NCBI GenBank assembly: GCA_043814095.1
Contig: JBDRKI010000023.1
Coordinates: forward strand, 277 to 64,276
From: Armatimonadota bacterium
GTDB lineage: Bacteria > Vulcanimicrobiota > JACPDS01 > JBDRKI01
DNA: 64,000 bases
Reading direction: 5' to 3'
The number at the start of each line of letters is the position of its first letter. Within the stretch, counting starts at the first letter, position 1. This document shows, one piece after another, positions 1 through 64,000 of this stretch. The notes under the pieces were generated by a model. The model saw only the letters and a list, made by a program, of their open reading frames with translations, made no database searches and had not been told where the DNA came from. Both the position numbers and the translations under genes were made by a program.

Positions 1-47
1 TCACCTCCTTTCACAACATTTATTATAGAGCCATAAAGGACGAAAAA

Positions 48-86
48 TTAACAATTTAGTAACAATTTGTTAACATTTTGTTAATA
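48..86 (+). promoter_or_regulatory. Array of four TTAACA-like hexamers at exact 11-bp spacing (starts 48, 59, 70, 81) upstream of ORF 141-1487; PhoP/OmpR-type direct-repeat box candidate
   Basis: Read directly: TTAACA-atttag-TAACA-atttg-TTAACA-ttttg-TTAATA. TT(A/T/C)ACA direct repeats with 4-6 bp spacers are the B. subtilis PhoP~P consensus, and OmpR-family regulators bind 10-11 bp phased direct repeats. Confidence 0.45.
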
Positions 87-140
87 TGGGTATGTTAAGA
101 TATAAATGAGGTAAAATATACTTTTATAAGGCGGAATGTT

Positions 141-1487
141 TTGGATATAATAAGAAACATAAATAATTCAACATTTGTCTGGGGTCAGAATACAGGCTCT
201 GATGATATTTTTGTGCCTCCGTCAAGGGAAGAATGCAGAAAAACACTTAAGAAGATTAAGAGAGAAAAATATCCTAAAGATGTTCTTCCCCCTCCGGAAA
301 GAAAAGAGGCCGAAGATGCCGCAAGAAAATTGAAAGACCTGCGGATGGAAATTACAACAAAAGTTGCAAGACTTAATAACGGTGTTGTTCTTTTAGTAGA
401 CGCGCGTCCGGAGAATGTAGCGCGGATAATAAACCAGACCAGTCTAAGAAAAGCCATAGTAAATAATAAAGCAGTACTTGATTATTATGCATTTAACGGA
501 AAAAAATATTTAGCCGTTATTCCCAAGAAAATATGGGAAAAAGCGGATTACAGGAAAAACATGGATATATATTATGCCTCAGGCCAGTACCATAAGGATA
601 TAGTATCCGTAGCCCATAAAGTAAATGTCATTGATACCGCATATAATGCTTTATGTTCCCCTATAGATAAAGCATTTAATGAAAGAGCGAGTAAAATACA
701 GAATAAATATATGAGAAGATCGGTAAGTTTAATGTACGGTTTATTCAGAACCTCTGTGCTGATACAGATTTTATCAAAATGCCCGCATGTAGCTTCAATT
801 GCAGGCGGCTTATATATGGCCTCTTTCAGCGCACAGATTATTTTTGATTTCAGAGGATTGGTTGATTTTTTCAAAAATTCTTCCGATGTGGAACTTTATA
901 CAGCTCTTGGATCGCTTCTTGCAATAGGTGTTAATTTTAAAACCATAAGAGGTGCAATGCAGAGCAAAAACGGCGGAAAAAAGATAGTTCTTTCTCAAGA
1001 CGGCACAGTAAAAGAGTATAAGCTTGGCAGTAAAACCGCAGAGCATGTAGCGGCTAAAGATACAGGAGGCAGGATCGGCCAGAAAGCTGATGTGCCGGCA
1101 GAAAAACCGCCTGCTCAGAAATCGCAAACAGGACAATCTACAGAGAGAACAGAGACCAAAATAAATCTTAAAGAATTTACACGTGAAAAGGCTGTAAAAA
1201 AATACGACCAGGCAAGTACACCTGCGGATAAAATTAAAGTTGCGGAAGAAGTATCTAATGGTACCTATCCCAATATTTCGGTTAATTTATATGTACGGAT
1301 TGCGGAAGAACTTTTAAAAACACGGCCCCGAAATTATCATATGCGGCTAACGAAAATTTATAATAACATGGATAAAATGTGCAGAAAAGGTAAAATCAGC
1401 AATAGAGAAAAGCTGGAATTTATGAATTTATTAAAAGCAAATAATCATAAGGTTAATTCAAAAGGCCGGGTCGTAAAAATAAAATAG
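141..1487 (+). CDS. Hypothetical protein (448 aa), TTG start, central hydrophobic segment and Lys-rich C-terminus; no recognisable family
   Basis: Long ORF with coding-like composition, immediately followed by the next ORF; no motif I recognise. Confidence 0.5.
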   Translation: MDIIRNINNSTFVWGQNTGSDDIFVPPSREECRKTLKKIKREKYPKDVLPPPERKEAEDAARKLKDLRMEITTKVARLNNGVVLLVDARPENVARIINQTSLRKAIVNNKAVLDYYAFNGKKYLAVIPKKIWEKADYRKNMDIYYASGQYHKDIVSVAHKVNVIDTAYNALCSPIDKAFNERASKIQNKYMRRSVSLMYGLFRTSVLIQILSKCPHVASIAGGLYMASFSAQIIFDFRGLVDFFKNSSDVELYTALGSLLAIGVNFKTIRGAMQSKNGGKKIVLSQDGTVKEYKLGSKTAEHVAAKDTGGRIGQKADVPAEKPPAQKSQTGQSTERTETKINLKEFTREKAVKKYDQASTPADKIKVAEEVSNGTYPNISVNLYVRIAEELLKTRPRNYHMRLTKIYNNMDKMCRKGKISNREKLEFMNLLKANNHKVNSKGRVVKIK

Positions 1488-1513
1488 ACGGATTGAAATT
1501 TTGTGAGGAGCTT

Positions 1514-2905
1514 ATGAGTTACTCAAATAAAGAAATAATGAACCTGTTCTACGGCGAGATTATCTACGGCGGGACTAAACATAAGGTAGATAAAAATCAG
1601 AATAATAGATTTATCGCCGATAACAGCAGGATTTATACCGCTGTGAAAATGCAGGATAATATCTATAAGATTTATGCCCGTATAGAAAATAGACTTTACT
1701 GCGTAAAAGTAAATGACGCAGATGACAGTATTAAAAAGAAAATCAGTGAAGCTAAGAAAAAAGCATTTAAGAAAACCGTTGTTTCACAAGTCAAACCTAA
1801 ACCCGTAAAAAAAGCGGTAAAGAAGCAGATTCATGACGGATGGGCTGCAAATTTATTTGAAAGCGATATTATACGCGGAAACAGCAAAAATTATACCCGG
1901 AAAGGCGCTAAGTTTCATACCGCTTACGGCAGAGCATATAAAGTCAGTAAAAGGGGTTCGGGATACAGGGTATATATGTATATATGCGCTAACCAGGCGA
2001 TAGGCGATCGCGAATGCAAAAACGGAGAAGTATTTTATTATGATATAACAGATCCCATGGGGGACGTAAAAACTATTTTAGCAGGCAGGAAAACTCAAGA
2101 ATCCTCAAATACTCAAAGCGCCGGATCATCCGCACCTTCGCAGGCCGCACCTTCGCAGACAGAAACAATTACCAACCGGACATCTCCGGCACCGGAGATT
2201 CCGGATGCCACAAAGGGTGTCGCTAATGTAGAACAGCAGACAGTAAAACAGGGAGGCATTACGGTAAACGGTAATTTTAACGACCTTATTATTTATCCCG
2301 AAACCAATGAGGCAGTCGCGAAAGAAACGGTAACCGAAGTAGATCCGGAAACCGGAGAAACTTTTACTGAAGTGCGCGAGGTCCCCGCAGAGCTGGGACC
2401 CGGCGGGTTTTACTATAAAAAAGATGATTATCAGGCAGGAGCAACCCGGGAGGAGACTCCTCTTGCGGTAAGACACCTGGGAGGCGGTGAATATACCGAC
2501 GATTTAAGGTTTACCGGCACACAGGTAAGGATGTTCCGCGAAGAAAGCCCTAATGTGATTAACGAACTTAAAGCCGGATTTGAGATGTCAAAAACACCGG
2601 AAGAAAAGATTTTTTATGAATATAAGGTTTTGCAGAAAGCTTATGCCAGGGGAATATATAAAATATATATGTCGGAAAATACAGTTTTAGAGCTTTATTC
2701 TGAAAACGGCGCCTTAATAGCGGATAAGAATGATGCCTATGACGGGACAACAAAAGAGTCAACGAAATACACCCCGGAGAATACGGGAGATAAATTCTAT
2801 ATTACAAAAGAATTTAAAGATTATGTAATTTATAAGGAAATTAAAGAAAAGATTTATTATTCAGTCAAAGACGGCAGCATAGGGAAAGAATCTTTAAAAA
2901 GTTAA
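1514..2905 (+). CDS. Hypothetical protein (~464 aa) with Lys-rich and Ser/Ala/Pro-rich low-complexity linkers; unknown function
   Basis: ORF 1493-2905. ATG at 1514 is preceded by GAGGAG 5 nt upstream, so it is the preferred start. Begins 27 nt after the upstream gene stop. Confidence 0.5.
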   Translation: MSYSNKEIMNLFYGEIIYGGTKHKVDKNQNNRFIADNSRIYTAVKMQDNIYKIYARIENRLYCVKVNDADDSIKKKISEAKKKAFKKTVVSQVKPKPVKKAVKKQIHDGWAANLFESDIIRGNSKNYTRKGAKFHTAYGRAYKVSKRGSGYRVYMYICANQAIGDRECKNGEVFYYDITDPMGDVKTILAGRKTQESSNTQSAGSSAPSQAAPSQTETITNRTSPAPEIPDATKGVANVEQQTVKQGGITVNGNFNDLIIYPETNEAVAKETVTEVDPETGETFTEVREVPAELGPGGFYYKKDDYQAGATREETPLAVRHLGGGEYTDDLRFTGTQVRMFREESPNVINELKAGFEMSKTPEEKIFYEYKVLQKAYARGIYKIYMSENTVLELYSENGALIADKNDAYDGTTKESTKYTPENTGDKFYITKEFKDYVIYKEIKEKIYYSVKDGSIGKESLKS

Positions 2906-2929
2906 CATTTTGTTAACATTTTGTTAACA
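2902..2929 (+). promoter_or_regulatory. Three TTAACA hexamers at 11-bp spacing (2902, 2913, 2924) followed by an extended -10 (TGTTATAAT, 2947-2955)
   Basis: GTTAACAttttGTTAACAttttGTTAACA overlaps the stop codon of the upstream gene; a TGnTATAAT -10 lies 20 bp downstream. Confidence 0.45.
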
Positions 2930-2999
2930 ACTTTGAAAAGAAGGTATGTTATAATATAATAAAGAAAAAGAATATGTTTTTTAAAGACAGGAGATATAT

Positions 3000-3194
3000 A
3001 TGACAATGCATCTGAATTCAGGAGTTGAGAAAGTCGATAAAAATCTGCTTAAAAAATCATGGGCGGGGATTTTAAGAGAAGACAGTACAGGCAAGCTGGG
3101 CGAGAATATTCTCCGTTCAGGTTCTGAATCAGACCCGCAGATGGTATTAAGCAAGGCGGCTGAGCTGTTTTTTAATAAGACAGAACAGGCATAA
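3000..3194 (+). CDS. Small hypothetical protein (64 aa) driven by the TTAACA-array promoter
   Basis: AGGAG RBS 6 nt upstream of ATG; intrinsic terminator directly downstream (3223-3259). Confidence 0.45.
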   Translation: MTMHLNSGVEKVDKNLLKKSWAGILREDSTGKLGENILRSGSESDPQMVLSKAAELFFNKTEQA

Positions 3195-3222
3195 ATTATA
3201 CCTTATAATAAGGATATAATAT

Positions 3223-3259
3223 AAGCAGCCTTAAGAACAGGCTGCTTCTTTATTTTCTT
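3223..3259 (+). terminator. Rho-independent terminator
   Basis: AAGCAGCC-loop-GGCTGCTT stem followed by a T-rich run. Confidence 0.6.
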
Positions 3260-3313
3260 GACATCCTAACTTTTTGTGTTATAATCTTTATATTATTGTA
3301 CCTTGAATAATAT

Positions 3314-3594
<281 letters not shown>

Positions 3595-3597
3595 AGC

Positions 3598-3626
3598 ATA
3601 AAAATCCCGTTTTACGGGATTTTTTT
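3598..3626. terminator. Bidirectional intrinsic terminator between the tRNA and the macro-domain gene
   Basis: AAAAATCCCGTtttACGGGATTTTTTT. Confidence 0.6.
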
Positions 3627-4139
3627 AGTTAAGATACTTTCGAATTCTCTCTGGTATGCTTTATAATCATTTTCACCGAAAAGCACCAGATAAACATCTT
3701 TTATAATATCACTATTGTAATTTTCAAGCGTTTTTTTAACTATTCCGGCCGATATTTCTATAGGTACCATATATACACCGGTGCTTATCGCAGGGAAGGC
3801 GATAGATTTACAGTTATTTTTTTCCGCTTCTTTAATGCAGTTCTTATAGCAGTCCGCCAGAAGTCCTATATCATCTCTATTATATACAGGCCCGACGGTA
3901 TGTATTACGTGTTTTGCTTTTAAGTTATATCCCTTTGTTGTGACAGCCTGGCCTGTGGGAAGACCGTTAGGGTAGGTTGTTTTTCTTATAGTGCGGCATT
4001 CTTCAAGCAGTTCATTTCCTGCGGCTCTATGTATGGCTCCGTCAACTCCGCCTCCGCCAAGAAGTGATGAATTCGCGGCATTTACTATAGCATCTACTTC
4101 TAACCCTGTTATATCACCCCGTATAATCTTTATATTCAT
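3612..4139 (-). CDS. Macro domain protein (O-acetyl-ADP-ribose deacetylase, YmdB-like)
   Basis: IRGDITxxxVDAIVNAAN...GGGVDGAIHRAAG...HTVGP motifs. Confidence 0.85.
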   Translation of the reverse strand: MNIKIIRGDITGLEVDAIVNAANSSLLGGGGVDGAIHRAAGNELLEECRTIRKTTYPNGLPTGQAVTTKGYNLKAKHVIHTVGPVYNRDDIGLLADCYKNCIKEAEKNNCKSIAFPAISTGVYMVPIEISAGIVKKTLENYNSDIIKDVYLVLFGENDYKAYQREFESILTKKIP

Positions 4140-4293
4140 ACCATACCTCCATTGCCGTATTATATTAATATATAATTTATTTAAGTAAAAATAATTAAAA
4201 ATCCTTGTTTTTGCAAAAAAAGGAACTTTTTAATAAAGATATAATTTAATGAGTCTATGCGAAAACATACAATTATTCGGAGGTTTTAAGGCT

Positions 4294-5937
4294 ATGAACT
4301 TCAAAGAAAAGATAAAGCATATGCTTGATGCCCATACCGGCATTAAGGCTAACATACCGAGAAAGTCCATAATTCAGGAGGCTGTTGATAATAAAGAAGC
4401 TATGGTAAGCGCCAACGGCGCTCTTGCCGTATGGACCCCGCCTGAATCAACAGGCAGGAGTCCCCAGGATACAATGATTGTAAGGCGTCCCGAGAGCGAA
4501 GCAAATATTGACTGGACCTCCCCTAATAACACACCAATGGATCCCGAGACTTTCCAGATGATATTTGATGATGCGGTAAAGACGCTTGGATCAAAAGAAA
4601 AACTTTATTATACCGACAGGGTGCTCGGAGCTGATTCTACCTATGCCCTGCCTGTCAGGACAATTTCCAATCGGGCGCTCCCCATGCTTTTTACCGATAA
4701 TATGTTCAGGCCGGTTCCCGAAGATATTAATAAAAGTACTCTTTTGAAATACAGTTTTACTATTCTTGTTCTGCCTTATGATAAACTGGATAGAAAAAAA
4801 TATGAAGGAAGGTTAAGAAAACTTCCCAGCGGCAATACAAGCAATATGGTTATAGTCATGGATATTGATAACTGCATAGGCATAGTTTACGGCTCCGCTT
4901 ACTGCGGGAGTGTTAAAAAACTTATGTTTTCAGTCATGAACTATATACTGCCGCAGGAAGGCATACTTCCTCTGCATTGTTCCGCTAATGAAGACAAAAA
5001 CGGATCCATGGCTCTGTTTCTTGGTCTTTCAGGGACAGGAAAAACCACTCTTTCGGCAGATCCCGGCAGGGCTCTTCTCGGTGATGATGAGCATATGTGG
5101 AGCGAGAAGGGTATTGCTAATTTTGAGAACGGATGCTACGCAAAACTTATAAACTTAAATCCGGAGAAAGAGCCTGAAATCCATAAAGCGTGTTTCCATA
5201 AAGCGGATTATCTTGATCACGGCGCTATAATAGAAAATGCCATGATTTATCCCGATGGAAAGTTTGATCTTGATGACGAGAGGTTTACTCCTAACTCGCG
5301 CGGGTCTTACCCGCTTTGTTTCCTTACGAATATTAATGAGTCTTCAGTCGGCGATCATCCAAAATATATAATTTTCCTGACAGCTGATGCTAACGGAGTT
5401 CTTCCTCCTGTTGCTAAGCTTACCACAGATCAGGCGAAACTGTGGTTTTTAATGGGCTATACCAGTAAGCTGGCAGGGACAGAGACGGGCGTTATAGAGC
5501 CGTCGTCGACTTTCTCAAGATTTTTCGGCTCGCCTTTTATGCCGAGAAACCCCGGCGATTACATCAAACTGCTTGAAGAGAAAATGAATAAATACAAAAC
5601 AAGCGTGTATCTTGTTAATACAGGATGGTCAGGAGGCCCGTACGGAGTAGGCAAGCGCATGGATATTAATTTAACAAGACAGGTTTTAGACGCTATTCTG
5701 GAAGGCAAGCTTGATAATGTAGAATATACCGAAGACAGTCTTTTCCATATCATGGTCCCGAAAAGCTGTGACGGCGTGCCGCCGGAAATATTAAATCCGC
5801 AGAATACCTGGACAGATAAAGGCGCCTATACGGAAAGAGCGGAGAAACTGTCCGATGAATTCAAAAAAAGTTTTGATAAATCCTACGGCAGTAAAAATAT
5901 AGATAAAAAAGTTGCGGCACAATGCCCGGGATGCTAG
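4294..5937 (+). CDS. pckA: Phosphoenolpyruvate carboxykinase (ATP)
   Basis: GLSGTGKTTLS P-loop and overall PEPCK-ATP similarity; GGAGG RBS before the ATG at 4294. Confidence 0.9.
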   Translation: MNFKEKIKHMLDAHTGIKANIPRKSIIQEAVDNKEAMVSANGALAVWTPPESTGRSPQDTMIVRRPESEANIDWTSPNNTPMDPETFQMIFDDAVKTLGSKEKLYYTDRVLGADSTYALPVRTISNRALPMLFTDNMFRPVPEDINKSTLLKYSFTILVLPYDKLDRKKYEGRLRKLPSGNTSNMVIVMDIDNCIGIVYGSAYCGSVKKLMFSVMNYILPQEGILPLHCSANEDKNGSMALFLGLSGTGKTTLSADPGRALLGDDEHMWSEKGIANFENGCYAKLINLNPEKEPEIHKACFHKADYLDHGAIIENAMIYPDGKFDLDDERFTPNSRGSYPLCFLTNINESSVGDHPKYIIFLTADANGVLPPVAKLTTDQAKLWFLMGYTSKLAGTETGVIEPSSTFSRFFGSPFMPRNPGDYIKLLEEKMNKYKTSVYLVNTGWSGGPYGVGKRMDINLTRQVLDAILEGKLDNVEYTEDSLFHIMVPKSCDGVPPEILNPQNTWTDKGAYTERAEKLSDEFKKSFDKSYGSKNIDKKVAAQCPGC

Positions 5938-5946
5938 GAGGCGTTT

Positions 5947-7203
5947 ATGAAGCATAATATTCTTGCCATGATTATGGCCGGCGGAAAAGGCTCAAGACTT
6001 TATCCTTTAACCATGACAAGGGCCAAACCCGCGGTGCCTTTCGGCGGCAAATACAGGATCATAGATTTTACCCTGAGCAATTTTATAAATTCCGGTATTT
6101 ACTCAATATATGTTTTAACCCAGTTTAAATCGCAATCCCTGACTACACATATAAGGGACGGGTGGACATTCGGGTCGGGGCTTGTAAAAGATCATTTTAT
6201 AACGACAGTGCCGGCCCAGATGAGGATAGGGGAGAGCTGGTATAAAGGGACGGCTGATTCAATATTCCAGAACCTGTCTTTTATAGAAGCGCGCCGGCCT
6301 GATGTAGTTGCCGTTTTCGGGGCAGACCACATTTACCGCATGGATATAAGACAGATGATTAATTATCATAAAGACGCTAAATCCCATATAACAATAGCGG
6401 CTTTGCCGGTTCCTGTCGAACAAGCGACTGAATTCGGGGTTATACAGGTTGATAAAAACTGGCGTGTTATAGGTTTCCAGGAAAAACCAAAAAATCCCAA
6501 GCCGATACCGGGAAGGCCCGATACTGCCCTTATTTCCATGGGGAACTATATTTTTGATACGGATATTTTACTTAATGAGGTTGCAAAAGACGCCGAGATG
6601 GATACAGAGCATGATTTCGGCAGATCAATACTGCCTAAGGTATATAAAAAGTTAAAAGTACATGTATATAATTTCCAGAATAACCGAATCCCCAGAGTAA
6701 TAAAAAGCGAAAGAAATGATTACTGGAGGGATGTAGGCTCGCTCCAGGCATATTATGACGCCCATATGGAGCTTTTAGGGTCGCATCCGCACTTTGATTT
6801 ATATAATTATTACTGGCCCATAAGAACCGTAAGCTACAGCACCCCGCCTTCCAAGATTGTTATGCGCGATAGCGCAAATGATTCGGTTGAGAATTCAATC
6901 ATATCCGAGGGCTGTATTATAAACGGGGGGAGGATTGTAAATTCGGTTCTGGGCAGGAATGTTGTAATAGAAAAGGGCGCGGTTGTGGAGAATTCAATAT
7001 TACTGAATAATGTTAACATAGGTAAAAACGCGCAGGTAAAAAAAGTTATAATTGACAAAAAAGTAAGGGTGAAAACAGGCGAAAAAATAGGGTATGATCT
7101 TGAAAAAGACGCCAGGAAATATTTTGTAAGCGAAACGGGGATTGTCGCGATACCGGAAGCGGAAGGCATACCGCCTTTATGCAGGTATACCTTCGGTTCA
7201 TAA
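5947..7203 (+). CDS. glgC: Glucose-1-phosphate adenylyltransferase
   Basis: MIMAGGKGSRLYPLT...KPAVPFGG(K)YRIIDF N-terminal signature. Confidence 0.85.
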   Translation: MKHNILAMIMAGGKGSRLYPLTMTRAKPAVPFGGKYRIIDFTLSNFINSGIYSIYVLTQFKSQSLTTHIRDGWTFGSGLVKDHFITTVPAQMRIGESWYKGTADSIFQNLSFIEARRPDVVAVFGADHIYRMDIRQMINYHKDAKSHITIAALPVPVEQATEFGVIQVDKNWRVIGFQEKPKNPKPIPGRPDTALISMGNYIFDTDILLNEVAKDAEMDTEHDFGRSILPKVYKKLKVHVYNFQNNRIPRVIKSERNDYWRDVGSLQAYYDAHMELLGSHPHFDLYNYYWPIRTVSYSTPPSKIVMRDSANDSVENSIISEGCIINGGRIVNSVLGRNVVIEKGAVVENSILLNNVNIGKNAQVKKVIIDKKVRVKTGEKIGYDLEKDARKYFVSETGIVAIPEAEGIPPLCRYTFGS

Positions 7204-7217
7204 CCGCGGAGTTTTTT

Positions 7218-7994
7218 ATGCGTGATGTGCAGAGCGAAAAATCTAAAATAAATATAGCGCTGGATAAAGTCGGGGTAAAGGATTTAAGTTATCCCATTAT
7301 TGTTCTTGACAGGAAGAATAAAATCCAGCACACGGTCGGCAGGATAGATCTTTATGTAAACCTGCCCGATAAGTTCAGGGCCACCCATATGAGCAGGTTT
7401 GTTGAGGTATTAAACCAGCATCACGGCAATATTCATATTGATAAATTCCCTGAGATATTAAAAAAACTCAAGAAGGTTTTAAAAGCGAAAGAAGCGCATG
7501 TTAACGTAGAATTCCCTTATTTTATTGAGAAGCAGGCTCCTGTATCAAAAGCTAAAAGTTTAATGGAGTATAAGTGTGTTTTTATAGGGGGAAGCAGTCT
7601 TAAAGACGACTATATTATAGCAGTTAAAGTGCCGGTTAACGCTTTATGCCCCTGCGGGAAGCAGATGTGCGGCCATTCGCATAACCAGAGAGGGCTTGTA
7701 ACTCTTCAGGTCAGGTTTAAAAAGTTTATATGGATCGAAGACCTTATTAAGCTTGTGGAAGAGAGCGCAAGCAGTGAAGTTTTCTCCCTATTAAAGAGAG
7801 AGGATGAGAAAGCAGTTATAGAGAAAGCCTATAAAAACGCGCGTTTCGTGGAAGATATCGCAAGGGAAGCTGCATGGAAGCTTGAGAAAGATCCCAACAT
7901 TGTCTGGTATTGTGTTGAATCGGAAAACTATGAAAGCATCCATAACCATAACGCTTACGCGCAGGTTTCCAAACATAAGAGAAGAAAAAAATGA
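7218..7994 (+). CDS. folE2: GTP cyclohydrolase FolE2/MptA family
   Basis: NLPDKFRATHMSRF motif typical of COG1469; start taken at the internal ATG. Confidence 0.65.
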   Translation: MRDVQSEKSKINIALDKVGVKDLSYPIIVLDRKNKIQHTVGRIDLYVNLPDKFRATHMSRFVEVLNQHHGNIHIDKFPEILKKLKKVLKAKEAHVNVEFPYFIEKQAPVSKAKSLMEYKCVFIGGSSLKDDYIIAVKVPVNALCPCGKQMCGHSHNQRGLVTLQVRFKKFIWIEDLIKLVEESASSEVFSLLKREDEKAVIEKAYKNARFVEDIAREAAWKLEKDPNIVWYCVESENYESIHNHNAYAQVSKHKRRKK

Positions 7995-8063
7995 TCTGTG
8001 GTATAATTTGGGGGTAGATTATATAAACGCCCTGTAAGGCGTAATTTTGTAAGGAGGATAAAT

Positions 8064-9527
8064 ATGCAGGAAACATTATTAAAATTAAAGCCGGAGCTTC
8101 TCTGGAAGCATTTTTTTGAAATTTCCAAGATTCCGCACGGCTCGGGAGACGAGAAAGCGATAGGCGACTACATAATAAAAGTTGCCAAAGAAAACAACCT
8201 GAAATACAAACAGGATTCCGTGGGCAATGTCGTTGTATTTAAACAGGGAACACCGGGCATGGAGAACGCGAAGCCCGTGGTTATACAGAGCCATCTTGAT
8301 ATGGTATGCGAGAAAAATAAAGATATAGAACACGATTTTACGAAAGATCCTTTAAAGCTGGAACTTAAGGGCAACCTCTTAAAAGCAAAAGGGACAACAT
8401 TAGGGGCTGATAACGGCGTGGGTGTAGCCACAGAGCTTGCTTTAATGGAAGACAAAACAATAAAGCACGGCCCCATAGAACTTCTTTTTACGATTGATGA
8501 GGAAAGGGGTCTTACCGGAGCTCAGAACATCCCCAAAGATTTTATAACCGGTAAAGTAATGCTTAACCTTGATTCCGAACAGCTCGGCGTTTACTGTATA
8601 GGATGTGCCGGCGGTCAGGATACGGTAGGCAGTACCAAGTTAAGCTTTACAAAAACAAACATTGAAAATCCGGTGCTTATCTATCTGGATGTAAAAGGGC
8701 TTTCAGGCGGTCATTCGGGTCTTGATATTGATAAAGGAAGAGCTAACGCTATTAAGCTTCTGGGTAGAATATTATTTAAGCTTAATAACTCAATGAAGCT
8801 TGATCTGGCCTCGGTTGAAGGCGGTTCCCGCAGAAATGTTATCCCGAGGGAAGCATCGGCTCATGTGGTTGTTTCCAAAAAAGATGTTGATGCCCTGGCT
8901 GAAACAGTGAAAAACACGGAAAACGACATGAAATTTGAATACAAAAATACCGATTCCCAGTTAAAAGTAATATGCACGATCTTAAAGGACGAGCCTTCCA
9001 AGGTTATAGTCAATGACCAGAAAAATAAGGTAATAAATCTTCTGAACTCGTTTATTCACGGTCCGCTTGAGATGAGCAAGGATATACCCGGTCTTGTTGA
9101 GACTTCCACGAATCTGGCCGTTGTAAGAATGAATCAGGACTCAATGGAAATTGAAACAAGCCAGAGAAGTTTTATAGAATCGGCGAAGATCGCGGCAGCA
9201 GAAAGCGTTAAAGCCGCGTTTAACCTTGCCCAGTTCCAGACGAATATGGGGAGCGGGTATCCGGGCTGGACTCCGAACGCGAAATCAAGACTTGTTGATA
9301 TATGCAAAGAGCTTAATAGAAAGCACCTGAAAGCGGATTACATTATAGAAGCGGTGCATGCCGGTCTTGAGTGCGGCATAATAGGCGAGAAGTTTCCGGG
9401 GATGGATATGATATCCATCGGCGCGACATTCAGAAACGTGCATTCGCCGGATGAAGAGCTTGAAGTTGATTCGGTAGAGCCTTTCTGGAATCTGCTTATT
9501 GACCTTATTATTGAATCGGGAAAATAA
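8064..9527 (+). CDS. pepD: Aminoacyl-histidine (Xaa-His) dipeptidase, peptidase M20C
   Basis: Conserved N-terminus LKPELLWKHFFEISKIPHGSGDEK and M20 metal-binding blocks. Confidence 0.8.
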   Translation: MQETLLKLKPELLWKHFFEISKIPHGSGDEKAIGDYIIKVAKENNLKYKQDSVGNVVVFKQGTPGMENAKPVVIQSHLDMVCEKNKDIEHDFTKDPLKLELKGNLLKAKGTTLGADNGVGVATELALMEDKTIKHGPIELLFTIDEERGLTGAQNIPKDFITGKVMLNLDSEQLGVYCIGCAGGQDTVGSTKLSFTKTNIENPVLIYLDVKGLSGGHSGLDIDKGRANAIKLLGRILFKLNNSMKLDLASVEGGSRRNVIPREASAHVVVSKKDVDALAETVKNTENDMKFEYKNTDSQLKVICTILKDEPSKVIVNDQKNKVINLLNSFIHGPLEMSKDIPGLVETSTNLAVVRMNQDSMEIETSQRSFIESAKIAAAESVKAAFNLAQFQTNMGSGYPGWTPNAKSRLVDICKELNRKHLKADYIIEAVHAGLECGIIGEKFPGMDMISIGATFRNVHSPDEELEVDSVEPFWNLLIDLIIESGK

Positions 9528-9545
9528 ATAAACAGGAATTAAACA

Positions 9546-9572
9546 AAAAGGGCGGTAAATCCGCCCTTTTTA
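9546..9572 (+). terminator. Rho-independent terminator after pepD
   Basis: AAAGGGCGGtaaatCCGCCCTTTTT. Confidence 0.65.
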
Positions 9573-9592
9573 ATAAACAAGAGGTGTCTAAA

Positions 9593-10114
9593 GTGAGATT
9601 AGGAGTTATAAGCGACAGCCATAAGAATTTAGAATATGTAAATCAAGTTCTGGGTATATTTAAAAAAGAAAAAATAGATTGTGTTATACACCTGGGAGAT
9701 GATTATAGTGATATTTATAATATAGAATGGGCTGAGTTTGTAAAAGTACCCGGCGTATATGATCCGGAATATACAGATAGAAGCATAGAGCACAGGAAGG
9801 TTTTAGATTTTAACGGCATAAAAATTCTGCTTACGCATGTGCCGGAAAACCATAAAAATGATTTCCCGGAAGATATAGAACCCCGTATTCAAGCGGATAT
9901 AGAGAAAGTGCGTCTGGTTTTACACGGCCATACCCATAACCCCTCTATATCCGAAAAAAACGGCATTATATGGCTGAATCCGGGGCATATAAAAGAGGAG
10001 ACATCGCGCGGATGTGCGCCTTCTTACGCTTTTGTGGATATAGAAAACGGCAGTATAGATATCCGCATTGCTGAACTGTGTACAGGTAAGGAAATATTTG
10101 CATTAAAAAGATAA
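9593..10114 (+). CDS. Metallophosphoesterase (YfcE/MJ0936 family)
   Basis: GVISDSH...HLGD...HGHTH phosphoesterase motifs; GTG start with GAGG RBS (alternative GTG at 9584). Confidence 0.7.
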   Translation: MRLGVISDSHKNLEYVNQVLGIFKKEKIDCVIHLGDDYSDIYNIEWAEFVKVPGVYDPEYTDRSIEHRKVLDFNGIKILLTHVPENHKNDFPEDIEPRIQADIEKVRLVLHGHTHNPSISEKNGIIWLNPGHIKEETSRGCAPSYAFVDIENGSIDIRIAELCTGKEIFALKR

Positions 10115-10122
10115 ATTATTAC

Positions 10123-10198
10123 GCGCCCGTAGCTCAACGGATAGAGCGCCGGCCTCCGGAGCCGTAGGTTGGAGGTTCAAATCCTCTCGGGCGCACCA
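10123..10198 (+). tRNA. tRNA-Arg (anticodon CCG)
   Basis: 76-nt cloverleaf: acceptor GCGCCCG/CGGGCGC, anticodon loop CTCCGGA, TTCAAAT T-loop, 3' ACCA. Confidence 0.85.
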
Positions 10199-10298
10199 TA
10201 TTTTTTAAAGGACAAATTGCGCAGGAAAAGAAAGATGAAACATATATAAATAAGGCAACATATTTATAAACAAAACAAATAATTTTAAGGATGAAAAT

Positions 10299-11462
10299 AT
10301 GACTAAACGTATTACTGCTGTATTAATTGTTCTTTTTTTTGCATGCGGGCTTGCGTACGGGGCGCCCGGACATAAAAAAATTCCCGAAATAGTGGGACTT
10401 ATAAAACCCGCCGTTGTAACGGTAATAATTTATGACAGCAAGGGCGAACAGGTGTCCCAGGCCAGCGGTTTTTTTGTGGCAAAAGATCAGATAGTTTCAA
10501 ACAGGCATATTTTTGAGGGAGGTTACAGCGCCGAGATAAAAGCGTTTAACGGCAAAACATATAAAGTTAAGGGCGTTATAGGCGATGACAGGGGATGGGA
10601 CATTGTTCTTCTAAGCGTGGATACTTCAGATATGGATGTTCAGCCCCTTGTTTTAGTAAATAAGTATCCCAAAGAAGGTCAGAAAATAGTTGTAATAGGA
10701 AGCCCGAGGGGGTTAGAATACACAATATCAGACGGCATTATATCTTCCATAAGAAGGATTAAAGAATTCGGCAAAGTGCTTCAGATAACAGCCCCTCTTT
10801 CACCTGGTTCCAGCGGAAGTCCGGTGGTGAACTTAAACGGTGAAGTTGTGGGGGTAGCCTCATCCCAGGTTCATCACGCCCAGAATCTTAATTTTGCCGT
10901 GCCGAGCGAGAGAGTGCTGGGTCTTGCTCCTTTCGCTAACCTGAAGACGGTATACGCGTGGGTTTCGGGTAGTGCCGATTTAAACAACAAAATATTTCAG
11001 GATAAGCGTCTCGGCTACAGAATAATGTATCCCCTGGACTGGGTATGCACGCAGTTATCCGCTTACCAGGTTGTTTTTAACGGGGAAAAAGGCACTAATG
11101 CATATTATGCCATAATTGATATCCAGGTTGTTTCCCCTGATGAGATAGGCGAAGAAACCGATGATCTGGAATTAATAGTTAAAAGCTTCAAGAGACAGTT
11201 TATTAAAGAAGCCCCTGATGCCAAGATTTACAATGAGAAGCCGTTTATATGCAGAACAGATGAGGGGGACCTTCTTCGCGGTCAGGAATTTACAATAGAA
11301 TACCAAAGAAAAGGAAAGCATTTTAAGCAGTGGCAGATTTTTCTGCCAAGGCCGGAAGGCAAGCTTTTTTATACATGGACATATGTAACTCCTGCCGATC
11401 AGTATGACAGGTTCTTGAATACGGCAAAAGCCATGCTTGGCTCGTGGGAGATAGCGAGGTAG
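10299..11462 (+). CDS. Secreted trypsin-like serine protease (S1C/HtrA-like)
   Basis: Signal peptide; GSPRG...SPGSSGSPV catalytic Ser block. Confidence 0.7.
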   Translation: MTKRITAVLIVLFFACGLAYGAPGHKKIPEIVGLIKPAVVTVIIYDSKGEQVSQASGFFVAKDQIVSNRHIFEGGYSAEIKAFNGKTYKVKGVIGDDRGWDIVLLSVDTSDMDVQPLVLVNKYPKEGQKIVVIGSPRGLEYTISDGIISSIRRIKEFGKVLQITAPLSPGSSGSPVVNLNGEVVGVASSQVHHAQNLNFAVPSERVLGLAPFANLKTVYAWVSGSADLNNKIFQDKRLGYRIMYPLDWVCTQLSAYQVVFNGEKGTNAYYAIIDIQVVSPDEIGEETDDLELIVKSFKRQFIKEAPDAKIYNEKPFICRTDEGDLLRGQEFTIEYQRKGKHFKQWQIFLPRPEGKLFYTWTYVTPADQYDRFLNTAKAMLGSWEIAR

Positions 11463-11489
11463 AATAAGTAAAATAAATTAAGTTAAATA

Positions 11490-11527
11490 AAAAAGCCGTC
11501 CTGATATAATATCAAGACGGCTTTTTG
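11490..11527. terminator. Bidirectional terminator between convergent genes
   Basis: AAAAAGCCGTCctgatataatatcaAGACGGCTTTTT. Confidence 0.6.
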
Positions 11528-11534
11528 TATTACA

Positions 11535-12341
11535 TTACTGTTTAACAAGTACTACATTATATTCAACTTCAGCTTCATTATTACCGTTAACATTATCATT
11601 GCCAATATTTATTTTTACCTTAAATTTATTATTGACAATAAACTGGGACTGTAAAGGTATATTGAACATAAATACTCTCTGGGTCTGGTTTGGTCCCGGA
11701 TAAGTTCTCGGTGCGTTCCAGTAAGGGCTGTTATTTATATATATCTGCGGGCTGCCTTGTTTGCTTGGAGCGTTACCGTTATTTCTGATCATAGCTGATA
11801 CATATATGCTTTGACCGGGTGTTATTTGAGCAAGCGCCTGACCATCCTGTGAACCAGAGATTATTAATTCTGTCACCTGCCAGTCTTGGTTAGCTGCCTG
11901 CTGTACCGGCACTGTAGCTTCGGCTTGGTTATTGCCGTTATTGCCGTCATTGGGTATAACTACCCTTACCTTAAACTGGTTATTTGCCGTATATTGAGCA
12001 TTTACGGGCAACAGGAAGAGGAATACTCTCTGGGTCTGTCCCGGTCCCGGGAAAGTTCTGGGTGCGTTCCAGAAAACGTTATTGCTGTTATTGAGGAAAA
12101 CATTGGGTGTTTTAGTTCCCTGCGGTCCGTCCCCGTTATTTTTAACCATGACGGACACATAGACACTGTCACCCATTTCAAGCTGTTGAACCGCGGGCCC
12201 GTTCTGTAAAGTTGAGAGTATGACCTGCTGTATCTCCCAGTCAGGTTTGGCTTGTTTTCTGGATTGAGAATAAACCGAACCTGAAGTCAGAAAAAAACTA
12301 ATTAGGATAAGAAGGGTTAAAAGAAAAAATCTTTTTTTCAT
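11535..12341 (-). CDS. Secreted protein with two tandem ~115-aa CARDB-like repeats
   Basis: Signal peptide; internal duplication visible at protein and DNA level (VYVSxMxxNNG...NAPRTxPGPxQTQRVF...VNNxFKVxxxI... twice). Confidence 0.55.
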   Translation of the reverse strand: MKKRFFLLTLLILISFFLTSGSVYSQSRKQAKPDWEIQQVILSTLQNGPAVQQLEMGDSVYVSVMVKNNGDGPQGTKTPNVFLNNSNNVFWNAPRTFPGPGQTQRVFLFLLPVNAQYTANNQFKVRVVIPNDGNNGNNQAEATVPVQQAANQDWQVTELIISGSQDGQALAQITPGQSIYVSAMIRNNGNAPSKQGSPQIYINNSPYWNAPRTYPGPNQTQRVFMFNIPLQSQFIVNNKFKVKINIGNDNVNGNNEAEVEYNVVLVKQ

Positions 12342-12410
12342 TGATTTCCTCCCCTGATAGATTATTTTATCTACAACCTTCTGTTTTTTTAATATTTCTC
12401 CTTTGAAAAT

Positions 12411-12443
12411 AAAAAAGACCGTGTGTGTTTACACGGTCTTTTA
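12411..12443 (-). terminator. Intrinsic terminator downstream of the nitrilase-family gene
   Basis: AGACCGTGTGtgtttACACGGTCT with a T-run on the minus strand. Confidence 0.6.
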
Positions 12444-12458
12444 ATAGAAGTTTAATTT

Positions 12459-13316
12459 TTAACTGAGCGATAAAGCAGGTTTTAACAGTTCATCGGTGTA
12501 TGAATCAAGATTTCTGTCTTTTATGTGATCAAATTTTCTTTTTGCGTTTATCCCGTAAGATACTGTTTTATCTTTGTCGGGCTTTAATTCCGCGAATACT
12601 ATCTCTTCACTGCCTCTTGCAAGTGCCAGTTTATGGGCATTAGGGTCTACAATCATGGAATGGCCGAAATAGTAGTTTGCATCACCGTCAGGCCCCACCG
12701 TGTTTACCGCAACAACATGAACATGGTTGTCATATGCTCTTGCCTTGTTTGTAAGATCCCAGATGTCAAAGCTTCTGAGTAAAGCCGAAGGTCTTACTAT
12801 TATCTCCGCTCCTCTTAATGCCAGTATCCTTGCAAGTTCGGGGAAATCGCCGTCATAACATATCATAAGCCCGACTTTTCCGAAATCGGTATCTACTATG
12901 ACGATATCTTTGCCGGGATGCGCCCATCCGCCTTCTGCATGTCTTTCAGTGGGGAATAAGTGTATTTTTCTGTAGATACCTTTTATCTCGCCCTTTTTAT
13001 TTATATATACCGCGACATTGTAGATTTTGTCTTTCTGGCGTTCATACATAGGAAGAACTATATCTACATTAAGCTCCTTGCATAAACCGCTTATAAATTC
13101 CGTGGAGCGTCCCGGTATCTGTTCTGTGTATTTTAAAAAGTTTTTCGCGGGTATGCCCGGCGCGAATGTTGTTGTTATGCTTTCCGGGAATACAATTAAA
13201 TGCGGCTTGAATTCTTTAACCGCTTTTCTGGTCCATACGCCCATCTTAGTTAAGTTTTCTTCCACGGCAAGCGGTTTTGCCGCAATTTGTATCCCGCAGA
13301 CTCTGCATTTTTTCAT
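12459..13316 (-). CDS. Carbon-nitrogen hydrolase (nitrilase/amidase superfamily)
   Basis: CN-hydrolase fold signature (E-K-C triad context, GxCYDxxFPE-like block MICYDGDFPE). Confidence 0.75.
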   Translation of the reverse strand: MKKCRVCGIQIAAKPLAVEENLTKMGVWTRKAVKEFKPHLIVFPESITTTFAPGIPAKNFLKYTEQIPGRSTEFISGLCKELNVDIVLPMYERQKDKIYNVAVYINKKGEIKGIYRKIHLFPTERHAEGGWAHPGKDIVIVDTDFGKVGLMICYDGDFPELARILALRGAEIIVRPSALLRSFDIWDLTNKARAYDNHVHVVAVNTVGPDGDANYYFGHSMIVDPNAHKLALARGSEEIVFAELKPDKDKTVSYGINAKRKFDHIKDRNLDSYTDELLKPALSLS

Positions 13317-13327
13317 GTTATCTCCGT

Positions 13328-14080
13328 TTATTCCTCATGGAAGGCGACTACTCTGGCGAACGCGCTTTCCCCGCCTAAAAACTTCCAGGGGAATATGCCG
13401 ATATTTGTTCTTTTATTTAAGAGTTTATCTATTTCCCCGCCTAAATTTTCCGCATGTATAATATTGTGCGGGAATAATACTATATGCATTAACTGGTAAT
13501 GATCTTTAGGAAAAAGCTGATCAAGTGTTTTACCATGTTTTTCCGCACATTCCTGGGCGAGGTCGGGTCTCCATTCCCTTATTTTGGTGTTAAACGGATG
13601 GTCCGCGCTTCCGCAGTCAACGCCTATCCATTTGATTTTTTTCTTTATGCACCACTGGGCGAATTCCATGGAGGGCCCCGGGTGTTTAATCATATATCTT
13701 ACTTCATCCGCATCGGGCTGGTCCCATGCGTAATGATGGTATCCCGTATGTATAATTAGGATGTCTCTTTCTTTTACTTCAACTCTGTCTTCAATATCCT
13801 TAGAGGTATAGAAGCCGTAATCTTCCGCTATATCGCTTAGGTCAACCACCGCAGCCGGACCGTATAAATCTTCCAGGGGGACAGAGGCAATATCTCTCCC
13901 GTTTGTGCAGAAATGAAGAGATCCGTCAAGATGGGTTCCCACATGGTTGCTTGTTGTTATAAGCTGGCCGTTAGCTCCGTTGGTTGAGAGGCGTTTGAAA
14001 AATTTAACCTGCAGGGGCTCGTAAGTCGGCCATGCAGGGGTATTCGCGCCCGTATTTTGAGTTAAATCGTATAATTTCAT
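13328..14080 (-). CDS. Cyclase-family protein (kynurenine formamidase-like amidohydrolase)
   Basis: HVGTHLDGSLHF metal-binding motif of PF04199. Confidence 0.7.
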   Translation of the reverse strand: MKLYDLTQNTGANTPAWPTYEPLQVKFFKRLSTNGANGQLITTSNHVGTHLDGSLHFCTNGRDIASVPLEDLYGPAAVVDLSDIAEDYGFYTSKDIEDRVEVKERDILIIHTGYHHYAWDQPDADEVRYMIKHPGPSMEFAQWCIKKKIKWIGVDCGSADHPFNTKIREWRPDLAQECAEKHGKTLDQLFPKDHYQLMHIVLFPHNIIHAENLGGEIDKLLNKRTNIGIFPWKFLGGESAFARVVAFHEE

Positions 14081-15264
14081 ATTACACCGTCCTTCTTTAA
14101 TTTTTCTATCTCATTATAATCATATTCCAGGAATTCTTCAAGTATGGAGAATGTATGCTCCCCAAGTTCCGGCGCTTTGCCTCTTTTATCGGAATCTTCG
14201 GATGAGCTCATTTTGACTGGATTTCCCGCAAGAGTCATTCTCCCTATAACGGGATCTTCTGTTTCAACGAACATTTTTCTTATCTTTAACTGTGGATTTT
14301 TTGCTACCTCTTCCATTTTAGCTATGCGGGTAGAGGGGATATGGTGTGTATGGAGTATTTCTTCCCATTCGGAAGCTGTTTTCTTTGAGAATAATTCTTC
14401 CAGTATCTGTGATATTTCAATGTAGTTTTCACACCTTAGCTTATTTGTCTTAAACTTAGGGTTTTCTTTAAGTTCTATAAGCTCTAATGCATTACAGAAA
14501 GTTTCCCATATTTTATCGTTCCCGATGGCCACTATAAGCCACGCGTCTTTTGTCTTAAATGCCTGGAAAGGGGTTATTGTCGGGTGGCGCGTGCCTAAAG
14601 GGGCAGGGGAGGACCCGTCCACAAGATACCTTATAAGGGCGTTCTCAAGTATCGCAAGCTGGCAGTCAAGCATTGATATATCAAGTTTCTGTCCCTTACC
14701 CGTTATTGTTCTCTGGTAGATAGCGGCATTTATACCTATAGCCGCGAAGAGCGCCACTACTATATCGCCGACCGACATACCCACCCTTACCGGCGGGCCT
14801 TCAGGCCAGCCGGTTATACTCATCATGCCGCCGAGCGCCTGGACTATCATATCATAAGCAGGCTTATTAGCCCAGGGTCCGGTATGGCCGAACCCCGATA
14901 AAGATGCGTATATTAATTTAGGATTTAATTCTTTTAATGTTTCATACCCGAGCCCTAATTTCTCCATAGTTCCCGGACGGAAGTTTTCTACCAGAACATC
15001 CGCTTTTTTTACAAACCTTTTTATTATTTCAATACCTTCTTCTTTTTTAAGATCAACGGTTATGCTTTCTTTCTCCCTGTTAATGCTTAAAAAATAGACG
15101 CTTTTCTCGTTTTTAAACGGCCCGTAATGGCGGGAATCATCTCCTTTTACGGGGTGTTCTATTTTAACAACACGGGCTCCCATCTCACGAAGGAGCATGG
15201 TGCAGTATGGTCCGGCAAGTACCCGGGACATATCAAGTACTACTATATTTTCCAGAGGTTTCAT
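14077..15264 (-). CDS. CoA-transferase family III (CaiB/BaiF-like)
   Basis: N-terminal LxGxxVLDxSxxxAGPxCTxxLxxxGAxVIKIE motif. Confidence 0.8.
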   Translation of the reverse strand: MKPLENIVVLDMSRVLAGPYCTMLLREMGARVVKIEHPVKGDDSRHYGPFKNEKSVYFLSINREKESITVDLKKEEGIEIIKRFVKKADVLVENFRPGTMEKLGLGYETLKELNPKLIYASLSGFGHTGPWANKPAYDMIVQALGGMMSITGWPEGPPVRVGMSVGDIVVALFAAIGINAAIYQRTITGKGQKLDISMLDCQLAILENALIRYLVDGSSPAPLGTRHPTITPFQAFKTKDAWLIVAIGNDKIWETFCNALELIELKENPKFKTNKLRCENYIEISQILEELFSKKTASEWEEILHTHHIPSTRIAKMEEVAKNPQLKIRKMFVETEDPVIGRMTLAGNPVKMSSSEDSDKRGKAPELGEHTFSILEEFLEYDYNEIEKLKKDGVI

Positions 15265-15280
15265 GTTTTTCTCCTGGTTT

Positions 15281-15466
15281 TTAATGTTTGTTTATGTGTA
15301 AAATTTGTTTTGTTTTTTGCAGAAAATCAGCAGCAGATTCAATACATGAAGAAGCCCCTTCTTTGGAGAATTCTCCATGATAGTCGGCGCTTTCCCTAAG
15401 TATCATAGCAGAATGTAGATTCTTTAATAATACTTCCTTTAAAGGGTATGATTTTTTGCCTTTCAA
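15281..15466 (-). CDS. Short HEPN-domain protein (61 aa; possibly truncated toxin partner of the upstream nucleotidyltransferase)
   Basis: R-x5-H (RESADYH) HEPN-like motif; sits 13 nt after the MNT gene stop. Confidence 0.4.
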   Translation of the reverse strand: MKGKKSYPLKEVLLKNLHSAMILRESADYHGEFSKEGASSCIESAADFLQKTKQILHINKH

Positions 15467-15481
15467 TTGCTTTTTGAAATT

Positions 15482-16018
15482 CTAAGTCCTCTTTTCTTCC
15501 CATAATAGAATACCTCTTTCTAATTCTTCGTAAAAGACAGGATTGTTTTTTTTGGTTTTTATAAGCTCATTGGGTGTTTTAATAACATATTGAATCTTTT
15601 CTCTCAAGCTGTCTTTAAAAATTATTTTTTCGGCTTTGTCCGGGTATTGTGTAATAATAAAAATATCTATATCGCTTTGAGAGTGATTTTTTCCCGTTGC
15701 GCAGCTTCCGTAAAGAATTATTTTTATGGATATTTCTTTCAGTTTGTCAATTAACGGTTGTAAAAAAGTAGCGGTTTGCAATATTTTTAAATGCTTTATA
15801 ATTATACTGTCCGTAGGTGCTTTATAGAAAGACATTCTGCCGCGTTTTTCTCTTAAAATTAATCCCTTTTCAGCCAAATTTCTCAATGCGAAATTTGTTC
15901 CTGCTCTGCTTACTCCTGTTAATTTTGAAATTTCACGGTCGAAATATTCATTGCCCGGATTTTGAATAAGGAAAGAGAGTATCTTTTGCGCATTAGTAAA
16001 AAACAAGAGATTTTGCAT
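15482..16018 (-). CDS. Minimal nucleotidyltransferase (MNT) with N-terminal winged-helix DNA-binding domain
   Basis: LYGSCATGKNHSQSDIDIFI (GSxxxG...DxD) Pol-beta-type NTase motif; N-terminal wHTH (LTGVSRAGTNFALRNLAEKGLI). Confidence 0.7.
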   Translation of the reverse strand: MQNLLFFTNAQKILSFLIQNPGNEYFDREISKLTGVSRAGTNFALRNLAEKGLILREKRGRMSFYKAPTDSIIIKHLKILQTATFLQPLIDKLKEISIKIILYGSCATGKNHSQSDIDIFIITQYPDKAEKIIFKDSLREKIQYVIKTPNELIKTKKNNPVFYEELERGILLWEEKRT

Positions 16019-16030
16019 TACAAACGCCCC

Positions 16031-16070
16031 AATCTATTATATTAGATTTAAATCTATTATAATAGATTTA
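16031..16070. promoter_or_regulatory. Two tandem 20-bp imperfect palindromes (AATCTA-N6/8-TAGATT) 13 bp upstream of the MNT start; candidate autoregulatory operator
   Basis: AATCTATTATATTAGATTTA / AATCTATTATAATAGATTTA read directly. Confidence 0.5.
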
Positions 16071-16097
16071 AAGTTTTAAGTCAAGTATTACATATTG

Positions 16098-17351
16098 TTA
16101 TACTTTTATTTTTTCCATATCTTCAACATACGCCTCAAAGGCTTCTTCAAAGCAGTTTCCGGGAGGTTTAACGAGCCCTGCTCCCACCTGTCCTATACCT
16201 GCTTCTTTATGGGCTATGCCGGTATTTATAGCGGGAAGTATCCCCGTTTCAATTATTTTTGCAAGATTAAATCCTGTAGGCGTGCCCCTGAAGTTGACTG
16301 CCGGTATCTTATAGGTTGTGTTTTCCGCGTCGGTAATCTGGTACATGTCGAGCGTTGTTTTTACGGCGTCACGCGGCGTGCCGCCCACAAACTGGACTAT
16401 AGCAGGCGCGCCTGCCATTGCTACACCGCCTATGCCGGAGGTCTCGGTAATAACACTGTCCCCTATATCCGGGTTAGCATCGTCTTTTGTAAATCCGGGG
16501 AAGTATAATCCATCCACATCCTGCGCGGGTCCTGTGAACCACTTATCCGGGAAATGGCTTATCTTTATCCCGAATTCGGTCCCGTTTCTTGCCATTGTTG
16601 TAATTATACAGCTCCCGTTTATGCCTTCAGCGGGCATAAGGGCGCATTTTGCGGCCGGCATTGTGAGATTAAGGAAGAAATGGTCATTGCTGTGTATAAA
16701 TTCTAAAACTTTTGAAATTGTTTCTTTATCAAAGTTTGTTTTAACTATTGAAGGGGCAATTTCCCTTATAAACAGGGATGTGCCGGCTTTGTTTCTGTTA
16801 TGGCCTTCGTCTCCCATAAGGAGCGCCTGGGCTATAAGGTTTTTAAGATTAAGCTCGCCGCCATAGATTTTAAGAGCTTCAGACAATACGGGATAAAGCA
16901 CATCTTCCATCCATTTTAATCTTGTTATTACTTCTTCAGAATACGCGCCGTATCTTAAGACTTTGCCTAATCCCTCATTAAGTGTGCAGTATGCCTTGTT
17001 TCCGTAAGTTTTATTTTCTACTATAAATACTGGCATGCTCGGTGTTATAACTCCCGCCATAGGGCCTACGGAACTGTGATGGTGGCAGGGTGCGAATTTT
17101 ATTTCCCCGCTTTTGGCTAAAATTTCAGCTTCTTGAGGAGTTTTGGCCATCCCTTCATATATAATGCCGCCTATGATAGCGCCGCGGAGCGGCCCTGACA
17201 TCTTTTCCCATGTTATGGGAGGGCCTGCATGCAGGAAGAGATTTTTTTCCATGTTAGGTATAACATCTATGGCTTTCCCGAAACCCGTAAGGGTGGGTTG
17301 TGCCTGCATAATGGTATCAATGACTTTTTTATTAGATTGATCAATATTCAT
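16098..17351 (-). CDS. DUF1116 / YlbE-like protein (oxamate-carbamoyltransferase-associated family)
   Basis: Size and recollected resemblance to E. coli YlbE; located with an FdrA-like gene. No alignment was run, so moderate confidence. Confidence 0.45.
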   Translation of the reverse strand: MNIDQSNKKVIDTIMQAQPTLTGFGKAIDVIPNMEKNLFLHAGPPITWEKMSGPLRGAIIGGIIYEGMAKTPQEAEILAKSGEIKFAPCHHHSSVGPMAGVITPSMPVFIVENKTYGNKAYCTLNEGLGKVLRYGAYSEEVITRLKWMEDVLYPVLSEALKIYGGELNLKNLIAQALLMGDEGHNRNKAGTSLFIREIAPSIVKTNFDKETISKVLEFIHSNDHFFLNLTMPAAKCALMPAEGINGSCIITTMARNGTEFGIKISHFPDKWFTGPAQDVDGLYFPGFTKDDANPDIGDSVITETSGIGGVAMAGAPAIVQFVGGTPRDAVKTTLDMYQITDAENTTYKIPAVNFRGTPTGFNLAKIIETGILPAINTGIAHKEAGIGQVGAGLVKPPGNCFEEAFEAYVEDMEKIKV

Positions 17352-17423
17352 AATTTACCTCTCAATAATTAATATAATTATAGCAAGTAAATTATAACAT
17401 TGTGGAATTAGTGGAGCAAGTAC

Positions 17424-18272
17424 TTAAATCCCGATGATTCTTTTTAAGCCGCGGGGGAGCCGGTACCATTTTCTGCCCTGCACTTTTCTTATTTTCTCAG
17501 GTACGGTTCTTGTGGATGGTTTTAACGGGCTTTTTGCTCTTGCGCCTGTAGGGAGGTCCGGTTTTGGGGCGGCAATCTGTTTTTTTCCGAGTTTTACAAA
17601 ATCATCAAATCTTTCAAGAGAGCCGTTAATTCCCGGTTGGTAATATTTTTTAATGGCTGCTTCAAGTTTAAACTTCATAGCCAGATATCCGGTTTTTTTG
17701 TCTGTACATATCTTTTTAAGAGAGCTGTCTAGAATTCTGTTTAGCCGTTTTGAGATTCGATACCCTATATTATCCTTGCTTACATAAGCGGCCTGGCGTA
17801 TCTCGTATTGAAATATCCAGTTAATGTCTTTAACGCCGCTTATCCCGTAATCTACCAGAAGGGATGTAAATTGTCTCATTAGGTTTCTAAAGGCTCTTTC
17901 CTCATGGCTAAGTTCTGTAATATAGATGGTTTTAGTTCTTTCTGTCAGATTTTTACAAAGCTGGAAAAATTTATCTGAGCATTTATTATATCTGTTTTTA
18001 CAAAGCCGGTATTTTTTAAATTTTTTGATGCTTCTGAATCCCTGCAGTCTTGTTAATTCTTTATCCAGGTCGCCCATTAAATTCCTTGTCTTGTGAATCT
18101 GGTCAAGGATTTTTACACATTCCGGGTCTTTTTCAATTTTTTGCGCGAACCGGTTTATAAAATCAGATACTTGTTTGCGGGGAAATGTCTTTAGAAGTTC
18201 ATCCCCGTTTTTTGCGGGTGATGAATTAAAATCTGAATTTTGTCCTGTTATTTTAATTATTGATGCATTCAT
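17424..18272 (-). CDS. Hypothetical basic protein (282 aa)
   Basis: ORF only; no recognisable motif. Confidence 0.4.
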   Translation of the reverse strand: MNASIIKITGQNSDFNSSPAKNGDELLKTFPRKQVSDFINRFAQKIEKDPECVKILDQIHKTRNLMGDLDKELTRLQGFRSIKKFKKYRLCKNRYNKCSDKFFQLCKNLTERTKTIYITELSHEERAFRNLMRQFTSLLVDYGISGVKDINWIFQYEIRQAAYVSKDNIGYRISKRLNRILDSSLKKICTDKKTGYLAMKFKLEAAIKKYYQPGINGSLERFDDFVKLGKKQIAAPKPDLPTGARAKSPLKPSTRTVPEKIRKVQGRKWYRLPRGLKRIIGI

Positions 18273-18312
18273 TATCAGTCCTCTATTTATCTTAAGAAAG
18301 TATTATAATTAT

Positions 18313-19302
18313 TTAACCGGATATGTCAATTACGCTGTCTACAAGCCCATAGAGCTCTTTATAGCTGTCCACTTTATATATATTATTCCTGAAAGCCGCG
18401 GCTCCTTTTATCCCTTTAAAATAATAAACAGCCATTTTACGGGCAAGGGGAACCGCTCTTTTCTCTCCGTAATATTCTCTTATGTATTCCGCGTGACGCA
18501 AGAAAACTTCTTTCTTTTCTGAAATATCGGGATAAGTTGTTACAGAATCAGTATCTGCCGCCGCTTCTATTTCTTTGAATATCCACGGGTTTCCGAATGC
18601 ACCCCTTGCTATCATAACACCGTCCACGCCTGTTTTCTCAACCATATTTTTTACATCTTCTGTGTTCATCAAGCCGCCGTTTCCCATAACAGGGATATGC
18701 ATATCTTTTTTAATCTGCGCGATAGTTTCTATATCAACCGGCCCTGTATAGAATTCTTCCCTTGTTCTGCCGTGGATAGTGATTAAGTCTATGCCTTCAT
18801 CCTCGGCTATTCTTGCAAGCTCCGGCGCTGTTTTATTATTCTTCGACCAGCCGGTTCTCATTTTGACCGATAATATGCCTTTATGCTCACTCCTTGCGGC
18901 CTTAATTATCTCTTTAGCATTATCAAGATTCTGCATTAGCGCTGCTCCGGCGCCTTCTTTTACTATTTTTCTTACAGGACACCCCATGTTTATGTCTATC
19001 CACCTGAAACCGTCTTTCTGGGAAAGGATATAAGCTGCTTTTTTTATCCAGTCAGGCTTACTTCCCACAATCTGGACCGCAAAGAATTCTTCTCCGGCAT
19101 CCTTTAAGTATTCTTCTTGTGTTTTTTTATTGCCGTATATAAGAAGGCCGGTATGCACCATCTCGGAGAATAATACTTTGCCTCCTACCTCCGCCAGGAT
19201 TTTCCTGAAAGGATAATCAGAATACCCGCTCATAGGCGACATTACTATGCGGTTTGGGATTTCTATATCACGGATTGTTAGGGGTTGTATTAGGTGTTTC
19301 AT
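18313..19302 (-). CDS. dus: tRNA-dihydrouridine synthase
   Basis: PMSGYSDYPFR...NMGCPVRKIVKEGAGAALM Dus signature. Confidence 0.85.
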   Translation of the reverse strand: MKHLIQPLTIRDIEIPNRIVMSPMSGYSDYPFRKILAEVGGKVLFSEMVHTGLLIYGNKKTQEEYLKDAGEEFFAVQIVGSKPDWIKKAAYILSQKDGFRWIDINMGCPVRKIVKEGAGAALMQNLDNAKEIIKAARSEHKGILSVKMRTGWSKNNKTAPELARIAEDEGIDLITIHGRTREEFYTGPVDIETIAQIKKDMHIPVMGNGGLMNTEDVKNMVEKTGVDGVMIARGAFGNPWIFKEIEAAADTDSVTTYPDISEKKEVFLRHAEYIREYYGEKRAVPLARKMAVYYFKGIKGAAAFRNNIYKVDSYKELYGLVDSVIDISG

Positions 19303-19312
19303 AATATTACTG

Positions 19313-19495
19313 TTATTTTCTCAATTTATTATAACGTTCCAGCAGGTCCAGCATTTTTTTGTTTCCGCCTGCCGGAGGGCGCCACTGGACAGACACAACT
19401 TTTGTATTTTCTTTTTTAAGATTTTCCGCAAAAGAGGAAAGACCGATATTTAGGACTTTTAATTCTTTATTTATTAGGTTTGTGTTGTTTTTCAT
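19313..19495 (-). CDS. Small hypothetical protein (60 aa)
   Basis: Short ORF filling the gap between dus and the fdrA-like gene; uncertain. Confidence 0.25.
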   Translation of the reverse strand: MKNNTNLINKELKVLNIGLSSFAENLKKENTKVVSVQWRPPAGGNKKMLDLLERYNKLRK

Positions 19496-19504
19496 AAAAT
19501 CACC

Positions 19505-21037
19505 TTAATTCAGTAATATTTTTGCCAGTTTAACCATTTCCGCGTTTGTCGGCATGACAATAATACCCGCATCTTCAAGAATTTTCTTTTGATCTGAATA
19601 CTTCTGCGGGTCGTCTTCCGTGCCGCATACTTCAGCTAAGAAAGTTATGTGAATATTTTTTTTATTTGCTTCATCGCGTATCGTAGTTACCGCTTTTACA
19701 AGTTCGCCCGCAGGGTCCGGATGTGAGCCGTATCCAAGCATTACATCAAGAATAATAATGCGTATGTTATCCAAATCTTTATCAGCAAGCATTCTTTCAT
19801 TTCTTGATACGGGATCAATCATCGGGTGGGGTCGGCCTTGAGTGAATTCATCTTCCCCGAGATCAAGTACTGTATTTTCTATGGATTTTCCGCTGTCGGA
19901 TAATTTGTATTTTTTATCAAGCGGGATGTTTGAATAAATAGGGGAGAACCCGCTCAGCATAAGTATTGCTTCCTTGCAGACCGTACCTCCGGTATAAAAA
20001 CCGCGCACATATTTCTGGCCTGATTTGTATTTCTCTTTTTCCTGTTTTATGATTTTTTCTGTATCAGTGTCAAAAGCTTTCTCCTGTATCCCGGATGATA
20101 TGACACCGCATGCTTTTACGGCGGAATCGGCGAGAGTTTGTGCGTATATTGCGCCGGACGAGGCTATCTCGCCTTCGGGAGCGCCTATAAAATGAACAAC
20201 AACCGGTTTAGAAGCGTTTTTTATCCTGTTTAATATTTTTCCGGCAACTTCTTTTTCCGGCGGTTTTGATATGAGGATTATTACGGAAGTATTATTATCG
20301 TTAAGAAGCATCTCAAGTCCGGCAAGCATTGTTATCCCGCCTACTTCGTTTGACAGGTCGCGCCCGCCCGTCCCTATTGCCTGTGATATGCCTTCTCCCA
20401 GTTTATGAACGCATACTGATACTTCCTGGATCCCGGTGCCTGCTGCCCCGACTATGCCTACTTTCCCGCGCCTTACGAGGTTGGCAAATGCTAGGGGCTT
20501 TCCGTCTATTATGGCCGTACCGCAGTCGGGTCCCATAACCAGAAGTCTCTTTTCATCCGCGTACTGTTTTAAATTCTTTTCGTCTTCAATAGATACATTG
20601 TCGCTGAATATCATTACATTTATGTTATTATCAAGGCATTTTCTGGCTTCCCTTGCCGCGTATTCACCGGGTATTGATATAAGGGCGAGGTTTGTATCCG
20701 GCTGGGACTTTAAAGCGCCCTCAAAAGTCGCGGGATTATATTCTTCGTCTTCCTCATCATCCGCGGATGATGTGAAGTGGTTGTTTATTACATCAAGCGC
20801 GGTTTTTATTAACGCTTCATTTTCAACACAGATTGCTATTACAAGGTCATTAACGCCGGCTCCTTCTATTTTTTTGTCTTTAAATCCCATATCTGCAAGG
20901 ATTGATTTATTATGGTCTGTGCCCATGGAGACGCTCGCGCTTTTTACGCCTTTTGTATCAGTGAGCTTTCTTGATAAAAGCATTAAAGTAACCGAATCAA
21001 AATATGAGTTTTTCTTTATATCTATATAGGTATTCAT
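19505..21037 (-). CDS. fdrA: FdrA-like acyl-CoA synthetase-family protein (succinyl-CoA-ligase alpha-like CoA-binding fold)
   Basis: N-terminal SYFDSVTLM (compare E. coli FdrA CFQDSVSLM); GPDCGTAII...RRGKVGIVGAAGTG resembles the SucD motif. Start at 21037 with AAGGAG RBS. Confidence 0.65.
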   Translation of the reverse strand: MNTYIDIKKNSYFDSVTLMLLSRKLTDTKGVKSASVSMGTDHNKSILADMGFKDKKIEGAGVNDLVIAICVENEALIKTALDVINNHFTSSADDEEDEEYNPATFEGALKSQPDTNLALISIPGEYAAREARKCLDNNINVMIFSDNVSIEDEKNLKQYADEKRLLVMGPDCGTAIIDGKPLAFANLVRRGKVGIVGAAGTGIQEVSVCVHKLGEGISQAIGTGGRDLSNEVGGITMLAGLEMLLNDNNTSVIILISKPPEKEVAGKILNRIKNASKPVVVHFIGAPEGEIASSGAIYAQTLADSAVKACGVISSGIQEKAFDTDTEKIIKQEKEKYKSGQKYVRGFYTGGTVCKEAILMLSGFSPIYSNIPLDKKYKLSDSGKSIENTVLDLGEDEFTQGRPHPMIDPVSRNERMLADKDLDNIRIIILDVMLGYGSHPDPAGELVKAVTTIRDEANKKNIHITFLAEVCGTEDDPQKYSDQKKILEDAGIIVMPTNAEMVKLAKILLN

Positions 21038-21112
21038 AAGAATTCTCCTTAAGTCATTATGCCGTAAAAAGATTATAACCTTATTCTTTGACTGTTTCAA
21101 GGCAGGAATAAT

Positions 21113-21146
21113 AAAAGACCTTTTTTATCAATAAAGGTCTTTTATT
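21113..21146. terminator. Intrinsic terminator (hairpin with a long AT loop)
   Basis: AAAGACCTtttttatcaataaAGGTCTTTT. Confidence 0.5.
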
Positions 21147-21179
21147 ATACATTTGATATAATTTATGACAATGATTTAA

Positions 21180-21785
21180 TTATGATTCTTTTATAACAGA
21201 AACTTCTTCTTCCTTCACATTAACCGCTTTAGGAGCTTTTACATCTTCATACATAAGCACTATGGCCGTTATTGCTATCGGCATTGTCACAAGCATGCCT
21301 ATCCCGAAAAACAATGCGCCGGCCGTTAAGATTATTCCCGCAAGAAGGGCAAATACGATATATTTCAGCCAGTCAGTCGCGGCAATATCCTTGCTCTTCA
21401 TCATTGCTTCCCAGAAGTCTTTCTCCCCGTCAAGGATTATAAGGTAGGTAAAGAGGAAAGCACCGATAACTATAAGCCCCGGGATTACAAGAAGAAGAAG
21501 CCCCAGCGCGGTTAATAAGGTTATAACTATGCCCGCAAGCAGGGAAGGTATTATTAATTCGGTTTTCTTAAATACAATAAACAGGTCGCCGACTTCCGCA
21601 GTGCCTTCGGTAATTTTTCTTTTTACGAAGTAATAATAACCTATCAGGAAAAGTCCCGATACAAAACCGCCGATCCATATAATGCTGAGAAGGGCGGTTA
21701 CAGCAAGGTAAACCAGAGTGGCCAGTATATATCCTCCCCAGTCTTTCCCGACCTCGGTTAAAGCTTCTCCGAAATATTTTGTCAT
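21180..21785 (-). CDS. Integral membrane protein, unknown function
   Basis: Four or five hydrophobic helices. Confidence 0.5.
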   Translation of the reverse strand: MTKYFGEALTEVGKDWGGYILATLVYLAVTALLSIIWIGGFVSGLFLIGYYYFVKRKITEGTAEVGDLFIVFKKTELIIPSLLAGIVITLLTALGLLLLVIPGLIVIGAFLFTYLIILDGEKDFWEAMMKSKDIAATDWLKYIVFALLAGIILTAGALFFGIGMLVTMPIAITAIVLMYEDVKAPKAVNVKEEEVSVIKES

Positions 21786-21892
21786 AATAACCTCCGTATT
21801 GTTTATCCGTAAAAAGCCGCATTTTCTCCGGATTTTAATTTATTCTACAATAGTATACGATTTGCCTTTATAAAAGTTTCAAATTATAAATT

Positions 21893-22321
21893 TTATTTCA
21901 TGCCTATAAGAATAACTCCCAAGGAAGTAAAAATAAGGCCGGTTATGTTAACTAATGTAACCGGTTCTTTTAATAGTATGGTTCCTAGCACATATCCGAG
22001 TACAGGTGTTAATCCGAACGCTATGGGGATTACCCGGCTTAAGTGGCCCGTGCTTATACCCATGTAAAAGCAGAGCATCCCGAAAGATCCGGCTATTACC
22101 CCGCCTCCTATTATGATATAAAGAAGGGGTTTTATGCCGCAGCTTGACACAGATCCCCATTTTGTGAAGCTGAACAAGCTTAATACGATAAGGGCTATAA
22201 ATGTACGCATTGTAATACCTGCCACAGGCGGGATACCCCCCATATTAAGCCCCTTCTTTTCAAAAAAGCCGCCCACACTCCAGAGGACGGCCGTAAGAAT
22301 TGCCAGAGTTACTGCTTTCAT
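21893..22321 (-). CDS. EamA-like small transporter (DMT superfamily, 4 TM)
   Basis: Hydrophobic 142-aa protein with an EamA-like pattern. Confidence 0.5.
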   Translation of the reverse strand: MKAVTLAILTAVLWSVGGFFEKKGLNMGGIPPVAGITMRTFIALIVLSLFSFTKWGSVSSCGIKPLLYIIIGGGVIAGSFGMLCFYMGISTGHLSRVIPIAFGLTPVLGYVLGTILLKEPVTLVNITGLIFTSLGVILIGMK

Positions 22322-22323
22322 TT

Positions 22324-23157
22324 TTATTCTCCCGAAAATAAGTTAAACATAAAATCCACGCCGCATAGAAAATCTTTGCTTGATGTGTGGCCGTAATTTA
22401 TGTTTTCAAGTTCTTCTTCTTTTAACGGTATATCGCTTGCCAGTTTTTCAAAAAGGATAAACTGCCAGTCGCTTACATATCCCATCATCGCCAGGACAAT
22501 ATAATACCACGATATCCTGCCGGTTTTTTTGTAAATAACCCGCGCTGTTTTTAAAAACGGCGGGTTCCATATTTTTTCTGTCCTGCCGGCTTCAATAAGA
22601 AGCTTCATCACAAGTATCGTCCCGCATATAAAATCATCAGTTGAAGGGGTAAGGCCTTCCCCGAGGCCGGCTATATCTGTCAGATTTTCATAGAATTTGC
22701 CGGGGTTATTTTTTTTCCACGCTTTTTCCATTTTTTCTATATTTATTTTTATAAGGTCAAGATACGCAAAATCGGTTTTTTTAACATAAGAGTTAAGCGC
22801 GGAAATATTTTGTTTGTTTAAAGGGTCAAATTTAATATCATTAATTTTTTTTGAAGAATGGTCAATTGGATTAAGGTAAATCATTTTGTCGTCGGAGTAA
22901 CATCTCCCGCGCTGTATATGAAAATATTTTTTTTCTTTAAAAAAATCCGGCATCCTGTAAGGGAATACGGCTGTTACCGGGTTGCACTGTTCGTTTGTTC
23001 CGGCAAGCAGGGTAACTATTTTAGAATTATTTAAGGAAACATAAGCGGTCCTGTGCGAACGCGATATGATTTCACAGCTGTACCTGCGCGGATCAAAGAA
23101 AAGTTTTCTAATGTGTCTGTCTACAACTATATCAACCGGTTGATGCATAGTACACAA
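22324..23157 (-). CDS. Hypothetical protein co-oriented with the Mo-hydroxylase genes (possible accessory factor); contains GLGEGLTPSTDDFICG motif
   Basis: ORF 4 nt downstream of the Mo-subunit gene; family not recognised. Confidence 0.4.
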   Translation of the reverse strand: MCTMHQPVDIVVDRHIRKLFFDPRRYSCEIISRSHRTAYVSLNNSKIVTLLAGTNEQCNPVTAVFPYRMPDFFKEKKYFHIQRGRCYSDDKMIYLNPIDHSSKKINDIKFDPLNKQNISALNSYVKKTDFAYLDLIKINIEKMEKAWKKNNPGKFYENLTDIAGLGEGLTPSTDDFICGTILVMKLLIEAGRTEKIWNPPFLKTARVIYKKTGRISWYYIVLAMMGYVSDWQFILFEKLASDIPLKEEELENINYGHTSSKDFLCGVDFMFNLFSGE

Positions 23158-23160
23158 TCC

Positions 23161-25551
23161 TTATTTATTTTTTTTTAATGCTTCAAGTCCTTTGAGTATT
23201 TTTTCCGCCGTAACGGGGAGATCTTTTATCCTTACCCCCGTCGCATTATATACCGCGTTGGCTATTGCGGCAGGTGTCGGTATCATTGTATGTTCGCCGA
23301 CGCCTCTTGCGCCGTAGGGCCCGTCGAGCTGCGCGGTCTCCACGAAGGTTGCTATCATCTCTTCAGGCATATCTTTGGATGTGGGTATCTTGTAATCAAC
23401 AAAGGACTGATTTAAGACCCTGCCTGTTTTCTCATCCAGATGGAGCTGCTCCATAATGCCCGCGCCCATGCCCTGCACGATGCCTCCGTATGCCTGACCG
23501 AGCGCTCCCTGCGGGTTTATTACCTTGCCTATATCATATGTGCAGGCAACTTTAAAAATTGTAATCCTGCCGGTATCCGGGTCTACGGAAAGATCCACTG
23601 CCTGGCCTCCGAAAGTCCAGTTTGCGACCGGTTTAGGGGACTGTCCTGTTTCCGGATCGCAGTTTATGCACCCTTGAGCCGTAAAGTATCCTCTGCCGGC
23701 AACAGCCCCGCCTATTGTATGGCCGTCAGGGTACTGGTATCCCATGCAGATATCCTTAATGTCTATCTTTTTGGACTTATCTGTTTTTGAAATTATATAT
23801 CCGTCCTTTATTTCTAAATCAGAAAGTGATCTCTGCAGGGCCTCTTTGGCTATAGTGAATAATTGTTTTTTTGCATCTTCACAGGCCTTCTTCACTGCAT
23901 TCCCGCAGGAGAATGTCAATCTGCTTGCGACTGTCTGCCATTCATATGGCGAGTAATCCGTATCAGGCAGTGCTATGACAGCGACTTTTTCAACAGGGAT
24001 GCCCAGTTCTTCTGCGGCAATCTGAGCCATCGCGGTCATAACGCCCTGGCCGATCTCCATGCCGCTGAACATAAGCTCTATCCCCCCGTCTTCGTTGAAT
24101 TTTAACATGGCGGCCGAAGTTGCATTATTAGGCATGGCAGGGGCTTTCTGCGCCAGAGCAAATCCTACCGCCCTGTATTTTGGTCTTTCCTTATAGTAGT
24201 CTATATTTTTTGTAACTTCATTGATACATTTTTCTATATCACCGGTATTTTTTGTTACATACTGGCCTGTTGCCGTATGGGATCCTTCTCTTAATATATT
24301 TTTCTTTCTGAATTCTACCGGATCAAATCCTAAATCCCGGGCCATCATATCCATATGCTGTTCAATGCCCCAGTGGATTTCGCTCATCCCGAACCCGCGG
24401 AAAGCGCTCCCGACAGGTCTGTTGGTGTATACTCCTATTGAATCTCCCTTAAGGTTGTCTATATTATAGGGGCCGCATAATGAATAGCCGGCCGCCCTTA
24501 CTATATTAACACCGTATCCGGCGTATGCGCCGCAGTCCCAGATATACTCGTTTTCCTGCGCTATGATTCTTCCGTCTTTTGTAATGCCGGATTTTATCCT
24601 TATGTGGCATGCCTGTCTTACTACAACAGCGTGCATCTCTTCTTCTCTTGTGAGTATGAGTTTTACAGGGAGCCCCGTGCATTTCATGGAGAGAGCCACG
24701 GCTATGGGTTCTATGTTAATACCTGCCTTACATCCGAACCCCCCGCCTACGAAGGGAGCTATTACTCTGAAATCGTTTATTTTTTTACCGAAACAGTGTG
24801 AGAGAAGATATCTTACGGTAAAAGGCGACTGGCATGAAGACCATACGGTTGTTTTCCCCGCGTGGTCTGTTACCGCTATAGACCCGTGAGTCTCCATGGG
24901 TACATGCTGTATCTGCGGAACATAGAATCTGTTTTCAATTATATGGTCAGCTTCTTTAAACGCTTTTTTAGGATCGCCCTTCCTTATTTTAAAGTGATTC
25001 GCGATATTGGTATGGGGAACGGGGTTTATTGCGCTTACGTGAAAATATTTATGAAGCTCGGGATGAACAAGCGGCGCGCCTTTTTTCATTCCCTGTATGG
25101 GATCAAAGTTCGGTTTAAGTTTTTTGTATTTCACTTTTATAAGGGAGAGGGCTCGCTCCGCTATCTCTTCGGTTTCGGCCGCGACTGCCGCGACCGGCTC
25201 GCCCACATAACGCACTTTTTCCATGGCGAATATGTACTGGTCAACATGGTATATGCCCACATTATACGGGTAATCTTTTCCTGTTATAACTGCCTTTACC
25301 CCGGGAAGCTTTTCCGCTTCGGTTGTGTCTATTTCTATCATAGCGTGGGGTTCAGCGCTTCTTAAAACTTTCGCTATTAATGTGCCTGAAAGCTGGATAT
25401 CATCAACATATTTTGCGGCGCCAGTTACTTTCGCGAGGGCGTCTACACGCGCGGTTTTTTTGCCTATAACATTATATTCTTCTTTTTCTATGTCCATAGA
25501 TTCTATCTGGTTGAATATTTCGGTCTGTGTCATAACTTCAGCGTTTTTCAT
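23161..25551 (-). CDS. Xanthine dehydrogenase/aldehyde oxidase family molybdopterin-binding large subunit
   Basis: 796 aa with characteristic MoCo-binding blocks (GGGFG, molybdopterin-binding domain motifs). Confidence 0.85.
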   Translation of the reverse strand: MKNAEVMTQTEIFNQIESMDIEKEEYNVIGKKTARVDALAKVTGAAKYVDDIQLSGTLIAKVLRSAEPHAMIEIDTTEAEKLPGVKAVITGKDYPYNVGIYHVDQYIFAMEKVRYVGEPVAAVAAETEEIAERALSLIKVKYKKLKPNFDPIQGMKKGAPLVHPELHKYFHVSAINPVPHTNIANHFKIRKGDPKKAFKEADHIIENRFYVPQIQHVPMETHGSIAVTDHAGKTTVWSSCQSPFTVRYLLSHCFGKKINDFRVIAPFVGGGFGCKAGINIEPIAVALSMKCTGLPVKLILTREEEMHAVVVRQACHIRIKSGITKDGRIIAQENEYIWDCGAYAGYGVNIVRAAGYSLCGPYNIDNLKGDSIGVYTNRPVGSAFRGFGMSEIHWGIEQHMDMMARDLGFDPVEFRKKNILREGSHTATGQYVTKNTGDIEKCINEVTKNIDYYKERPKYRAVGFALAQKAPAMPNNATSAAMLKFNEDGGIELMFSGMEIGQGVMTAMAQIAAEELGIPVEKVAVIALPDTDYSPYEWQTVASRLTFSCGNAVKKACEDAKKQLFTIAKEALQRSLSDLEIKDGYIISKTDKSKKIDIKDICMGYQYPDGHTIGGAVAGRGYFTAQGCINCDPETGQSPKPVANWTFGGQAVDLSVDPDTGRITIFKVACTYDIGKVINPQGALGQAYGGIVQGMGAGIMEQLHLDEKTGRVLNQSFVDYKIPTSKDMPEEMIATFVETAQLDGPYGARGVGEHTMIPTPAAIANAVYNATGVRIKDLPVTAEKILKGLEALKKNK

Positions 25552-25566
25552 ATTTACCTCCGCGTA

Positions 25567-26034
25567 TTACACATTCACGTTTATACTGTCTCTTATGGCT
25601 TCAATAATTTGTTTGTAACCTGTGCACCTGCATAAATTACCAGCAATAGCTTCTTTTATATCTTCATCTGACGCTTCCGGGTTTTTCATTAAGAGTGCTT
25701 TCGCGCTCATAAGCATCCCGGGGGTGCAGAACCCGCACTGTATGGCGTTATGTTCTATGAATTTTTTCTGTAAGGGGTCAAGCTCCCCGTCTTTCGGGAG
25801 CCCCTCAACGGTTATGATATCCGCACCGTCTGCTTCAACTGCCAGCATTAAACAGGAATTAACGGCTTTCCCGTTTACTATGACGGTGCATGCTCCGCAT
25901 TCGCCTTCACCGCATCCTTCTTTTGTGCCTGTGAGATAGAGTACTTCCCTTAAGAATTTTAATAAGGTCATGGAGTTGTCAGAAATCTGTTTTGTTTCCT
26001 TTTTACCGTTTATCGTAAAGGTTATGGTTTTCAT
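25567..26034 (-). CDS. (2Fe-2S)-binding small subunit of Mo-hydroxylase
   Basis: CGEGECGACTV and CGFCTPG cluster motifs. Confidence 0.9.
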   Translation of the reverse strand: MKTITFTINGKKETKQISDNSMTLLKFLREVLYLTGTKEGCGEGECGACTVIVNGKAVNSCLMLAVEADGADIITVEGLPKDGELDPLQKKFIEHNAIQCGFCTPGMLMSAKALLMKNPEASDEDIKEAIAGNLCRCTGYKQIIEAIRDSINVNV

Positions 26035-26056
26035 AATCCACCTCGTTAATTTTTTA
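26028..26056. repeat. 29-bp direct repeat copy 1 (TTTTCATAATCCACCTCGTTAATTTTTTA): stop-RBS-start junction
   Basis: Identical to 26506-26534; contains the 2Fe-2S start codon and RBS plus the hicA stop. Confidence 0.8.
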
Positions 26057-26282
26057 AAAGCCGTTCCAGTGTCTCTGGTGTAATATCGATATCTCTTAGA
26101 ATTTTTCTGAGAAGGCCCCGGCCTATGGTTTTTCCTTTGTGAACGGGTATGGTTGTTATTCTTCCGTCGGGATGATGGTATCTCCAGTGACTTCCTCTGG
26201 ATTTTCTTGTATTTTTAAAACCGAGTTTTTCAATAATAACTATTAATTTCTCAGGTTTTAAAACAGGTAATTTTTTACTCAT
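26046..26282 (-). CDS. hicA: HicA toxin (mRNA interferase)
   Basis: 78 aa with the HicA/YcfA pattern (GSHxxxxHP). Confidence 0.8.
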   Translation of the reverse strand: MSKKLPVLKPEKLIVIIEKLGFKNTRKSRGSHWRYHHPDGRITTIPVHKGKTIGRGLLRKILRDIDITPETLERLLKN

Positions 26283-26512
26283 ACGGCTATCTCCAGATAT
26301 TTAACTCCTATAATTTCGGGATACCGCAAATTAATAACCTTTTTAGATTGTTCGACTTCTTCCAAACAAATTTTAATCACATCTTTTATATTTTTCATAG
26401 CTTCTTCAAAAGTATCGCCTTGAGAATAACAACCTTCCAAACTCGGACAGGAAACTATATATTTCCCGTCTTCATCCATTTCCACCAAAACCGGTACATT
26501 GTATTTTTTCAT
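26279..26512 (-). CDS. hicB: HicB antitoxin (UPF0150-like)
   Basis: 77 aa with the HicB N-terminal fold pattern; overlaps hicA by 4 nt. Confidence 0.75.
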   Translation of the reverse strand: MKKYNVPVLVEMDEDGKYIVSCPSLEGCYSQGDTFEEAMKNIKDVIKICLEEVEQSKKVINLRYPEIIGVKYLEIAV

Positions 26513-26534
26513 AATCCACCTCGTTAATTTTTTA
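26506..26534. repeat. 29-bp direct repeat copy 2
   Basis: Identical to 26028-26056; contains the hicB start and RBS plus the FAD-subunit stop. Confidence 0.8.
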
Positions 26535-27360
26535 GCTCATTTACCGCTTTTATAAATAGTTCTTTGGCAATTTTACATCTGAAATCAGCCGAGCCTCTTA
26601 AATCCGATATGGGTTTAAGAGGGAGGAGTTCCGCCGCTTTTGTAATTGATTTTAGATCCAGGCCGTGTTTTGCAAGGTGTTTCTCGCTGTTTTTGGCCCT
26701 TGCGGTTATGGCCGCGCATGCTCCCACTGCAGCTCTTATACCGGGTTTTGATTTGTGGCTTACAAATGCCACAGCAATATTTACCGTTGAAAGATCAACT
26801 GCTTTTCTTCTTGAGAATTTATAGAATATGCTTTTAACGCCTTCCGGCTTAGGTATTGTTACCGATTCTACAAATTCATCCGGCTTAAGTACGGTCTGTC
26901 CGGGGCCTTTAAAGAATTTATGTATAGATATGCTCTTTTTTCTGCCGCCTGATATTATATTAAGCTTAGCGTCATAAATTAGGAGTGCAGGGAGGGTATC
27001 TGCCGCGGGGGACGCGTTGCAGATATTTCCCGCAAGAGTTGCCCTGTTTCTTATCTGGTATGAACCGACCTCCCTTGCGCCCTGTGTAAGGGAAGGATAA
27101 TATTCATTTATAATATTATTTTCAGCCAGCTGGTTTAAGCTGACTCCTGCGCCTATTGTAATATCTTTTTTGGATTCAACAATAGAATTTATACCTTTAA
27201 TATTCTTAATATCTATTACGCATGAGGGTTTTATTGTTTTATGGCGCAGTTTAACGAAAAGATCTGTGCCGCCCCCCAAAAGATATGTATCTTTTTTATT
27301 TTTCTTGAGGAGTTTTTTAAGTTCGGCCGTGCTTGAAGGTCTATAGTATTCAAAATTCAT
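26524..27360 (-). CDS. FAD-binding subunit of Mo-hydroxylase (CoxM/XdhB-like)
   Basis: N-terminal Y(Y)RPxSxxEAxxLL...LLGGGTDL FAD-binding motif. Confidence 0.85.
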   Translation of the reverse strand: MNFEYYRPSSTAELKKLLKKNKKDTYLLGGGTDLFVKLRHKTIKPSCVIDIKNIKGINSIVESKKDITIGAGVSLNQLAENNIINEYYPSLTQGAREVGSYQIRNRATLAGNICNASPAADTLPALLIYDAKLNIISGGRKKSISIHKFFKGPGQTVLKPDEFVESVTIPKPEGVKSIFYKFSRRKAVDLSTVNIAVAFVSHKSKPGIRAAVGACAAITARAKNSEKHLAKHGLDLKSITKAAELLPLKPISDLRGSADFRCKIAKELFIKAVNELKN

Positions 27361-27472
27361 AATAACCTCCGGATTATGGACTAATTACCTATATAATAAG
27401 CAAATTCTAACAAAATTAATAATAAAAGTCAAAGCAAGTTAAGTTATATAAATTCAAATAAATTGATAAGAA

Positions 27473-28798
27473 TTAAACCGTATTTGCTTTAACTGTCTTA
27501 CTTTTCAATATATTCTTGCTTACCGTAAACCATATTAATATTCCTATAAGGAATATGGATAAGAATAAGTGTAGATACTTAAAGTTATATTTATATAATC
27601 CAACTCCCAGCACTGTAAAGGGAAGAATAGAAGCTATTATTGCACCTGTCCAGCCTCCTGGTACTTTTACAAGTCTTTCTTTATCAGGGTGTGTTACCCG
27701 CAGCTTTAAAAATGTTATTACTTCAAAAAGAAGCATGACTGCATATAGGAATATATCAATCTCGATAAGGCCCGCGAAGGGAAATATACAGAAAACACAT
27801 ACCATACCGCTGCATATAAGAAGGGAGAGCCAGGGTACCCTGTTTTTTCTTATCCTGAAAGCAAAGAATTTAGGCAGAAACCTGTGAAATGCAAGTGAAT
27901 AAGGGATTCTTGATGTATATAATAATATGGTGGAGATCTGGTTTACAATCCCGAAAAGGATTGCCACCAGTATAATAAGGCCGAGTCCGGGCCCTCCTAT
28001 TGATTTTGCTATAAGGGGGAAATAACCGCTTGTCCAGCTCTGCCAGCTGCTTGTCGCGCAGAGGCAGGCGTAAACGGTAACGGTATATATTAATGCTATG
28101 AGAGGTATATTTATTAATATAGCTCTGGGGAAATTTTTAGCTGGATTTACAACTTCGGGCATACACGGAGAAAAATCCTCCCACCCGTTGTAATTCCACA
28201 TTATTATGAAAACCCCGATCCCCAGGCATCCCGCTAATTCCTTGCCCGGGATAATAAAGGGCGTAAAAGGAAGAAGTGTTTTTGCTTTTAAAAACGCCAT
28301 GATTATAAGTACGATGAAGGGTACCAAAGTAATTATTGTCATTGTAAGGGCGCCGAACCCCACAGCTTTGATGCCCAGCATATTTAAAACCGTAAAAACA
28401 GCGACTATAGCTATGCATATAAGGATACGCTGTTTAGAAGTCATGTCCGGCATGAAATACATAAGGTAATCCGCGAATAAAACTGGATAAAGCGCTGTAT
28501 CAACAATATTTCTTATCCATGAAAGCCATCCTACCTGGAAAGACCAGAATGACCCGCAGGAATGTTTTATCCATGTGATATACCCGCCTTTTTGCGGGAA
28601 GGCGGAAGAAATCTCAGCTGTTATGAAAGAAATGGGCAGGCTCCATAAAAGAGGTATAAGCAGGAGCAGCAGGATTACAAGTCCGGGTCCTGTCGTGGAT
28701 ACGGCCTGTTCAAGCCCGTATGGGCCGCCTGCTACTATTGAGAAAACGACGACAACGAGCGTGAACAGACCTATTTTTTTTCTAAAAGCTTCTTTCAA
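27473..28798 (-). CDS. Amino-acid/polyamine/organocation (APC) family permease
   Basis: 12-TM protein with APC-type N-terminus. Confidence 0.7.
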   Translation of the reverse strand: MKEAFRKKIGLFTLVVVVFSIVAGGPYGLEQAVSTTGPGLVILLLLLIPLLWSLPISFITAEISSAFPQKGGYITWIKHSCGSFWSFQVGWLSWIRNIVDTALYPVLFADYLMYFMPDMTSKQRILICIAIVAVFTVLNMLGIKAVGFGALTMTIITLVPFIVLIIMAFLKAKTLLPFTPFIIPGKELAGCLGIGVFIIMWNYNGWEDFSPCMPEVVNPAKNFPRAILINIPLIALIYTVTVYACLCATSSWQSWTSGYFPLIAKSIGGPGLGLIILVAILFGIVNQISTILLYTSRIPYSLAFHRFLPKFFAFRIRKNRVPWLSLLICSGMVCVFCIFPFAGLIEIDIFLYAVMLLFEVITFLKLRVTHPDKERLVKVPGGWTGAIIASILPFTVLGVGLYKYNFKYLHLFLSIFLIGILIWFTVSKNILKSKTVKANTV

Positions 28799-28814
28799 TA
28801 AGGTTTCCTAAAAA

Positions 28815-29831
28815 TTATTTTGTCGCTTTTATTTTTTCTTCTATTCCCGGAGGCAGTTTATCGGCCTTTATTCCGGGAGGAAGTTTTATCATTCCCGGAA
28901 CTTTTTGTGCTTTTCCGGGCGGGGTAAATTTTTTAGTAAATTCCGCTATTATCTTTTCAAGGTCTATGCTTTCAGCCGGGGGTTGTATATCTACTTTTTT
29001 CCCGAAGTTTGAATAAAGCGCTATGGCGAGAACATTAATTTTTTCATCCTGTCCGGGCGGGGTAATCTGGGTGCTTGCTGTCAGCTTGTGAGGCATAAAA
29101 TCTCTTTTTCCTATCCACATTTCAAGCTGTATATCGCTTAACGCATCCATCTGTTTGCTTAACTTATCAGGATCTTGTTTGGGTGAATCGGCTGGCGCGA
29201 ATTTCTGCATTCTCTCTATAAGATCCATTATTGCTGTTTTATCCAGTGTCAGGCCGTAATGGAAGCAGTTTATTCCTTCTACTTTCTCGGCAGGTAGTTT
29301 TTCCACTTTTCTTTCCTTCATCCATGCTTTTAATTCGGCTTCCATCTCTTTCTGCTTCGCTTCATCTAGAGGCATTTCCGTATTCGCGTTTTTATATTTA
29401 TCCAGATTTATCTTTATCCAGGTGTCTTTGAATTTACTGACGGCAATAGGCGATTTCATTTTTTCAAGAAGCTGGGGAATTTTAGTAAGTTTCAGGTAAA
29501 AGTTTTTATCGGCCATTGTTATATCCGCTTCACCTGATACTTGCACTCCCTGAAAATCAACGGCCATTTTTAATGTGCCGGCAAGTCCGGGAGATTTTTT
29601 ATCCGTAATATCAACATCACTGTCAATTTTGAGTTTCATGGATCCTTCGGTTTTATTTATGGTCCCGGTTACATCTACATCTGCGGTGTAGTGGTAATAT
29701 TTTACATCCATTAGCTTAGAGGTCATTTTCTCCATTACTTTTGCGGGTGTTAATGAGATACTCTGATACGCTAAGACTGCAAGCGCGCCTATTACCAGAA
29801 TAATCAGGATTACCGAAATGCTTTTATTCAT
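28815..29831 (-). CDS. Secreted/anchored hypothetical protein with C-terminal KLPPGI repeats
   Basis: N-terminal signal anchor; no recognisable family. Confidence 0.5.
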   Translation of the reverse strand: MNKSISVILIILVIGALAVLAYQSISLTPAKVMEKMTSKLMDVKYYHYTADVDVTGTINKTEGSMKLKIDSDVDITDKKSPGLAGTLKMAVDFQGVQVSGEADITMADKNFYLKLTKIPQLLEKMKSPIAVSKFKDTWIKINLDKYKNANTEMPLDEAKQKEMEAELKAWMKERKVEKLPAEKVEGINCFHYGLTLDKTAIMDLIERMQKFAPADSPKQDPDKLSKQMDALSDIQLEMWIGKRDFMPHKLTASTQITPPGQDEKINVLAIALYSNFGKKVDIQPPAESIDLEKIIAEFTKKFTPPGKAQKVPGMIKLPPGIKADKLPPGIEEKIKATK

Positions 29832-30019
29832 ATTATTATTACCTCCGTTTTAAAGTGTAAAAAGCTTCTATTTAAATAAAAACTATTCCTTTATTTTTGA
29901 ATATATTGCTTACCGATAATTATATAAAGGATATAAGGTATAAAAGGAGAAAAAAATATAAAATTCATTCTTTTTATTACTGCAACCCATTATATTATTA
30001 CTTTAATAAGGTGAGAATT

Positions 30020-33000
30020 ATGCGCAGAAATTTCCAAACTTTACTTATATCAGCATTGTTTTGTTTAATACTGGCAGGCATAACTTATACATCTGCTGTT
30101 TCCGGCACATGGAATGTTGTTTTTGTAATAAGTAAACTTCCTGCAGAAGCGGTATCGGGTACAATTTTAGATGTAAAAATAGGGGATACCTCTTTTGCTC
30201 TTCCTGCTCAGGCCGGCGCAAAGAAGGTGGTTCAGGTTACTTATAAAGGCGCTGATGACAGCCAGCTTAAAGCCAAAACTAACAGACATATAAAAAACCT
30301 TCCTTTTTCCGTTAAATTAAAGAAAGGAAACAGTGTGCTTGCGGAAAGATCTGAAAGTTATCTGCCTTGTTATGCTTTAAACTTCGGCACTGGCGGTCAG
30401 ATCGGTTTTTTAGTGGTCCCGGTTTATAAAAGAGGCGGATCTTCCGCGCCTTCGGTTTCGAAATCCGGCACGGAAGCGCCCGGTGCGGGAGTACCCGGTG
30501 CGGGAGTACCCGGTGCGGGTTCGGCTTCCGGTATATCGGAAGGTATAGGTGAAGGCAGCGGCAATGTAGATGTTTCTACTCTTCCTCCGGCAGGAGGTGC
30601 TGAATTAACCGGTATATGGAAGCCCGAAGTTGGTTACCACTGGATTTATCAAAGAGCAGGCGGCAGAAAAGAATCTTTATGGAAGCCTGCAGACTGGCAC
30701 ATGAACCAGCTTGCCGTTGCGTATGATCTTCCGGGTATTTTTGAAAATAAAGTTTTAAGAACCGAAAATCTAAATGGAAAATTATGTTGGGTAATAGAAT
30801 CAAAACAGACAGAAGAGCAGATACTTGTAAAAGACGGTGTTGAGTATCCCTGCAGGAAGCAGACCCTTACATTTTTAAACTGGATTGATTGTAAAACAAA
30901 TAAAATATTAAAAAGTTGTTTTGAAGAGAAGACCCTTTATTCTCCTGTTCCTTCATGGTTAAAGGATTATTTTAAACCTCTTAACAGCAGAAGAGAAACA
31001 GTATCTACCAATATGAATTATATGGCGGGAACAATGACAGAGCGTGAAATTGTTTATAACGAGGATTTAACGACAAAGAAAAAAGATACAGCTAAAACTG
31101 TTAATATCCGCCAGTTCGGATATCCCGATGCGGATTTTACGAATGCTCTTAATTCGCCTTTAGCCGTGGGCGGCAGTTATAAAATGTTTAATGTCTCGGG
31201 CACGGCGAACGCGTCTACTCCGGCGGGCCTTTACCCTTGCTATGTTTTGCAGTCCGGTCCGGCTTCTATATATGCGACACAGGCTAACCATTTTATAGTA
31301 AAATTTGTTATTCCGTACCGGCAGGGTCAGACTGAAGAAAGGGAACTTATTTACGCTAACTTTAATATAGGGCAGCCCCCGGCGCAGGTTGCGGCAATGG
31401 AGGTTATTGAACTTAAGCGCTGCAGGGAATATTATGAATTAGAAGATGCCGGCAGGTGGGTAAATCTTACCTATAAGATAAAGAACAGGGGCAATAAATA
31501 CGGGTTTGTATCCTATGACGTTAAACTTTATAAAAAGGATGAGCCCAACAGTACCATGCAGGTTGATTCAGGTGAGATTAAAACTCTTTCTGCCAGTAAA
31601 ACTGTTGAGAAGAAGAGCAAGTTCTGGCTGGACGGCGATAATAAAAAGCCGCCGGGCATATATGTAGCTAAAGTTATCCTTTATGATGAGAACAAAAATG
31701 TTCTTGATACGGAACTTGTTGAATTTCAGGTTTACACAAAACCGGAGCTGAGCATTCTGGAAGTAAAGCTTTTTAAGGATAAGTTTTTTCAACCCGAAGA
31801 TCAAGTTTCGGTAGTATGCGGGGTGGAAAATCTGGGATATGACGGCGATATGAAAGTCAAATCTCAGATTGAAGATAAAGACGGAAAAATTTACGCGGAA
31901 GGTTTTGCCGGGAAAAAGAATTTTTACGGCAAGCAAAACAAAGAGTATGTCAGCCAGTATGAAAGTTACGAGCATATTAAGATTGACCTGCCGGAAGATA
32001 TCCCTCCGGGAGAGTACAGGATAAAGACAGCCGCTTACTGGGTAAAGCCGAATGCAAGGGGCGAGGAGAAGCAGGATGAGGAGATGTTCTTCCCCGTTGT
32101 TGTCGGTGAAATTCTAGTTTCGGATATAATCCCTTTGCGGGGTTCACAGAGATTCCCGTTTAAGTTAAAGGCTGTTTATACCAATAAGAACGATATGCCG
32201 GCTAAGGGAGTTACCGGATATGTCGGGAACACGCCGTTTACGCTTGATGCGGCTGATAACGCGGATAAAAATCTTTTAGACGGCAAAGAATACATTTATA
32301 AATTCATTCCCGCAGATGCCGGCCGTACTTTTAAATGGGGAAAGCATGAATATAAGGCAAATGCGGAGGTTAAGGATAAAAGTTATACGTCGCCTTCAAA
32401 GAAGTTTGAGATAGGTCCTTATGAGTATATAGAAGAAGATGAAACTTATATTAAAAATACTTACTGGTATAAAGAATCCGGCAAAAGGGATAAAAAATAC
32501 GATTTTTCCGGAGGGGTAAATTATAAGGGTAAAAAATATTACCCTGTCTGTATAACGCGGGGAGGTTCTCCCAACGGACATCTCTGGATTGATGAAAACG
32601 AGCTTGTGCTTGAAGATGAGAACATAATAAAGGCATTGTTCGTTTATGTTGTTGTATGCGGCGACGGAAGCAAGATTCCGGAAGAGATAGCCGATTATAA
32701 CGCGAAAGTTGATGAAGACGCGGAAGCAATGAATGATATGATAGACGAAGCAAAGTTCGGTAAAGTGGCGGAGCTTTCTTCAAATATTATAGGCGTTGTT
32801 TTTTCCGTTGAAACCCTTGCGACCGGCGGCGCCGGGGCGGTTGCGAAAATAGGCAGCGTTCTGGCGGTAATTGATATTGTGGCGCAGACAAAATCAAGCA
32901 AAGATATTTTAACTGACTTATGCGCCATGGACGAGAACAGTTTAGGCAACGCGGCTGATGTTGAAAACTTCCAGCAGATAGAAAAGCTTCAGGTTAAGTC

Positions 33001-33712
33001 TCCGGTTAATGAACCGTTTAAAACAGGGTACGGGGAAGTGTCGCTTACAGCCGGCACCATTAAAGAAGCGGCGGAAGTTATACAGATGTATAACGCAAGA
33101 CAGACACAGCTCAAGAGTTTCGCGAGCGCGTTTGCCGCAAGTCAGAGCAAGGCGCTTATTAACAAGGCGATGTTGAAATCAAAAATGGCGTCAGCGGGTT
33201 TTTCTATGGGAACGGCAATCGCGGCATGGATAGAAAGCCCTGGTGATATTGCTCCTGACGCGTTATACCTTGCGCTGTGCTATCAGAAAAGGTGCATCTT
33301 AGATAAAAAGATAGTAGAAATTTATAAAAATGCCCGGGACGGGATATCAAGGGATGAAGAAGTAAATGATCTTATACTTCTTCCGATAAACAAGGCGCTT
33401 TCGGCGTCTATGGCCGCCGTTATTCTGGAAGAAGGCGCGTCCATACTTGATAAGCGCGGGAAAACCATATCGGGCGCGCTTATAAGAGGGTCGCTCTGGG
33501 CGGCTAAAAAAGCGGGCATTACCGACAAAGACTACGGCGACAGGATAGAGGAGATAAGGGAAGAAGGCGCCTCTATGGCAAGAAGTCTGTCAAATATGTA
33601 TATGGATGAATATGAACATAACGATAAAGTAATTTCGTACCAGCTAAGCAATGCAATGACGCGGATTAATCTCGGTGAGCAGTTAAGAAATACGTTTGAC
33701 AGAAAGATATAG
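30020..33712 (+). CDS. Very large secreted protein (~1230 aa), unknown function; contains (PGAGV)x3 repeat and a C-terminal ~350-aa alpha-helical region
   Basis: ATG at 30020 with AAGGTGAG RBS and a signal peptide (the ORF-track start at 29897 is rejected); no recognisable catalytic motif. Confidence 0.55.
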   Translation: MRRNFQTLLISALFCLILAGITYTSAVSGTWNVVFVISKLPAEAVSGTILDVKIGDTSFALPAQAGAKKVVQVTYKGADDSQLKAKTNRHIKNLPFSVKLKKGNSVLAERSESYLPCYALNFGTGGQIGFLVVPVYKRGGSSAPSVSKSGTEAPGAGVPGAGVPGAGSASGISEGIGEGSGNVDVSTLPPAGGAELTGIWKPEVGYHWIYQRAGGRKESLWKPADWHMNQLAVAYDLPGIFENKVLRTENLNGKLCWVIESKQTEEQILVKDGVEYPCRKQTLTFLNWIDCKTNKILKSCFEEKTLYSPVPSWLKDYFKPLNSRRETVSTNMNYMAGTMTEREIVYNEDLTTKKKDTAKTVNIRQFGYPDADFTNALNSPLAVGGSYKMFNVSGTANASTPAGLYPCYVLQSGPASIYATQANHFIVKFVIPYRQGQTEERELIYANFNIGQPPAQVAAMEVIELKRCREYYELEDAGRWVNLTYKIKNRGNKYGFVSYDVKLYKKDEPNSTMQVDSGEIKTLSASKTVEKKSKFWLDGDNKKPPGIYVAKVILYDENKNVLDTELVEFQVYTKPELSILEVKLFKDKFFQPEDQVSVVCGVENLGYDGDMKVKSQIEDKDGKIYAEGFAGKKNFYGKQNKEYVSQYESYEHIKIDLPEDIPPGEYRIKTAAYWVKPNARGEEKQDEEMFFPVVVGEILVSDIIPLRGSQRFPFKLKAVYTNKNDMPAKGVTGYVGNTPFTLDAADNADKNLLDGKEYIYKFIPADAGRTFKWGKHEYKANAEVKDKSYTSPSKKFEIGPYEYIEEDETYIKNTYWYKESGKRDKKYDFSGGVNYKGKKYYPVCITRGGSPNGHLWIDENELVLEDENIIKALFVYVVVCGDGSKIPEEIADYNAKVDEDAEAMNDMIDEAKFGKVAELSSNIIGVVFSVETLATGGAGAVAKIGSVLAVIDIVAQTKSSKDILTDLCAMDENSLGNAADVENFQQIEKLQVKSPVNEPFKTGYGEVSLTAGTIKEAAEVIQMYNARQTQLKSFASAFAASQSKALINKAMLKSKMASAGFSMGTAIAAWIESPGDIAPDALYLALCYQKRCILDKKIVEIYKNARDGISRDEEVNDLILLPINKALSASMAAVILEEGASILDKRGKTISGALIRGSLWAAKKAGITDKDYGDRIEEIREEGASMARSLSNMYMDEYEHNDKVISYQLSNAMTRINLGEQLRNTFDRKI
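30479..30520 (+). repeat. 15-bp tandem repeat CCCGGTGCGGGAGTA x2.8 within the large CDS
   Basis: Read directly; encodes PGAGVPGAGVPGAG. Confidence 0.85.
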
Positions 33713-33729
33713 AAGAAAGGTGTGATTTT

Positions 33730-35055
33730 ATGAAGATATTAATTTGTAATACTGCGGCTGTTACTCTTGACGGCGAGAGGAGCATACTGCCCGAAGTTGA
33801 TATAGCTATAGAAGACGGCAGGATTTTATCCGTAGGAAATACACCTGGTGATTTTAAAGCCGAGAGGGTTATAGACGGTTCGGGTTATGCGGCATCTCCA
33901 GGCTTTTTTAATACCCATACCCATTCTGCGATGACGCTTGAGAGGGGCTGGGCAGAGGACCTTCCCTTTGACAGGTGGCTTAATGAGAAGATATGGGTTG
34001 CGGAAGGAGCCCTGGAGAAAGAAGATGTTTACTGGGGCGCGGCTTTAGCTTGCTGCGAGATGATAAGATCCGGTACGGTCGGGTTTGCTGATCATTATTT
34101 CTGGATGGATGAGACAGCCCGGGCTGTCTCTGAATCAGGGATGAAGGCTTTACTTGCCTGGTGCCAGTTCGGGATAGGGAAAGACAAAGAGGTAGGCGGT
34201 ATAACCCTGGAAGATACAGTGGATTTTATAAAAAAGTATCATAATTCAGAAGAGGGTAGGATAAAATGTTTTTTAGGTCCCCATTCCCCTTATATGTGTC
34301 CCCCGGATTTTCTAAAAAAGATTGTTAAAGCGGCTGGGGATTTAAATGTGGGGATCCACCTTCACCTGTCGGAATCCGATGATCAGGTTAAAAACTCCTT
34401 AAAGGCATATAATAAAACTCCGGTAGAGCATCTTAAATCCCTGGGTGTTTTTGATCATAACTGCATAGCGGCTCACTGCATATCGGTAAGTGATAATGAT
34501 ATCTCTATTCTGGCTGAGAAAAAAGTTAATATAGCGCATACTCCGAAAACATATATGAAGCTTGCGATGGGCATGGCGCCTCTGGATAAATTTATTAATG
34601 CAGGAATTAATGTAGGGCTTGGAACGGACGGGCCGGCCTCAAATAGCGACCTTAATATGCTTGAAGTCTTGAGGATTACGGGTCTTGTTCACAAAAACCG
34701 GCTTTTAGATCCTTCAGCGTTCCCGATAAATGAACTTTTAAAAATGGCAGCTCAAGCAGGGGCAAAAGCCATGGGATTTGAGGATACAGGGGTGTTAAAG
34801 CCCGGCGCTTCTGCCGATATTGTTTTATTTAATACTCAAAAAACCCACTGGGCACCGCGTCATGATATATCTGCGAATATAGTTTATTCATCACATCCTT
34901 CAGATATAGAGTATGTTATCTGTAACGGAAGAATAATTCTTGATAAAGGTCAGATTATGACTTTTGACGAAGAGAAGGTAAAATATGAAGCGGAAAGAAG
35001 AGCGTTCCGCATGACCGCCCGTCCGATGCATCTTGTGCGGTCATATAAAGCGTAA
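33730..35055 (+). CDS. Amidohydrolase, MtaD/chlorohydrolase-like (5-methylthioadenosine/SAH deaminase family)
   Basis: GFFNTHTHSAMT metal-binding motif and the overall TIM-barrel amidohydrolase pattern. Confidence 0.7.
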   Translation: MKILICNTAAVTLDGERSILPEVDIAIEDGRILSVGNTPGDFKAERVIDGSGYAASPGFFNTHTHSAMTLERGWAEDLPFDRWLNEKIWVAEGALEKEDVYWGAALACCEMIRSGTVGFADHYFWMDETARAVSESGMKALLAWCQFGIGKDKEVGGITLEDTVDFIKKYHNSEEGRIKCFLGPHSPYMCPPDFLKKIVKAAGDLNVGIHLHLSESDDQVKNSLKAYNKTPVEHLKSLGVFDHNCIAAHCISVSDNDISILAEKKVNIAHTPKTYMKLAMGMAPLDKFINAGINVGLGTDGPASNSDLNMLEVLRITGLVHKNRLLDPSAFPINELLKMAAQAGAKAMGFEDTGVLKPGASADIVLFNTQKTHWAPRHDISANIVYSSHPSDIEYVICNGRIILDKGQIMTFDEEKVKYEAERRAFRMTARPMHLVRSYKA

Positions 35056-35080
35056 AAATATAAATATCCGGGAGGCAGCC

Positions 35081-36526
35081 ATGAGAAACAAGAAGGTATT
35101 ATTTGTCCTGATTTCGGGTATAGTCTTAGTATCCTTAATATTACTATCGTTCCAGGCATTTTCATGTGAGAAAAAATCGCTTATTGCAAAATCAGTTAAA
35201 CAGCTGTGTCCGGCGGGTTATGAGTATTATAAAAACGATGCCGCTGGTATATCGTTTAATAAGCCGGCTGGCTGGGATGTATTTATTGATAACGGTGTTG
35301 TCATGATAAAGCCTTCTTATGAGGGTGCGACCTGTATCTTTTTGTATCCCATATGGCATGTAAATAAAAAAATGGACGCGGTTTCATTTTTAAGTTTTAT
35401 GTACTATACGGCAAAAAAAGAAATGCCCGGTCTTGAAATAATTGATAAAAGGGCAAATGCGAATAAAACAATGGCTGAAGTAACGACTACGGTTACGGAC
35501 TGCGGTGTTCCCGCTAAAGGTTTTTATATGGTGAGTTTAGCGGAAGGAAGGGGGCTTTACTGCGGGTATGAAGCGCCTTCGGGTGAATATGATTCCAAGC
35601 AGACTACACTGCGCGAGGTTTTAAAAAGCTTAAGCATTGTCCCCATGACATTCTATAATGCGTCAAAGAGCGGCAAATATTATGCAAGCACTCCGGCTTC
35701 GCAGAGCATCGCCCCCACGATAAATACAAACAATTTTGTCACAAAATCCTCCAGTGACGGCACGATGTATGTAGCGTGCCCGCCGGACTGGCAGGCTAAC
35801 GGCGGTAATTACTTTTTTATAGCGCATTCTCCCGACGGCAAGCTGGGTGTGTTTACATCCGATAACCATCAGCCAAAAACTTTTGACCCCCAGCAGTATC
35901 TTCTTTATCAGCTTATGCCTTTTATGAAGTGCTCAAATACGGTTATTGCCGGAAGCGAGCCTAACAATGATTATATGAAAATGCTTCAGTCGCAGGGCAT
36001 TCCGTCAAATGCCGTAAATTTTTACGGCGAGACAACCAACGGTGAGGGATTGCGATTAAAATTCGCGATCATGGTAAGCGCGACAAACCTGCAGGGGTAC
36101 GGGGCTCCGGGCGGTTATGTTTCCGTAATAGGAGCTTTCGGAGCGCCTGAGCTGTTTGACAGAAATTTTAATGTTCTTCTTGCCATGGCATTATCCGTAA
36201 CCGCGGACAGCGGCAAGATAATGGGCAATTTAAGAGCGAATCTTGACCGCCTGGGACAGGCTTCAAAAACAATGTCTCAGACCGGCGATGTTGTTATACA
36301 GGGTCTGCGCCAGGGTTCGGCAAACACGGATAGGGCATTTGATAAATATAACTATTATTCAGCCGGCGAAGAAGCAAGATATTCTCCGGGTGAAAACAAG
36401 ATTTATGTTGTGGATTCAAGTCTTGAGAAATACGCTGAAAACCCCAATTATTCGGGTGAGATGCTTACGGAAGTACCGGATCATCTCTGGAACCAGCTGC
36501 CCCATGACAGGCAGTATGCGCCTTAA
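35081..36526 (+). CDS. Secreted hypothetical protein (~480 aa)
   Basis: GGGAGG RBS; N-terminal signal/TM segment; family unknown. Confidence 0.5.
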   Translation: MRNKKVLFVLISGIVLVSLILLSFQAFSCEKKSLIAKSVKQLCPAGYEYYKNDAAGISFNKPAGWDVFIDNGVVMIKPSYEGATCIFLYPIWHVNKKMDAVSFLSFMYYTAKKEMPGLEIIDKRANANKTMAEVTTTVTDCGVPAKGFYMVSLAEGRGLYCGYEAPSGEYDSKQTTLREVLKSLSIVPMTFYNASKSGKYYASTPASQSIAPTINTNNFVTKSSSDGTMYVACPPDWQANGGNYFFIAHSPDGKLGVFTSDNHQPKTFDPQQYLLYQLMPFMKCSNTVIAGSEPNNDYMKMLQSQGIPSNAVNFYGETTNGEGLRLKFAIMVSATNLQGYGAPGGYVSVIGAFGAPELFDRNFNVLLAMALSVTADSGKIMGNLRANLDRLGQASKTMSQTGDVVIQGLRQGSANTDRAFDKYNYYSAGEEARYSPGENKIYVVDSSLEKYAENPNYSGEMLTEVPDHLWNQLPHDRQYAP

Positions 36527-36552
36527 TTAACAGGAAATAAAGAGAGGTAGTT

Positions 36553-37596
36553 ATGAGAAAAGTGTTCTTAAGGGTTGTTTTAGTATTTATTTTTTCCGTT
36601 GCATTAATATTGTCTTCCGGCGCTTATGATATAGACTCAAGAGGTGATATAGCGGTAGGTTCCGGAGACAATAATTCAAAGATAGAGATAGCGGGCGGCA
36701 GGTTTGTTATTGTTGCCTTAAAATATACTTCGGGCACGGGTTATACCTGGAAAGCGGTAAAAGCTGATCCTTATTATGTCCAGCAGGTCGGAAAAGAAAC
36801 AACAGAAATCCCGGAATCGGCTATACCCGGTGCTCCCGGTTATCAGAAATTTAAGTTTAAAATGAAAAAAAAGGGTGAGACAACACTTCAGTTTCAGTAC
36901 CTGCGGCCATGGGAGGAAGATCAAAAAGGTTCCGAGACATTCACAGTGAATCTTGTGATAACATCAGATGATTTTAACGTAAAATACCGCACATTGAATA
37001 AGAGAATATTCCAGCAGAGCGAAGAATGCTCAATATCCGTGTATTACCCTCAGATAGACGGATTTTCTGATAAGGATTCCCAGGATAAATTAAACGGGAT
37101 TATAAGCGGGTATATTAACGGGCTCCTCGGCCAGTTTAAGAAAGATATGAAAGACAGGAACAGAGAAGTTTTATGGACCCTGTATGTTGATTATGAAGTT
37201 AAATTTGAATCCAATAAGCTTATAAGCATGATATTTACAGGTGACTGCTATGAAGGCGGAGCTCATCCGGACCAGATTACTTATACTTTAAATTATGACC
37301 TCCAGAACGAAAAGATCCTTTCTTTAGGGGACTTTTTTGAAGAGGGCACCTCTTACCTGGATCCTATATCTTCTTACTGCATAAAATATCTAAATGAAAA
37401 ACAGGTTTCTAATCCGGACTGGATAAATAAAGGAGCAACTCCGGTAGAAGAAAATTACAAGTCTTTTTATGTAGTTGAAGATAATTTAGTTATAGTTTTT
37501 CCACACTACCAGGTTGCCCCTTATTATGAAGGCATACAGGAAGTCCCGGTACCTTTTAAAGATTTAAACGGTGTTAAAAATGAATTAATGAAGTAG
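36553..37596 (+). CDS. Secreted protein with chagasin/I42-like N-terminal region and DUF4163/DUF3298 (RsiV-like) C-terminal domains
   Basis: TSGTGYTW motif (I42-like); YYPQIDGFSDKDSQDKLN...GGAHP block typical of DUF3298. Confidence 0.5.
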   Translation: MRKVFLRVVLVFIFSVALILSSGAYDIDSRGDIAVGSGDNNSKIEIAGGRFVIVALKYTSGTGYTWKAVKADPYYVQQVGKETTEIPESAIPGAPGYQKFKFKMKKKGETTLQFQYLRPWEEDQKGSETFTVNLVITSDDFNVKYRTLNKRIFQQSEECSISVYYPQIDGFSDKDSQDKLNGIISGYINGLLGQFKKDMKDRNREVLWTLYVDYEVKFESNKLISMIFTGDCYEGGAHPDQITYTLNYDLQNEKILSLGDFFEEGTSYLDPISSYCIKYLNEKQVSNPDWINKGATPVEENYKSFYVVEDNLVIVFPHYQVAPYYEGIQEVPVPFKDLNGVKNELMK

Positions 37597-37625
37597 AAAA
37601 GATATATAAAAAGCAATGATAAAAA

Positions 37626-37900
37626 GGCCGGCATGGGCGCTTGCTTGCCGGTGAAAGTCCGATACGGAGGTTGATAGCGCCAACAGTTAGCCAAAGACAA
37701 GGGTGTCCGTTGTGAGGCGGAATTTCAAGGAAGTCGGAGGCAAAGCTTCGGTCTGAGGAACACGAACCGCATAAAAGGCATAGCTCTGCGGGCGAGTTTG
37801 CACAACAAAACGAAGCCCCAAACTATCCGAAGCAGGCAGTGTAAATGCGGCAGATATATGAAGCGAAAGTAAGGGCTAACAAAGGAAGTCACGGTATAGA
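37626..37900 (+). mobile_element. GC-rich structured RNA segment resembling group II intron domain I (internal fragment)
   Basis: GTGAAAGTCCGATACGGAGG and AAAGACAAGGGTGTCCGTTGTGAGG parallel the Ll.LtrB domain I blocks GAAAGCUGAUACGGGAAC and AAAGACAAUCGGGUACGACUGAG in the same order. No GUGYG 5' end was found. Confidence 0.4.
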
Positions 37901-38109
37901 CGGGCGGTATTTGAATCCTTTCATCTTCATAATTGTTATTTTCTATATATATCAAGGAATTCCTCTGTTTGCCGGCTTTTCTAAACAGGGTAATACAACT
38001 TTTGCTGTATTTTGCTCAGAAACATAAAATCAAAGTTCTAAATTGGCTTGACACTTAGCAATTCTAATATTGACATTTATTCCATAATAGAGTAATCTAT
38101 TATGGAGAT

Positions 38110-39387
38110 ATGATTAAAGAAAGAAAAATATTCGCCAAATTGCTGAAAGAAGCTTCCGTGCCGAAAGTGTCTATAATTTTGGGCTCGAGGCAGGTGGGAA
38201 AAACCACCGCTTTGGAATACGTGTTTGAAACCATCTGCGGGAAAGGAAAGCATAAGGGCATATTTTTAGATTTAGATATTTATTCTAACTTTGAAAAAAT
38301 TTCTTCCTACGAAAATGCCGTTAATACTTTTAAATTGGCGGGGTATAACCCTGAAAGCAGGGAAAGGTTCTATGTTTTTCTTGATGAGTTTCAGAGGTAT
38401 AAAGATTTAACGGTCATAATAAAAAATATATATGATCATCATAAAAACATAAAAATATATGCTACCGGTTCTTCTTCCATAACGATAAAATGCAATGTTC
38501 AGGAGAGTTTGTCGGGAAGAAAAATAATTACATATTTATTTCCCTTGAATTTTGAGGAATTCCTTATTTTTAAAAATAAAAAAGACTTACTGGCGGCGCT
38601 TAAAAATGTTTCATCGCTTAGAGGGGAAGACCTTTTCGCCCCCTCCAAAGAACTTTTTGAAAATTTGGAAGAATTTATAAGGTTTGGGGCATACCCCGAA
38701 GTGGTATTGGCGGGGAATAAAAAAGACAAGACGGAAATTTTGAGGAGCATTTTTGATTTATATGTAAAAAAAGAGCTGGTGGAATATTTAAAAATAGAAA
38801 AAATATACGAAACCAAACGGCTGATTCAATATCTCGCGGTAAATAATGCGCAAAAAATCAAATATCAGAATATTTCACAGTTTGTGGGTTTTTCCCAAAA
38901 AACGGTTAAGCATTATATAGAAATCATAAAAGAAACCTTTTTGCTTGTCGAAATAAAGCCGTTTTTCGCGAATAAAAACAAAGAATTGGTAAAAATACCA
39001 AAAATATATTTTGTAGACACGGGTGTTGCGAATTTCTTTACCAATAATTTTAATAAATTGGAATTAAGAAACGATTCGCCGTTTTTATTTGAAAACTTTG
39101 TTTTATCCGAATTTCTAAAAAACGGTTTCATCGAGGACAATATTAAATTTTGGCAGGATAAAAATAAAAACGAAGTGGATTTTATATTGGAAAAGAGCTC
39201 AAAGGTCACGGCAGTGGAAGTTAAATTTAAGAAAAATCTTAAGGCCTCGGATTTTTCTTCGCTTAATTTGTTTAAGAAGGACTACCCCGGCACGGACTGT
39301 GTTTTGATTAACCTGTCTTCGCAGAAAAAACACAAAAACATAAAAACGATGCTGCCGTATAAAGCGGCATATGCGGCAGAGATATAG
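38110..39387 (+). CDS. AAA_14 ATPase with C-terminal DUF4143
   Basis: GSRQVGKTT Walker A near the N-terminus; architecture typical of the widespread AAA+DUF4143 'ATPase' family. Confidence 0.75.
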   Translation: MIKERKIFAKLLKEASVPKVSIILGSRQVGKTTALEYVFETICGKGKHKGIFLDLDIYSNFEKISSYENAVNTFKLAGYNPESRERFYVFLDEFQRYKDLTVIIKNIYDHHKNIKIYATGSSSITIKCNVQESLSGRKIITYLFPLNFEEFLIFKNKKDLLAALKNVSSLRGEDLFAPSKELFENLEEFIRFGAYPEVVLAGNKKDKTEILRSIFDLYVKKELVEYLKIEKIYETKRLIQYLAVNNAQKIKYQNISQFVGFSQKTVKHYIEIIKETFLLVEIKPFFANKNKELVKIPKIYFVDTGVANFFTNNFNKLELRNDSPFLFENFVLSEFLKNGFIEDNIKFWQDKNKNEVDFILEKSSKVTAVEVKFKKNLKASDFSSLNLFKKDYPGTDCVLINLSSQKKHKNIKTMLPYKAAYAAEI

Positions 39388-39572
39388 TAAGAAAGGGACG
39401 TTCCTTTCTTTGTTTTTTTATCTCTTGTTTTTCAGTTCATAATACTTTGCCCAGAATCATTTGGCGAAAAAAAACTCTATGTTCTTGCCTCGTTCGGCAA
39501 TAGCGCATCGCAAATTTGTAGTATTGATGTATGTGAAAAAATTGGTTGTATCGAAAAACAGGCTGTCGCTTT

Positions 39573-40090
39573 TTAATCCATATATTTTAAAAACTTTTTT
39601 AATAAATCTCGCTCTATTTTTTCAATTGCCTCTACAGAAACCGCATCCATTAAATTCCAAAAATGCCGGCTATCAATTTTATTCAAACTACACCTGAGCA
39701 AATATTCGCAAGAAGTTGTTTTTACCCAGCTCCACCATCCATTCTTGCTCGTTGGCATGCAGGCTCGTCCCATGTCTGCAAGCAAAAGAGTAATCCCGGC
39801 TGTTAAATTATTTCTAACCGGCTTTTCGGCCGTGTAAGATCTGGATGACTTAATATATTGATTAATCGTTAAGGGAACTTCTAATTTATCAGCCACATTA
39901 AGCAATGCGGCCACGGCGCCATAGGTATATGATTTTAAGCGCAATCCATCGGTAAGCCCCCGCATGCGCCTTAATAAATCTTCAGCCTTGCCAAGATAAG
40001 CAAGGACAATAGGCCTTGGCTTGCTCTGGATTCCACTATGTACCAGTATCTGTGTCCTCTTGAATTCTTGGGTTGGATTGTAGCCATATT
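39573..40090 (-). pseudogene. IS1634-family (IS4-superfamily) transposase N-terminal fragment, frameshifted and truncated
   Basis: MATIQPKNSRGHRYWYIVESRASQG...GKAEDLLRRMRG matches the IS1634 Tnp N-terminal pattern. Frame switch near 39975; ORF ends after ~170 aa. Confidence 0.55.
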
Positions 40091-40260
40091 CAGCACTTCC
40101 TCAGTGTATACGTAAATTTTGAAAACAAAAAAACCGCAACCTTGGTTGTTGTAATAAATTGCGGCTCAAACTTTTATCGGAAAATTAATTTCGTAATAAA
40201 CTCACGCTAGGTTTCCTCTCAATCCTAGAAAGATACTCACTAACTCTTAATTCTTGTTGA

Positions 40261-40326
40261 ACCGCCGTATGCCGAACGGCTTGTACGGTGGTGTGAGAGG
40301 ACGGGGGCTAACCGCCTCCTCCTACT
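40261..40326 (+). mobile_element. Group II intron domain V (40261-40292) plus putative domain VI; 3' end remnant
   Basis: ACCGCCGTATGCCGAACGGCTTGTACGGTGGT fits the DV consensus (CCGUAU...GNRA-like...ACGUACGG) with a two-stem architecture; the downstream hairpin GAGGAcgggggcuaaccgccUCCUC follows. Confidence 0.5.
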
Positions 40327-40338
40327 CGATTTATTTAT

Positions 40339-41253
40339 TTACGCCAGAGGCAGACGGAATGTAAATTTAGTCCCTTGCTCTATACCGCTTTCCAGTTTTA
40401 TCTCTGAAGCGTGGCCTTCTAGATAAGTTTTCACTATATATAATCCGAGTCCCGTGCCTTCGCTTCTTTGTCCTTTTATCCGGGTAAATTTTTTAAATAC
40501 ATCCTGCTGTTTTTCCTGGGGGATCCCGCATCCTGTATCCGAGACTTCAAAAGCTGCTTTATCCTTATGCCTGCGGCACGAGATTTTTATTGTCCCTCCC
40601 ATAGGGGTATATCTTAATGCATTATTTACAAGATTGTAGAAAATATGGCGCAGTTTATCATAGTCGGCATGAACGGTTGTGTCTTTGCCTCCGGAAAAAG
40701 TAAGATTAACCTGTTTGAAATCGGCATAAGGCTTAAAAATATAATTTAATTCCTGGAATAAGTTTTCCACTTCAAAATTTTCAAAGTGGTAATCTGATTT
40801 ACCCGAATCTATTTTAGCCGCGCCGGTTACATTGTTTACCATATAAAGGAGCGCGTTTTCGGAAAATCTCATGCCTTCTATACATGAGAGTTTTTCGTTG
40901 CCTTCCAGCCGGGGCAGGAGATCTGTAGTGGCTATTATGGTGCTTAATGGGGTTTTAAGGTCGTGTATAAGCATTGACAGGAACTCTTCCCGGGCTTTCT
41001 GGAGTTCTTTGTCCGCTTCTTTTCTTTCTTTGATCTGTTTTTTAAAGGGAAGTATCATAAAAAAATAAAGAGCGGGGAAAAGAGTTATAACAAGGAGGCC
41101 TGAGTCAATTCCCAGCTCTATCCATACAGGATAGGGCAGGTAGCGTATAAAAAGCATTATAAGGATATCGCATATAATTATCGCAAGTATTATAATGCCG
41201 AGCAGAAGCCAGAGTTTAGGTTCCGTATATTTTTTTTCTGTTGTATCTATCAT
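40339..41253 (-). CDS. Sensor histidine kinase (2 TM, HisKA and HATPase_c); no cognate response regulator adjacent
   Basis: H-box LIHDLKTPL; N, G1, G2 boxes (NLVNNALRYT, DTGCGIP, GLGLYI). Confidence 0.8.
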   Translation of the reverse strand: MIDTTEKKYTEPKLWLLLGIIILAIIICDILIMLFIRYLPYPVWIELGIDSGLLVITLFPALYFFMILPFKKQIKERKEADKELQKAREEFLSMLIHDLKTPLSTIIATTDLLPRLEGNEKLSCIEGMRFSENALLYMVNNVTGAAKIDSGKSDYHFENFEVENLFQELNYIFKPYADFKQVNLTFSGGKDTTVHADYDKLRHIFYNLVNNALRYTPMGGTIKISCRRHKDKAAFEVSDTGCGIPQEKQQDVFKKFTRIKGQRSEGTGLGLYIVKTYLEGHASEIKLESGIEQGTKFTFRLPLA

Positions 41254-41258
41254 GATAA

Positions 41259-43142
41259 TTACTGCTGGTCTACAAGCTTCTCGGCTTCACCGAGAAGCTT
41301 TTCAAATAATTTTATCGCCGGAGTTATGGATTCGGGCTTTGTCATATCAAGTCCGGCATTCTTTAAAAGTTCTATCGGGAAATCAGATCCGCCTGATTTT
41401 AAAAGAGTGAAATATTTTTCTCTTGCGGGGGCGCCTTCTGTCATTATTTTATCATAGAAGTATGTGGATGCGGCAAAACAGGTAGAGTACTGGTATACAT
41501 AATATTTGTAAAGGTAGAAATGGCGCACTCTTGCCCATTCATACGCATTTATATCATCTATCTGAACATCGGGACCGTAGTATTTCCTGCAGAGTTTGAG
41601 ATAATAGCTGTCTACCAGGTCTTTGGTTAGGGGCTTTCCTTCTTCTGTCCATGTATGAATCTGCTTTTCAAATTCAGCGAACATTGTTTGTCTGTAGAGC
41701 GTGGATATTGTACGGTGCAGGTAGTTCATGACAAGGTAAAGTTTTTCGTTTCTGTCTTTGCTGTGTTCAAGGAGATAGTTTATCATCATATGTTCATTAA
41801 AAGTTGAAGCTACTTCGGCTATGAATACTGGATAATTGGAATATACGTATGGCTGGTTTTCGTTTGTCCAGTAAGTATGTACCGAGTGCCCCAGTTCGTG
41901 GGCCAGGGTAAAAACTTCTGACAGGTTATTGGAATAGTTTAAGAGTATAAAGGGTTTTGTTCCGTAAGCTCCCCAGGAATAAGCGCCTGCGCGCTTTCCT
42001 TTTGTTTCGTAAACATCTATCCAGCGGTCGTTAAAGCCTTTTTCTATTATTGCCGTGTATTCTTTACCCAGCGGCTTTAATGCTTCCATTATGATTTTCC
42101 GGGCTTCGGGATAAGTTATCGAAGTTGCCGGGGGTTTTATTATAGGGTAATAGTGATCATAAACATTATAGTCTTCTAATCCAGAGAGCTTTTTTCTTAA
42201 TGCATAGTAGCGGTGGACAACATCCAGGTTTTCGTTTATGACCTTAATAAGGTTATCATAAACATTTACGGGGATATTATCTTTATCAAGCACGTATTCC
42301 AATGTGGTTTTGTATTTTGCGTTATTTGCATAAAACCAGTCGCCCTGGAGTTTTGCCGCAAGGATGCTGGTAAAGGTATTCATATACTGGCCGTATGTGT
42401 TGTAAAATGCCTCGTAAAATCTTTTACGCACATTCCTGTCTGTGCTCTCAAGTCCGGCTAAAAATGTGCCGTAGCTTAACTGGATATCTTTACCTTCTTC
42501 ATCTTTAACTTTAGGAAATTTTATATCGGCGAAAAATAGTAAATTATAAATATTGGGGATGCCTTCATACATATCACCGGTTGAAGCTACAATAGCTTCT
42601 TTGTCGGCCGATAAAATATGAGCCCTTAAGTGTCTTAATTTTTCAAAGTAAAAATCATAGGTTTTTAGCCCGGGTTCCTGATTTATAAAATTTGAAAGTT
42701 TTTTATCGGGAAGAGCCAGTATCTCCGGATCTATAAAGGAAAGAGAGGTATTTGTTTTAGTTCTTAAGGAAGTTGCCCGGGACTGTAGCGCCTGGTATGC
42801 TTCATTTTTTGCGTCTTCATCCGAGCGCATTACGGCATAAGAGTAGATCCTGTCATTAAGCATATATATTTTATCTGTAAGTTTTAGCCCCGAAAGAAGT
42901 CTCTGCGCGGAATCAGTAAGGTTGCCTTCATAGCCTTCCGCCTCTTTTAAAAGTTTTTCGCACTCGGAAAATTCTTTCTCCCAGTCTGCATCGGTTGCGT
43001 ACATTGATTCAAGATCCCATTTATATTCTTCCTGTATCTGGGATCTTTCTTTTGCTTCCTCAATAGCGGAAAATCCGGGCACTGCAAGGATAAACGCTAT
43101 AAGAAGCAGGACGGTGATTAGTTTTACAGATGTCTTTTTCAT
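41259..43142 (-). CDS. pepF: Secreted oligoendopeptidase F (peptidase M3B)
   Basis: Signal peptide; HELGHSVH zinc motif. Confidence 0.75.
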   Translation of the reverse strand: MKKTSVKLITVLLLIAFILAVPGFSAIEEAKERSQIQEEYKWDLESMYATDADWEKEFSECEKLLKEAEGYEGNLTDSAQRLLSGLKLTDKIYMLNDRIYSYAVMRSDEDAKNEAYQALQSRATSLRTKTNTSLSFIDPEILALPDKKLSNFINQEPGLKTYDFYFEKLRHLRAHILSADKEAIVASTGDMYEGIPNIYNLLFFADIKFPKVKDEEGKDIQLSYGTFLAGLESTDRNVRKRFYEAFYNTYGQYMNTFTSILAAKLQGDWFYANNAKYKTTLEYVLDKDNIPVNVYDNLIKVINENLDVVHRYYALRKKLSGLEDYNVYDHYYPIIKPPATSITYPEARKIIMEALKPLGKEYTAIIEKGFNDRWIDVYETKGKRAGAYSWGAYGTKPFILLNYSNNLSEVFTLAHELGHSVHTYWTNENQPYVYSNYPVFIAEVASTFNEHMMINYLLEHSKDRNEKLYLVMNYLHRTISTLYRQTMFAEFEKQIHTWTEEGKPLTKDLVDSYYLKLCRKYYGPDVQIDDINAYEWARVRHFYLYKYYVYQYSTCFAASTYFYDKIMTEGAPAREKYFTLLKSGGSDFPIELLKNAGLDMTKPESITPAIKLFEKLLGEAEKLVDQQ

Positions 43143-43174
43143 AAACTTCCTCCCGTATTAAATATATACGTAAA

Positions 43175-44575
43175 TTACTGCCAGCCCGTTAAGACCGGCC
43201 ATATTAAAAGCGCCATGCTTAAAATGCAGTAGAAAATAAGAAGGGGCATCATCCATCTTACCCATCTGCCCCAGGGTATTACGGCTAATCCCAGAACTCC
43301 CATTGTTACGGCTGATGTGGGGAGAACCGGGTTTACAAGCTCGCATAGCTGGAAGGCGAGCACCGAGGTCTGGCGGGTTATGCCTGTTAAATCGCTTAAC
43401 GGCGCCATGATGGGTATGGTTAACGCGGCCTGCCCGCTTCCAGAATGAACAAAGAAATTGATTATGCATTGGACGTAAAACATAAGCCATGCCGTTATAA
43501 CAGGCGGGAATCTGGATATGAAGTTTGATAAAAAGTAAAGGATTGTATCAAGTATCTTTCCGTCAACGGCTATTATAAGGATTGCCTTTGCGCATGCTAT
43601 TATAAGGATGGGGTTTATCATATCTTTAGCGCCGTTTGCATATGCCTTTGCTATTTTATCTGAATCAAGCCCTCCCGCGATACCGCATATAAGTCCGAGG
43701 GCCAGAAATAAAGCGGCAATCTCTTCAATATACCACTGCCATTTTAAAATACCGTATATAAGTACAACCATCCCCAGAACAAATATAGAGAGAACAAGTT
43801 TGTGCCGGAAGGTTACTTCAGCTTCTATTGTCTGATCTTTTTCAATCTTATCTTTGCGCAGTTTGTCTAAGTCATGCACAGGGCTGAGGTTGGGATTTTT
43901 ATAAATTTTGCCGGCATAAAGCATGACAAATGTGATGGTTACTGTGGTAGTGATAATCCATATTATTATCCTGTACTCAAGTCCCGAATAAAGCGGTATG
44001 CCTGCGAAATTCTGCGCTATACCCACGGTGAAAGGATTAAAGAACGCTCCTCCGAATCCGGCGGCGGCTCCCAGAAACGGTATTGCCACACCAACAAGGG
44101 AATCGTAGCCCAGGGAAACCGCAAGCGGCACGAATATAAGGATGAAGGGGAGGGTTTCCTCGCACATCCCGAATACCGCGCCTCCCAGGGAAAATATTGT
44201 CATTATAACAGGGATAAATAACACGCGCAGGTATTTATTTTTTCCGAGTATAAGGGCGGCTTTGTTGATAAATGAAGTCACCGCTCCTGTTTCCTGTATG
44301 ACGCAGAATGCCCCGCCTATTACAAGCAGGAATACTATTATTCCTGCGCCTTCTTTAAATCCCTTGATGGGCGCTGTCAGGATCTGTATGCTCTGCGGGT
44401 TATGTTCGGTATATTTAAATGAGCCCGCTACCGTGATTTCTTTGCCGTTTTTCTCAACTCTTTCGTATTCCCCGCCCGGTATTATCCATGTGCACAGAGC
44501 CACAAGTACAATTGTAAAGAAGATAAGCGCCAGGGTATTGGGCATTTTAAAGCGGAATTTTTTCTTTTCTTCCAT
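43175..44575 (-). CDS. YfcC-family membrane transporter (DcuC-like anaerobic carrier superfamily)
   Basis: Characteristic YfcC N-terminus (xPxxLALIFxxIVLxALxTWIIPxGEY). Confidence 0.7.
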   Translation of the reverse strand: MEEKKKFRFKMPNTLALIFFTIVLVALCTWIIPGGEYERVEKNGKEITVAGSFKYTEHNPQSIQILTAPIKGFKEGAGIIVFLLVIGGAFCVIQETGAVTSFINKAALILGKNKYLRVLFIPVIMTIFSLGGAVFGMCEETLPFILIFVPLAVSLGYDSLVGVAIPFLGAAAGFGGAFFNPFTVGIAQNFAGIPLYSGLEYRIIIWIITTTVTITFVMLYAGKIYKNPNLSPVHDLDKLRKDKIEKDQTIEAEVTFRHKLVLSIFVLGMVVLIYGILKWQWYIEEIAALFLALGLICGIAGGLDSDKIAKAYANGAKDMINPILIIACAKAILIIAVDGKILDTILYFLSNFISRFPPVITAWLMFYVQCIINFFVHSGSGQAALTIPIMAPLSDLTGITRQTSVLAFQLCELVNPVLPTSAVTMGVLGLAVIPWGRWVRWMMPLLIFYCILSMALLIWPVLTGWQ

Positions 44576-44677
44576 GGCCCCTTCCTTAATAAAAGAGATA
44601 TTTTTAAAAGGAGAAAAAGAAGGTTTTGGGAATTTATTTTCTCAAAAGAAACTTTATTCCTGCAAGGGGGATATTTC

Positions 44678-45271
44678 ATGAAACAGGATTTAATATCAAG
44701 CCCGGACACGGAAAGGGAAAACAGGATACCTCCCGGACAGCATCTTACGGGGGACTGGCCGGTTCTCCATGCGGGGGATATACCGGAAGTAGATATATCA
44801 TTATGGAGATTTAAAATAACGGGGCTTGTTGATAAAGAAAAGGAATTGACTTTTGAAGAATTTGATAAGCTTCCGAAAGTCAGGGTTTTTTCCGATATAC
44901 ACTGTGTTACCACCTGGTCGCGTCTTAATAATACATGGGAGGGTGTAAGCGCGAAAAAGACAAAAGATATAGTTAAAATTATGCCTGAAGCAAAATTTGT
45001 CATAGTGCATGCGGAGGGCGGTTTTACGACTAATCTTGAAATAGAAGATTTTTTCGCGGAAGATGTCCTCTTTGCCTTAAAGCACGATGATTCCCCGCTT
45101 GATTCCGGACACGGGGGCCCGGTTCGGCTTGTTGTGCCGCGTCTTTATTTCTGGAAGAGCGCTAAATGGGTTACGGGAATTGAATTTACGGATACTGACA
45201 GGCCCGGTTTTTGGGAGTCAAACGGGTATCATAATCACGGCGATCCGTGGAAAGAAGAAAGATACAGTTAA
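44678..45271 (+). CDS. Small molybdopterin-dependent oxidoreductase (sulfite-oxidase family, YuiH/MsrP-like catalytic domain)
   Basis: Conserved blocks HCVTxWS and GGPVRLVVPxxYxxKSxKW. Confidence 0.6.
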   Translation: MKQDLISSPDTERENRIPPGQHLTGDWPVLHAGDIPEVDISLWRFKITGLVDKEKELTFEEFDKLPKVRVFSDIHCVTTWSRLNNTWEGVSAKKTKDIVKIMPEAKFVIVHAEGGFTTNLEIEDFFAEDVLFALKHDDSPLDSGHGGPVRLVVPRLYFWKSAKWVTGIEFTDTDRPGFWESNGYHNHGDPWKEERYS

Positions 45272-45277
45272 AAAGAG

Positions 45278-46753
45278 GTGCGTATGAATTTATTTAAAAG
45301 AAAATCAGCCTCTCTAATAATCAAGGAATCCGAAGGCGTTCACGAGCATACATTAAAGAAATCTTTAAATTATTTTGACTTGATCCTGCTCGGGATAGGC
45401 GCCGTTATAGGCGCCGGTATTTTTGCCACGGTAGGCACCGCGGCGGCCGGCGGGGCGAACCACGCAGGCGCGGGACCCGGCCTTATTTTATCTTTTGTGA
45501 TAACCGCTGTTGCGTGTTCTTTCTGCGCGCTCTGCTACGCGGAGTTCGCCTCACTCCTGCCTATAGCGGGTAGCGCTTACACCTATACTTACGCCACGAT
45601 GGGCGAGCTTCTAGCCTGGATTATCGGATGGGATCTTATCGTTGAATATGCCGTGGGAAATGTTGCCGTGGCTATCTCATGGTCGGGATATCTTCGCGAG
45701 TTTGTGCGGGGTTTCGGGATAAACATACCCTTGTGGCTCTGCACCGATTCCAGAACGGCTCTGGCTGCGCCAGAGATAATTAATAATGCCCCTCATGTTT
45801 TAGGTATTCCTATAGTAATTAATCTTCCGGCTGTTTTAATTGTTGCTTTTGTAACCTATATACTTGTTGTAGGGATAAAGGAAAGCTCCAATTTCAACGC
45901 TGTTATGGTAGCTGTTAAAATTCTGGTACTCTTTTTCTTTATAGCAATCGGAGCTTTTTATGTGAAACCGCAGAACTGGTCGCCTTTTATGCCCAACGGC
46001 TGGGCCGGGATACAGACAGGCGCCGCCCTTATATTTTTTGCGTATATTGGTTTTGATGCCATATCAACAACCGCTGAAGAGGTTAAAAATCCTAAAAAGG
46101 ATCTGCCTATAGGTATTATAGGTTCACTGGTAATCTGTACTATTATTTATATCGCCGTAACCGTCGTTTTAACCGGCATTGTGCCTTACACAAAGCTGGG
46201 AACGGCCGAACCTCTAGCTACTGCGTTAAACGCGATAAACTTAAACTGGGCGGCCGGAATTGTTTCTTTCGGCGCGCTTATAGCCACAACCGCGGTTCTT
46301 CTTGTTTTCCAGATGGGCCAGCCCAGAATATTTTTTTCAATGTCAAGGGACGGGCTTCTTCCGAAAGTTTTCTCATCCATTCACAAAAAATTTAAGACCC
46401 CTCATGTTGTCACGATTATAACGGGGGTGGCTGTTGCCGTTTTCGCGGCTTTCGCGAATATTGACGAGATGGTTGAGCTCTGCAATATAGGGACGCTTTT
46501 CGCGTTTATTCTTGTCTGCGCCGGGATTATAATTTTAAGGTATAAAGAACCCAATCTTATAAGAGCGTTTAAGACGCCTCTTGTGCCGCTTGTGCCTATA
46601 CTGGGGATATTATCATGCCTGTATCTGGCTTGGGGGCTCCCGGGAAAGACATGGCTCCGGTTCGGAGTATGGCTCGCTATAGGGCTTGTTATTTATTTTA
46701 TCTACGGGTATAAGCACAGCAGGCTTAGAAAATCAAATAATCAAGAGAAATAA
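45278..46753 (+). CDS. Amino acid permease (APC family)
   Basis: 12-TM protein with APC pattern. Confidence 0.75.
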   Translation: MRMNLFKRKSASLIIKESEGVHEHTLKKSLNYFDLILLGIGAVIGAGIFATVGTAAAGGANHAGAGPGLILSFVITAVACSFCALCYAEFASLLPIAGSAYTYTYATMGELLAWIIGWDLIVEYAVGNVAVAISWSGYLREFVRGFGINIPLWLCTDSRTALAAPEIINNAPHVLGIPIVINLPAVLIVAFVTYILVVGIKESSNFNAVMVAVKILVLFFFIAIGAFYVKPQNWSPFMPNGWAGIQTGAALIFFAYIGFDAISTTAEEVKNPKKDLPIGIIGSLVICTIIYIAVTVVLTGIVPYTKLGTAEPLATALNAINLNWAAGIVSFGALIATTAVLLVFQMGQPRIFFSMSRDGLLPKVFSSIHKKFKTPHVVTIITGVAVAVFAAFANIDEMVELCNIGTLFAFILVCAGIIILRYKEPNLIRAFKTPLVPLVPILGILSCLYLAWGLPGKTWLRFGVWLAIGLVIYFIYGYKHSRLRKSNNQEK

Positions 46754-46856
46754 AGGTCATACTTTTGTCAATATTGTTTCACAGGCAGGAAAACTTACGT
46801 TATTATGTAAAATTATATCTTTAACCTTGTTATTATTTTAATTAAAGGGTTGGGAT

Positions 46857-47507
46857 ATGATTGATTTTGTCAAAAACAAGTTAAAAGGTGATACAAGAGG
46901 CATAATTACAACGGCAAGGATAGAAACATTAAGCGACGGTATTTTTGCAATAGTTATGACACTGCTTGTTCTTGATATAAAGATTATCCCTCCGGGGACA
47001 AACGAGATGGAAAACCTTATGCAGATTTTCAGGAGTCTTGCCCCGAAGATAGCAACTTATATACTGGCTTTTTTAATTCTCGGCTCTTTCTGGGTAGCGC
47101 ATCATCTCCAGTTTTCATATATTAAGAGGTCAAATAAAATACTGCTCTGGATAAATATCGTGTTCCTGATGAGTATAGCTTTTATACCGTTTTCAACTTA
47201 TATGATTCATGAATACGGCGGCCATCATATAGTGGTTCTCCTGTTCGGTGCGAACCTGACCGTAGCAAGCATCCTGCTTTATTTTAACTGGTTTTACGCG
47301 GCAAGGATAGGCGGTCTTGTTGACAAGGATTTGGATCCCAAGCGTATAGAAGCTATCTCTTGGAAATCAATAGCCGTTATGCTGGTGTATGTAGCGGCTC
47401 TTCTGGTTTCGTTATATAAAATAGACTTGAGTTATTATGTGTATTTTCTTATACCGGTACTGCAGTCTGTAGTGGGCAGAAAATTTGACAATGCACAGTC
47501 CGGTTAA
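46857..47507 (+). CDS. DUF1211 / TMEM175-like membrane protein (putative K+ channel)
   Basis: RxExLSDGxFAIxMTLLVL signature. Confidence 0.65.
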   Translation: MIDFVKNKLKGDTRGIITTARIETLSDGIFAIVMTLLVLDIKIIPPGTNEMENLMQIFRSLAPKIATYILAFLILGSFWVAHHLQFSYIKRSNKILLWINIVFLMSIAFIPFSTYMIHEYGGHHIVVLLFGANLTVASILLYFNWFYAARIGGLVDKDLDPKRIEAISWKSIAVMLVYVAALLVSLYKIDLSYYVYFLIPVLQSVVGRKFDNAQSG

Positions 47508-47543
47508 AGGAAAAAAAATAAAGAAAAGGTATTAATTTAAATT

Positions 47544-48767
47544 ATGAGTAAAGAAAAAATTTCATTTGCGGTAATAGGATGCGGGACAGTCGGGAGCGAG
47601 GTCATCCGCCAGTTTCTTGCCAAAAAAGATTCAGAGCTTTTTTCTTCTTTTGAGCTTAAATATGTGTGTGAGAAATATCCTAAAAAAGAATATAATTTTC
47701 CATTCCCTTTTGATATTTTATGCGAAGATGCTCAAACAGCAATAAATGATCCGGAAATAAAATTTATTATAGAGCTTATAGGGGGCATAAATCCGGCAAA
47801 AGAGATCATTATAGACGCATTAAAGAAAGGCAAACACGTGATAACGGCTAACAAGGCTCTTCTCGCGGAAGAAGGGAATGAGGTTTTTGCCGAGGCCCAT
47901 AAAGCAAAGAGGATGATAAGGTATGAAGCCGCGGTAGGCGGGGGGATGCCTGTAATAAGGGCGCTTCAGGAGAATCTTTCTGCGGATGAAGTAGTTTCTT
48001 TTGAGGGGATACTTAACGCCACCACAAATTATATTCTAACAAGAGTCAATAATTTCCACGAAACGATTAAGGACAGTATTAAAGAAGCCCAGAAGCTGGG
48101 TCTTGCCGAACAGGATCCTTCAAAAGACGTTGAAGGCATAGATGCCGCTCATAAACTTGCTCTTCTTGCAACCACAATAGACGGATGCGTGCCTCCGTTT
48201 TGGTCCATTAAATACAAAGGAATTATGGATATTACCGAGCTTGATTTCCAGGTTGCCGAGAAGCTAGGGTTTACTATTAAGCTTATAGCTAAATACGTAA
48301 AAAATGAGATTTTGAGAGTAGAACCCCTAATGATACCTGCCTCAAATCCTCTATATAGCGTAGATTATGAATTAAACGGGATTAATTTTAACTGCGAAAA
48401 TTTAGGTAATATATTTATCTCCGGCGCAGGCGGGGGAGGCAAACCTACCGCTGTATCGGTTCTTTCCGATATACTCCAGATTGAGAAAGATATACAGCTC
48501 GGCAGTTATATCCCGGCGCTTAAGAGCTGTAAGCTTATGGATAATATTAATTTCCCGAATAACTACTGTATTTATAAAGCGGGGAAAGATATATCTTTTG
48601 CAACCTCTCTGCCTCTAAAGCAGAAAGGTGTATTTAAAATTGAAAATAAAGAATACGCAGTAGCTATAACAGAAAAAATTTCCGATAATGAACTAAGCAA
48701 GTTCTCGGAGGTGCATACGGATTTAAAGGTAATTTCTATTGAACTTGAAAAAGGAGATATATCCTGA
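47544..48767 (+). CDS. hom: Homoserine dehydrogenase
   Basis: N-terminal GxGxVG NAD-binding motif plus a C-terminal ACT-like region. Confidence 0.8.
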   Translation: MSKEKISFAVIGCGTVGSEVIRQFLAKKDSELFSSFELKYVCEKYPKKEYNFPFPFDILCEDAQTAINDPEIKFIIELIGGINPAKEIIIDALKKGKHVITANKALLAEEGNEVFAEAHKAKRMIRYEAAVGGGMPVIRALQENLSADEVVSFEGILNATTNYILTRVNNFHETIKDSIKEAQKLGLAEQDPSKDVEGIDAAHKLALLATTIDGCVPPFWSIKYKGIMDITELDFQVAEKLGFTIKLIAKYVKNEILRVEPLMIPASNPLYSVDYELNGINFNCENLGNIFISGAGGGGKPTAVSVLSDILQIEKDIQLGSYIPALKSCKLMDNINFPNNYCIYKAGKDISFATSLPLKQKGVFKIENKEYAVAITEKISDNELSKFSEVHTDLKVISIELEKGDIS

Positions 48768-49804
48768 TGTATATATTTGAAAAATATAAGGAGTATCTGC
48801 CTATAACTTCCAGTACTCCGCTTATATCTTTAGAAGAATGCAACACCCCCCTTATACCTTCTAAATTTTTTAAAGACCATAAAGTTTATTATAAATTTGA
48901 AGGGATGAACCCCACAGGTTCTTTTAAAGACAGGGGTATGTGTATAACTGTTTCCAAGGCGCTGGAAGAAGGAGCCAAAGCCGTTATATGCGCGTCAACA
49001 GGGAATACTTCCGCATCCGCAGCCGCGTACGCAGCGCGCGCGGGAATAAAATGCATCGTCCTTATACCGCATAACTCAATTGCCCTCGGCAAGCTTTCAC
49101 AGGCGATGATAGTAGGAGCGAAAGTTATAGCGGTAAAAGCCAATTTTGATAAAGCGTTGGAACTTGTGCGCAGTATATCAAAAAATTATCCCGTTACACT
49201 TGTTAATTCAGTGAACCCCTACCGAATTTCCGGCCAGAAAACAGCTTCTTTTGAAATATGCGATAAACTGGGATCTGCTCCGGATTATCTTTTCATTCCC
49301 GTTGGCAATGCCGGGAATATAACCGCGTACTGGAAAGGTTTTAAGGAATATAAAGACAGCGGGAAGATAGACAGTCTTCCTAAAATGATGGGATTCCAGG
49401 CAGAAGGCGCCTCTCCCATAGTTAACGGGAAGGTTGTTGAGAACCCGCAGACTCTCGCAACAGCTATAAAGATTGGCAACCCCGCAAGCTGGAAAGGCGC
49501 AGTTGATGCAAGGGATTCCTCGGGCGGGCTCATAGAGAGTGTTACCGATAACGAGATAATAAAAGCGCATCATATACTGGCGGTAGAAGAAGGAATCTTC
49601 ACCGAACCCGCCTCTGCCGCATCTGTTGCCGGGCTTATAAAACTTATTGAGAGCGGCTATTTTAAAGAAAAAAATAGAAATATAGTATGTGTCTTAACAG
49701 GCCACGGTTTAAAAGACCCGGATTTTGCGGTTAAACATTCGCCGCAGGTGGAAGTTACAGAGCCCGATGAGGATAAAATATTAGAAAAGGCAGGATTATT
49801 ATAA
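48767..49804 (+). CDS. thrC: Threonine synthase
   Basis: PLP lysine motif EGMNPTGSFKDRG. Confidence 0.85.
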   Translation: MYIFEKYKEYLPITSSTPLISLEECNTPLIPSKFFKDHKVYYKFEGMNPTGSFKDRGMCITVSKALEEGAKAVICASTGNTSASAAAYAARAGIKCIVLIPHNSIALGKLSQAMIVGAKVIAVKANFDKALELVRSISKNYPVTLVNSVNPYRISGQKTASFEICDKLGSAPDYLFIPVGNAGNITAYWKGFKEYKDSGKIDSLPKMMGFQAEGASPIVNGKVVENPQTLATAIKIGNPASWKGAVDARDSSGGLIESVTDNEIIKAHHILAVEEGIFTEPASAASVAGLIKLIESGYFKEKNRNIVCVLTGHGLKDPDFAVKHSPQVEVTEPDEDKILEKAGLL

Positions 49805-50707
49805 GTGAAAAGCTACCAAATTAAACTTCCGGCCACATCAGCCAATATGGGCGCAGGATTTGACTGCTTATCCGTTGCTCTTTCAAAATATTTAAAATTA
49901 AAAGCGTCTTTGTCCGATAGCTTGAATATTACGGTTGCAGGCAAATACGCAAGAGGCATAGTTAACAGTGAACATAATCTTATATTTAAGGTTTTCAAAT
50001 CAGTTTACAATAAATTAAATCCCGATAAAGATATTCCCAGCCTTACTCTTGTTACGGATAATGATATTCCCGTTGAAAAAGGATTGGGTTCTTCCGCAGC
50101 CGCGATAACGGGCGGGATTATCCTTGCTTATCTTTTTTCCGGGATAAATCCTGAAAAAGATAAAATATTTGCCGAAGCCGTTAATATTGAGGGGCATGCA
50201 GATAATGTAGGAGCGTGCGTCTACGGCGGGATGCGGGTAAACAAAAAAATAAGGGATGACGAATATGTGAGTGTGCCGTTTGGGATTCCGTATAAAATGA
50301 GCGCGCATCTTGTAATACCGGATTTTTCCATAAACACGAAAAAAGCAAGGAATATACTGCCTTCAAGCTACGGGAGAGAAGAGACTGTAGAGAGTTTAAG
50401 TTCATTGGCTTTTGTCCTTGCATCCCTTAAGGAAGGCAGATGGCATAATTTAAAATACTGCAGGGATTTTATACATGAACCCTACAGACTTGGACTTAAT
50501 GAAACACTGCACAATCTGTTTGATAATTTAAAACAGATAGATAACAGCTGGGTGTTTTTAAGCGGATCGGGCTCAACGATAGTTGTGATGGAAAAAGAAT
50601 CAGAGCCTCTTAATGCTGAAAAGATAAAACAGATTATTTCCTCACAGGATCTTTCCTGCGAGTATGAAAAGATAGAAATTGCCACGGAAGGTGCCGTATG
50701 GAGTTAA
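49805..50707 (+). CDS. thrB: Homoserine kinase
   Basis: GHMP kinase motif PVEKGLGSSAAA; GTG start. Confidence 0.8.
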   Translation: MKSYQIKLPATSANMGAGFDCLSVALSKYLKLKASLSDSLNITVAGKYARGIVNSEHNLIFKVFKSVYNKLNPDKDIPSLTLVTDNDIPVEKGLGSSAAAITGGIILAYLFSGINPEKDKIFAEAVNIEGHADNVGACVYGGMRVNKKIRDDEYVSVPFGIPYKMSAHLVIPDFSINTKKARNILPSSYGREETVESLSSLAFVLASLKEGRWHNLKYCRDFIHEPYRLGLNETLHNLFDNLKQIDNSWVFLSGSGSTIVVMEKESEPLNAEKIKQIISSQDLSCEYEKIEIATEGAVWS

Positions 50708-51921
50708 TAGTCCAGAAATACGGCGGCACATCTGTCGCTACCGCCGACCTTATAATGAGTGTCGCAAAGCGCATAAAAAAGATAAAGAAAGAAAAGAAAG
50801 CCGATATAGCCGTTGTTGTCTCAGCCATGGGAAAGACAACCGATGAGCTTGTCTCCCGCGCGAAAAAGATAAATGAAAATCCGAGCATGCGCGAGATGGA
50901 TATGCTTCTCTCCTGCGGTGAGACAATGTCAATTGCCCTTCTTACAATGGCGCTTCATAAAATCGGGGTGGATGCCATATCCCTTACGGGCGCGCAGGTC
51001 GGGATAGTTACCGACACACGTCATACCGAAGCAAAGATTATACATATAGACACAAGCAGAATAAAGAAGCATCTTAAAGAGGGAAAGGTTGTTATAGTAG
51101 CGGGCTTTCAGGGTGTAAGCCAGGAGAATGAGATAACAACGCTTGGCAGGGGCGGTTCGGATACTTCCGCAGTTGCTCTGGCCGCGGCGCTTTCTGCTGA
51201 TGTATGCGAGATACTTACCGATGTTGACGGGGTTTATTCCGCTGATCCCAATACGGTTACAGAGGCAAGAAAGATTAAAAGATGCAGTTATGACGCTGTT
51301 CTTGAGATGGCATTTATGGGGGCGAAAGTACTTCATCCGCGCTCTGTTGAGATCGCCAGAAAGCATAAACTGCCGCTCCATGTAAGGTCAAGTTTTAACG
51401 ATGAAGAAGGAACAATTATTGAGGAGATAAAGGATATGGATATTGAGAAAAACATAGTAAGAGGAATCGCTCACAATAAAAATATCGTGAAAGTTTCAAT
51501 TGTAGGGGTGCCGGACCAGCCCGGTGTGGCCGCAAAAATATTTAAAGGGCTTGACGAAAAAAATATACGCATAGGCCTTATAGTACAGGCGCCCAGCCAT
51601 GACAATAGAACGGATATAACATTTGTCGCCAATTCCAAGGACATTGATATTGTTAAAGAAACGGTTGATTTAATAGTGGAAAAAATAGGGGCAAAGGAAG
51701 CCGTATATAATGAAGATGTAGCGACAATATCAATAGTATGGGAAGGAATTTCCGGTTCCAGCCAGATATCAGCGAAAATATTTGAAGTCCTGGCAAAAAA
51801 GAAAATAAATATAGATGTTATAAGCACATCTACTATAACAATAACATGCATAATTGAAAAAGATAAGCTAAAAGAAGCGGTAAAAGCGCTTCATGAAGAA
51901 TTAATAGAGAAAGAACTGTAA
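50698..51921 (+). CDS. lysC: Aspartate kinase with C-terminal ACT domains
   Basis: VQKYGGTSV N-terminus and kinase core; tandem ACT domains. Confidence 0.85.
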   Translation: MELIVQKYGGTSVATADLIMSVAKRIKKIKKEKKADIAVVVSAMGKTTDELVSRAKKINENPSMREMDMLLSCGETMSIALLTMALHKIGVDAISLTGAQVGIVTDTRHTEAKIIHIDTSRIKKHLKEGKVVIVAGFQGVSQENEITTLGRGGSDTSAVALAAALSADVCEILTDVDGVYSADPNTVTEARKIKRCSYDAVLEMAFMGAKVLHPRSVEIARKHKLPLHVRSSFNDEEGTIIEEIKDMDIEKNIVRGIAHNKNIVKVSIVGVPDQPGVAAKIFKGLDEKNIRIGLIVQAPSHDNRTDITFVANSKDIDIVKETVDLIVEKIGAKEAVYNEDVATISIVWEGISGSSQISAKIFEVLAKKKINIDVISTSTITITCIIEKDKLKEAVKALHEELIEKEL

Positions 51922-51938
51922 TAATAAGGAGCTTTATT

Positions 51939-52979
51939 ATGTCAGACAAGATTTCAGTCGGTGTATTGGGAGCTACCGGTACAGTAGGGCAGATGTTTAT
52001 AAATTTATTAAGAGACCACCCGTGGTTTGAGGTAAAAGAGATTGCGGCATCAGACAGGTCAAGAGGTTCGGTTTACTCCGCCCTTATGAATGACCGATGG
52101 AAGATGACAAGTCTTATTCCTGCGGGTATAGAAGGAATGATTGTAAAGGGATGTGATGATGACCTCTCCTCAAAGATTCTTTTTTCAGGGCTTGATTCAT
52201 CGGTTGCCGGCGAGATTGAGGAGTTTTACGCGCAGAAAGGGCATATTGTTATAAGCAACTCAAGAAACCACAGGATGGGGGAACATGTTCCGCTTCTTGT
52301 GCCGGAAGTAAACCATGACCATACCGGACTTTTAAAATACCAGAACCGCAGGGGAAAGATAGTTACAAACCCCAACTGTTCCACAGTGGGTATGGTGCTT
52401 GCTCTTGCCCCAATAGAGAAGAAATTCGGGATTGATAAGATAATCGTTACAACAATGCAGGCATTAAGCGGGGCGGGTTACCCGGGCGTGCCTTCAATGG
52501 ATATATTAGATAACCTTATCCCTTATATATCTGGTGAAGAGCCGAAGATGGAGACCGAAACATTGAAGCTTTTCGGCAAACTGGAAGACGGTAAAATTAA
52601 ATTCGCGGATATTAAGATAAGCGCTTCATGCAACAGGGTTGCCATTACGGACGGCCATACCGAGTGTATATCTTTTTCACTGAAAAATAAGGCGTCTATA
52701 GAGGATTTGAAAAATGAGATAAAACAGTTTAATCCTTTAAAAGACATGAAGCTTCCGTCTGCGCCCAATCCACCTGTTATAATAACGGAACAGGAGAACA
52801 GGCCCCAGCCCAGGTATGACAGGAACCGCTCAAACGGCATGTCAGCTGTTATGGGCAGGTTAAGGGAATGTCCTGTTCTTGGTTATAAAATGACGATACT
52901 TTCACATAATACGATAAGGGGAGCGGCAGGTTGCGCGATACTGAACGCCGAGCTTTTAAAAGCAAAAGGATTGATATAA
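51939..52979 (+). CDS. asd: Aspartate-semialdehyde dehydrogenase
   Basis: GATGxVGQ NAD-binding motif; catalytic Cys block NPNCST. Confidence 0.85.
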   Translation: MSDKISVGVLGATGTVGQMFINLLRDHPWFEVKEIAASDRSRGSVYSALMNDRWKMTSLIPAGIEGMIVKGCDDDLSSKILFSGLDSSVAGEIEEFYAQKGHIVISNSRNHRMGEHVPLLVPEVNHDHTGLLKYQNRRGKIVTNPNCSTVGMVLALAPIEKKFGIDKIIVTTMQALSGAGYPGVPSMDILDNLIPYISGEEPKMETETLKLFGKLEDGKIKFADIKISASCNRVAITDGHTECISFSLKNKASIEDLKNEIKQFNPLKDMKLPSAPNPPVIITEQENRPQPRYDRNRSNGMSAVMGRLRECPVLGYKMTILSHNTIRGAAGCAILNAELLKAKGLI

Positions 52980-53034
52980 ATATACATTTTTTTAAAAATA
53001 CGCTATAATATAAATATCCAACTTTTTTAATGAG

Positions 53035-53493
53035 GTGTTTATGAGTATAAGATATGTAGCTTATGACCTTCCGTTTTCAAAAACCGAGAGCTTGTATAAA
53101 GAAAAATCCATTATTTTTAACCATAAGGAAGGCTTTAATTCTGAAGGGGTTAAAATATTTTATAAAAACGGGGAGCCTGACAAGATAGTATACTGGAGCG
53201 AAAGAATAATGGAAGGCGATTATGAAGCCATTAAATATAAATTCAGGTATTATCCTAAAAAGTCCGATGAGAAGTGTCTTGAAGAAGATATAATCTCTCT
53301 CGGCGGTGAATATAAATATAAAGGCAGTATCCCCATGACAGAGCATAATAAAGAAGGATTTATAGAGCATCTTAAAACAGCCCGTAAGCGGCTGGTTGAT
53401 AAAAACGGGAAACACCTGCATATGAAAGCATTAAAGGATGCCATTGAAAGAATAACTTCAGTAAAATGCGCCGAGTACGCTGACAGGAATTAG
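53035..53493 (+). CDS. Hypothetical protein (152 aa)
   Basis: ORF only. Confidence 0.4.
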   Translation: MFMSIRYVAYDLPFSKTESLYKEKSIIFNHKEGFNSEGVKIFYKNGEPDKIVYWSERIMEGDYEAIKYKFRYYPKKSDEKCLEEDIISLGGEYKYKGSIPMTEHNKEGFIEHLKTARKRLVDKNGKHLHMKALKDAIERITSVKCAEYADRN

Positions 53494-53576
53494 GGAATTT
53501 TAAATTAAAATGACCTATACCAGAGTATAATTATTAAAGCAGGTTGACACTCTCCTGAATAAATTCAAGGAGATTC

Positions 53577-54014
53577 TCAGGCTACGCTTGCGGCAGTCCG
53601 CTGCGTTAGCGCCCGAAGGTTCTGCCCGAACCTAAGAATATTTATTGCGGCATTTAAGTCTCTGTCTAATTCTATTCCGCAGAAAGAACAATGATGCACG
53701 CGCACTGACAAGTCCTTGGATACATTCTTTCCGCAATTTGAGCATTTTTGACTTGTACCATGAGGATTTACTTTAATTACTATTCTACCAGCCTCTTCCG
53801 CTTTATAGCATAGCAAATTAAAAAACATACCCCATGAGCAATCAGCAATAGACTTACTCAAATGCCTGTTTCTAACCATACCTTTGATATTCAGATTTTC
53901 TATAGCAAGAATTTCCACATCAATTTCTTTGGCTTTTTCTTCCACAATCTGTCTTAATCTGTTTTTAACTTTGCCGGTTAAAACAGGCTTTCTCCTTTTA
54001 GGACACCATATCAA
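53577..54014 (-). pseudogene. tnpB: IS200/IS605-family tnpB C-terminal fragment (RuvC-III plus zinc finger only)
   Basis: CSNCG...CSFCG zinc ribbon and the TnpB C-terminal pattern; only 145 aa remain. An imperfect palindrome CTCCTGAAT-AA-ATTCAaGGAG lies at 53540-53570, just past the fragment's 3' end. Confidence 0.65.
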
Positions 54015-54202
54015 ATGATAGTTGAGAAGATAGATATGGTGGCCGAGCCTGTTTGTATTTCATGTTGACATTATATCATATATCAACGAATTAATCTATC
54101 GAATAGAAAAACAAGGGAGCCATTCATCCCCTGTTTAAAAACAGAAGCTTTCTGGCTAGTATTTTGTAAAAAGCTCACCTCTCGGCGGCAGATGAGGTTA
54201 TC

Positions 54203-54547
54203 TTATTTTTCCAGATCCATTAATATTTTTTCGAAAATAGATTTTAATCGCGGGATTTCTTTTTTGATTGTTTCCCATACAATGTTTAATTTAACCCCAA
54301 AATATTCATGAATAAGCTTGTCTCTCATGCCTGTCATATCTTTCCATGGTACTTCGGGATATTTTTTCTTTATATCTTCTGGAATTTTTTTTACAGCTTC
54401 ACCTATAATCTCAAGTGCTCTTACGGCGGCAAATGAAGTTTTATCATCTTTTGCAAACTGTTCGTCGGTCATGCCCTCGGTAAAATTTACTGCATTATCA
54501 ATGGCATTGATAATATCCTCAATATAATCCCCTACTTCTCTTTTCAT
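54203..54547 (-). CDS. hepT: HEPN toxin HepT (DUF86)
   Basis: R-x4-HxY motif (RDKLIHEY). Confidence 0.75.
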   Translation of the reverse strand: MKREVGDYIEDIINAIDNAVNFTEGMTDEQFAKDDKTSFAAVRALEIIGEAVKKIPEDIKKKYPEVPWKDMTGMRDKLIHEYFGVKLNIVWETIKKEIPRLKSIFEKILMDLEK

Positions 54548-54843
54548 AACGGCACAACCTCATTTAATATATGTCTGCCTATTCTTGGCTTTAATGATGA
54601 TTTTTCCACAAGATCAACTTTTACACCCAAAAGTTCGCTTAAATAATTTTCCATATTTACAAATTTTAAAAGTCCTATTAAAGCATTCTTTTCAAATTCC
54701 ACAAGTATGTCCAAATCGCTTTTTATATTGTTTTCCCCTCTTAAATATGAGCCAAAAATACCGATTTCTTTTATGCCGTACTTTTTTTTCAATTTTTCCT
54801 TATGATTGTTCAATATCCGTTTTATTTCGTCCAGAGTTTTCAT
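54544..54843 (-). CDS. mntA: Nucleotidyltransferase antitoxin MntA
   Basis: GSYLRGENNIKSDLDILV NTase motif; 4-nt overlap with hepT. Confidence 0.75.
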   Translation of the reverse strand: MKTLDEIKRILNNHKEKLKKKYGIKEIGIFGSYLRGENNIKSDLDILVEFEKNALIGLLKFVNMENYLSELLGVKVDLVEKSSLKPRIGRHILNEVVPL

Positions 54844-54872
54844 CTCAAATTATGCCCTCCACTAGATCAAAG

Positions 54873-54894
54873 AATCGCTTTAATTAAAGCGATT
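54873..54894. promoter_or_regulatory. Perfect 22-bp palindrome AATCGCTTTAATTAAAGCGATT 30 bp upstream of mntA; candidate TA operator
   Basis: Read directly. Confidence 0.5.
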
Positions 54895-55146
54895 ATATCA
54901 AAAATATACTGCTAAGTCAAAATAATATATATTTTTGTTAAATACGAAAATCAGGAAGCGGCAATATAGGCGCCATTAATGCCGTGAGAGCCTTAGGATT
55001 TGTCCCGGGGGTAACTGTCCTTATGGCAGATATTGTGACATACTCACGGGGTTAAAACTCCATGCATCTTTGGTTTTCAGATGCTAGAGCTTCCTGCTTC
55101 AACGATACTTGACTCGTAGACCATTACCCCTCAAGGGGGTAAAATG

Positions 55147-55185
55147 TTAACAAATTGTTAACATATTTGTAACATTTTTGTAACA
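55147..55185 (+). promoter_or_regulatory. Four TTAACA/GTAACA hexamers at exact 11-bp spacing (55147, 55158, 55169, 55180) followed by a TATAAT -10
   Basis: Same architecture as the arrays at 48-86 and 2902-2929. Confidence 0.45.
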
Positions 55186-55284
55186 TTTTTATATTTACTT
55201 ATAGTCATATATCCCCTATAATGATTATAGATATGAAATAGGCGTTTTTTTCCTATTTGTATTGATTTCTTTACAGAGGTTATT

Positions 55285-55833
55285 ATGCGCGGACCTGATT
55301 TAACAAACTTAAGATCAACATTAAACAGAATAAACCAGATCCAGAGCATGTTTGACGCGGAAAAAAGCACCCAGTCAAATGATGTTTCATTTGACGCTAT
55401 GCTCCAGGGCGCATTAAACAAAAGCACGGGTGGAAGCTTCGCGGCGAACCAGCTGCTTAATAATCTGTCATATATAAACCACTTAAATAACCAGACCCTT
55501 GTAGACTTATCGGATCCCAAGAAAATGATTAAATACAAAAATTATGAGATGCAGGCAAAAACAGCAGCAAGATTCCAGAAGCTTGAATACCTTGTATCAA
55601 AACATTTCCCAGGAAAAGAAGTTATAATAACTTCAACAACTGACGGTATGCATCTTGATCAGAATCACTACACCGGCGAAGCTGTTGACTTTGTGGTTGA
55701 CGGCATAACAAGAGAAGAATCAAGACAGCTTGAGGAATTATGCAGACAAGCCGGTTTTAAGCCGTACAACGAATACCTGTACGGTTCAAGATACAAGCCG
55801 GGCGATCATATGCATATAGATTATGTAGATTAA
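55285..55833 (+). CDS. FlgJ-like rod-binding N-terminal region fused to a LAS/peptidase-M15-type zinc peptidase motif (putative cell-wall hydrolase)
   Basis: SFDAMLQ motif (Rod_binding-like); H-x5-H-x2-G-x-A-x-D (HLDQNHYTGEAVD) and HxH (HMH) zinc-ligand pattern of M15/VanY-type peptidases. Confidence 0.5.
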   Translation: MRGPDLTNLRSTLNRINQIQSMFDAEKSTQSNDVSFDAMLQGALNKSTGGSFAANQLLNNLSYINHLNNQTLVDLSDPKKMIKYKNYEMQAKTAARFQKLEYLVSKHFPGKEVIITSTTDGMHLDQNHYTGEAVDFVVDGITREESRQLEELCRQAGFKPYNEYLYGSRYKPGDHMHIDYVD

Positions 55834-55860
55834 GAAAAACAAATATATTTAAAAATTAAA

Positions 55861-55896
55861 AAAAGACTGTTCGTTTTGAACAGTCTTTTTTTTTTA
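55861..55896 (+). terminator. Strong intrinsic terminator (9-bp stem, 9-T run)
   Basis: AGACTGTTCgttttGAACAGTCT followed by TTTTTTTTT. Confidence 0.8.
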
Positions 55897-55898
55897 CA

Positions 55899-56268
55899 GT
55901 GCGCCCGGCAGGGCGCAATTACCTGAAGGTGAGAGTCCTTTTCAGGCCAGATGCGGGGAACTGCTAGTTAAACGTCAAGGGTGTCCACAGACAAAGCGCT
56001 GGCCTGACGAACAGAAATCACAAAATAGGCGTACATGCTGGATGAGAAGGCTGTTATCTTTAAAGTCCGATACCCATACGAAAAGCATGTGCGTAGATGT
56101 GGCGGGCATAAGCGTGAAGGTGATTGCGCATTACCTGGGGAGGTCCATGAATTTGCCGTAGTGCTATTGCCGTCGAGAGACGGCGAGATGAGTTCAGAGA
56201 AGTCAGCAGAGGTCATAGTAGGTTGTTCGACCGCAACCGAAGGACTAAATTCATCACGGCTTACCTCC
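55899..56268 (+). mobile_element. Group II intron 5' fragment (class-C-like): GTGCG start immediately after a terminator; ~370 nt GC-rich, no ORF, no domain V
   Basis: GTGCGCCCGGCAGGGCGCAA resembles the Ll.LtrB 5' end GUGCGCCCAGAUAGGGUG. It shares 11-12-nt blocks with 37626-37900. Bacterial class C introns target sites just 3' of intrinsic terminators. Confidence 0.5.
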
Positions 56269-56343
56269 TTTCTTTTTGTTTTATTTAATGGCTTTTTATG
56301 CCTTTAAATCTTGATTGAGGGAAGTCTCTTTCTCCCTTCCCAC

Positions 56344-56356
56344 CTATATTATACCC
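56344..56356. repeat. Homopolymeric C13 tract
   Basis: Read directly; lies in an AT-rich intergenic region. Confidence 0.9.
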
Positions 56357-56481
56357 CCCCCCCCCCGCGTATACGGATATAGGTCAAAGGGAGTATTTTT
56401 GCGCATAAAAAGATAATTTTTGAGTGATTTTGCTAAATGACTTTACAAGCGGATGAAACGACAAAAAACAGCTATTTTACA

Positions 56482-58779
56482 TTACGCCAGAGTAACCCTG
56501 TTTTTGCCTTCATGCTTTGACTTATATGTTGAAAGATCAGCTTTGAAAATAAGGTCTACTTTTGAAGAGGCATCATCCGGATATGTTGAGACACCTATGC
56601 TGCCGGTAATCTGTACCGGGTATTTATTAACATGCTGGAAAAAGCCTTCCCTTATCCTTTCGGCGATCATAGCGGCTTCTTCCTTGCTCTGACCCACAAG
56701 CACAAGCGAAAATTCATCCCCGCCGTAACGGCAGACAAAATCGCTCTCCCTTGTATAGGTTCTTAACATGACGGCTATCTCAGAAAGAACCTTATCCCCT
56801 GCGGGGTGGCCCAGCGTATCATTAAACTGTTTAAAGTGATCTAAATCAATAAATATTAAAGATACCGGCTTATTATATCTCTGTGACCATTTAAGCGATT
56901 CCTCAAGGCGCTCCTGGAAATACCTGTGGGTATAAAGGCCGGTAATGCCGTCGGTAATCGCTAATGCGGCGATCTTTTCATAAAATTCCGCGTTCTGTAT
57001 GGCCATTGCCGCCTGATATGCAACCGATACAACCAAACCCAGCTGGTCGCCGTTAAATGAATACGGAAGCGTGGCCCCGAAATAAACCGCCCCTATAATC
57101 TGATTCTCAACAATTAAAGGAGCCGCTATTATAGACTGCTCTTCTTCGGTCAGATTTTCAAGAATAGATTCTTTCGCGTCTTCAAGCAGCAGTACTTTTC
57201 TGTTTGTATAAATCCAGCCGAGCAGACCTTTTTTGGGATCTAATTTTGTATCTTTAAAATAATCTTCATGCGGAGATATTATATGTTCGGGGACAAACTT
57301 TGCTTGATCTGCTTCGCCTTCAAGCTTAAATATAACGCAGGTCTGGTAATTAAGCATGCTTTTTGTCGCGTCACCTATAATCTTTAAGGTTTCCTTAAGA
57401 TGTAATGTCGTGCCCAGCGTTTTACCGAAATCCGATATCATTGATATTTCCTTAACTTTGATATCCAGCTGTTCATTTATTCTCTGCTGGACTTTAAGGG
57501 CTTCTTCCTGGGCTTCAAATAAAAGCGCTGATTTAATAGCGATAGCCGAAGCTGTCGCAAGATTTGAAACGGATTCCAAATGCTCTGTTGTAAAACTGTT
57601 GGGATTTTTAGCTCCTATGTAAATCACGCCTATAAGCTTGTTCTGGATTATAAGGGGGATGCCCATTATGGATGCTTCGTCTTTAAATATCCTATGTTCT
57701 GAAGAGGTATCCATGTTGCCAACCAGAACCGGTTTGTTTTTATCCGCTACAACTTCCACGACTTTCTCTTCAAGCTTCAAAAGATTGGAAGCCTCAAGCA
57801 CCTCTTTATAGGGAGTGGAATATTTATATGGGATGAGCTCCTTTTCTTTATTATACAAATATATAACACAGCTCTGGCAGAATATGAGCCTTCTTATCAT
57901 ATATATAACATTATTAAGAACGCTTTCCAAGGTGAGGTTGGCGCCCAGAACGTGGCCCAGTTCAAAGAAAATAGAGAGTTCATCTATTTTCTTCTGCAGG
58001 GTATTATCAAGACTTATATTTGATTCTTTTATCTTATGAAGCTCTGCCTCAAGATAGTTCATTCTTCCCTCAGCCGCTTCCTGACTCTTAACCTCGGCCA
58101 CATGAACCGATATCCCCTGCATATACCTTACCGCCAACAGCACGGGTATAATAAACGCGGTAAAATAGGGTCCCTTCATATAAAGCATTGTTGTGGCTAC
58201 AGCCAGGGGAATAACGGCTATGCTTACAAAACCTGCTTTGTTTTTGGCTAAGTTCCAGATCTTCTGCTTGTCGGGAAAATACATTCCTATAAAAATAGCG
58301 GGAAGAAGATAATCCATCAGCATATACACAACGGCTATCACAATAAGTGAAATTATATTGCCTAAAGACAGAAACGCGGCGCTTGCGTTAGTTATATAAT
58401 AAATCGTGCCGGTAAAAATAATTATTAAAAAAGTGTCGGAAAAATCAGCCAGCCTGAACCACGAATTAGAATAATTAACTATTAATGCCCTGAACACCGA
58501 ATTAATAAGCACGGCAAGGATGGCCATCTGCGGCCCGAATACAATTAGTACCGTAAAATAAATTACAAAAGCCGGATTAATGCTCCCGAAAAAACCTACG
58601 CGGAATGAAGTAATTTCAAAGGCCAGGGCTATGATAAGTAAAAAAATAAACGATCCCAGCCCGCTTGACGGCGGAGATACGGAACCCAGTATTTTATAAA
58701 AAAGCAATACCCCGAGAATAAGGGCGATAAGAAACTTGATTATTATAAATTTTTTCGCGCCGCCGGAAATTTCTTCCAT
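56482..58779 (-). CDS. Multi-TM GAF-GAF-GGDEF diguanylate cyclase
   Basis: RYGGDEF active site and two GAF-like regions; 8-10 N-terminal TM helices. Confidence 0.8.
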   Translation of the reverse strand: MEEISGGAKKFIIIKFLIALILGVLLFYKILGSVSPPSSGLGSFIFLLIIALAFEITSFRVGFFGSINPAFVIYFTVLIVFGPQMAILAVLINSVFRALIVNYSNSWFRLADFSDTFLIIIFTGTIYYITNASAAFLSLGNIISLIVIAVVYMLMDYLLPAIFIGMYFPDKQKIWNLAKNKAGFVSIAVIPLAVATTMLYMKGPYFTAFIIPVLLAVRYMQGISVHVAEVKSQEAAEGRMNYLEAELHKIKESNISLDNTLQKKIDELSIFFELGHVLGANLTLESVLNNVIYMIRRLIFCQSCVIYLYNKEKELIPYKYSTPYKEVLEASNLLKLEEKVVEVVADKNKPVLVGNMDTSSEHRIFKDEASIMGIPLIIQNKLIGVIYIGAKNPNSFTTEHLESVSNLATASAIAIKSALLFEAQEEALKVQQRINEQLDIKVKEISMISDFGKTLGTTLHLKETLKIIGDATKSMLNYQTCVIFKLEGEADQAKFVPEHIISPHEDYFKDTKLDPKKGLLGWIYTNRKVLLLEDAKESILENLTEEEQSIIAAPLIVENQIIGAVYFGATLPYSFNGDQLGLVVSVAYQAAMAIQNAEFYEKIAALAITDGITGLYTHRYFQERLEESLKWSQRYNKPVSLIFIDLDHFKQFNDTLGHPAGDKVLSEIAVMLRTYTRESDFVCRYGGDEFSLVLVGQSKEEAAMIAERIREGFFQHVNKYPVQITGSIGVSTYPDDASSKVDLIFKADLSTYKSKHEGKNRVTLA

Positions 58780-58780
58780 A

Positions 58781-60013
58781 TTACTGCACCGTCCTGAAAA
58801 TGATTCTGATAGGATAATAAGAGGCGCCTTCCGGCAGTGTCTTTATATTCACCGTGCGCGCCTCCCACGGTCCTAGCTTATAAGACCAGATTTTATGCTC
58901 TATGTAAGCCCTTGTGCAGGGAACTTCCAGAAGACGTCCGTCCAGAATAAAGGTCCCGCTGGCAACTCCGCCCCTTGGCTGGAATATTATCTCAACTTTA
59001 CACGGCTTGCCGGTAGTTTCTTTAATATCTAAATCAATGTTATATATTGTCCCGTAATCTCCCGCCAGGTGTTTGCCCGGAAAAAGATTGCGTAGCGGTG
59101 TATCGCCGAAAAGTATATATTCTTCTTTACTGCCCGTATCAAATCTAACGTCATAAGTAAGATCCGATATCATATAAACACCGCGCGCGTGAGTATCAAC
59201 TTCGGAACTTACCGGCGGATACTTGGGTTCTTCATCGCGGGTCCGAGTTGAAAAAAGATAAAACCATACAGGCGGACCGTCCAGAAGATACATCTCAAGT
59301 ATGCCCGAAAAAAGCTCTTTATGGGGCATCTCATAATTAAATAATATAAGTTCTTCGCCAGGTTTAATATTATAAATCACACCGCGCCTGTTATTCTTAC
59401 TCTCAAGAAAACCGATATTATTCGTATGACCGACCTTCATATAATTTTTACTGGGCCCTTTCATATCCCCTGATATGTACAATCTGGCCGTTTTGTCTTT
59501 ATCGGGGTTATAAAACCTGAGGGACATATAAGGATTTTCGTTTTCTAGGTCGGAAAGATGGTAATACTGGAACCTTACTTTTTTCCTGTAAATGCAGGAG
59601 GCGTTAAAAAGCACGCCGTAAGACGCAACCTTCTCCGGGTGGTTGCTGAACATTAAAAACGAGGGCTCTACATCAGGCAGATCATAATTTTTTATTTTCA
59701 GCTTCATCTTTTTAGATGTTTTTTTATTCTCCGCGCCAACAAAAGCAAAAGAATTTATTTTCAATACCTCCGGAATATTTTTAAGCTCAATATCTTCAAC
59801 CGCATCCGCCTGGCCGGTCTGAACCAGGTAATCCTTAACAATGTTTTCTAAAAGACTTGCTTGTGTATTTTCTCCCGCAAGCTCAATAACAATATAATCA
59901 ACAGGGGGCTTCTCATCGGAAAAAGAAGGAACAGCTAAAATAAGCACGGCAATAAAGCAAAACAAAATTGATATTCTTAGCTTTTTATTCCACACCACTG
60001 CCTCTTTATACAA
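58781..60013 (-). CDS. Secreted hypothetical protein (410 aa), translationally coupled to the GGDEF gene
   Basis: Signal peptide; stop is 1 nt before the GGDEF start; TTG start 2 nt after the leuS stop. Confidence 0.5.
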   Translation of the reverse strand: MYKEAVVWNKKLRISILFCFIAVLILAVPSFSDEKPPVDYIVIELAGENTQASLLENIVKDYLVQTGQADAVEDIELKNIPEVLKINSFAFVGAENKKTSKKMKLKIKNYDLPDVEPSFLMFSNHPEKVASYGVLFNASCIYRKKVRFQYYHLSDLENENPYMSLRFYNPDKDKTARLYISGDMKGPSKNYMKVGHTNNIGFLESKNNRRGVIYNIKPGEELILFNYEMPHKELFSGILEMYLLDGPPVWFYLFSTRTRDEEPKYPPVSSEVDTHARGVYMISDLTYDVRFDTGSKEEYILFGDTPLRNLFPGKHLAGDYGTIYNIDLDIKETTGKPCKVEIIFQPRGGVASGTFILDGRLLEVPCTRAYIEHKIWSYKLGPWEARTVNIKTLPEGASYYPIRIIFRTVQ

Positions 60014-62456
60014 CTATATTTACCAGTTTTCTGCCTACAACTATAACTTTTCCCGGGTCATTCCCGTTAAGCACCGCTTTCACCTTATCTGAAGAAAGAG
60101 CTGTTTTTTTAAGGGATTCTTCATCTATGTTTGACGGTACAAATATTTTATCTTTAACCTTGCCATTTATCTGAACAACTACCAGAACTTCATCATGAAC
60201 CAAAAATTTATCATTATACACGGGCCACGGAGAATTAAATATACCGCCTTTATACCCCAGCGTCTCCCAGAGTTCTTCGGCAACATGCGGGGCGTAAACA
60301 GAGAGAAGCTTTAATAATTCTTTCGCTGATTTAAAACAAACTTCGTCTTTGTTTTTATACTCCTCCAGCGCGTTTAAAAACTCCATAAGAGATGAAACGC
60401 CGGTATTATATGACATTCTCTCTATGTCTTCGGTTATTTTTTTAACAAACTGGTTCTGTTTTATATAAAGTTTCTTGCCTTCCGGTGTTAATTTATCAAT
60501 GTCAATTTTATCAACATTTTTATATGAATTTTTAATTTCGCCGTAAAAATTGAGAACCCTGTTCATAAACCGCTTAAGCCCCATTATGCTCTGCGGGTTC
60601 CAGAGGACCTCTTTATCCGGCGGAGCAAGGAAGAACATCGTAAGCCGGGCGACATCCACGCCGTGTTCGTTCATCACGTCTATAGGGGAAACCACATTGC
60701 CTTTTGATTTACTCATAATCTGGCCTCCGGCATCCATTACCATGCCGTGATTAAAAAGCTTCTCTACCGGTTCTTTTGAGGGAAGAAGGCCCGCGTCATA
60801 CAGGACCTTATGAATAAACCTGAAATAAAGAAGATGCCCGCACGCGTGCTCTATGCCGCCTATATACATATCAACTGGCAGCCACCGGGAAGCATATTCT
60901 TTTTTAAAGGCCTCGTCCGGATTTTTTGCGTCAACATACCTTATATAATACCAGGAAGAGCAGACAAACGTATCCATTGTATCGGCATCACGCTTAGCCG
61001 GGGATTTACATTTGGGGCATTTCGTATTTATAAATTCAGGAACGTCTTCTAAAGGAGAGCGCCCTTTGGGTATAAAGTCAATCTTTCCTTCCGGCAGTTT
61101 CACGGGAAGCTCTTCTGCCGGAACGGGAATAACCCCGCACTTAGGACAGTGTATAACCGGGATAGGGGCTCCCCAGTACCTCTGGCGTGAAATAAGCCAG
61201 TCCCTGAGCTTATAATTAACCTTTCTCCTGCCTAACTTTTTAGATTCTATATAATCGGATATCTTCTCTATCCCTTCATCTGAAGGCAGCCCCGTAAACT
61301 GATCTGAATTTACCATTATGCCGGATTCTATATACGCGTCTTCCATTTTATCCGGAAGAAGAGCTTCGCCTTCGGGATTTATAACAACTTTAACCGGTAT
61401 GTTGTATTTTTTGGCGAACAGAAAATCCCTGAAATCGTGTGCCGGGACACCCATAACAATACCGGTGCCGTATGAATGCAGAACATAATCCGCGACCCAC
61501 AGCTGAACACGTTCGCCGTTAAGGGGATTTACGGCATACCTGCCGGTAAATACCCCGTCTTTCTCGCCGGACGCTGATCTTTCTATATCTTTTTTCATTA
61601 CGGCTTTCTGCGCATAATCCGAAACCGCGCATTCTTCAGCTTTACCCTCAACCAGCATCTTAACAAGCGGGTTCTCGGGAGCTATGGCCATAAAGGTCAC
61701 TCCGAAAAGAGTATCAGGCCTTGTAGTGAAAACCGTTATTTTCTCATTACTTGCTTCTATGTTAAAATCTATTTCCAGCCCGTGGCTCTCCCCGATCCAG
61801 TTTCTCTGCATTGCCTTTACATTCTCCGGCCACCCGTCAAGCTCATCAATATCATAAAGCAGCCGATTAGCGTAATCGGTTATTTTGAAAAACCACTGCT
61901 TCATCTCTTTCTTTGTAACGGGGGTAGAACATCTCCAACATATACCTTCTTCCGCCTGTTCGTTTGCAAGAACGGTTTTACAGCCCCCGCACCAGTTAAC
62001 CAGTGATGTGTCCTGGTATGCAAGACCGGCCTGAAACAGTTTGAGAAAAACCCACTGGGTCCATTTATAATAATCAGGAAGGCATGTCGCGACCTCCCTG
62101 TCCCAGTCATAACTTACACCCATTTTTTTCAGCGTGGCTCTGGAAGTTTTTATATTATTAAGAGTCCAGTCTTTGGGATGAATGCCCCTTTTAATAGCCG
62201 CTTCCTCCGCAGGAAGCCCGAAAGCGTCCCATCCGAAAGGATGCAGTATATCATACCCCTTCATCTTTTTATATCTGAAAAGAAGATCGCCTATTATATA
62301 ATTGCGGAAATGGCCCATATGAATATCGCCGGAAGGATACGCGAACATCTCCAGAAGATAATACTTTTTATCTTTCTCCGGGAGGTCTGCGGCCTTAAAA
62401 AGCCCTTCGGACTCCCATTTTTTCTGCCATTTCTCTTCTACAGATTTAAAATCCAT
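60006..62456 (-). CDS. leuS: Leucyl-tRNA synthetase
   Basis: HMGH and KMSKS motifs; AAGGAG RBS before the ATG at 62456. Confidence 0.9.
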   Translation of the reverse strand: MDFKSVEEKWQKKWESEGLFKAADLPEKDKKYYLLEMFAYPSGDIHMGHFRNYIIGDLLFRYKKMKGYDILHPFGWDAFGLPAEEAAIKRGIHPKDWTLNNIKTSRATLKKMGVSYDWDREVATCLPDYYKWTQWVFLKLFQAGLAYQDTSLVNWCGGCKTVLANEQAEEGICWRCSTPVTKKEMKQWFFKITDYANRLLYDIDELDGWPENVKAMQRNWIGESHGLEIDFNIEASNEKITVFTTRPDTLFGVTFMAIAPENPLVKMLVEGKAEECAVSDYAQKAVMKKDIERSASGEKDGVFTGRYAVNPLNGERVQLWVADYVLHSYGTGIVMGVPAHDFRDFLFAKKYNIPVKVVINPEGEALLPDKMEDAYIESGIMVNSDQFTGLPSDEGIEKISDYIESKKLGRRKVNYKLRDWLISRQRYWGAPIPVIHCPKCGVIPVPAEELPVKLPEGKIDFIPKGRSPLEDVPEFINTKCPKCKSPAKRDADTMDTFVCSSWYYIRYVDAKNPDEAFKKEYASRWLPVDMYIGGIEHACGHLLYFRFIHKVLYDAGLLPSKEPVEKLFNHGMVMDAGGQIMSKSKGNVVSPIDVMNEHGVDVARLTMFFLAPPDKEVLWNPQSIMGLKRFMNRVLNFYGEIKNSYKNVDKIDIDKLTPEGKKLYIKQNQFVKKITEDIERMSYNTGVSSLMEFLNALEEYKNKDEVCFKSAKELLKLLSVYAPHVAEELWETLGYKGGIFNSPWPVYNDKFLVHDEVLVVVQINGKVKDKIFVPSNIDEESLKKTALSSDKVKAVLNGNDPGKVIVVGRKLVNIVV

Positions 62457-62501
62457 AACAAACTCCTTGAAAAACCATAACAATAAACGGAATATATTTA
62501 A

Positions 62502-64000
62502 TCACTTCTTGCTTTTGCCGGGAGAAGTTAATTTTATATCTATATCAAGATCAACTTCAAAAATCCTCGGCCACGGCAGTTTTGCATTTTTCAAAGTAAT
62601 TTTAGCCATTTCGGGATGTTTTTTAAAGGTTTCGCCAAACAGCTGCTGGGAAACTTTTTTCATGCTTTTCGCCACCATCTGCTGGGCCAGGGCGTGCTTG
62701 TTTTTTAAATCATGTATGTCTATTTTTTTGGCCTGAAGTTTTTTTGAAATATGCGGCCTCACTATGGACTGATAAAGCCAGTCGTCAAGAAACCTGTTCA
62801 TTAAAAACTTGTAATGGGCTTTGCTTTTTCTTGATTCGGGATAAAGGAAATAAAGAACCGACTGTACGAGAGCCGTACCCATGGCGTTGCCCGCCGTATT
62901 CCATGCCGAATAAGCCGCCAGCGACATCACATCTACATTTTTTCTCAGGACTTCGGCCAGCCCTATATCCGCGCCGTTTGCATAGGCCACATCCGCTACC
63001 GCTACCAGTTTATTCTGCTCAAAATACTGGTTCAGTTTCAATAAAAATTCTTTATATATAAAGAGTCTGTTTTTGGCAAAGTTTTTGCCGTCCTGCTCCC
63101 CTGCCTCATACTGCTGGTTAACGGGGGCGTTAATCATTAAAATAATATCCGCCTGATCGGGAATCGCAACCTGCAGGGCTCCGATTGCCGAAATCTGATC
63201 CGCAATGATTTCTTTAATTGACGCGTCTTCGTAAATGGGAATAATCCTGGATCCGTATGAAGGAAAGAAATCTATGTATATCTTAGGCCTTACATCCTTC
63301 ATTTTTATTAAGAACCTGGCCAGGACCAGCTGTATCGACTCATCGGTGCCGGGATACATGCTTACCCTGTCCTTTAAATTCAAAGCCTTCATTTTTTTCC
63401 TTAAAATATCTCTTTCTATGGAATTCAGGCTCATGGTCTTAGTATCATCAAGGCATAAAATCATATATTCAAACAGTCCTTCTTTCGACCAGTCAAACAT
63501 AAGAAGGTTTATCTTGTGATTTCTCAGCCTTATTTTTAAATATTCCTTAACCTTATTCCAGGGAATTCCGTATTTCTTGGCTTCATCTTCCAGCTTATAT
63601 ATATCCCACCAGTTTTCTTTGAAGATTACTTTTTTAAATTTTATTTTGTTGTATACCACAGTTAAAAATTCTTCCAGTTTCTGATTAAACTGCGCTTCCT
63701 TTTTATTTTTTGTCGTAGGCATTAACCGCGTCAAAATATTAAAAATATACACATTATCGCCTTTTTTCTGCTTGGCCGCTTTCCTCAGGAAGTTTAATCT
63801 TTTCATTACTTTAGTAAAACTTTTCGTGGAAATCCTGGAGCTTACCAGGTTTCCGAAAAGCAGGGCATCCACGGAAACCACCACCGCTTCGCATTTTTTA
63901 CTTTGTTTTCTAAGCCAGGATTCCAGCCTGTCGGGATTGCCTGTCTTTAAAAATTTGCCGAGCAAAGTTTTCGGAGGAAGTTCCAGCTTGTAATCGGTAT
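62502..64000 (-). CDS. Hypothetical protein, 5'-partial (continues beyond the window end)
   Basis: ORF open to the window edge; no family recognised with confidence. Confidence 0.4.
   Translation of the reverse strand, partial: TDYKLELPPKTLLGKFLKTGNPDRLESWLRKQSKKCEAVVVSVDALLFGNLVSSRISTKSFTKVMKRLNFLRKAAKQKKGDNVYIFNILTRLMPTTKNKKEAQFNQKLEEFLTVVYNKIKFKKVIFKENWWDIYKLEDEAKKYGIPWNKVKEYLKIRLRNHKINLLMFDWSKEGLFEYMILCLDDTKTMSLNSIERDILRKKMKALNLKDRVSMYPGTDESIQLVLARFLIKMKDVRPKIYIDFFPSYGSRIIPIYEDASIKEIIADQISAIGALQVAIPDQADIILMINAPVNQQYEAGEQDGKNFAKNRLFIYKEFLLKLNQYFEQNKLVAVADVAYANGADIGLAEVLRKNVDVMSLAAYSAWNTAGNAMGTALVQSVLYFLYPESRKSKAHYKFLMNRFLDDWLYQSIVRPHISKKLQAKKIDIHDLKNKHALAQQMVAKSMKKVSQQLFGETFKKHPEMAKITLKNAKLPWPRIFEVDLDIDIKLTSPGKSKK

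Follow-up and report, generated by a model that had tools for sequence, protein, structure and literature searches.

Co-oriented arrays of 11-bp direct repeats in front of three Armatimonadota promoters are probable operators of an OmpR/PhoB-family response regulator

Three promoters in a 64-kb window (the whole stretch of DNA analysed here) are each preceded by a row of (G/T)TAACA units, repeated head to tail and co-oriented with the gene behind it. All three rows keep a single helical phase relative to the inferred -10 element. We consider it probable that these arrays are tandem operators for a response regulator of the OmpR/PhoB family, most likely phosphorylated and most likely acting as an activator. 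The row in front of a peptidase gene has been retained before orthologs of that gene in most lineages in which they were found.

Results

All three arrays lie on the forward strand. Array 1 (48–86) comprises four units, at 48 (TTAACA), 59 (GTAACA), 70 (TTAACA) and 81 (a degenerate TTAATA). Array 2 (2902–2929) has three perfect TTAACA units at 2902, 2913 and 2924, each preceded by G (GTTAACA), the first of which holds the stop codon (TAA, 2903–2905) of the upstream ORF1493. Array 3 (55147–55185) has four units, at 55147 and 55158 (both TTAACA) and at 55169 and 55180 (both GTAACA). Direct reading of the sequence gives a unit-to-unit spacing of exactly 11 bp in every array, so that the three arrays claimed by the first-pass annotation, and their period, are real. 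Its definition of the unit as TTAACA holds for many of the units; the consensus is (G/T)TAACA, and the fourth unit of array 1 departs from both. When at most one mismatch was allowed, the pattern TAACA-N5-KTAACA-N5-KTAACA gave six overlapping matches in the window, confined to the three arrays, and this three-unit pattern was absent from 100 dinucleotide-preserving shuffles. The two-unit pattern was likewise far above shuffle expectation (13 matches in the window vs. 1.55 ± 1.11). The sole two-unit match outside the arrays carries one mismatch and lies within a permease gene.

Across 32 units drawn from nine arrays the core is asymmetric: TAACA is kept in 30–31 of the 32, the flanking TG needed for a palindrome is variable, and the 5-bp spacers are merely A/T-biased. 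Repeats of a 6–7-nt core, arranged head to tail at about one helical turn and in at least two units, are what is expected of an OmpR/PhoB-family operator. Phased A/T tracts could also act with no dedicated protein, either as curved DNA or an UP-element-like sequence or as weak overlapping promoters of the form TTAACA-N17-TAACAT; the spacers are indeed A/T-rich and in phase with the helix, and a promoter scan gives TTAACA-17-TAACAT a score of 9/12 within arrays 1 and 3. However, it is the TAACA core and not the spacer that is conserved, and in high-GC relatives the core is retained next to G/C-containing spacers (ACTTG, TGGCT, TTTTC), while elsewhere A-runs swap with T-runs. Moreover, the base 3' of the core is A or T equally often (16/16), and TAACAT is therefore not selected as a -10. 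Taken with the conserved core, this leaves the protein-free explanation very improbable.

The inferred extended -10 of the ORF141 promoter, predicted by reading the sequence, is TGtTAAGAT (93–101, forward strand), and the four units of array 1 start 48, 37, 26 and 15 nt before its hexamer. The string GGTATGTTA is common to this -10 region and to site 2. There, the inferred -10 region of the promoter of a 64-aa ORF (2947–2960, forward strand) permits two candidate assignments: TGtTATAAT with the hexamer at 2950–2955, which was obtained by sequence reading and places the units at -48, -37 and -26, or TTGAAA(2933)-16-TATAAT(2955–2960), which was obtained by promoter scan; the choice between these two predicted hexamers is ambiguous. 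At the peptidase promoter, TTTACT-17-TATAAT (55194–55222, forward strand; promoter scan 10/12), the -10 hexamer lies 70, 59, 48 and 37 nt past the starts of the units. A register of 15+11k before the predicted -10 is common to all three sites and to the orthologs, and such a promoter-proximal position in fixed register with the predicted core promoter is again characteristic of OmpR/PhoB operators. The uniform gap of about 20 bp to the -10 that had been reported does not hold, as the gaps, measured from the last unit as delimited in the first-pass annotation, are 9, 20 and 31 nt at sites 1, 2 and 3, respectively.

The target of array 1 is an operon of two open reading frames (141–2905, forward strand), ORF141 (ABIH00_01470; 448 aa, with predicted membrane segments) and ORF1493 (470 aa). 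Neither belongs to a Pfam or NCBIfam family, and the operon has only weak orthologs, in lineages L001 and L002 (30% and 24% identity). In L001 a homologous five-unit array precedes the gene orthologous to ORF141, with a gap of 9 nt from the last unit to TATACT, as at the ORF141 promoter. Array 2 is followed by the 64-aa ORF (3000–3194, forward strand), which has an AGGAG ribosome-binding site, a terminator-like hairpin on its 3' side (3223–3247) and no Pfam or NCBIfam family; in L001 the counterpart, of 63 aa, is preceded by a consensus promoter without an array, and the array is thus not conserved there.

Array 3 precedes the peptidase gene ABIH00_01735 (55285–55833, forward strand; 182 aa), whose transcription unit is closed by a terminator-like palindrome at 55858–55892. 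The encoded protein, in which no signal peptide was seen, consists of an N-terminal helical region and a C-terminal hedgehog-N/LAS (M15-like) zinc-peptidase domain with invariant H123, H128, D135, H175 and H177 and intact zinc ligands. Its structural model has a pLDDT of 81–92 across most of residues 71–160, with one low block at 121–130 (52), and a Foldseek search against the PDB returned Ihh/Shh-N as best matches (E 3e-5) and VanY next. Judging from this model, ABIH00_01735 is likely a peptidoglycan-peptidase-like protein, and it is the only target with a recognisable fold. The gene had been labelled FlgJ-like/M15 peptidase; the fold supports the second part of that label (LAS/M15-like), and the first is dropped, no Rod-binding or other flagellar family being matched in Pfam or NCBIfam. 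Array 3 has a toxin-antitoxin pair and an IS200/605 remnant as neighbours, and synteny with L001 breaks at this place.

An array stands before the peptidase orthologs in nine of ten lineages, at 35–58% protein identity and on contigs ranging from 38% to 61% GC; in the exception, L127, the promoter is kept and the array is lost. In eight lineages the last unit starts 37–38 nt before the -10, in one more the distance is 26 nt, and the columns conserved across eight orthologous promoters are a -35-like CTTTA block, TG and ATAAT. The genomic neighbourhoods of the orthologs are unrelated (after rpoBC, or beside a LytR-CpsA-Psr gene, a GGDEF gene or a Na/H exchanger). Because the array is present in nine of the ten lineages and its distance from the -10 is maintained, we read it, on comparative sequence grounds, as a selected cis-element rather than a dispersed repeat. 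As originally described, the arrays do stand in front of promoters; they lie close to them, share the orientation of the genes that follow and are under selection. Copies of a dispersed repeat, or the end of a mobile element, were the scenario that the first-pass annotation had named against its own reading, and the mobile-element surroundings of array 3 would suit it; yet no shared flanks and no extended repeat family were found, similarity among the copies does not reach beyond the units and 9 nt of the -10 region, and the arrays stay with orthologous genes whatever the neighbourhood, all of which renders it exceedingly improbable.

Species-representative genomes were scanned with the three-unit pattern, which is present in many phyla, and 67 downstream ORFs were classified. 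Among these were four PstS (L019, L029, L040, L118), three Na/Pi cotransporters (L018, L035, L049), three PiT (L028, L030, L076) and one phosphonate-binding protein, together with two OmpR-type regulators, three NlpC/P60-SH3 hydrolases and one M23 peptidase; the NlpC/P60 genes with the same arrays are from Lachnospiraceae. Phosphate importers, OmpR-type regulators and wall hydrolases are what PhoB/PhoP and WalR classically control. In the collection matches, -10-like hexamers cluster 15, 26–27, 37–38, 46–49 and 59 nt past the start of the last unit, and in the pstS promoters of L029, L019 and L040 the last unit lies, by sequence reading, 15, 26 and 38 nt before the -10, the same register as in the window.

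The phosphate genes downstream of the pattern and the shared register of the pstS promoters speak for PHO boxes, in which a phosphate-limitation regulator (PhoB/PhoP/SphR-type) would bind the arrays and induce the genes under phosphate starvation. The PhoP boxes of B. subtilis lie between -60 and -20 and repeat TT(A/T/C)ACA on the coding strand. PHO boxes also consist of 11-nt direct repeat units bound head to tail (PMC4415409). We nonetheless regard phosphate control of these arrays as unlikely: the three target units include nothing phosphate-related, the 64-kb window and the relatives' loci yielded no pst, pho, phn or ugp gene, the conserved core target is peptidoglycan-peptidase-like, and the motif is common to non-Pho regulators (WalR, ArcA). 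Read on the opposite strand, the hexamer (TGTTAA) agrees with the WalR consensus and with ArcA-type repeats, so that the motif cannot name the signal. The organism, labelled 'Armatimonadota bacterium' at NCBI, is no relative of Bacillus, and a contig with a 42%-identical peptidase ortholog encodes TonB and a TonB-dependent receptor.

No Trans_reg_C/OmpR-type regulator gene was detected in the 64-kb window, where an orphan histidine kinase (40339–41253) is the only two-component-type protein noted, and none adjoins a target in any related locus whose genes were checked. Protein families besides OmpR/PhoB can bind phased direct repeats; ParR of plasmid R1, for instance, binds 11-bp iterons. A protein of another family, whether a ribbon-helix-helix or small repressor polymerising on iterons or a Spo0A/NarL-type regulator, is therefore conceivable and might repress instead of activating, the more so in that no OmpR-type gene is linked and that the units of sites 1 and 2 overlap the -35/spacer region, an arrangement compatible with repression too. 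Keeping in mind, however, that the best-conserved promoter has its array wholly upstream of a weak -35, as is typical of activation, that the targets of the same motif elsewhere, including the two OmpR-type regulator genes, fit OmpR-family regulators, and that the window has no partition or plasmid context, we hold a binding protein of another family to be improbable. Direct repeats at one helical turn are, as the first-pass annotation stated, a documented binding mode of the OmpR/PhoB family (PMC4415409, PMC3798270, PMC4168254).

Discussion

The sequences show the arrays themselves, their conservation, and how they are oriented and phased with respect to conserved -10-like elements; the class of protein that binds them, its activating role and the signal are what we infer from this. 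We propose that monomers of an OmpR/PhoB-family regulator bind head to tail, one to each (G/T)TAACA unit, and that the 11-bp period aligns all of them along a single helix face, either as two dimers or as a three-unit oligomer. The row runs in the direction of transcription and keeps a constant helical register relative to the -10 hexamer. The promoters of ORF141 and of the 64-aa ORF would have a TG-extended -10 and no -35, and there the row would extend into the -35/spacer region in a PhoB-like class II geometry; at the peptidase promoter it would stop 8 nt upstream of the weak -35 (TTTACT) in a class I geometry. In either geometry the regulator, once on its operator, would bring in RNA polymerase or stabilise it, so that the genes would be switched on together. 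The regulon would then consist of the hedgehog/LAS-type peptidase gene as its conserved core, the operon of two large, fast-evolving proteins and the small ORF. Since the sole target with a recognisable fold is peptidoglycan-peptidase-like, the target set fits envelope control better than phosphate, and a cell-envelope signal appears somewhat more likely than phosphate limitation.

While the protein diverged by more than 60% and its gene moved repeatedly within the genome, the peptidase operator kept its spacing to the -10. It is tempting, though rather doubtful, to think of a WalR-like envelope-homeostasis circuit at phylum level that arose outside Firmicutes, in which an OmpR-family regulator of a diderm candidate lineage is dedicated to a signal-peptide-less hedgehog-type LAS peptidase and also controls fast-evolving large proteins. 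If true, the peptidase would anchor a conserved module of cell-wall control that had so far gone unrecognised.

As a mechanism this is textbook, and the docking site is of an ordinary OmpR/PhoB kind. With these arrays an uncultured lineage, for which there is almost no regulatory knowledge, gains a concrete cis-regulatory code that can be tested, and three functionally uncharacterised units are linked into one candidate regulon with a conserved bacterial hedgehog-like peptidase as its anchor. (G/T)TAACA-N5 is a cross-phylum signature common to several OmpR-family regulators, and to call a 'PhoP box' from sequence alone is therefore unsafe.

Among known systems, the ArcA operators of gamma-proteobacteria have TGTTA as their core. 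They contain 2–5 direct repeats with an 11-bp centre-to-centre spacing (PMC3798270), as do the arrays described here, but ArcA mostly represses, with its repeats over the core promoter, whereas the best-conserved array here lies upstream of the -35; taxon and redox signal are also unrelated. The DAP-seq core of Riemerella anatipestifer PhoP (Bacteroidota), TTTAACA, matches the (G/T)TAACA units, although that protein is a global regulator with hundreds of peaks and a repeat architecture is not described for it (PMC9603813). The resemblance to the PHO boxes of E. coli PhoB, B. subtilis PhoP, Streptomyces PhoP and cyanobacterial SphR extends from the 11-nt direct repeat unit with its 6–7-nt core and A/T-biased remainder to the arrangement of two to five units head to tail on one DNA face, in a row that replaces or abuts the -35, and in other phyla the pattern is found in front of pstS, PiT and Na/Pi genes. 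The present arrays differ in their phylum, in that their targets include no phosphate gene, and in that no cognate regulator gene was found in the window or in the related loci checked.

WalRK is not known outside Firmicutes. It is found in all of them, according to a C. difficile Wal preprint (10.1101/2022.04.01.486798). The host does not suit the WalR/VicR regulon proper, which belongs to Firmicutes with an essential walRK operon: it is labelled Armatimonadota, and a related contig encodes TonB-dependent outer-membrane proteins; no walRK was found in the window, and the arrays have 3–5 units vs. two for WalR. The WalR (VicR, YycF) motif, TGTWAH-N5-TGTWAH (PMC4168254), is nevertheless fitted exactly by the reverse complement of the units (TGTTAA/TGTTAC) at the same 11-bp period. 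The targets of WalR are peptidoglycan hydrolases; the conserved target here is a predicted LAS-type peptidase, and NlpC/P60 genes of Lachnospiraceae carry such arrays as well.

Phased arrays of an asymmetric core

Direct reading of the sequence places three forward-strand rows of hexamers in the window, with units starting at 48, 59, 70 and 81 (array 1), at 2902, 2913 and 2924 (array 2) and at 55147, 55158, 55169 and 55180 (array 3), and with exactly 11 bp between successive units in each row. The first-pass annotation had described all of these as TTAACA, which applies to most units, while four read GTAACA and the fourth unit of array 1 is a degenerate TTAATA. Its claim of exact phasing at three places is borne out by the direct reading and by a shuffle control: with up to one mismatch allowed, matches to a three-unit pattern were confined in the window to the three arrays, and none occurred in 100 dinucleotide-preserving shuffles. 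A two-unit pattern gave 13 matches as compared with 1.55 ± 1.11 expected, the sole match outside the arrays being a one-mismatch occurrence within a permease gene.

Across 32 units from nine arrays, the unit profile is T-G-[T/G]-T-A-A-C-A-W-T-T. The TAACA core is preserved in 30-31 of the 32, the TG needed for the palindrome TGTTAACA becomes TT or AT in several lineages, and the spacers are merely A/T-biased, gaining G/C in high-GC relatives. The variable TG and the purely compositional bias of the spacers argue for tandem recognition of an asymmetric core and against both a symmetric dimer site and an element acting purely through DNA curvature. A palindrome TGTTAACA serving a symmetric dimer was discarded, since its left TG is not conserved, and a TnrA/GlnR-type TGTNA-N7-TNACA site was rejected on spacing from the directly read sequence of site 2. 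Further, repeat analysis addressed the possibility that the arrays belong to a dispersed repeat family. Around them, shared sequence was limited to the units and to 9 nt at the -10 position, and the arrays are thus not copies of a larger element.

Promoter anatomy

Each array shares the orientation of the gene downstream, with a putative -10 element in between, in keeping with the earlier placement of the arrays ahead of promoters and genes. These -10 elements were inferred from the sequence, not mapped. The search for TATAAT-like hexamers was justified by the sigma-70-like housekeeping promoters of the window, namely TTGACA-16-TGTTATAAT ahead of a tRNA gene and TTGACT-17-TATAAT ahead of a toxin-antitoxin pair. 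At site 1, which precedes the ORF141-ORF1493 operon, units start 48, 37, 26 and 15 nt before a candidate hexamer at 96 (TGtTAAGAT); at site 2, ahead of a 64-aa ORF (3000-3194), they start 48, 37 and 26 nt before a candidate at 2950 (TGtTATAAT). Neither site has a -35 element, and the TG-extended -10 was placed at these hexamers because the string GGTATGTTA is common to both. For site 2, the promoter scan also proposed an alternative candidate, TTGAAA-16-TATAAT ending at 2960. At site 3, ahead of the gene for a 182-aa peptidase (55285-55833), units start 70, 59, 48 and 37 nt before a likely TATAAT at 55217, with a -35 element TTTACT at 55194, a 17-nt spacer and a promoter score of 10/12. Since the offsets differ only by multiples of 11, all three rows would occupy one helical register.

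A divergent minus-strand promoter within 1-47 (TATAAT at 27..22, ribosome-binding site AAGGAGGTGA at 10..1) adjoins unit 1 of array 1, and the operator may also affect the divergent gene beyond the window. The tRNA gene, for tRNA-fMet (CAU), lies at 3313-3593 (+) with its promoter at 3258-3285. Its anticodon loop is interrupted by a group I intron of about 230 nt (Rfam RF00028, 3327-3533), and ARAGORN missed this split gene. The homologous intron at L001, a related locus in another genome, contains a PDDEXK_5 ORF that probably encodes a homing endonuclease, and the window copy has no ORF.

Target proteins and genomic setting

The 182-aa protein (identical to ABIH00_01735 of a MAG labelled 'Armatimonadota bacterium') has invariant residues H123, H128, D135, H175 and H177. 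Confidence in its model is high across most of residues 71-160 and low in one block at 121-130, and the helical N-terminus is poorly modelled. In the structural comparison, animal hedgehog N-terminal signalling domains ranked first (E 3e-5) and VanY came next, which assigns the protein to the LAS-family zinc peptidases; we predict a compact enzyme of the bacterial hedgehog-like kind. Inspection of the sequence revealed no signal peptide or export signal. The former label 'FlgJ-like' has to be dropped, there being no Rod-binding match in Pfam and no support in NCBIfam; in the loci that have gene tables, no neighbour is flagellar. ORF141 (448 aa, identical to ABIH00_01470 of that MAG), ORF1493 and the 64-aa ORF matched no family in Pfam or NCBIfam, and a homolog search with ORF141 returned only itself. 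All three evolve fast: the two large proteins are 30% and 24% identical to their L001 counterparts, and the 64-aa ORF has no detectable similarity to its counterpart there.

The window (41% G+C) is ordinary chromosome, encoding PEPCK, a GlgC-like protein, FolE2, a purine/oxamate catabolic cluster, threonine-pathway genes and LeuRS. To the left of array 3 lie a HepT/MNT toxin-antitoxin pair (54203-54843) and an IS200/605 TnpA/TnpB remnant (53577-54014). Group II intron domain 1-4 matches directly follow the peptidase gene (55957-56245), and no long intact ORF accompanies them; another intron match (37706-37877) precedes a 425-aa ORF (38110-39387).

The array travels with the peptidase gene

Only a few metagenomic lineages have orthologs of the 182-aa protein (12 clusters; 20 loci). 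At L001/L002/L003/L125/L126 (58% identity), four units and the promoter are nearly identical to site 3. Three 11-bp units also stand immediately upstream of the orthologs at L004 (46%), L123/L128 (42-43%, 56% G+C), L006-L009/L132 (40%), L129 (39%), L131 (38%), L122/L130 (38%, 61% G+C) and L137 (35%), where 37 or 38 nt, or 26 nt in L137, separate the last unit start from a (C/G/T)ATAAT hexamer. In an alignment of eight orthologous promoters, conservation falls into four blocks, namely the three units, CTTTA in the -35 position, TG and ATAAT, and the DNA between them varies freely. The gene's neighbours are wholly different from lineage to lineage (after rpoBC and beside LytR-CpsA-Psr; beside a GGDEF gene; a Na/H exchanger, then the gene, then phosphoglucomutase), which indicates that the array travels with the peptidase gene. 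At L127, the -35 and -10 elements are kept and the array is lost.

At L001/L002, the divergent neighbour of the peptidase gene is an ORF141-like operon with its own five-unit array aimed at it, the 9 nt from last unit to TATACT reproducing the geometry of site 1. The 63-aa ORF of L001 has a consensus promoter without an array, making site 2 the least conserved of the three. The operon and the peptidase gene, adjacent at L001/L002 with one array each, lie 55 kb apart in the window, and synteny breaks at 53577-55146 (L001 7172-7475). G+C-rich short tandem repeats, CCCCTAG-like and GCGCGAGG-like, occupy L001 7280-7395, between the two arrays, and 7560-7600, in the peptidase leader; they do not occur in the window.

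A longer, 328-aa peptidase paralog, found at L133 (9479-11160), L134, L136 and L145, has a hydrophobic N-terminal segment resembling a signal peptide or anchor, and downstream of it a four-unit array (two perfect) precedes a PilZ-domain gene. The peptidase gene adjoins a GAF-GGDEF gene in the window, L001/L002, L003 and L125; a link to c-di-GMP signalling is possible.

The same pattern in other genomes

A collection scan with KTAACA-WWWWN-KTAACA-WWWWN-KTAACA, one genome per species, yielded at least 112 loci across Bacillota, Bacteroidota, Elusimicrobiota, Spirochaetota and others. Among the matches listed, none was labelled Armatimonadota, none lay within a long same-strand ORF, and 86 arrays had an ORF start within 350 nt downstream. 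In Pfam annotation of 67 downstream ORFs among these matches, the most frequent families were PstS-type binding proteins (4), Na/Pi cotransporters (3), PiT transporters (3), a phosphonate-binding protein (1), OmpR-type response regulators (2), SH3/NlpC-P60 hydrolases (3) and an M23 peptidase (1). Phosphate importers comprise few genes per genome, so their presence behind about one-sixth of the matches listed represents a very large enrichment. In the same matches, -10-like hexamers cluster 15, 26-27, 37-38, 46-49 and 59 nt after the last unit start, the register seen in the window. The three-unit pattern therefore marks OmpR/PhoB-family operators across phyla, both in phosphate regulons and at wall-hydrolase genes.

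The Elusimicrobiota MAG JBDRON01 (L016, L054 with two sites, L067, L075) has a larger regulon of the same design, with at least five promoters in which three or four CTTAACA units are followed by 9 nt and TATACT. Of the five ORFs that come first downstream, four belong to no Pfam family and the one at L016 has a weak phosphoglucomutase-like match. For want of targets of known family, this MAG was set aside as a model regulon.

Mechanism and signal

We consider it the most likely mechanism, and a reasonably probable one, that an OmpR/PhoB-family response regulator binds these units and activates in two ways. One monomer would occupy each unit, head-to-tail on a single DNA face. At sites 1 and 2, where the promoters have no -35, the regulator would act from a class II position; at site 3 and in all orthologous promoters its position would be class I, ahead of a weak -35. 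Repression, a binder other than a response regulator, curvature and a dispersed repeat are, in that order, progressively less likely.

When 51 of the larger ORFs in the window were annotated with Pfam (a few, including a 1271-aa ORF at 29897-33712, were left out), neither an OmpR-type regulator nor any pst/pho gene emerged; the signalling genes detected were limited to an orphan histidine kinase (40339-41253, minus) and the GAF-GGDEF protein. As for a linked regulator near the peptidase orthologs, L004 and L123 gave only hybrid kinases and receiver-only proteins, and L128 none. Phosphate starvation, the signal first suggested for these arrays, appears unlikely: the same three-unit pattern precedes PstS-type, Na/Pi and PiT genes among the matches listed, but here the only conserved target resembles a peptidoglycan peptidase and no phosphate gene is linked. 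For the proposed response regulator, these features lead us to rate a cell-envelope signal somewhat above phosphate.

Comparison with known operators

The B. subtilis PhoP consensus is TT(A/T/C)ACA. The reverse complement of both TTAACA and GTAACA exactly fits the WalR/VicR consensus TGTWAH-N5-TGTWAH (PMC4168254). The PHO box is likewise an 11-nt direct repeat unit, with seven conserved and four less conserved positions, on which PhoB effector domains bind head-to-tail (PMC4415409). Most E. coli ArcA sites contain 2 to 5 repeats at 11-bp centre-to-centre spacing (PMC3798270), and the Riemerella PhoP DAP-seq motif, with a TTTAACA core, is similar to the ArcA motif (PMC9603813). Because at least four OmpR-family regulators, each wired differently, read the hexamer, the signal cannot be told from the motif, and in practice TTAACA-N5 arrays should not be called 'PhoP boxes' without regulon context. 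Set beside these systems, the architecture is textbook, and the finding is real and tidy rather than surprising; the novelty lies in the instance, an operator and a gene conserved as a pair in a lineage that is uncultured and apparently diderm.

Follow-up and report, generated by a model that had tools for sequence, protein, structure and literature searches.

The window, the whole 64,000-nucleotide (64-kb) stretch of DNA analysed here, carries a gene cluster that is a real gene unit and is conserved in anaerobes from many phyla. Homology and gene context lead us to judge, with moderate confidence, that it is an operon for anaerobic oxidative pyrimidine breakdown, most likely of uracil and thymine. 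A Mo/FeS/FAD hydroxylase would oxidize uracil at C6 to barbiturate, and thymine to 5-methylbarbiturate; a cyclase-family amidohydrolase would open the ring to give ureidomalonate, an N-acylurea with one carbon more than oxalurate; and AllF (with a 60-aa tail protein), AllG and AllH would convert ureidomalonate and phosphate to carbamoyl phosphate and malonamate, as E. coli AllFGH does with oxalurate. Carbamoyl phosphate would yield ATP via a carbamate kinase encoded elsewhere, a nitrilase-family amidase would release malonate and ammonia from malonamate, and a family III CoA-transferase would turn malonate into malonyl-CoA, to be decarboxylated to acetyl-CoA by enzymes encoded elsewhere. We found no published description of such a cluster in the literature.

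Genes were assigned by Pfam, NCBIfam (curated cutoffs), PADLOC and PDB matches. The original prediction placed the cluster at 12459–28798; all its genes are on the minus strand with ORFs at these positions, and Pfam and NCBIfam confirmed the family matches for the Mo/FeS/FAD trio, FdrA-like, DUF1116/YlbE-like, C-N hydrolase, Cyclase, CoA_transf_3 and APC permease genes. From high to low coordinates the features are:

27473–28798, minus strand: APC-family permease (PF13520; every NCBIfam match far below cutoff)
26524–27360, minus strand: FAD-binding subunit, 278 aa (PF00941, PF03450)
26046–26512, minus strand: HicB (26279–26512) and HicA (26046–26282) (PF15919, PF07927)
25567–26034, minus strand: small subunit with two [2Fe-2S] clusters, eight Cys (PF01799, PF00111)
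23161–25551, minus strand: molybdopterin-binding large (Mo) subunit (PF01315, PF02738, PF20256)
22324–23157, minus strand: AllH/YlbF (DUF2877) subunit (PF11392, E 2.2e-15)
21893–22321, minus strand: half-size EamA protein (Pfam)
21180–21785, minus strand: UPF0259/DUF975-like membrane protein (Pfam)
19505–21100, minus strand: AllF/FdrA subunit, SucD-like (CoA_binding and Ligase_CoA; NCBIfam FdrA 531 bits, above the cutoff of 433)
19313–19495, minus strand: 60-aa gene, equivalent of the E. coli AllF C-terminal tail (45% identity to FdrA residues ~498–555)
18313–19302, minus strand: DusB tRNA-dihydrouridine synthase (NCBIfam 324.5, above the cutoff of 293.3)
17424–18272, minus strand: 282-aa ORF (ORF call)
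16098–17351, minus strand: AllG/YlbE (DUF1116) subunit (PF06545, E 6.8e-103)
15482–16018, minus strand: wHTH-nucleotidyltransferase, MNT (PF18765, PF01909; PADLOC PDC-M05A, E 4.9e-24)
15281–15466, minus strand: short HEPN-like ORF, 61 aa (Rx4H motif RESADYH; weak PADLOC PDC-M05B match, C-terminal end)
14077–15264, minus strand: family III CoA-transferase, CoA_transf_3 (PF02515, E 4e-129)
13328–14080, minus strand: cyclase-family metal amidohydrolase (PF04199, E 6.8e-36)
12459–13316, minus strand: nitrilase-superfamily amidase, C-N hydrolase (PF00795, E 9.7e-49)
12413–12442, minus strand: terminator-like hairpin (12-bp stem, then a T-run, 17 nt past the C-N hydrolase stop codon)

The terminator-like hairpin marks the 3' end of the cluster. 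The gene at 19313–19495, DusB, the 282-aa ORF, the half-size EamA gene and the UPF0259-like gene had been missing from the first gene list. Composition gives no support to an "island" acquired as foreign DNA, the GC content of the cluster being 0.39–0.45 against a window average of ~0.41.

Synteny was assessed in 40 AllG loci from different species, each flanked by 8 kb or more on each side. AllF was present in 39 of them, a cyclase-family hydrolase in 38 (in 37 as the gene directly downstream of AllG) and the Mo subunit in 30, while a syntenic CoA-transferase was found in 14 and the C-N hydrolase in five. This arrangement is far beyond chance. It supports the proposed conserved functional unit for N-heterocycle catabolism. 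The core consists of the Mo trio, the cyclase and AllFGH, with the CoA-transferase as an optional downstream module. Compact operons of equal gene content occur in Ca. Muiribacterium (L001), Alkaliphilus transvaalensis (L030) and A. serpentinus (L089). The commonest alternative downstream module, found in ~17–21 loci, encodes a GNAT-like 232-aa protein, a thiolase and a DUF35 protein, and has no place in the uracil model.

Compared with these relatives, the ancestral ten-gene operon is split here by four same-strand insertions, with the pathway genes all intact. HicBA, a toxin-antitoxin pair, is an insertion and no pathway component; it lies with 11-bp gaps between the FAD and FeS genes, which abut in L001 (4596/4597). 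The two membrane proteins, EamA and UPF0259-like, are a lineage-specific insertion: both genes are absent from L001, L030 and L089, and a UPF0259-like gene with 51% identity occupies the equal position in L005. DusB and the 282-aa ORF (17424–19302) are inserted between the tail gene and AllG; the ORF has no Pfam, NCBIfam or PADLOC match and no similarity to the ORF in the same position in L005. MNT and the short HEPN sit at the junction of AllG and the CoA-transferase, two genes that overlap in L001. Both pairs predicted to be embedded in the block, HEPN/MNT and HicAB, are thus present, but the ORF of the HEPN partner is just 61 aa long and has a weak PADLOC match.

These four insertions and the truncated HEPN partner, along with a window that holds no cluster-type transporter, carbamate kinase or decarboxylase, could be taken to mean that the genes are neighbours with no functional relation, or that the cluster is decaying and was rendered non-functional here because toxin-antitoxin and other genes broke it up. 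We regard this as highly improbable: synteny is kept across phyla, and the ten pathway ORFs are all intact, with lengths that are normal by comparison with L001, L088 and L089. Every insertion has the orientation of the operon and leaves short gaps, which makes read-through or internal promoters plausible. Promoter-like sites lie near AllF (21171–21144 and 21100–21072) and, as weak evidence, ahead of the FAD gene (27432–27404), the first gene of the ancestral operon. For the APC permease, originally counted as a member, a place in the cluster is doubtful, as it is not conserved with it. Its relative in L092 (67% identity) accompanies a DUF4412 homologue with no XDH genes nearby, and that in L090 (64%, tblastn alignment) has XdhC, MocA and an FeS-subunit gene in its vicinity, but not this cluster; related clusters use NCS2 permeases in place of the APC type.

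The Mo subunit is the predicted uracil/thymine C6-hydroxylase. It scores 580 against NCBIfam XdhA (cutoff 780) and 561 against 4-hydroxybenzoyl-CoA reductase alpha (cutoff 995), and its nearest PDB entry is 4-hydroxybenzoyl-CoA reductase (1rm6_A, 362 bits). Identity is 42–76% to cluster-linked homologues and 34% to E. coli XdhA. The subunit and these homologues have in common the motifs GGGFGCK-A, with Ala at the position of bovine Glu802, AFRGFG (Arg880 kept) and GVGE (Glu1261 kept). Phylogenetic placement of the subunit had been suggested as a check; the cluster-linked Mo subunits form a distinct clade with the catalytic Glu and the Arg880 equivalent conserved. The enzyme thus shares with E. 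coli XdhABC and Thauera HcrABC, both of the xanthine oxidase family, the three-subunit Mo/FeS/FAD architecture and these two residues, but falls below both equivalog cutoffs, with 30–35% identity to XdhA, has Ala in place of the Glu802 equivalent, and belongs to a clade that is always beside AllFGH and the cyclase. Its FAD subunit (53% identity to the homologue in L001, 27–45% to those in other loci) has four scattered Cys and therefore, unlike HcrABC, no HcrB-type 4Fe-4S insert. A check for the selenium accessory genes YqeB and YqeC found neither in the 64-kb window, nor did it find XdhC or MocA there; YqeB is a cluster gene in Alkaliphilus relatives.

The gene at 22324–23157, previously an unknown accessory gene, was identified as AllH. 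It aligns with the C-terminal region of E. coli YlbF at 27% identity, and an AllH-family gene lies ahead of AllF in most related loci. A full AllFGH homologue is therefore present, and AllH, the FdrA-like protein, the 60-aa gene and the YlbE-like protein make up a complete AllFGH-type carbamoyltransferase. AllF matches E. coli FdrA with 39% identity and PDB entry 3dmy with E 1.6e-87; translation probably begins at the ATG at 21037, for a protein of 510 aa, and homologues have 513–514 aa. AllG is 46% identical to E. coli YlbE (PDB 3clq, 455 bits) and 57–84% identical to homologues from at least 15 phyla. The 60-aa tail protein is probably an AllF–AllG connector. Of 87 sequences, 84 have a detectable tail. 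L001, L005 and L089 encode it as a separate gene, and Marinitoga (P0045, P0012, P0027) as an N-terminal fusion to AllG; wherever it was detected, except in L005 and the window, its end lies within 150 nt upstream of AllG.

E. coli AllFGH interconverts oxalurate plus Pi and carbamoyl phosphate plus oxamate, and functions without CoA (PMC11326118). The cluster enzyme has the same three subunit families and the same predicted chemistry, N-acylurea phosphorolysis to carbamoyl phosphate and an amide. A further likeness is the carbamate kinase co-located with some related clusters (37–41% identity to AllK; inside the cluster in L011, L036 and L041, near it in L039). However, the identities are low, the AllF tail is split off here and AllG-fused in other lineages, and a Mo hydroxylase and a cyclase-family hydrolase are linked instead of allantoin genes. 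Ureidomalonate takes the place of oxalurate as the predicted substrate, and the amide product would be further metabolised, not excreted.

The CoA_binding and Ligase_CoA domains of AllF, and the 4-hydroxybenzoyl-CoA reductase structure nearest to the Mo subunit, would also suit a heteroaromatic acid degraded via CoA esters, close to the CoA activation first proposed. There the CoA-transferase would activate the acid, the Mo enzyme would act on the CoA ester, and the SucD-like AllF complex would recover ATP like an ADP-forming acyl-CoA synthetase. This is quite improbable, since the CoA-transferase is outside the core, the FAD subunit has no 4Fe-4S insert, the E. coli complex needs no CoA, and the links to carbamate kinase, uracil permease and malonate decarboxylase would be left unexplained. 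Of the CoA activation, the CoA-transferase itself stands, most likely acting on the final dicarboxylate, malonate, and not on the heterocycle.

For the last steps of the pyrimidine route, the C-N hydrolase is the predicted malonamate amidohydrolase. Its Glu-Lys-Cys motifs are present (FPE, RKIHLF, ICYD), and in the PDB it comes closest to Nit3 and Nit2, both omega-amidases, a class that acts on dicarboxylate mono-amides. In other clusters an amidase-signature enzyme, closest in the PDB to malonamidase E2 (E 2e-42), takes its position beside the CoA-transferase. The CoA-transferase, predicted to act on malonate (or methylmalonate), is 44% identical to E. coli YfdE, and its nearest PDB entries, YfdE and SUGCT, are both dicarboxylate enzymes; the best NCBIfam match is CoA:oxalate CoA-transferase (386 bits, cutoff 522). 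In L049 and L050 the genes directly downstream encode malonate decarboxylase alpha, beta, gamma and delta and a Na+-pump beta subunit, each scoring above its curated cutoff, and MmdA-like carboxyltransferases are found in L020, L051 and L069. The downstream modules of relatives thus belong or come closest to the malonamidase E2 and malonate decarboxylase (Mdc/Mad) families; the window, with a nitrilase-superfamily amidase, a family III CoA-transferase and no decarboxylase nearby, is predicted to do equivalent jobs with the first two. Two nearest matches run against the uracil model: that of the Mo subunit is a reductive enzyme acting on CoA esters, and the best named one of the CoA-transferase is an oxalate enzyme.

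Nine of ten cluster-linked NCS2 permeases match UraA and RutG best, their pbuX scores being ~90–400 bits lower; a single permease of the ten passes the UraA cutoff and the other nine are below equivalog cutoffs. PucR regulators, present in eight loci, are also taken as favouring a pyrimidine. As neither an NCS2 permease nor a carbamate kinase nor a malonyl-CoA/malonate decarboxylase occurs in the 64-kb window, the substrate assignment rests on orthologous clusters elsewhere. In these, the UraA/RutG-like permeases, the malonate and MmdA-like decarboxylases, the malonamidase-like amidases and an exchange of the ring-opening enzyme for an AtzD-type one point to a pyrimidine substrate. Among the originally proposed purine, pyrimidine or pyridine-like compounds, pyrimidine (uracil or thymine) is the one upheld by the context in relatives.

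The ring-opening enzyme itself is predicted to be the cyclase, converting barbiturate to ureidomalonate. Its metal motif HVGTHLDGSLH is intact; it resembles kynurenine formamidases weakly (42 bits; TIGR03035 53, below the cutoff of 223), and, against the model, no enzyme of the cyclase family is known to open barbiturate. L063 lacks the cyclase; there an AtzD/barbiturase-family ring-opening amidohydrolase adjoins AllH-AllF-AllG. Its score as a cyanuric acid amidohydrolase is 535 bits (cutoff 360), so the L063 locus may act on a triazine and not on barbiturate. Together with a TRZ/ATZ-family deaminase within the L033 cluster, the sub-cutoff permease calls and a substrate read from context only, this makes it possible, though unlikely, that the same enzyme logic serves another ureide ring: barbiturate, a 5-/6-substituted pyrimidine, deaminated cytosine/isocytosine, a triazine (cyanuric acid, ammelide) or hydantoin. 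Fully oxidised rings, however, need no Mo hydroxylase, and the malonate decarboxylase, MmdA-like and malonamidase-like partners imply a C3 dicarboxylate skeleton, which triazine or hydantoin would not give.

The homology to E. coli AllFGH, the CoA:oxalate CoA-transferase and XdhA matches, and PucR-type regulators in eight related loci would also fit a purine/allantoin branch, in which AllFGH is a genuine oxamate carbamoyltransferase with oxalurate as its substrate, the C-N hydrolase turns oxamate into oxalate, the YfdE-like CoA-transferase forms oxalyl-CoA and the Mo enzyme is a xanthine dehydrogenase. We consider this improbable. Homologues of AllA, AllB, AllC, AllD, AllE, Gcl, GlxK and Oxc occur neither in ~85 related loci nor in the window, the linked genes are those of malonate decarboxylase and not of oxalate metabolism, and the permeases are uracil-type and not pbuX-type. 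The XdhA and YfdE scores are below cutoffs, the Glu802 equivalent is Ala, and the near-universally linked cyclase would have no role.

The cluster likewise differs from the reductive uric acid pathway of anaerobes, which employs XdhD-YgfM, YgfK, SsnA, HyuA, YgeW, YqeA, YgeY and YgeX (PMC12507026). Both would be anaerobic nucleobase routes with an XDH homologue, a carbamoyltransferase and carbamate kinase, and in Firmicutes both have links to genes for selenium-dependent maturation (YqeB, YqeC). Beyond the XDH family, however, the enzymes of that pathway have no homologue in the ~85 loci or the window; its carbamoyltransferase is YgeW instead of AllFGH, and its end product is diaminopropionate plus pyruvate, where malonate is predicted here. 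Among the pathways compared, the expectation of a route unlike the canonical purine ones is borne out.

The predicted intermediates, barbiturate, ureidomalonate and malonate, are those of the classical aerobic oxidative pyrimidine pathway of Rhodococcus and Mycobacterium, with uracil/thymine dehydrogenase, barbiturase and ureidomalonase, and the first step would likewise be catalyzed by an oxidising hydroxylase. PMC3758960 and PMC4051656 mention that pathway. Its ring opener is of the AtzD/barbiturase family, whereas the one here is of the cyclase family, and ureidomalonate, there hydrolysed to urea and malonate, would here be phosphorolysed to carbamoyl phosphate and malonamate. The hosts of the cluster are anaerobes. 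If our reading is correct, they would possess an undescribed anaerobic route that yields carbamoyl phosphate, hence ATP, and malonate, with no need for urease.

Searches with Pfam and NCBIfam identified the open reading frames that had been claimed for the minus strand at 12459-28798, and the block reads from upstream to downstream as follows.

Genes of the minus-strand block, with the basis of each assignment
27473-28798, minus: APC permease (Pfam/NCBIfam)
26524-27360, minus: FAD subunit (Pfam/NCBIfam)
26046-26512, minus: HicB and HicA (Pfam/NCBIfam)
25567-26034, minus: 2x[2Fe-2S] subunit (Pfam/NCBIfam)
23161-25551, minus: molybdopterin (Mo) subunit (Pfam/NCBIfam)
22324-23157, minus: AllH/YlbF (PF11392)
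21180-22321, minus: half-size EamA protein and UPF0259-like membrane protein (Pfam/NCBIfam)
19505-21100, minus: AllF/FdrA (NCBIfam FdrA, 531 bits, cutoff 433)
19313-19495, minus: 60-aa AllF-tail gene (45% identity to the E. coli FdrA/AllF tail)
18313-19302, minus: DusB (exceeds the equivalog cutoff)
17424-18272, minus: 282-aa ORF (no family match in Pfam, NCBIfam or PADLOC)
16098-17351, minus: AllG/YlbE (PF06545)
15482-16018, minus: wHTH-nucleotidyltransferase, MNT (Pfam/NCBIfam)
14077-15264, minus: family III CoA-transferase (Pfam/NCBIfam)
13328-14080, minus: cyclase-family protein (Pfam/NCBIfam)
12459-13316, minus: C-N hydrolase (PF00795, E 9.7e-49)
12442-12413, minus: terminator-like hairpin, 3' of the last gene, the C-N hydrolase

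The gene at 22324-23157, described in the original prediction as an unknown accessory gene, thus has a family, AllH/YlbF. All ten pathway ORFs in the window are intact and of normal length.

To place the block among its relatives, one genome per species was scanned with an AllG alignment, which gave at least 593 confirmed loci; the best 80 of these cover Bacillota, Thermotogota, Spirochaetota, Chloroflexota, Verrucomicrobiota, Elusimicrobiota, Cloacimonadota, Myxococcota and others. Synteny was counted in the 40 loci from the best 80 of at least 593 that have at least 8 kb on either side of AllG. In this set AllF is found in 39 of the 40 loci, the cyclase-family gene in 38 (directly downstream of AllG in 37), the Mo subunit in 30, the CoA-transferase in 14 and the C-N hydrolase in 5. 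AllH is too divergent for tblastn and was detected by Pfam ahead of AllF. Clustering of the ORFs of the loci gives a core of the Mo trio, AllH, AllF, tail, AllG and cyclase. Candidatus Muiribacterium halophilum has a compact operon in the order FAD-FeS-Mo-AllH-AllF-tail-AllG-CoAT-cyclase-CN_hydrolase, and this gene content recurs in Alkaliphilus transvaalensis and A. serpentinus. The view that these genes form a unit therefore withstood the synteny check, as neighbours are kept together across species and relatives carry compact operons. The cluster is a catabolic unit that is both real and widespread and that seems to have no earlier description.

Compared with the compact template the window carries four insertions, all on the same strand as the operon: HicBA (26046-26512, minus) at the FAD/FeS junction with 11-bp gaps on either side, two membrane proteins (21180-22321, minus) between AllH and AllF, DusB with the 282-aa ORF (17424-19302, minus) between the tail gene and AllG, and MNT with a short HEPN (15281-16018, minus) between AllG and the CoA-transferase. 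Each of the four sits precisely where two genes of the ancestral operon met, and two of the four are of toxin-antitoxin or defence type. Locus L005, the closest relative among the matches listed (AllG identity 82%), has the UPF0259-like and Dus insertions too. The embedded HicAB pair was correctly predicted; of the proposed HEPN/MNT pair the MNT was recovered (PADLOC PDC-M05A, E 4.9e-24), while the HEPN side amounts to a 61-aa ORF with an Rx4H motif. Within the cluster, the toxin-antitoxin genes are passengers. The GC content over the block is without anomaly, so that base composition lends the term island no support in the sense of a recent acquisition. At 18302-18329 (minus), where dusB ends, there is a perfect sigma-70 consensus (TTGACA, 16 nt, TATAAT), and the 282-aa ORF follows 30 nt downstream. 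The promoter scan as a whole was uninformative, with 62 sites where 48 ± 7.6 were expected and with fewer terminator-like sites than expected.

The APC permease had been counted as a cluster member, an association that is not conserved in relatives, and conservation does not support it as the substrate transporter. A 67%-identical permease is adjoined by a DUF4412 homologue, as in the window, with no XDH genes nearby; one with about 63% identity has XdhC, MocA and an FeS-subunit gene in its vicinity, away from the cluster; and a 45%-identical one has no link to it. We therefore take the FAD gene (27360) as the upstream limit of the functional cluster. The block is flanked by a DUF4412 protein (28815-29831) and a CARDB-like protein (11535-12341), and a 1271-aa ORF without significant Pfam match (29897-33712, plus) is divergent from the cluster; all three probably belong to the envelope or are secreted, with no part in the pathway. 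The Rfam scan found no riboswitch or other RNA within the cluster; in the window it detected one group I intron and two group II intron D1-D4 regions at 3327-3533, 37706-37877 and 55957-56245 (plus), and a 425-aa ORF (38110-39387), presumably the intron-encoded protein, follows the first group II element.

The Mo, 2x[2Fe-2S] and FAD subunits show the XdhA/XdhB type of architecture. The Mo subunit, whose closest solved structure is 1rm6, stays below the cutoffs of both the XdhA equivalog (580 bits, cutoff 780) and the 4-hydroxybenzoyl-CoA reductase equivalog (561 bits, cutoff 995). Forty cluster-linked homologues share 42-76% identity with it and only 30-35% with E. coli XdhA. Throughout this clade the motif GGGFGxK-A-G (GGGFGCK-A in the window) places an alanine at the position of the xanthine-binding Glu802 of the bovine enzyme, while the window and the 40 homologues retain the equivalents of Arg880, in an xRGFG motif, and of the catalytic Glu1261, in ARG(V/I)GE (GVGE in the window). 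The FAD subunit (278 aa) has four scattered cysteines and no Cys-rich 4Fe-4S insert. Taken together, these features agree with a hydroxylase whose substrate specificity is its own rather than with a xanthine dehydrogenase or a reductase of the HcrABC type. The suggested check for selenium accessory genes, made by tblastn with YqeB and YqeC, had a negative outcome in the window, from which XdhC and MocA-like genes are absent as well. Some Firmicute clusters, including those of Alkaliphilus, come with XdhC, MocA-like, YqeB and YqeC genes; YqeB exceeds its cutoff in L018 (6374-7168) and in L089 of A. serpentinus (14498-15319), and YqeC-like ORFs occur in L009 and L018. The hydroxylase may thus be selenium-dependent in Alkaliphilus and other Bacillota that carry YqeB, YqeC, XdhC or MocA-like genes.

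AllF, AllG (PF06545) and AllH (PF11392) are all present, with 39, 46 and 27% identity to their E. coli counterparts. AllF is SucD-like, with CoA_binding and Ligase_CoA domains, and passes the general FdrA model as its only NCBIfam model; AllG and AllH have no matching NCBIfam model. The E. coli complex reversibly converts oxalurate and phosphate to carbamoyl phosphate and oxamate (PMC11326118). A homologue of its operon partner, the carbamate kinase AllK, is missing from the 64-kb window; among the matches listed, carbamate kinase homologues lie inside the cluster in three loci (L011, L036 and L041) and close by in L039. No tblastn match to the allantoin-degradation genes allB, allC, allD or allE, which would supply oxalurate, was obtained in the window or in about 85 loci.

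The 60-aa gene aligns with residues about 498-555 of E. coli AllF and is 55-79% identical to free-standing small genes of two relatives. In E. coli this peptide forms part of AllF; Marinitoga and other lineages, some spirochaetes among them, have it joined to AllG at the N-terminal end. By tblastn it was found in 84 of 87 sequences, and everywhere detected, except in L005 and the window, it ends at most 150 nt upstream of AllG. Because of its identity to the AllF tail, its fusions to AllG and its near-universal occurrence beside AllG, the tail is, on sequence grounds, a genuine fourth component of the AllFGH-type complex. Its split and fused forms, with AllF in one lineage and AllG in another, follow a Rosetta-stone pattern, which suggests a tether, so that the tail probably connects AllF and AllG.

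The candidate for ring opening is the cyclase-family protein, which contains the HxGTHxDxxxH metal-binding motif as HVGTHLDGSLH and scores far below the arylformamidase cutoff (TIGR03035, 53.5 against 223). We know of no cyclase-family barbiturase. An AtzD/TrzD-family barbiturase (PF09663) is absent from the window, and among the neighbouring ORFs scanned an AtzD-family protein was found only at L063 of Flavonifractor porci, there in place of the cyclase. This locus is one of two cyclase-less loci among the 40 fully flanked ones (from the best 80 of at least 593), and it also lacks the Mo enzyme. Its gene (3512-4618) belongs to the AtzD/cyanuric acid amidohydrolase family (NCBIfam, 535 bits, cutoff 360) and adjoins a transporter, a pbuX-like permease and AllH-AllF-AllG. 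AllFGH-type complexes may also process ring-opened triazine or barbiturate products, e.g. carboxybiuret or biuret.

Downstream of the core three modules were distinguished. Module A combines the CoA-transferase with the C-N hydrolase, as in the window, or with an amidase-signature enzyme whose closest solved structure is malonamidase E2 (E 2e-42). Among solved structures the C-N hydrolase of the window comes nearest to the omega-amidases Nit3 and Nit2; it has the Glu-Lys-Cys motifs (FPE, RKIHLF, ICYD) and reaches no NCBIfam equivalog cutoff. The structures nearest to the CoA-transferase are YfdE and SUGCT, both enzymes of dicarboxylates; it has 44% identity to E. coli YfdE and scores 386 bits against a cutoff of 522 for the YfdE-type (acetyl-CoA:oxalate) equivalog. 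Module B, in which a protein of 232-240 aa weakly similar to GNAT stands with a thiolase of archaeal type and a zinc-ribbon protein of the DUF35 family, replaces CoA-transferase and amidase in about 17-21 loci among the matches listed, including L007, L008, L021, L025, L036, L040, L052, L066, L067 and L088. Module C is either a complete malonate decarboxylase, whose alpha, beta, gamma and delta subunits and Na+-pump beta subunit each score above the NCBIfam cutoff, or an MmdA-like carboxyltransferase. Among the matches listed, 22 loci carry an NCS2 permease and 8 a PucR regulator; nine of ten permeases tested match UraA and RutG better than xanthine permease, and one exceeds the UraA cutoff. 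A TRZ/ATZ-family amidohydrolase (33730-35055, plus), which resembles MtaD and 5'-deoxyadenosine deaminase at scores under the cutoffs, is encoded 6.4 kb upstream of the FAD gene and may feed the pathway as a nucleobase deaminase. The L033 cluster has a homologue within it (6905-8197), placed between AllH and AllF.

Opening of the barbiturate ring gives ureidomalonate, which stands one step above oxalurate in the homologous series. This homology, the oxalurate chemistry of AllFGH and the gene context led us to propose a pathway for uracil and thymine. The Mo enzyme would hydroxylate these bases at C6 to barbiturate or 5-methylbarbiturate, the cyclase-family metal hydrolase would open the barbiturate ring to ureidomalonate, and AllF, tail, AllG and AllH would phosphorolyse the latter to carbamoyl phosphate and malonamate. 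A carbamate kinase would use the carbamoyl phosphate to form ATP, while an amidase would release ammonia and malonate, which the CoA-transferase would convert to malonyl-CoA for decarboxylation to acetyl-CoA. The conversions from uracil through barbiturate and ureidomalonate to malonate are inferred from genomic context. We are fairly confident of the general logic, i.e. hydroxylation, N-acylurea ring opening, phosphorolysis, amide hydrolysis and activation of a dicarboxylate as a thioester; the specific assignment to uracil, thymine and barbiturate we favour only slightly. The weak points of the model are the nucleobase permease, carbamate kinase and decarboxylase, none of which is found in the window, the lack of any known barbiturase in the cyclase family, module B, which it does not cover, and the L063 enzyme, which scores as a cyanuric acid hydrolase.

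Other routes were considered. Breakdown of purines through allantoin or by reductive urate degradation was rejected, since the marker genes are absent nearby: neither allantoin genes nor oxalyl-CoA decarboxylase nor reductive-urate genes occur in the window or any of the about 85 related loci, and with the reductive uric acid pathway (PMC12507026) the XDH family is the only shared part. The expectation of a route unlike the canonical purine pathway was thereby upheld. The clostridial route from xanthine to a ureidoimidazole carboxylate was rejected too, as it would yield an aryl-urea, not an N-acylurea, and would leave the malonate and CoA modules unaccounted for.

In its predicted function the cluster resembles a cross between the AllFGHK branch of E. 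coli and the oxidative pyrimidine pathway of aerobes, and it is a member of neither, because it lacks an allantoin context and an AtzD-family barbiturase and misses the equivalog cutoffs; Mo subunit, cyclase, C-N hydrolase and CoA-transferase fall below every named one. No published description of an XDH-AllFGH-cyclase cluster or an anaerobic barbiturate route was found in full-text searches, with limited coverage of subscription journals, or in a targeted reading of PMC12507026, PMC3519856 and PMC2276186. Current annotations of the genes read only DUF1116, 'acyl-CoA synthetase FdrA', 'cyclase family protein' and 'xanthine dehydrogenase family protein'.

The predicted function is specific and testable, and cultured carriers exist. 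If correct, it would provide a function for a cluster in hundreds of anaerobe species (at least 593 species genomes match AllG) and a further route of pyrimidine catabolism beside the reductive, Rut, URC and aerobic oxidative ones. It would also be the first gene assignment for uracil dehydrogenase, give the PF04199 'cyclase' family a new catalytic role and extend the newly characterised AllFGH beyond oxalurate. The chances seem to us evenly divided that AllFGH-type complexes are general N-acylurea phosphorylases which, together with the Mo clade and the cyclase, enable a widespread, anaerobic, ATP-yielding and urease-independent fermentation of uracil and thymine via barbiturate to carbamoyl phosphate and malonate or methylmalonate. 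Energy would then be conserved via carbamoyl phosphate and possibly via Na+-pumping decarboxylases.

What the first reader, a model, noticed from the sequence alone, without database searches (positions are those of the whole stretch)
26028..26534. hicB-hicA toxin-antitoxin cassette inserted between Mo-hydroxylase subunit genes, bracketed by a 29-bp duplicated stop-RBS-start junction
The FAD-subunit gene and the 2Fe-2S-subunit gene of a xanthine-dehydrogenase-family operon are separated by hicB-hicA. The identical sequence TTTTCATAATCCACCTCGTTAATTTTTTA occurs at both cassette boundaries (26028-26056 and 26506-26534). Each copy provides a stop codon for the upstream gene and an RBS (AGGTGG) plus ATG for the downstream gene. 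This looks like a scarless insertion of a TA module into an operon with duplication of the intergenic junction, keeping all four genes translationally coupled. That is an unusually clean footprint of TA-cassette mobility.
Basis: seen in the sequence. Interest (0 to 1): 0.6.

Follow-up and report, generated by a model that had tools for sequence, protein, structure and literature searches.

The report
hicBA toxin-antitoxin inserted inside metabolic operon
A small HicB/HicA toxin-antitoxin gene pair lies between two subunit genes of a xanthine-dehydrogenase-type operon, flanked by an exact 29-base duplicate of the stop/ribosome-site/start junction; this is a tidy single-case insertion footprint of a known kind of event, not a new system.

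Summary
TTTTCATAATCCACCTCGTTAATTTTTTA occurs exactly twice in the window, at 26028-26056 and 26506-26534. It is the longest dispersed exact repeat in the 64 kb. On the coding (minus) strand each copy reads TA AAA AAT TAA-CGAGGTGGATT-ATG AAA A, which is a stop, a Shine-Dalgarno site and a start.

Pfam confirms the gene order FAD subunit, HicB (77 aa, no DNA-binding domain), HicA, 2Fe-2S subunit, Mo subunit, AllH.

Five related operons (FAD subunit 50-69% identical) have the FAD and 2Fe-2S genes abutting or overlapping with no hicBA. The FAD tail "AVNELK" is native. The closest HicA homologues end two residues earlier ("LL*"), so hicA's "KN*" most likely comes from duplicated target sequence. 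ATGAAAA is native to both the hicB and 2Fe-2S starts, giving a 7-nt microhomology.

None of 145 other hicBA loci shows a boundary duplication (longest shared word 5-11 nt), and none is near XDH genes.

Best reading: a one-off, recombinase-independent illegitimate insertion with target duplication. The pair is expressed from the host operon promoter.

Caveats: this is a single MAG contig, no conspecific empty allele was found, and the mechanism is inferred. TA insertion into intercistronic sites is already known (relA-mazEF-mazG, dinB-yafNO-yafP). Interest is modest.

The parts
26506..26534 (-). Repeat copy 1 (29 nt). On the minus strand it holds the last codons and TAA stop of the FAD-subunit gene, the spacer CGAGGTGGATT with a GAGGTG Shine-Dalgarno site, and ATG AAA A of hicB.
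26028..26056 (-). Repeat copy 2 (29 nt, identical). It holds the last codons (K N) and TAA stop of hicA, the same spacer and Shine-Dalgarno site, and ATG AAA A of the 2Fe-2S gene.
26057..26505 (-). Unique 449-nt insert between the repeats: hicB from its third codon to hicA up to its last Leu codon. GC is 0.354 against a window mean of 0.409 (13th percentile of 449-nt windows).
26279..26512 (-). hicB antitoxin, 77 aa. [quoted passage not shown]
   Evidence: Pfam PF15919, 46.2 bits, profile positions 2-54 of 123. PDB 2YZT (TTHA1756, 67 aa) and HicB 6G1C. 77-aa homologues in L088 and L089.
26046..26282 (-). hicA toxin, 78 aa. Its start overlaps the hicB stop (ATGA). The conserved G-S-H motif is present (H32). 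The KN tail is two residues longer than in the closest homologues.
   Evidence: Pfam PF07927, 62 bits. Alignment A1. PDB 1WHZ, E 1.4e-10. dN/dS about 0.1.
26524..27360 (-). FAD-binding (medium) subunit of a xanthine-dehydrogenase/CO-dehydrogenase-family molybdenum hydroxylase, 278 aa, full length.
   Evidence: Pfam PF00941 plus PF03450; homologues
25567..26034 (-). 2Fe-2S (small) subunit, 155 aa, full length. Its N-terminus MKTITFTINGKK matches relatives.
   Evidence: Pfam PF01799 plus PF00111
23161..25551 (-). Molybdopterin-binding (large) subunit, 796 aa.
   Evidence: Pfam PF01315, PF02738, PF20256
22324..23157 (-). AllH-like gene. It follows the Mo subunit here and in all relatives examined, which shows the operon is conserved.
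   Evidence: Pfam PF11392
27404..27432 (-). Candidate sigma-70-type promoter (TTGACT-17-TAGAAT with TG) in the 112-nt AT-rich gap upstream of the FAD gene. It is the presumed promoter of the whole operon including hicBA. This is a consensus match only.

Best explanation
A promoterless hicB-hicA pair was acquired horizontally. It is a minimal HicB antitoxin without a DNA-binding domain plus a HicA mRNA-interferase toxin. It was inserted by a single illegitimate, recombinase-independent event into the junction between the FAD-subunit and 2Fe-2S-subunit genes of a conserved Mo-hydroxylase operon (FAD, 2Fe-2S, Mo, AllH). The event duplicated 20-29 bp of the target: the FAD stop region, the Shine-Dalgarno spacer and the 2Fe-2S start. 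The left copy now supplies hicB with a ribosome-binding site. The right copy gives hicA a new KN-stop tail and leaves the 2Fe-2S gene with its original translation signals. The junctions fall in microhomologies: ATGAAAA is shared by the native hicB and 2Fe-2S starts, and at least TA is shared by the last Leu codons of hicA and the FAD gene. That pattern is what replicative template switching would give: leaving the target at ATGAAAA, copying the donor, then re-entering 29 nt upstream. Some other microhomology-mediated join would also fit. All six genes stay intact and tightly spaced. hicBA has no room for its own promoter, so it is transcribed with the operon from the promoter upstream of the FAD gene. 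Shown: the repeat, the gene identities, the empty sites in relatives, and the native status of the FAD tail and of ATGAAAA. Inferred: a single event, the template-switch mechanism, co-transcription, and TA activity.
For: The exact 29-nt repeat occurs only at the two boundaries, with 0 expected by chance. Pfam identifies all genes. Five relatives have FAD and 2Fe-2S adjacent or overlapping and followed by Mo and AllH, without hicBA: L083, L084, L085/L086, L087 and L090. The FAD tail 'FIKAVNELK' is shared with P0008/L090, and 'EL.K' tails are seen in P0002-P0005, so the TA AAA A part of the repeat is native to the FAD gene. The five closest HicA homologues (74-76% identical, 76 aa) and 16 of 23 aligned homologues end at the Leu that precedes the window's KN; L088 and L089 end CTG TAA and CTA TGA. 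hicB starts GTG/ATGAAAAAATA in L088 and L089, and the 2Fe-2S gene starts ATGAAAAC in L087 and L083, so ATGAAAA is a native microhomology. The insert has lower GC and GC3 (0.27-0.30 vs 0.35-0.47 in the operon genes). The closest hicBA relatives sit in unrelated contexts and phyla. No terminator-like site lies between the FAD and Mo genes on the coding strand except one weak 5-pair consensus match inside the 2Fe-2S gene (25875..25861), and total hits are below the shuffle expectation; a promoter-like site lies upstream of the FAD gene. hicBA is intact, with dN 0.17-0.22 and saturated dS relative to its nearest relatives.
Against: No conspecific empty-site allele with a single 29-mer was found; the relatives are at most 69% identical in the FAD protein, so the pre-insertion junction is inferred. 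In those relatives the junction overlaps or abuts rather than being TAA, 11 nt, ATG, so the origin of the spacer CGAGGTGGATT (target or cassette) is undecided. The two closest relatives (L001, L002) have contigs that end 31 and 16 nt after the FAD stop, so their state is unknown. The insert's GC is only 1.25 SD below the window mean. The whole structure rests on one MAG contig, and each of the four proteins is a singleton in the 15-billion-protein collection. The rest of the genome could not be searched for the 29-mer. Duplication with microhomology does not by itself identify template switching.
Confidence: 0.68

Rival explanations
1. Campbell-type or site-specific integration. In this view the 29-mer is a recombination site carried by a circular or tandem hicBA unit of 478 bp. 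That unit integrated by a single crossover with an identical or near-identical site at the operon junction, so one copy comes from the cassette.
For: A single crossover between a circle and a target sharing a site gives exactly one direct repeat on each side of the insert. The 478-bp unit would be a self-contained RBS-hicB-hicA-stop module. hicB relatives do carry their own GAGGTG-type ribosome-binding sites.
Against: It needs a pre-existing 29/29 identity between cassette and target. The FAD-tail part of the repeat is native to the FAD gene, and the closest HicA homologues lack the KN tail. No tandem arrays of this cassette appear in 162 loci. No integrase or recombinase was found in the ORFs of 120 aa or more that I scanned between 11.5 and 41 kb. 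No attC-like inverted repeat is present. None of 145 related cassettes has boundary repeats, and the 22-nt core is found nowhere else.
Confidence: 0.1
2. Two-step origin. hicBA first inserted without duplication. A later local copy (gene conversion or a small duplication) of the FAD/hicB junction was then fixed because it restored a good ribosome-binding site for the 2Fe-2S gene.
For: Selection for 2Fe-2S translation is plausible. In relatives its ribosome-binding site lies inside the FAD tail (GAGGTG encoding E-V), and an insertion would have separated the gene from that site.
Against: It requires two rare events with boundaries that happen to coincide with the stop region and the start. The duplicated segment also rewrote the hicA C-terminus (KN*), which is not needed to restore a ribosome-binding site. 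The boundaries are sharp with no flanking similarity.
Confidence: 0.08
3. Assembly artefact or population mixture. The contig joins sequences from different molecules or strains at a shared short word, so the FAD-hicBA-2Fe-2S arrangement does not exist in one genome.
For: The source is a single metagenome-assembled contig, and all four proteins are singletons. Contigs of the nearest relatives break right after the FAD gene, which hints at graph complexity at this junction. A 29-nt repeat equals one of the k values I recall being commonly used by metagenome assemblers (from memory, not checked).
Against: For a path to enter and leave hicBA through the 29-mer, real molecules must already carry the 29-mer on both sides of hicBA, so the repeat would be real anyway. 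29 nt is far shorter than reads and the final k-mers. Both junctions give in-frame, complete genes whose termini match their homologues.
Confidence: 0.07
4. hicBA is ancestral to this operon and was lost in the relatives, for instance by deletion between the repeats.
For: Direct repeats 478 nt apart would allow precise deletion. The state of the two closest relatives is unknown.
Against: Five relatives across the 50-69% identity range all lack it, and their junctions are of different overlapping types, not a single 29-mer-like scar. The cassette's closest relatives (72% nt identity, 76% aa identity) lie in unrelated gene contexts. None of about 160 hicBA loci is next to XDH genes. The cassette has lower GC3 than the operon.
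Confidence: 0.03

Closest known systems
Chromosomal type II TA pairs inserted in intercistronic regions of host operons: mazEF in relA-mazG and yafNO in dinB-yafP of E. coli (review PMC7167474, read)
   Same: A TA pair sits between two genes that form an undisturbed operon in relatives lacking the TA. The insertion is unrelated to the operon's function. No mobility gene is associated. The review states that the integration mechanism is 'unelucidated'.
   Different: Here the pair is hicBA in a Mo-hydroxylase operon of an uncultured bacterium. The junction is duplicated exactly (29 nt), so both the TA and the downstream host gene receive the same ribosome-binding site. I did not read of such a duplication for the E. 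coli cases, and I did not check them.
Minimal HicAB of the Thermus thermophilus type (HicA TTHA1913, PDB 1WHZ; HicB-like TTHA1756, PDB 2YZT) and hicBA-ordered loci with HicB lacking a DNA-binding domain (review PMC11594946)
   Same: HicA is about 70-78 aa and matches 1WHZ (E 1.4e-10). HicB is about 67-77 aa, has only the N-terminal domain and matches 2YZT (E 2.4e-5). The antitoxin gene comes first. [quoted passage not shown]
   Different: Most relatives of this subfamily have their own upstream intergenic region. Only 3 of 68 are tightly embedded on both sides between co-directional ORFs. Here only 11 nt separate the pair from the upstream gene.
ParE/ParD-like TA of Microcystis aeruginosa PCC 7806, flanked by two identical 152-bp direct repeats (PMC7935541)
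   Same: A chromosomal TA pair is bracketed by identical direct repeats and lies downstream of a host gene.
   Different: Those repeats are 152 bp, lie in non-coding DNA 120-147 bp from the genes and contain inverted repeats, so they resemble a repeat element. Here the repeat is 29 bp and is itself the stop/ribosome-site/start junction of the host operon.
Target-site duplications of transposable elements, and attC-bounded integron TA cassettes
   Same: Both involve a direct duplication flanking an inserted segment, and a promoterless cassette expressed from an upstream promoter.
   Different: There is no transposase, terminal inverted repeat, integrase or attC. At 29 nt the duplication is much longer than usual TSDs (from general knowledge, typically 2-14 bp). 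The insert without the repeat would lack the hicB start and the hicA stop.

Membership tests
HicAB type II toxin-antitoxin | The toxin matches the HicA family model (PF07927) above its curated threshold | tested here: met
   62 bits against a cut-off of 27, E 5.8e-17, profile positions 3-58 of 58. PDB 1WHZ, E 1.4e-10.
HicAB type II toxin-antitoxin | A conserved catalytic histidine in HicA (His23/24 in characterised HicA proteins, per PMC11594946) | tested here: met
   H32 in the G-S-H motif is invariant in the 24-sequence alignment A1. Its equivalence to E. coli His23 is by motif and from memory, not by structural alignment.
HicAB type II toxin-antitoxin | The antitoxin has the HicB N-terminal (partial RNase H-like) domain | tested here: met
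   PF15919, 46.2 bits against a cut-off of 27. PDB 2YZT, 6G1C and 6G1N.
HicAB type II toxin-antitoxin | [quoted passage not shown] | tested here: not met
   HicB is 77 aa and matches only profile positions 2-54 of 123; no other Pfam domain was found. The review notes such HicB proteins are common, so this marks a subtype and does not exclude membership.
HicAB type II toxin-antitoxin | Adjacent, co-directional and usually overlapping gene pair | tested here: met
   hicB 26279-26512 and hicA 26046-26282 share a 4-nt ATGA overlap. The same order is seen in 77 of 80 genome loci.
HicAB type II toxin-antitoxin | HicA is toxic (mRNA cleavage) and is neutralised by HicB | not testable with these tools
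   Only indirect evidence is available: intact ORFs and dN/dS about 0.1 against the nearest relatives.
Xanthine dehydrogenase / CO dehydrogenase-family Mo hydroxylase operon | Three subunits are present: FAD (FAD_binding_5 plus CO_deh_flav_C), 2Fe-2S (Fer2 plus Fer2_2), and Mo (Ald_Xan_dh_C plus MoCoBD_1/2) | tested here: met
   All domains are above their cut-offs with full profile coverage. The same gene order followed by AllH is found in L083, L084 and L085.
Transposon or IS insertion with target-site duplication | A transposase and/or terminal inverted repeats inside the duplicated flanks | tested here: not met
   The insert encodes only hicB and hicA. Its ends are not inverted repeats; the best inverted pair is internal and 72% complementary.
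Integron gene cassette | An attC recombination site at the cassette 3' end and an integrase/attI nearby | tested here: not met
   There is no attC-like imperfect palindrome between the hicA stop and the 2Fe-2S start (the spacer is 11 nt). No integrase was found among the neighbouring ORFs scanned.
Dispersed repeat element (REP/MITE-like) | Multiple copies across the genome | tested here: inconclusive
   Only the two copies occur in the 64-kb window. The 22-nt core has 0 hits in the genome, metagenome and viral collections. The source genome is not in those collections, so the rest of it was not searched.

The most novel reading that the evidence does not exclude
The 29-nt junction duplication could be the footprint of a general integration route for promoterless TA cassettes that needs no recombinase and has not been described. 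In this route, microhomology-mediated template switching at start and stop regions regenerates translation signals on both sides. The resulting operon-embedded hicBA, which lacks a DNA-binding domain, would then act as an 'operon addiction' module. Toxin and antitoxin would be made only when the purine-catabolic operon is transcribed, and shut-off or deletion (including precise excision between the repeats) would be punished by the stable toxin.
Probability: 0.1. Interest if true: 0.6.

Novelty: new member of a known kind. Interest (0 to 1): 0.33.

Why it matters
A 2020 review (PMC7167474) says it is still unknown how chromosomal TA pairs, which carry no mobility genes, integrate into genomes. 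This locus preserves both junctions of one such event at base resolution: a 7-nt microhomology at one side, at least 2 nt at the other, and a 20-29-nt duplication of the target that kept every gene translatable. It offers a concrete hypothesis (microhomology-mediated duplicative insertion) and a search image (boundary duplications at TA pairs embedded in operons) that can be tested across genomes. It also shows a HicB without a DNA-binding domain placed where only a host operon promoter can drive it. Its weight is limited. It is one case on one MAG contig, and 145 related hicBA loci show nothing similar.

Tried and rejected
- **Exact-protein contig look-ups.** Look-ups for the window's HicB, its FAD subunit and P0001 found nothing on record, so the source contig could not be re-fetched.
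- **Scans for the repeat core.** The 22-nt core TTAACGAGGTGGATTATGAAAA gave 0 hits in genome contigs, metagenome contigs and viral contigs. I therefore have no conspecific allele and no dispersed copies, and the source genome is not in these collections.
- **Boundary duplication as a subfamily property.** I tested 145 hicBA loci. The longest shared word was 5-11 nt, so this idea is rejected.
- **hicBA and XDH association elsewhere.** No FAD, 2Fe-2S or Mo hits lie near any of about 160 hicBA loci.
- **Tandem or circular donor.** There are no tandem arrays of the cassette in 162 loci.
- **Transposon or integron.** No transposase, TIR, attC or integrase was found.
- **Own promoter for hicBA.** The only consensus match near copy 1 (26527..26498) puts its -10 hexamer inside hicB codons 4-5, downstream of the ATG, so it cannot serve hicB.
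- **Riboswitch or RNA element.** Rfam gave no match at E <= 0.1 between 12 and 34 kb.
- **Plasmid or phage vector.** Only two plasmid HicA matches were found, at 46-49% identity, and none in phages.
- **Composition as proof of foreign origin.** This is weak: the insert GC falls at the 13th percentile of window segments.
- **A 16-nt insertion idea.** I considered that CTAAAAAATTAACGAG is itself a 16-nt insertion into an ancestral AATGAGGTGGATTATG junction, by analogy with L087. I rejected it as over-fitting, because N-E-L-K is native in P0008/L090.
- **dS-based dating.** dS is saturated.
Full report
**Observation**

The 29-mer TTTTCATAATCCACCTCGTTAATTTTTTA occurs at 26028-26056 and 26506-26534 and nowhere else in the window, even allowing three mismatches. 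None of 100 dinucleotide-preserving shuffles gave any match. The identity stops sharply on both sides. It is the longest exact dispersed direct repeat in the 64 kb. No subword of 11 nt or more recurs elsewhere in the window.

All the relevant genes are on the minus strand:
- FAD subunit, 26524-27360
- hicB, 26279-26512
- hicA, 26046-26282
- 2Fe-2S subunit, 25567-26034
- Mo subunit, 23161-25551
- an AllH-like gene, 22324-23157

Read on that strand, the repeat is TA AAA AAT TAA | CGAGGTGGATT | ATG AAA A. Copy 1 ends the FAD gene (…ELKN*) and starts hicB (MKK…). Copy 2 ends hicA (…LLKN*) and starts the 2Fe-2S gene (MKT…). hicB and hicA overlap by ATGA.

**Identities**

Pfam places every protein above its curated cut-off: HicA_toxin at 62 bits, HicB_lk_antitox at 46 bits, FAD_binding_5 plus CO_deh_flav_C, Fer2 plus Fer2_2, and Ald_Xan_dh_C plus MoCoBD_1/2.

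HicA matches Thermus TTHA1913 (PDB 1WHZ). HicB matches the 67-aa TTHA1756 (PDB 2YZT) and the N-terminal domain of solved HicB proteins. HicB is 77 aa and covers only positions 2-54 of the 123-position profile, so it has no HTH or RHH domain. According to the HicAB review this is common (PMC11594946).

The wider cluster carries AllH, an AllF-like protein, AllG, a permease and an amidohydrolase. This points to a purine/oxamate-type catabolic context.

The four proteins are NCBI MFH1452656.1-MFH1452659.1 from a MAG labelled Armatimonadota, on a 74,391-nt contig. Each is a singleton in the large protein collection.

**Is it an insertion?**

The nearest FAD-subunit relatives are only 50-69% identical, so DNA-level comparison of the junction is impossible. 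Gene order can still be compared. Five loci all have FAD, 2Fe-2S, Mo and (where the contig reaches) AllH, with FAD and 2Fe-2S abutting or overlapping and no hicBA:

| Locus | FAD identity to window |
|---|---|
| L087 | 69% |
| L090 | 55% |
| L084 | 54% |
| L083 | 53% |
| L085/L086 | 50% |

Two other relatives (L001 at 69% and L002 at 67%) are uninformative, because their contigs stop 31 and 16 nt after the FAD stop.

The cassette's own closest relatives are L088 and L089 (76% aa identity for HicA, 70-72% nt identity). They lie in unrelated contexts. None of about 160 hicBA loci fetched from genomes and metagenomes has XDH genes nearby.

GC3 of hicB and hicA is 0.27-0.30, against 0.35-0.47 for the operon genes. 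Overall GC of the insert is only at the 13th percentile of window segments, so composition is weak support.

Together these results support acquisition by insertion into a pre-existing operon.

**Which side owns the repeat?**

- The FAD tail is native. P0008/L090 ends FIKAVNELKK…, and other relatives end EL(G/T)K.
- The five closest HicA homologues, and 16 of 23 aligned homologues, stop at the Leu that precedes the window's KN. L088 and L089 end CTG TAA and CTA TGA. The KN-stop of hicA is therefore most simply a copy of the FAD tail.
- ATGAAAA is native to both partners. hicB relatives start GTG/ATGAAAAAATA, and 2Fe-2S relatives start ATGAAAAC.
- The origin of the 11-nt spacer is undecided. 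In relatives the ribosome-binding site for the 2Fe-2S gene lies inside the FAD tail (GAGGTG encoding E-V) and the genes overlap.

The simplest reading is a duplication of 20-29 nt of target. The joins fall in a 7-nt microhomology (ATGAAAA) and a microhomology of at least 2 nt (TA).

**Mechanism (inferred)**

Nothing in or near the insert resembles a transposase, terminal inverted repeats, an integrase or an attC site. Without the repeat the 449-nt insert would lack the hicB start and the hicA stop, so a classical target-site duplication is unlikely.

Boundary duplication is not a habit of this cassette family. In 145 hicBA loci the longest word shared by the two boundaries is 5-11 nt, against 29 here. 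No tandem cassette arrays were seen.

A single illegitimate event fits best. One example is replicative template switching that leaves the target at ATGAAAA, copies the donor, and re-enters 29 nt upstream. It would give both the microhomologies and the duplication. Selection would keep only outcomes in which the 2Fe-2S gene retains a ribosome-binding site.

The rivals are listed with their weights:
- Campbell-type integration through a pre-existing 29-nt site
- a two-step compensatory duplication
- assembly chimera
- ancestral presence with loss in relatives

**How it works now (inferred)**

The spacers are as follows:

| Junction | Spacing |
|---|---|
| FAD to hicB | 11 nt |
| hicB to hicA | 4-nt overlap |
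| hicA to 2Fe-2S | 11 nt |
| 2Fe-2S to Mo | 15 nt |
| Mo to AllH | 3 nt |

No convincing terminator-like site lies between the FAD and Mo genes on the coding strand. The only match there is a weak 5-pair stem inside the 2Fe-2S gene, and total hits are below the shuffle expectation. The best promoter-like site (TTGACT-17-TAGAAT with TG) lies in the AT-rich gap upstream of the FAD gene. The only match near hicB has its -10 hexamer downstream of the hicB ATG.

hicBA is therefore most likely transcribed as part of the operon mRNA. HicB has no DNA-binding domain and cannot autoregulate. Both genes are intact, and dN is 0.17-0.22 with saturated dS against their nearest relatives, which is consistent with purifying selection. 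Tight embedding on both sides is uncommon but not unique in this subfamily: 3 of 68 loci, including L089.

**Comparison with the known**

TA pairs inserted into intercistronic regions of otherwise intact operons are textbook cases (mazEF in relA-mazG, yafNO in dinB-yafP). The same review states that the integration mechanism is unknown (PMC7167474). A TA flanked by identical 152-bp direct repeats has been described in Microcystis, but those repeats are non-coding repeat elements (PMC7935541).

This locus is a new member of that known kind. What is unusual is the exact duplication of a stop/ribosome-site/start junction.

**Verdict**

Interest is modest. It is a clean single-case footprint relevant to an open mechanistic question, but it rests on one MAG contig and is not seen in 145 related loci.

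Noticed in passing
window 16031-16070 and 15482-16018 (-): A tandem pair of 20-nt units (AATCTATTATATTAGATTTA / AATCTATTATAATAGATTTA), each largely palindromic, lies just upstream of a 178-aa gene. That gene combines a winged-HTH with a Polbeta/NTP_transf_2 (MNT-like) domain. It sits between AllG and a CoA-transferase gene in the same catabolic cluster. It may be a second small defence/TA-type gene lodged in the cluster, with its operator. No HEPN partner was seen.
   Followed up: partly
L089 725-1185; also L031 and L061: The closest hicBA relative (HicA 76% identical) is also wedged between co-directional genes: 15 nt after a 235-aa ORF, with the hicA stop overlapping the start of a CTP_transf_like gene by ATGA. 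No boundary duplication is present. In all, 3 of 68 loci of this subfamily are embedded this tightly.
   Followed up: partly
L001 6773-6803 and L002 3263-3278: Contigs of the two closest FAD-subunit relatives end 31 and 16 nt after the FAD stop. L001 ends in a perfect 28-nt palindrome (GTAGGGTACAGGCATGCCTGTACCCTAC). L001's DNA homology to the empty-site relative L087 stops about 30 nt before the FAD stop. The FAD/2Fe-2S junction may be variable, or an insertion hot spot, in this lineage.
   Followed up: partly
L084 4708-5571 and L085 2893-3617: Mobile-element genes flank related XDH operons. A Y1_Tnp (IS200/IS605 or REP-associated) gene lies just after AllH in L084. IS3-type HTH_Tnp_1/rve fragments lie upstream of the FAD gene in L085/L086.
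   Followed up: no
window 66-84, 2901-2929 and 55141-55160: The motif TTTGTTAACATTTTGTTAA recurs. It is direct at 66 and 2909, with an overlapping tandem copy at 2901, and inverted near 55141-55160. It contains GTTAAC half-sites and may be an operator or other regulatory motif.
   Followed up: no
window 29897-33712 (+): A 1271-aa ORF has no Pfam match and contains an internal GAGVPGAGVPGAG repeat (a 26-nt tandem DNA repeat at 30479-30519). Large ORFs of 1428-1480 aa with no confident Pfam domain sit divergently upstream of the FAD gene in relatives L001 and L087, which suggests conserved synteny. In the window, a permease gene and a DUF4412 gene lie in between.
   Followed up: no
window 21893-22321 (-): A half-size (142-aa, single-domain) EamA-family transporter gene directly follows AllH inside the operon. 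In relatives L083 and L085, AllH is followed by the AllF-like gene instead.
   Followed up: no
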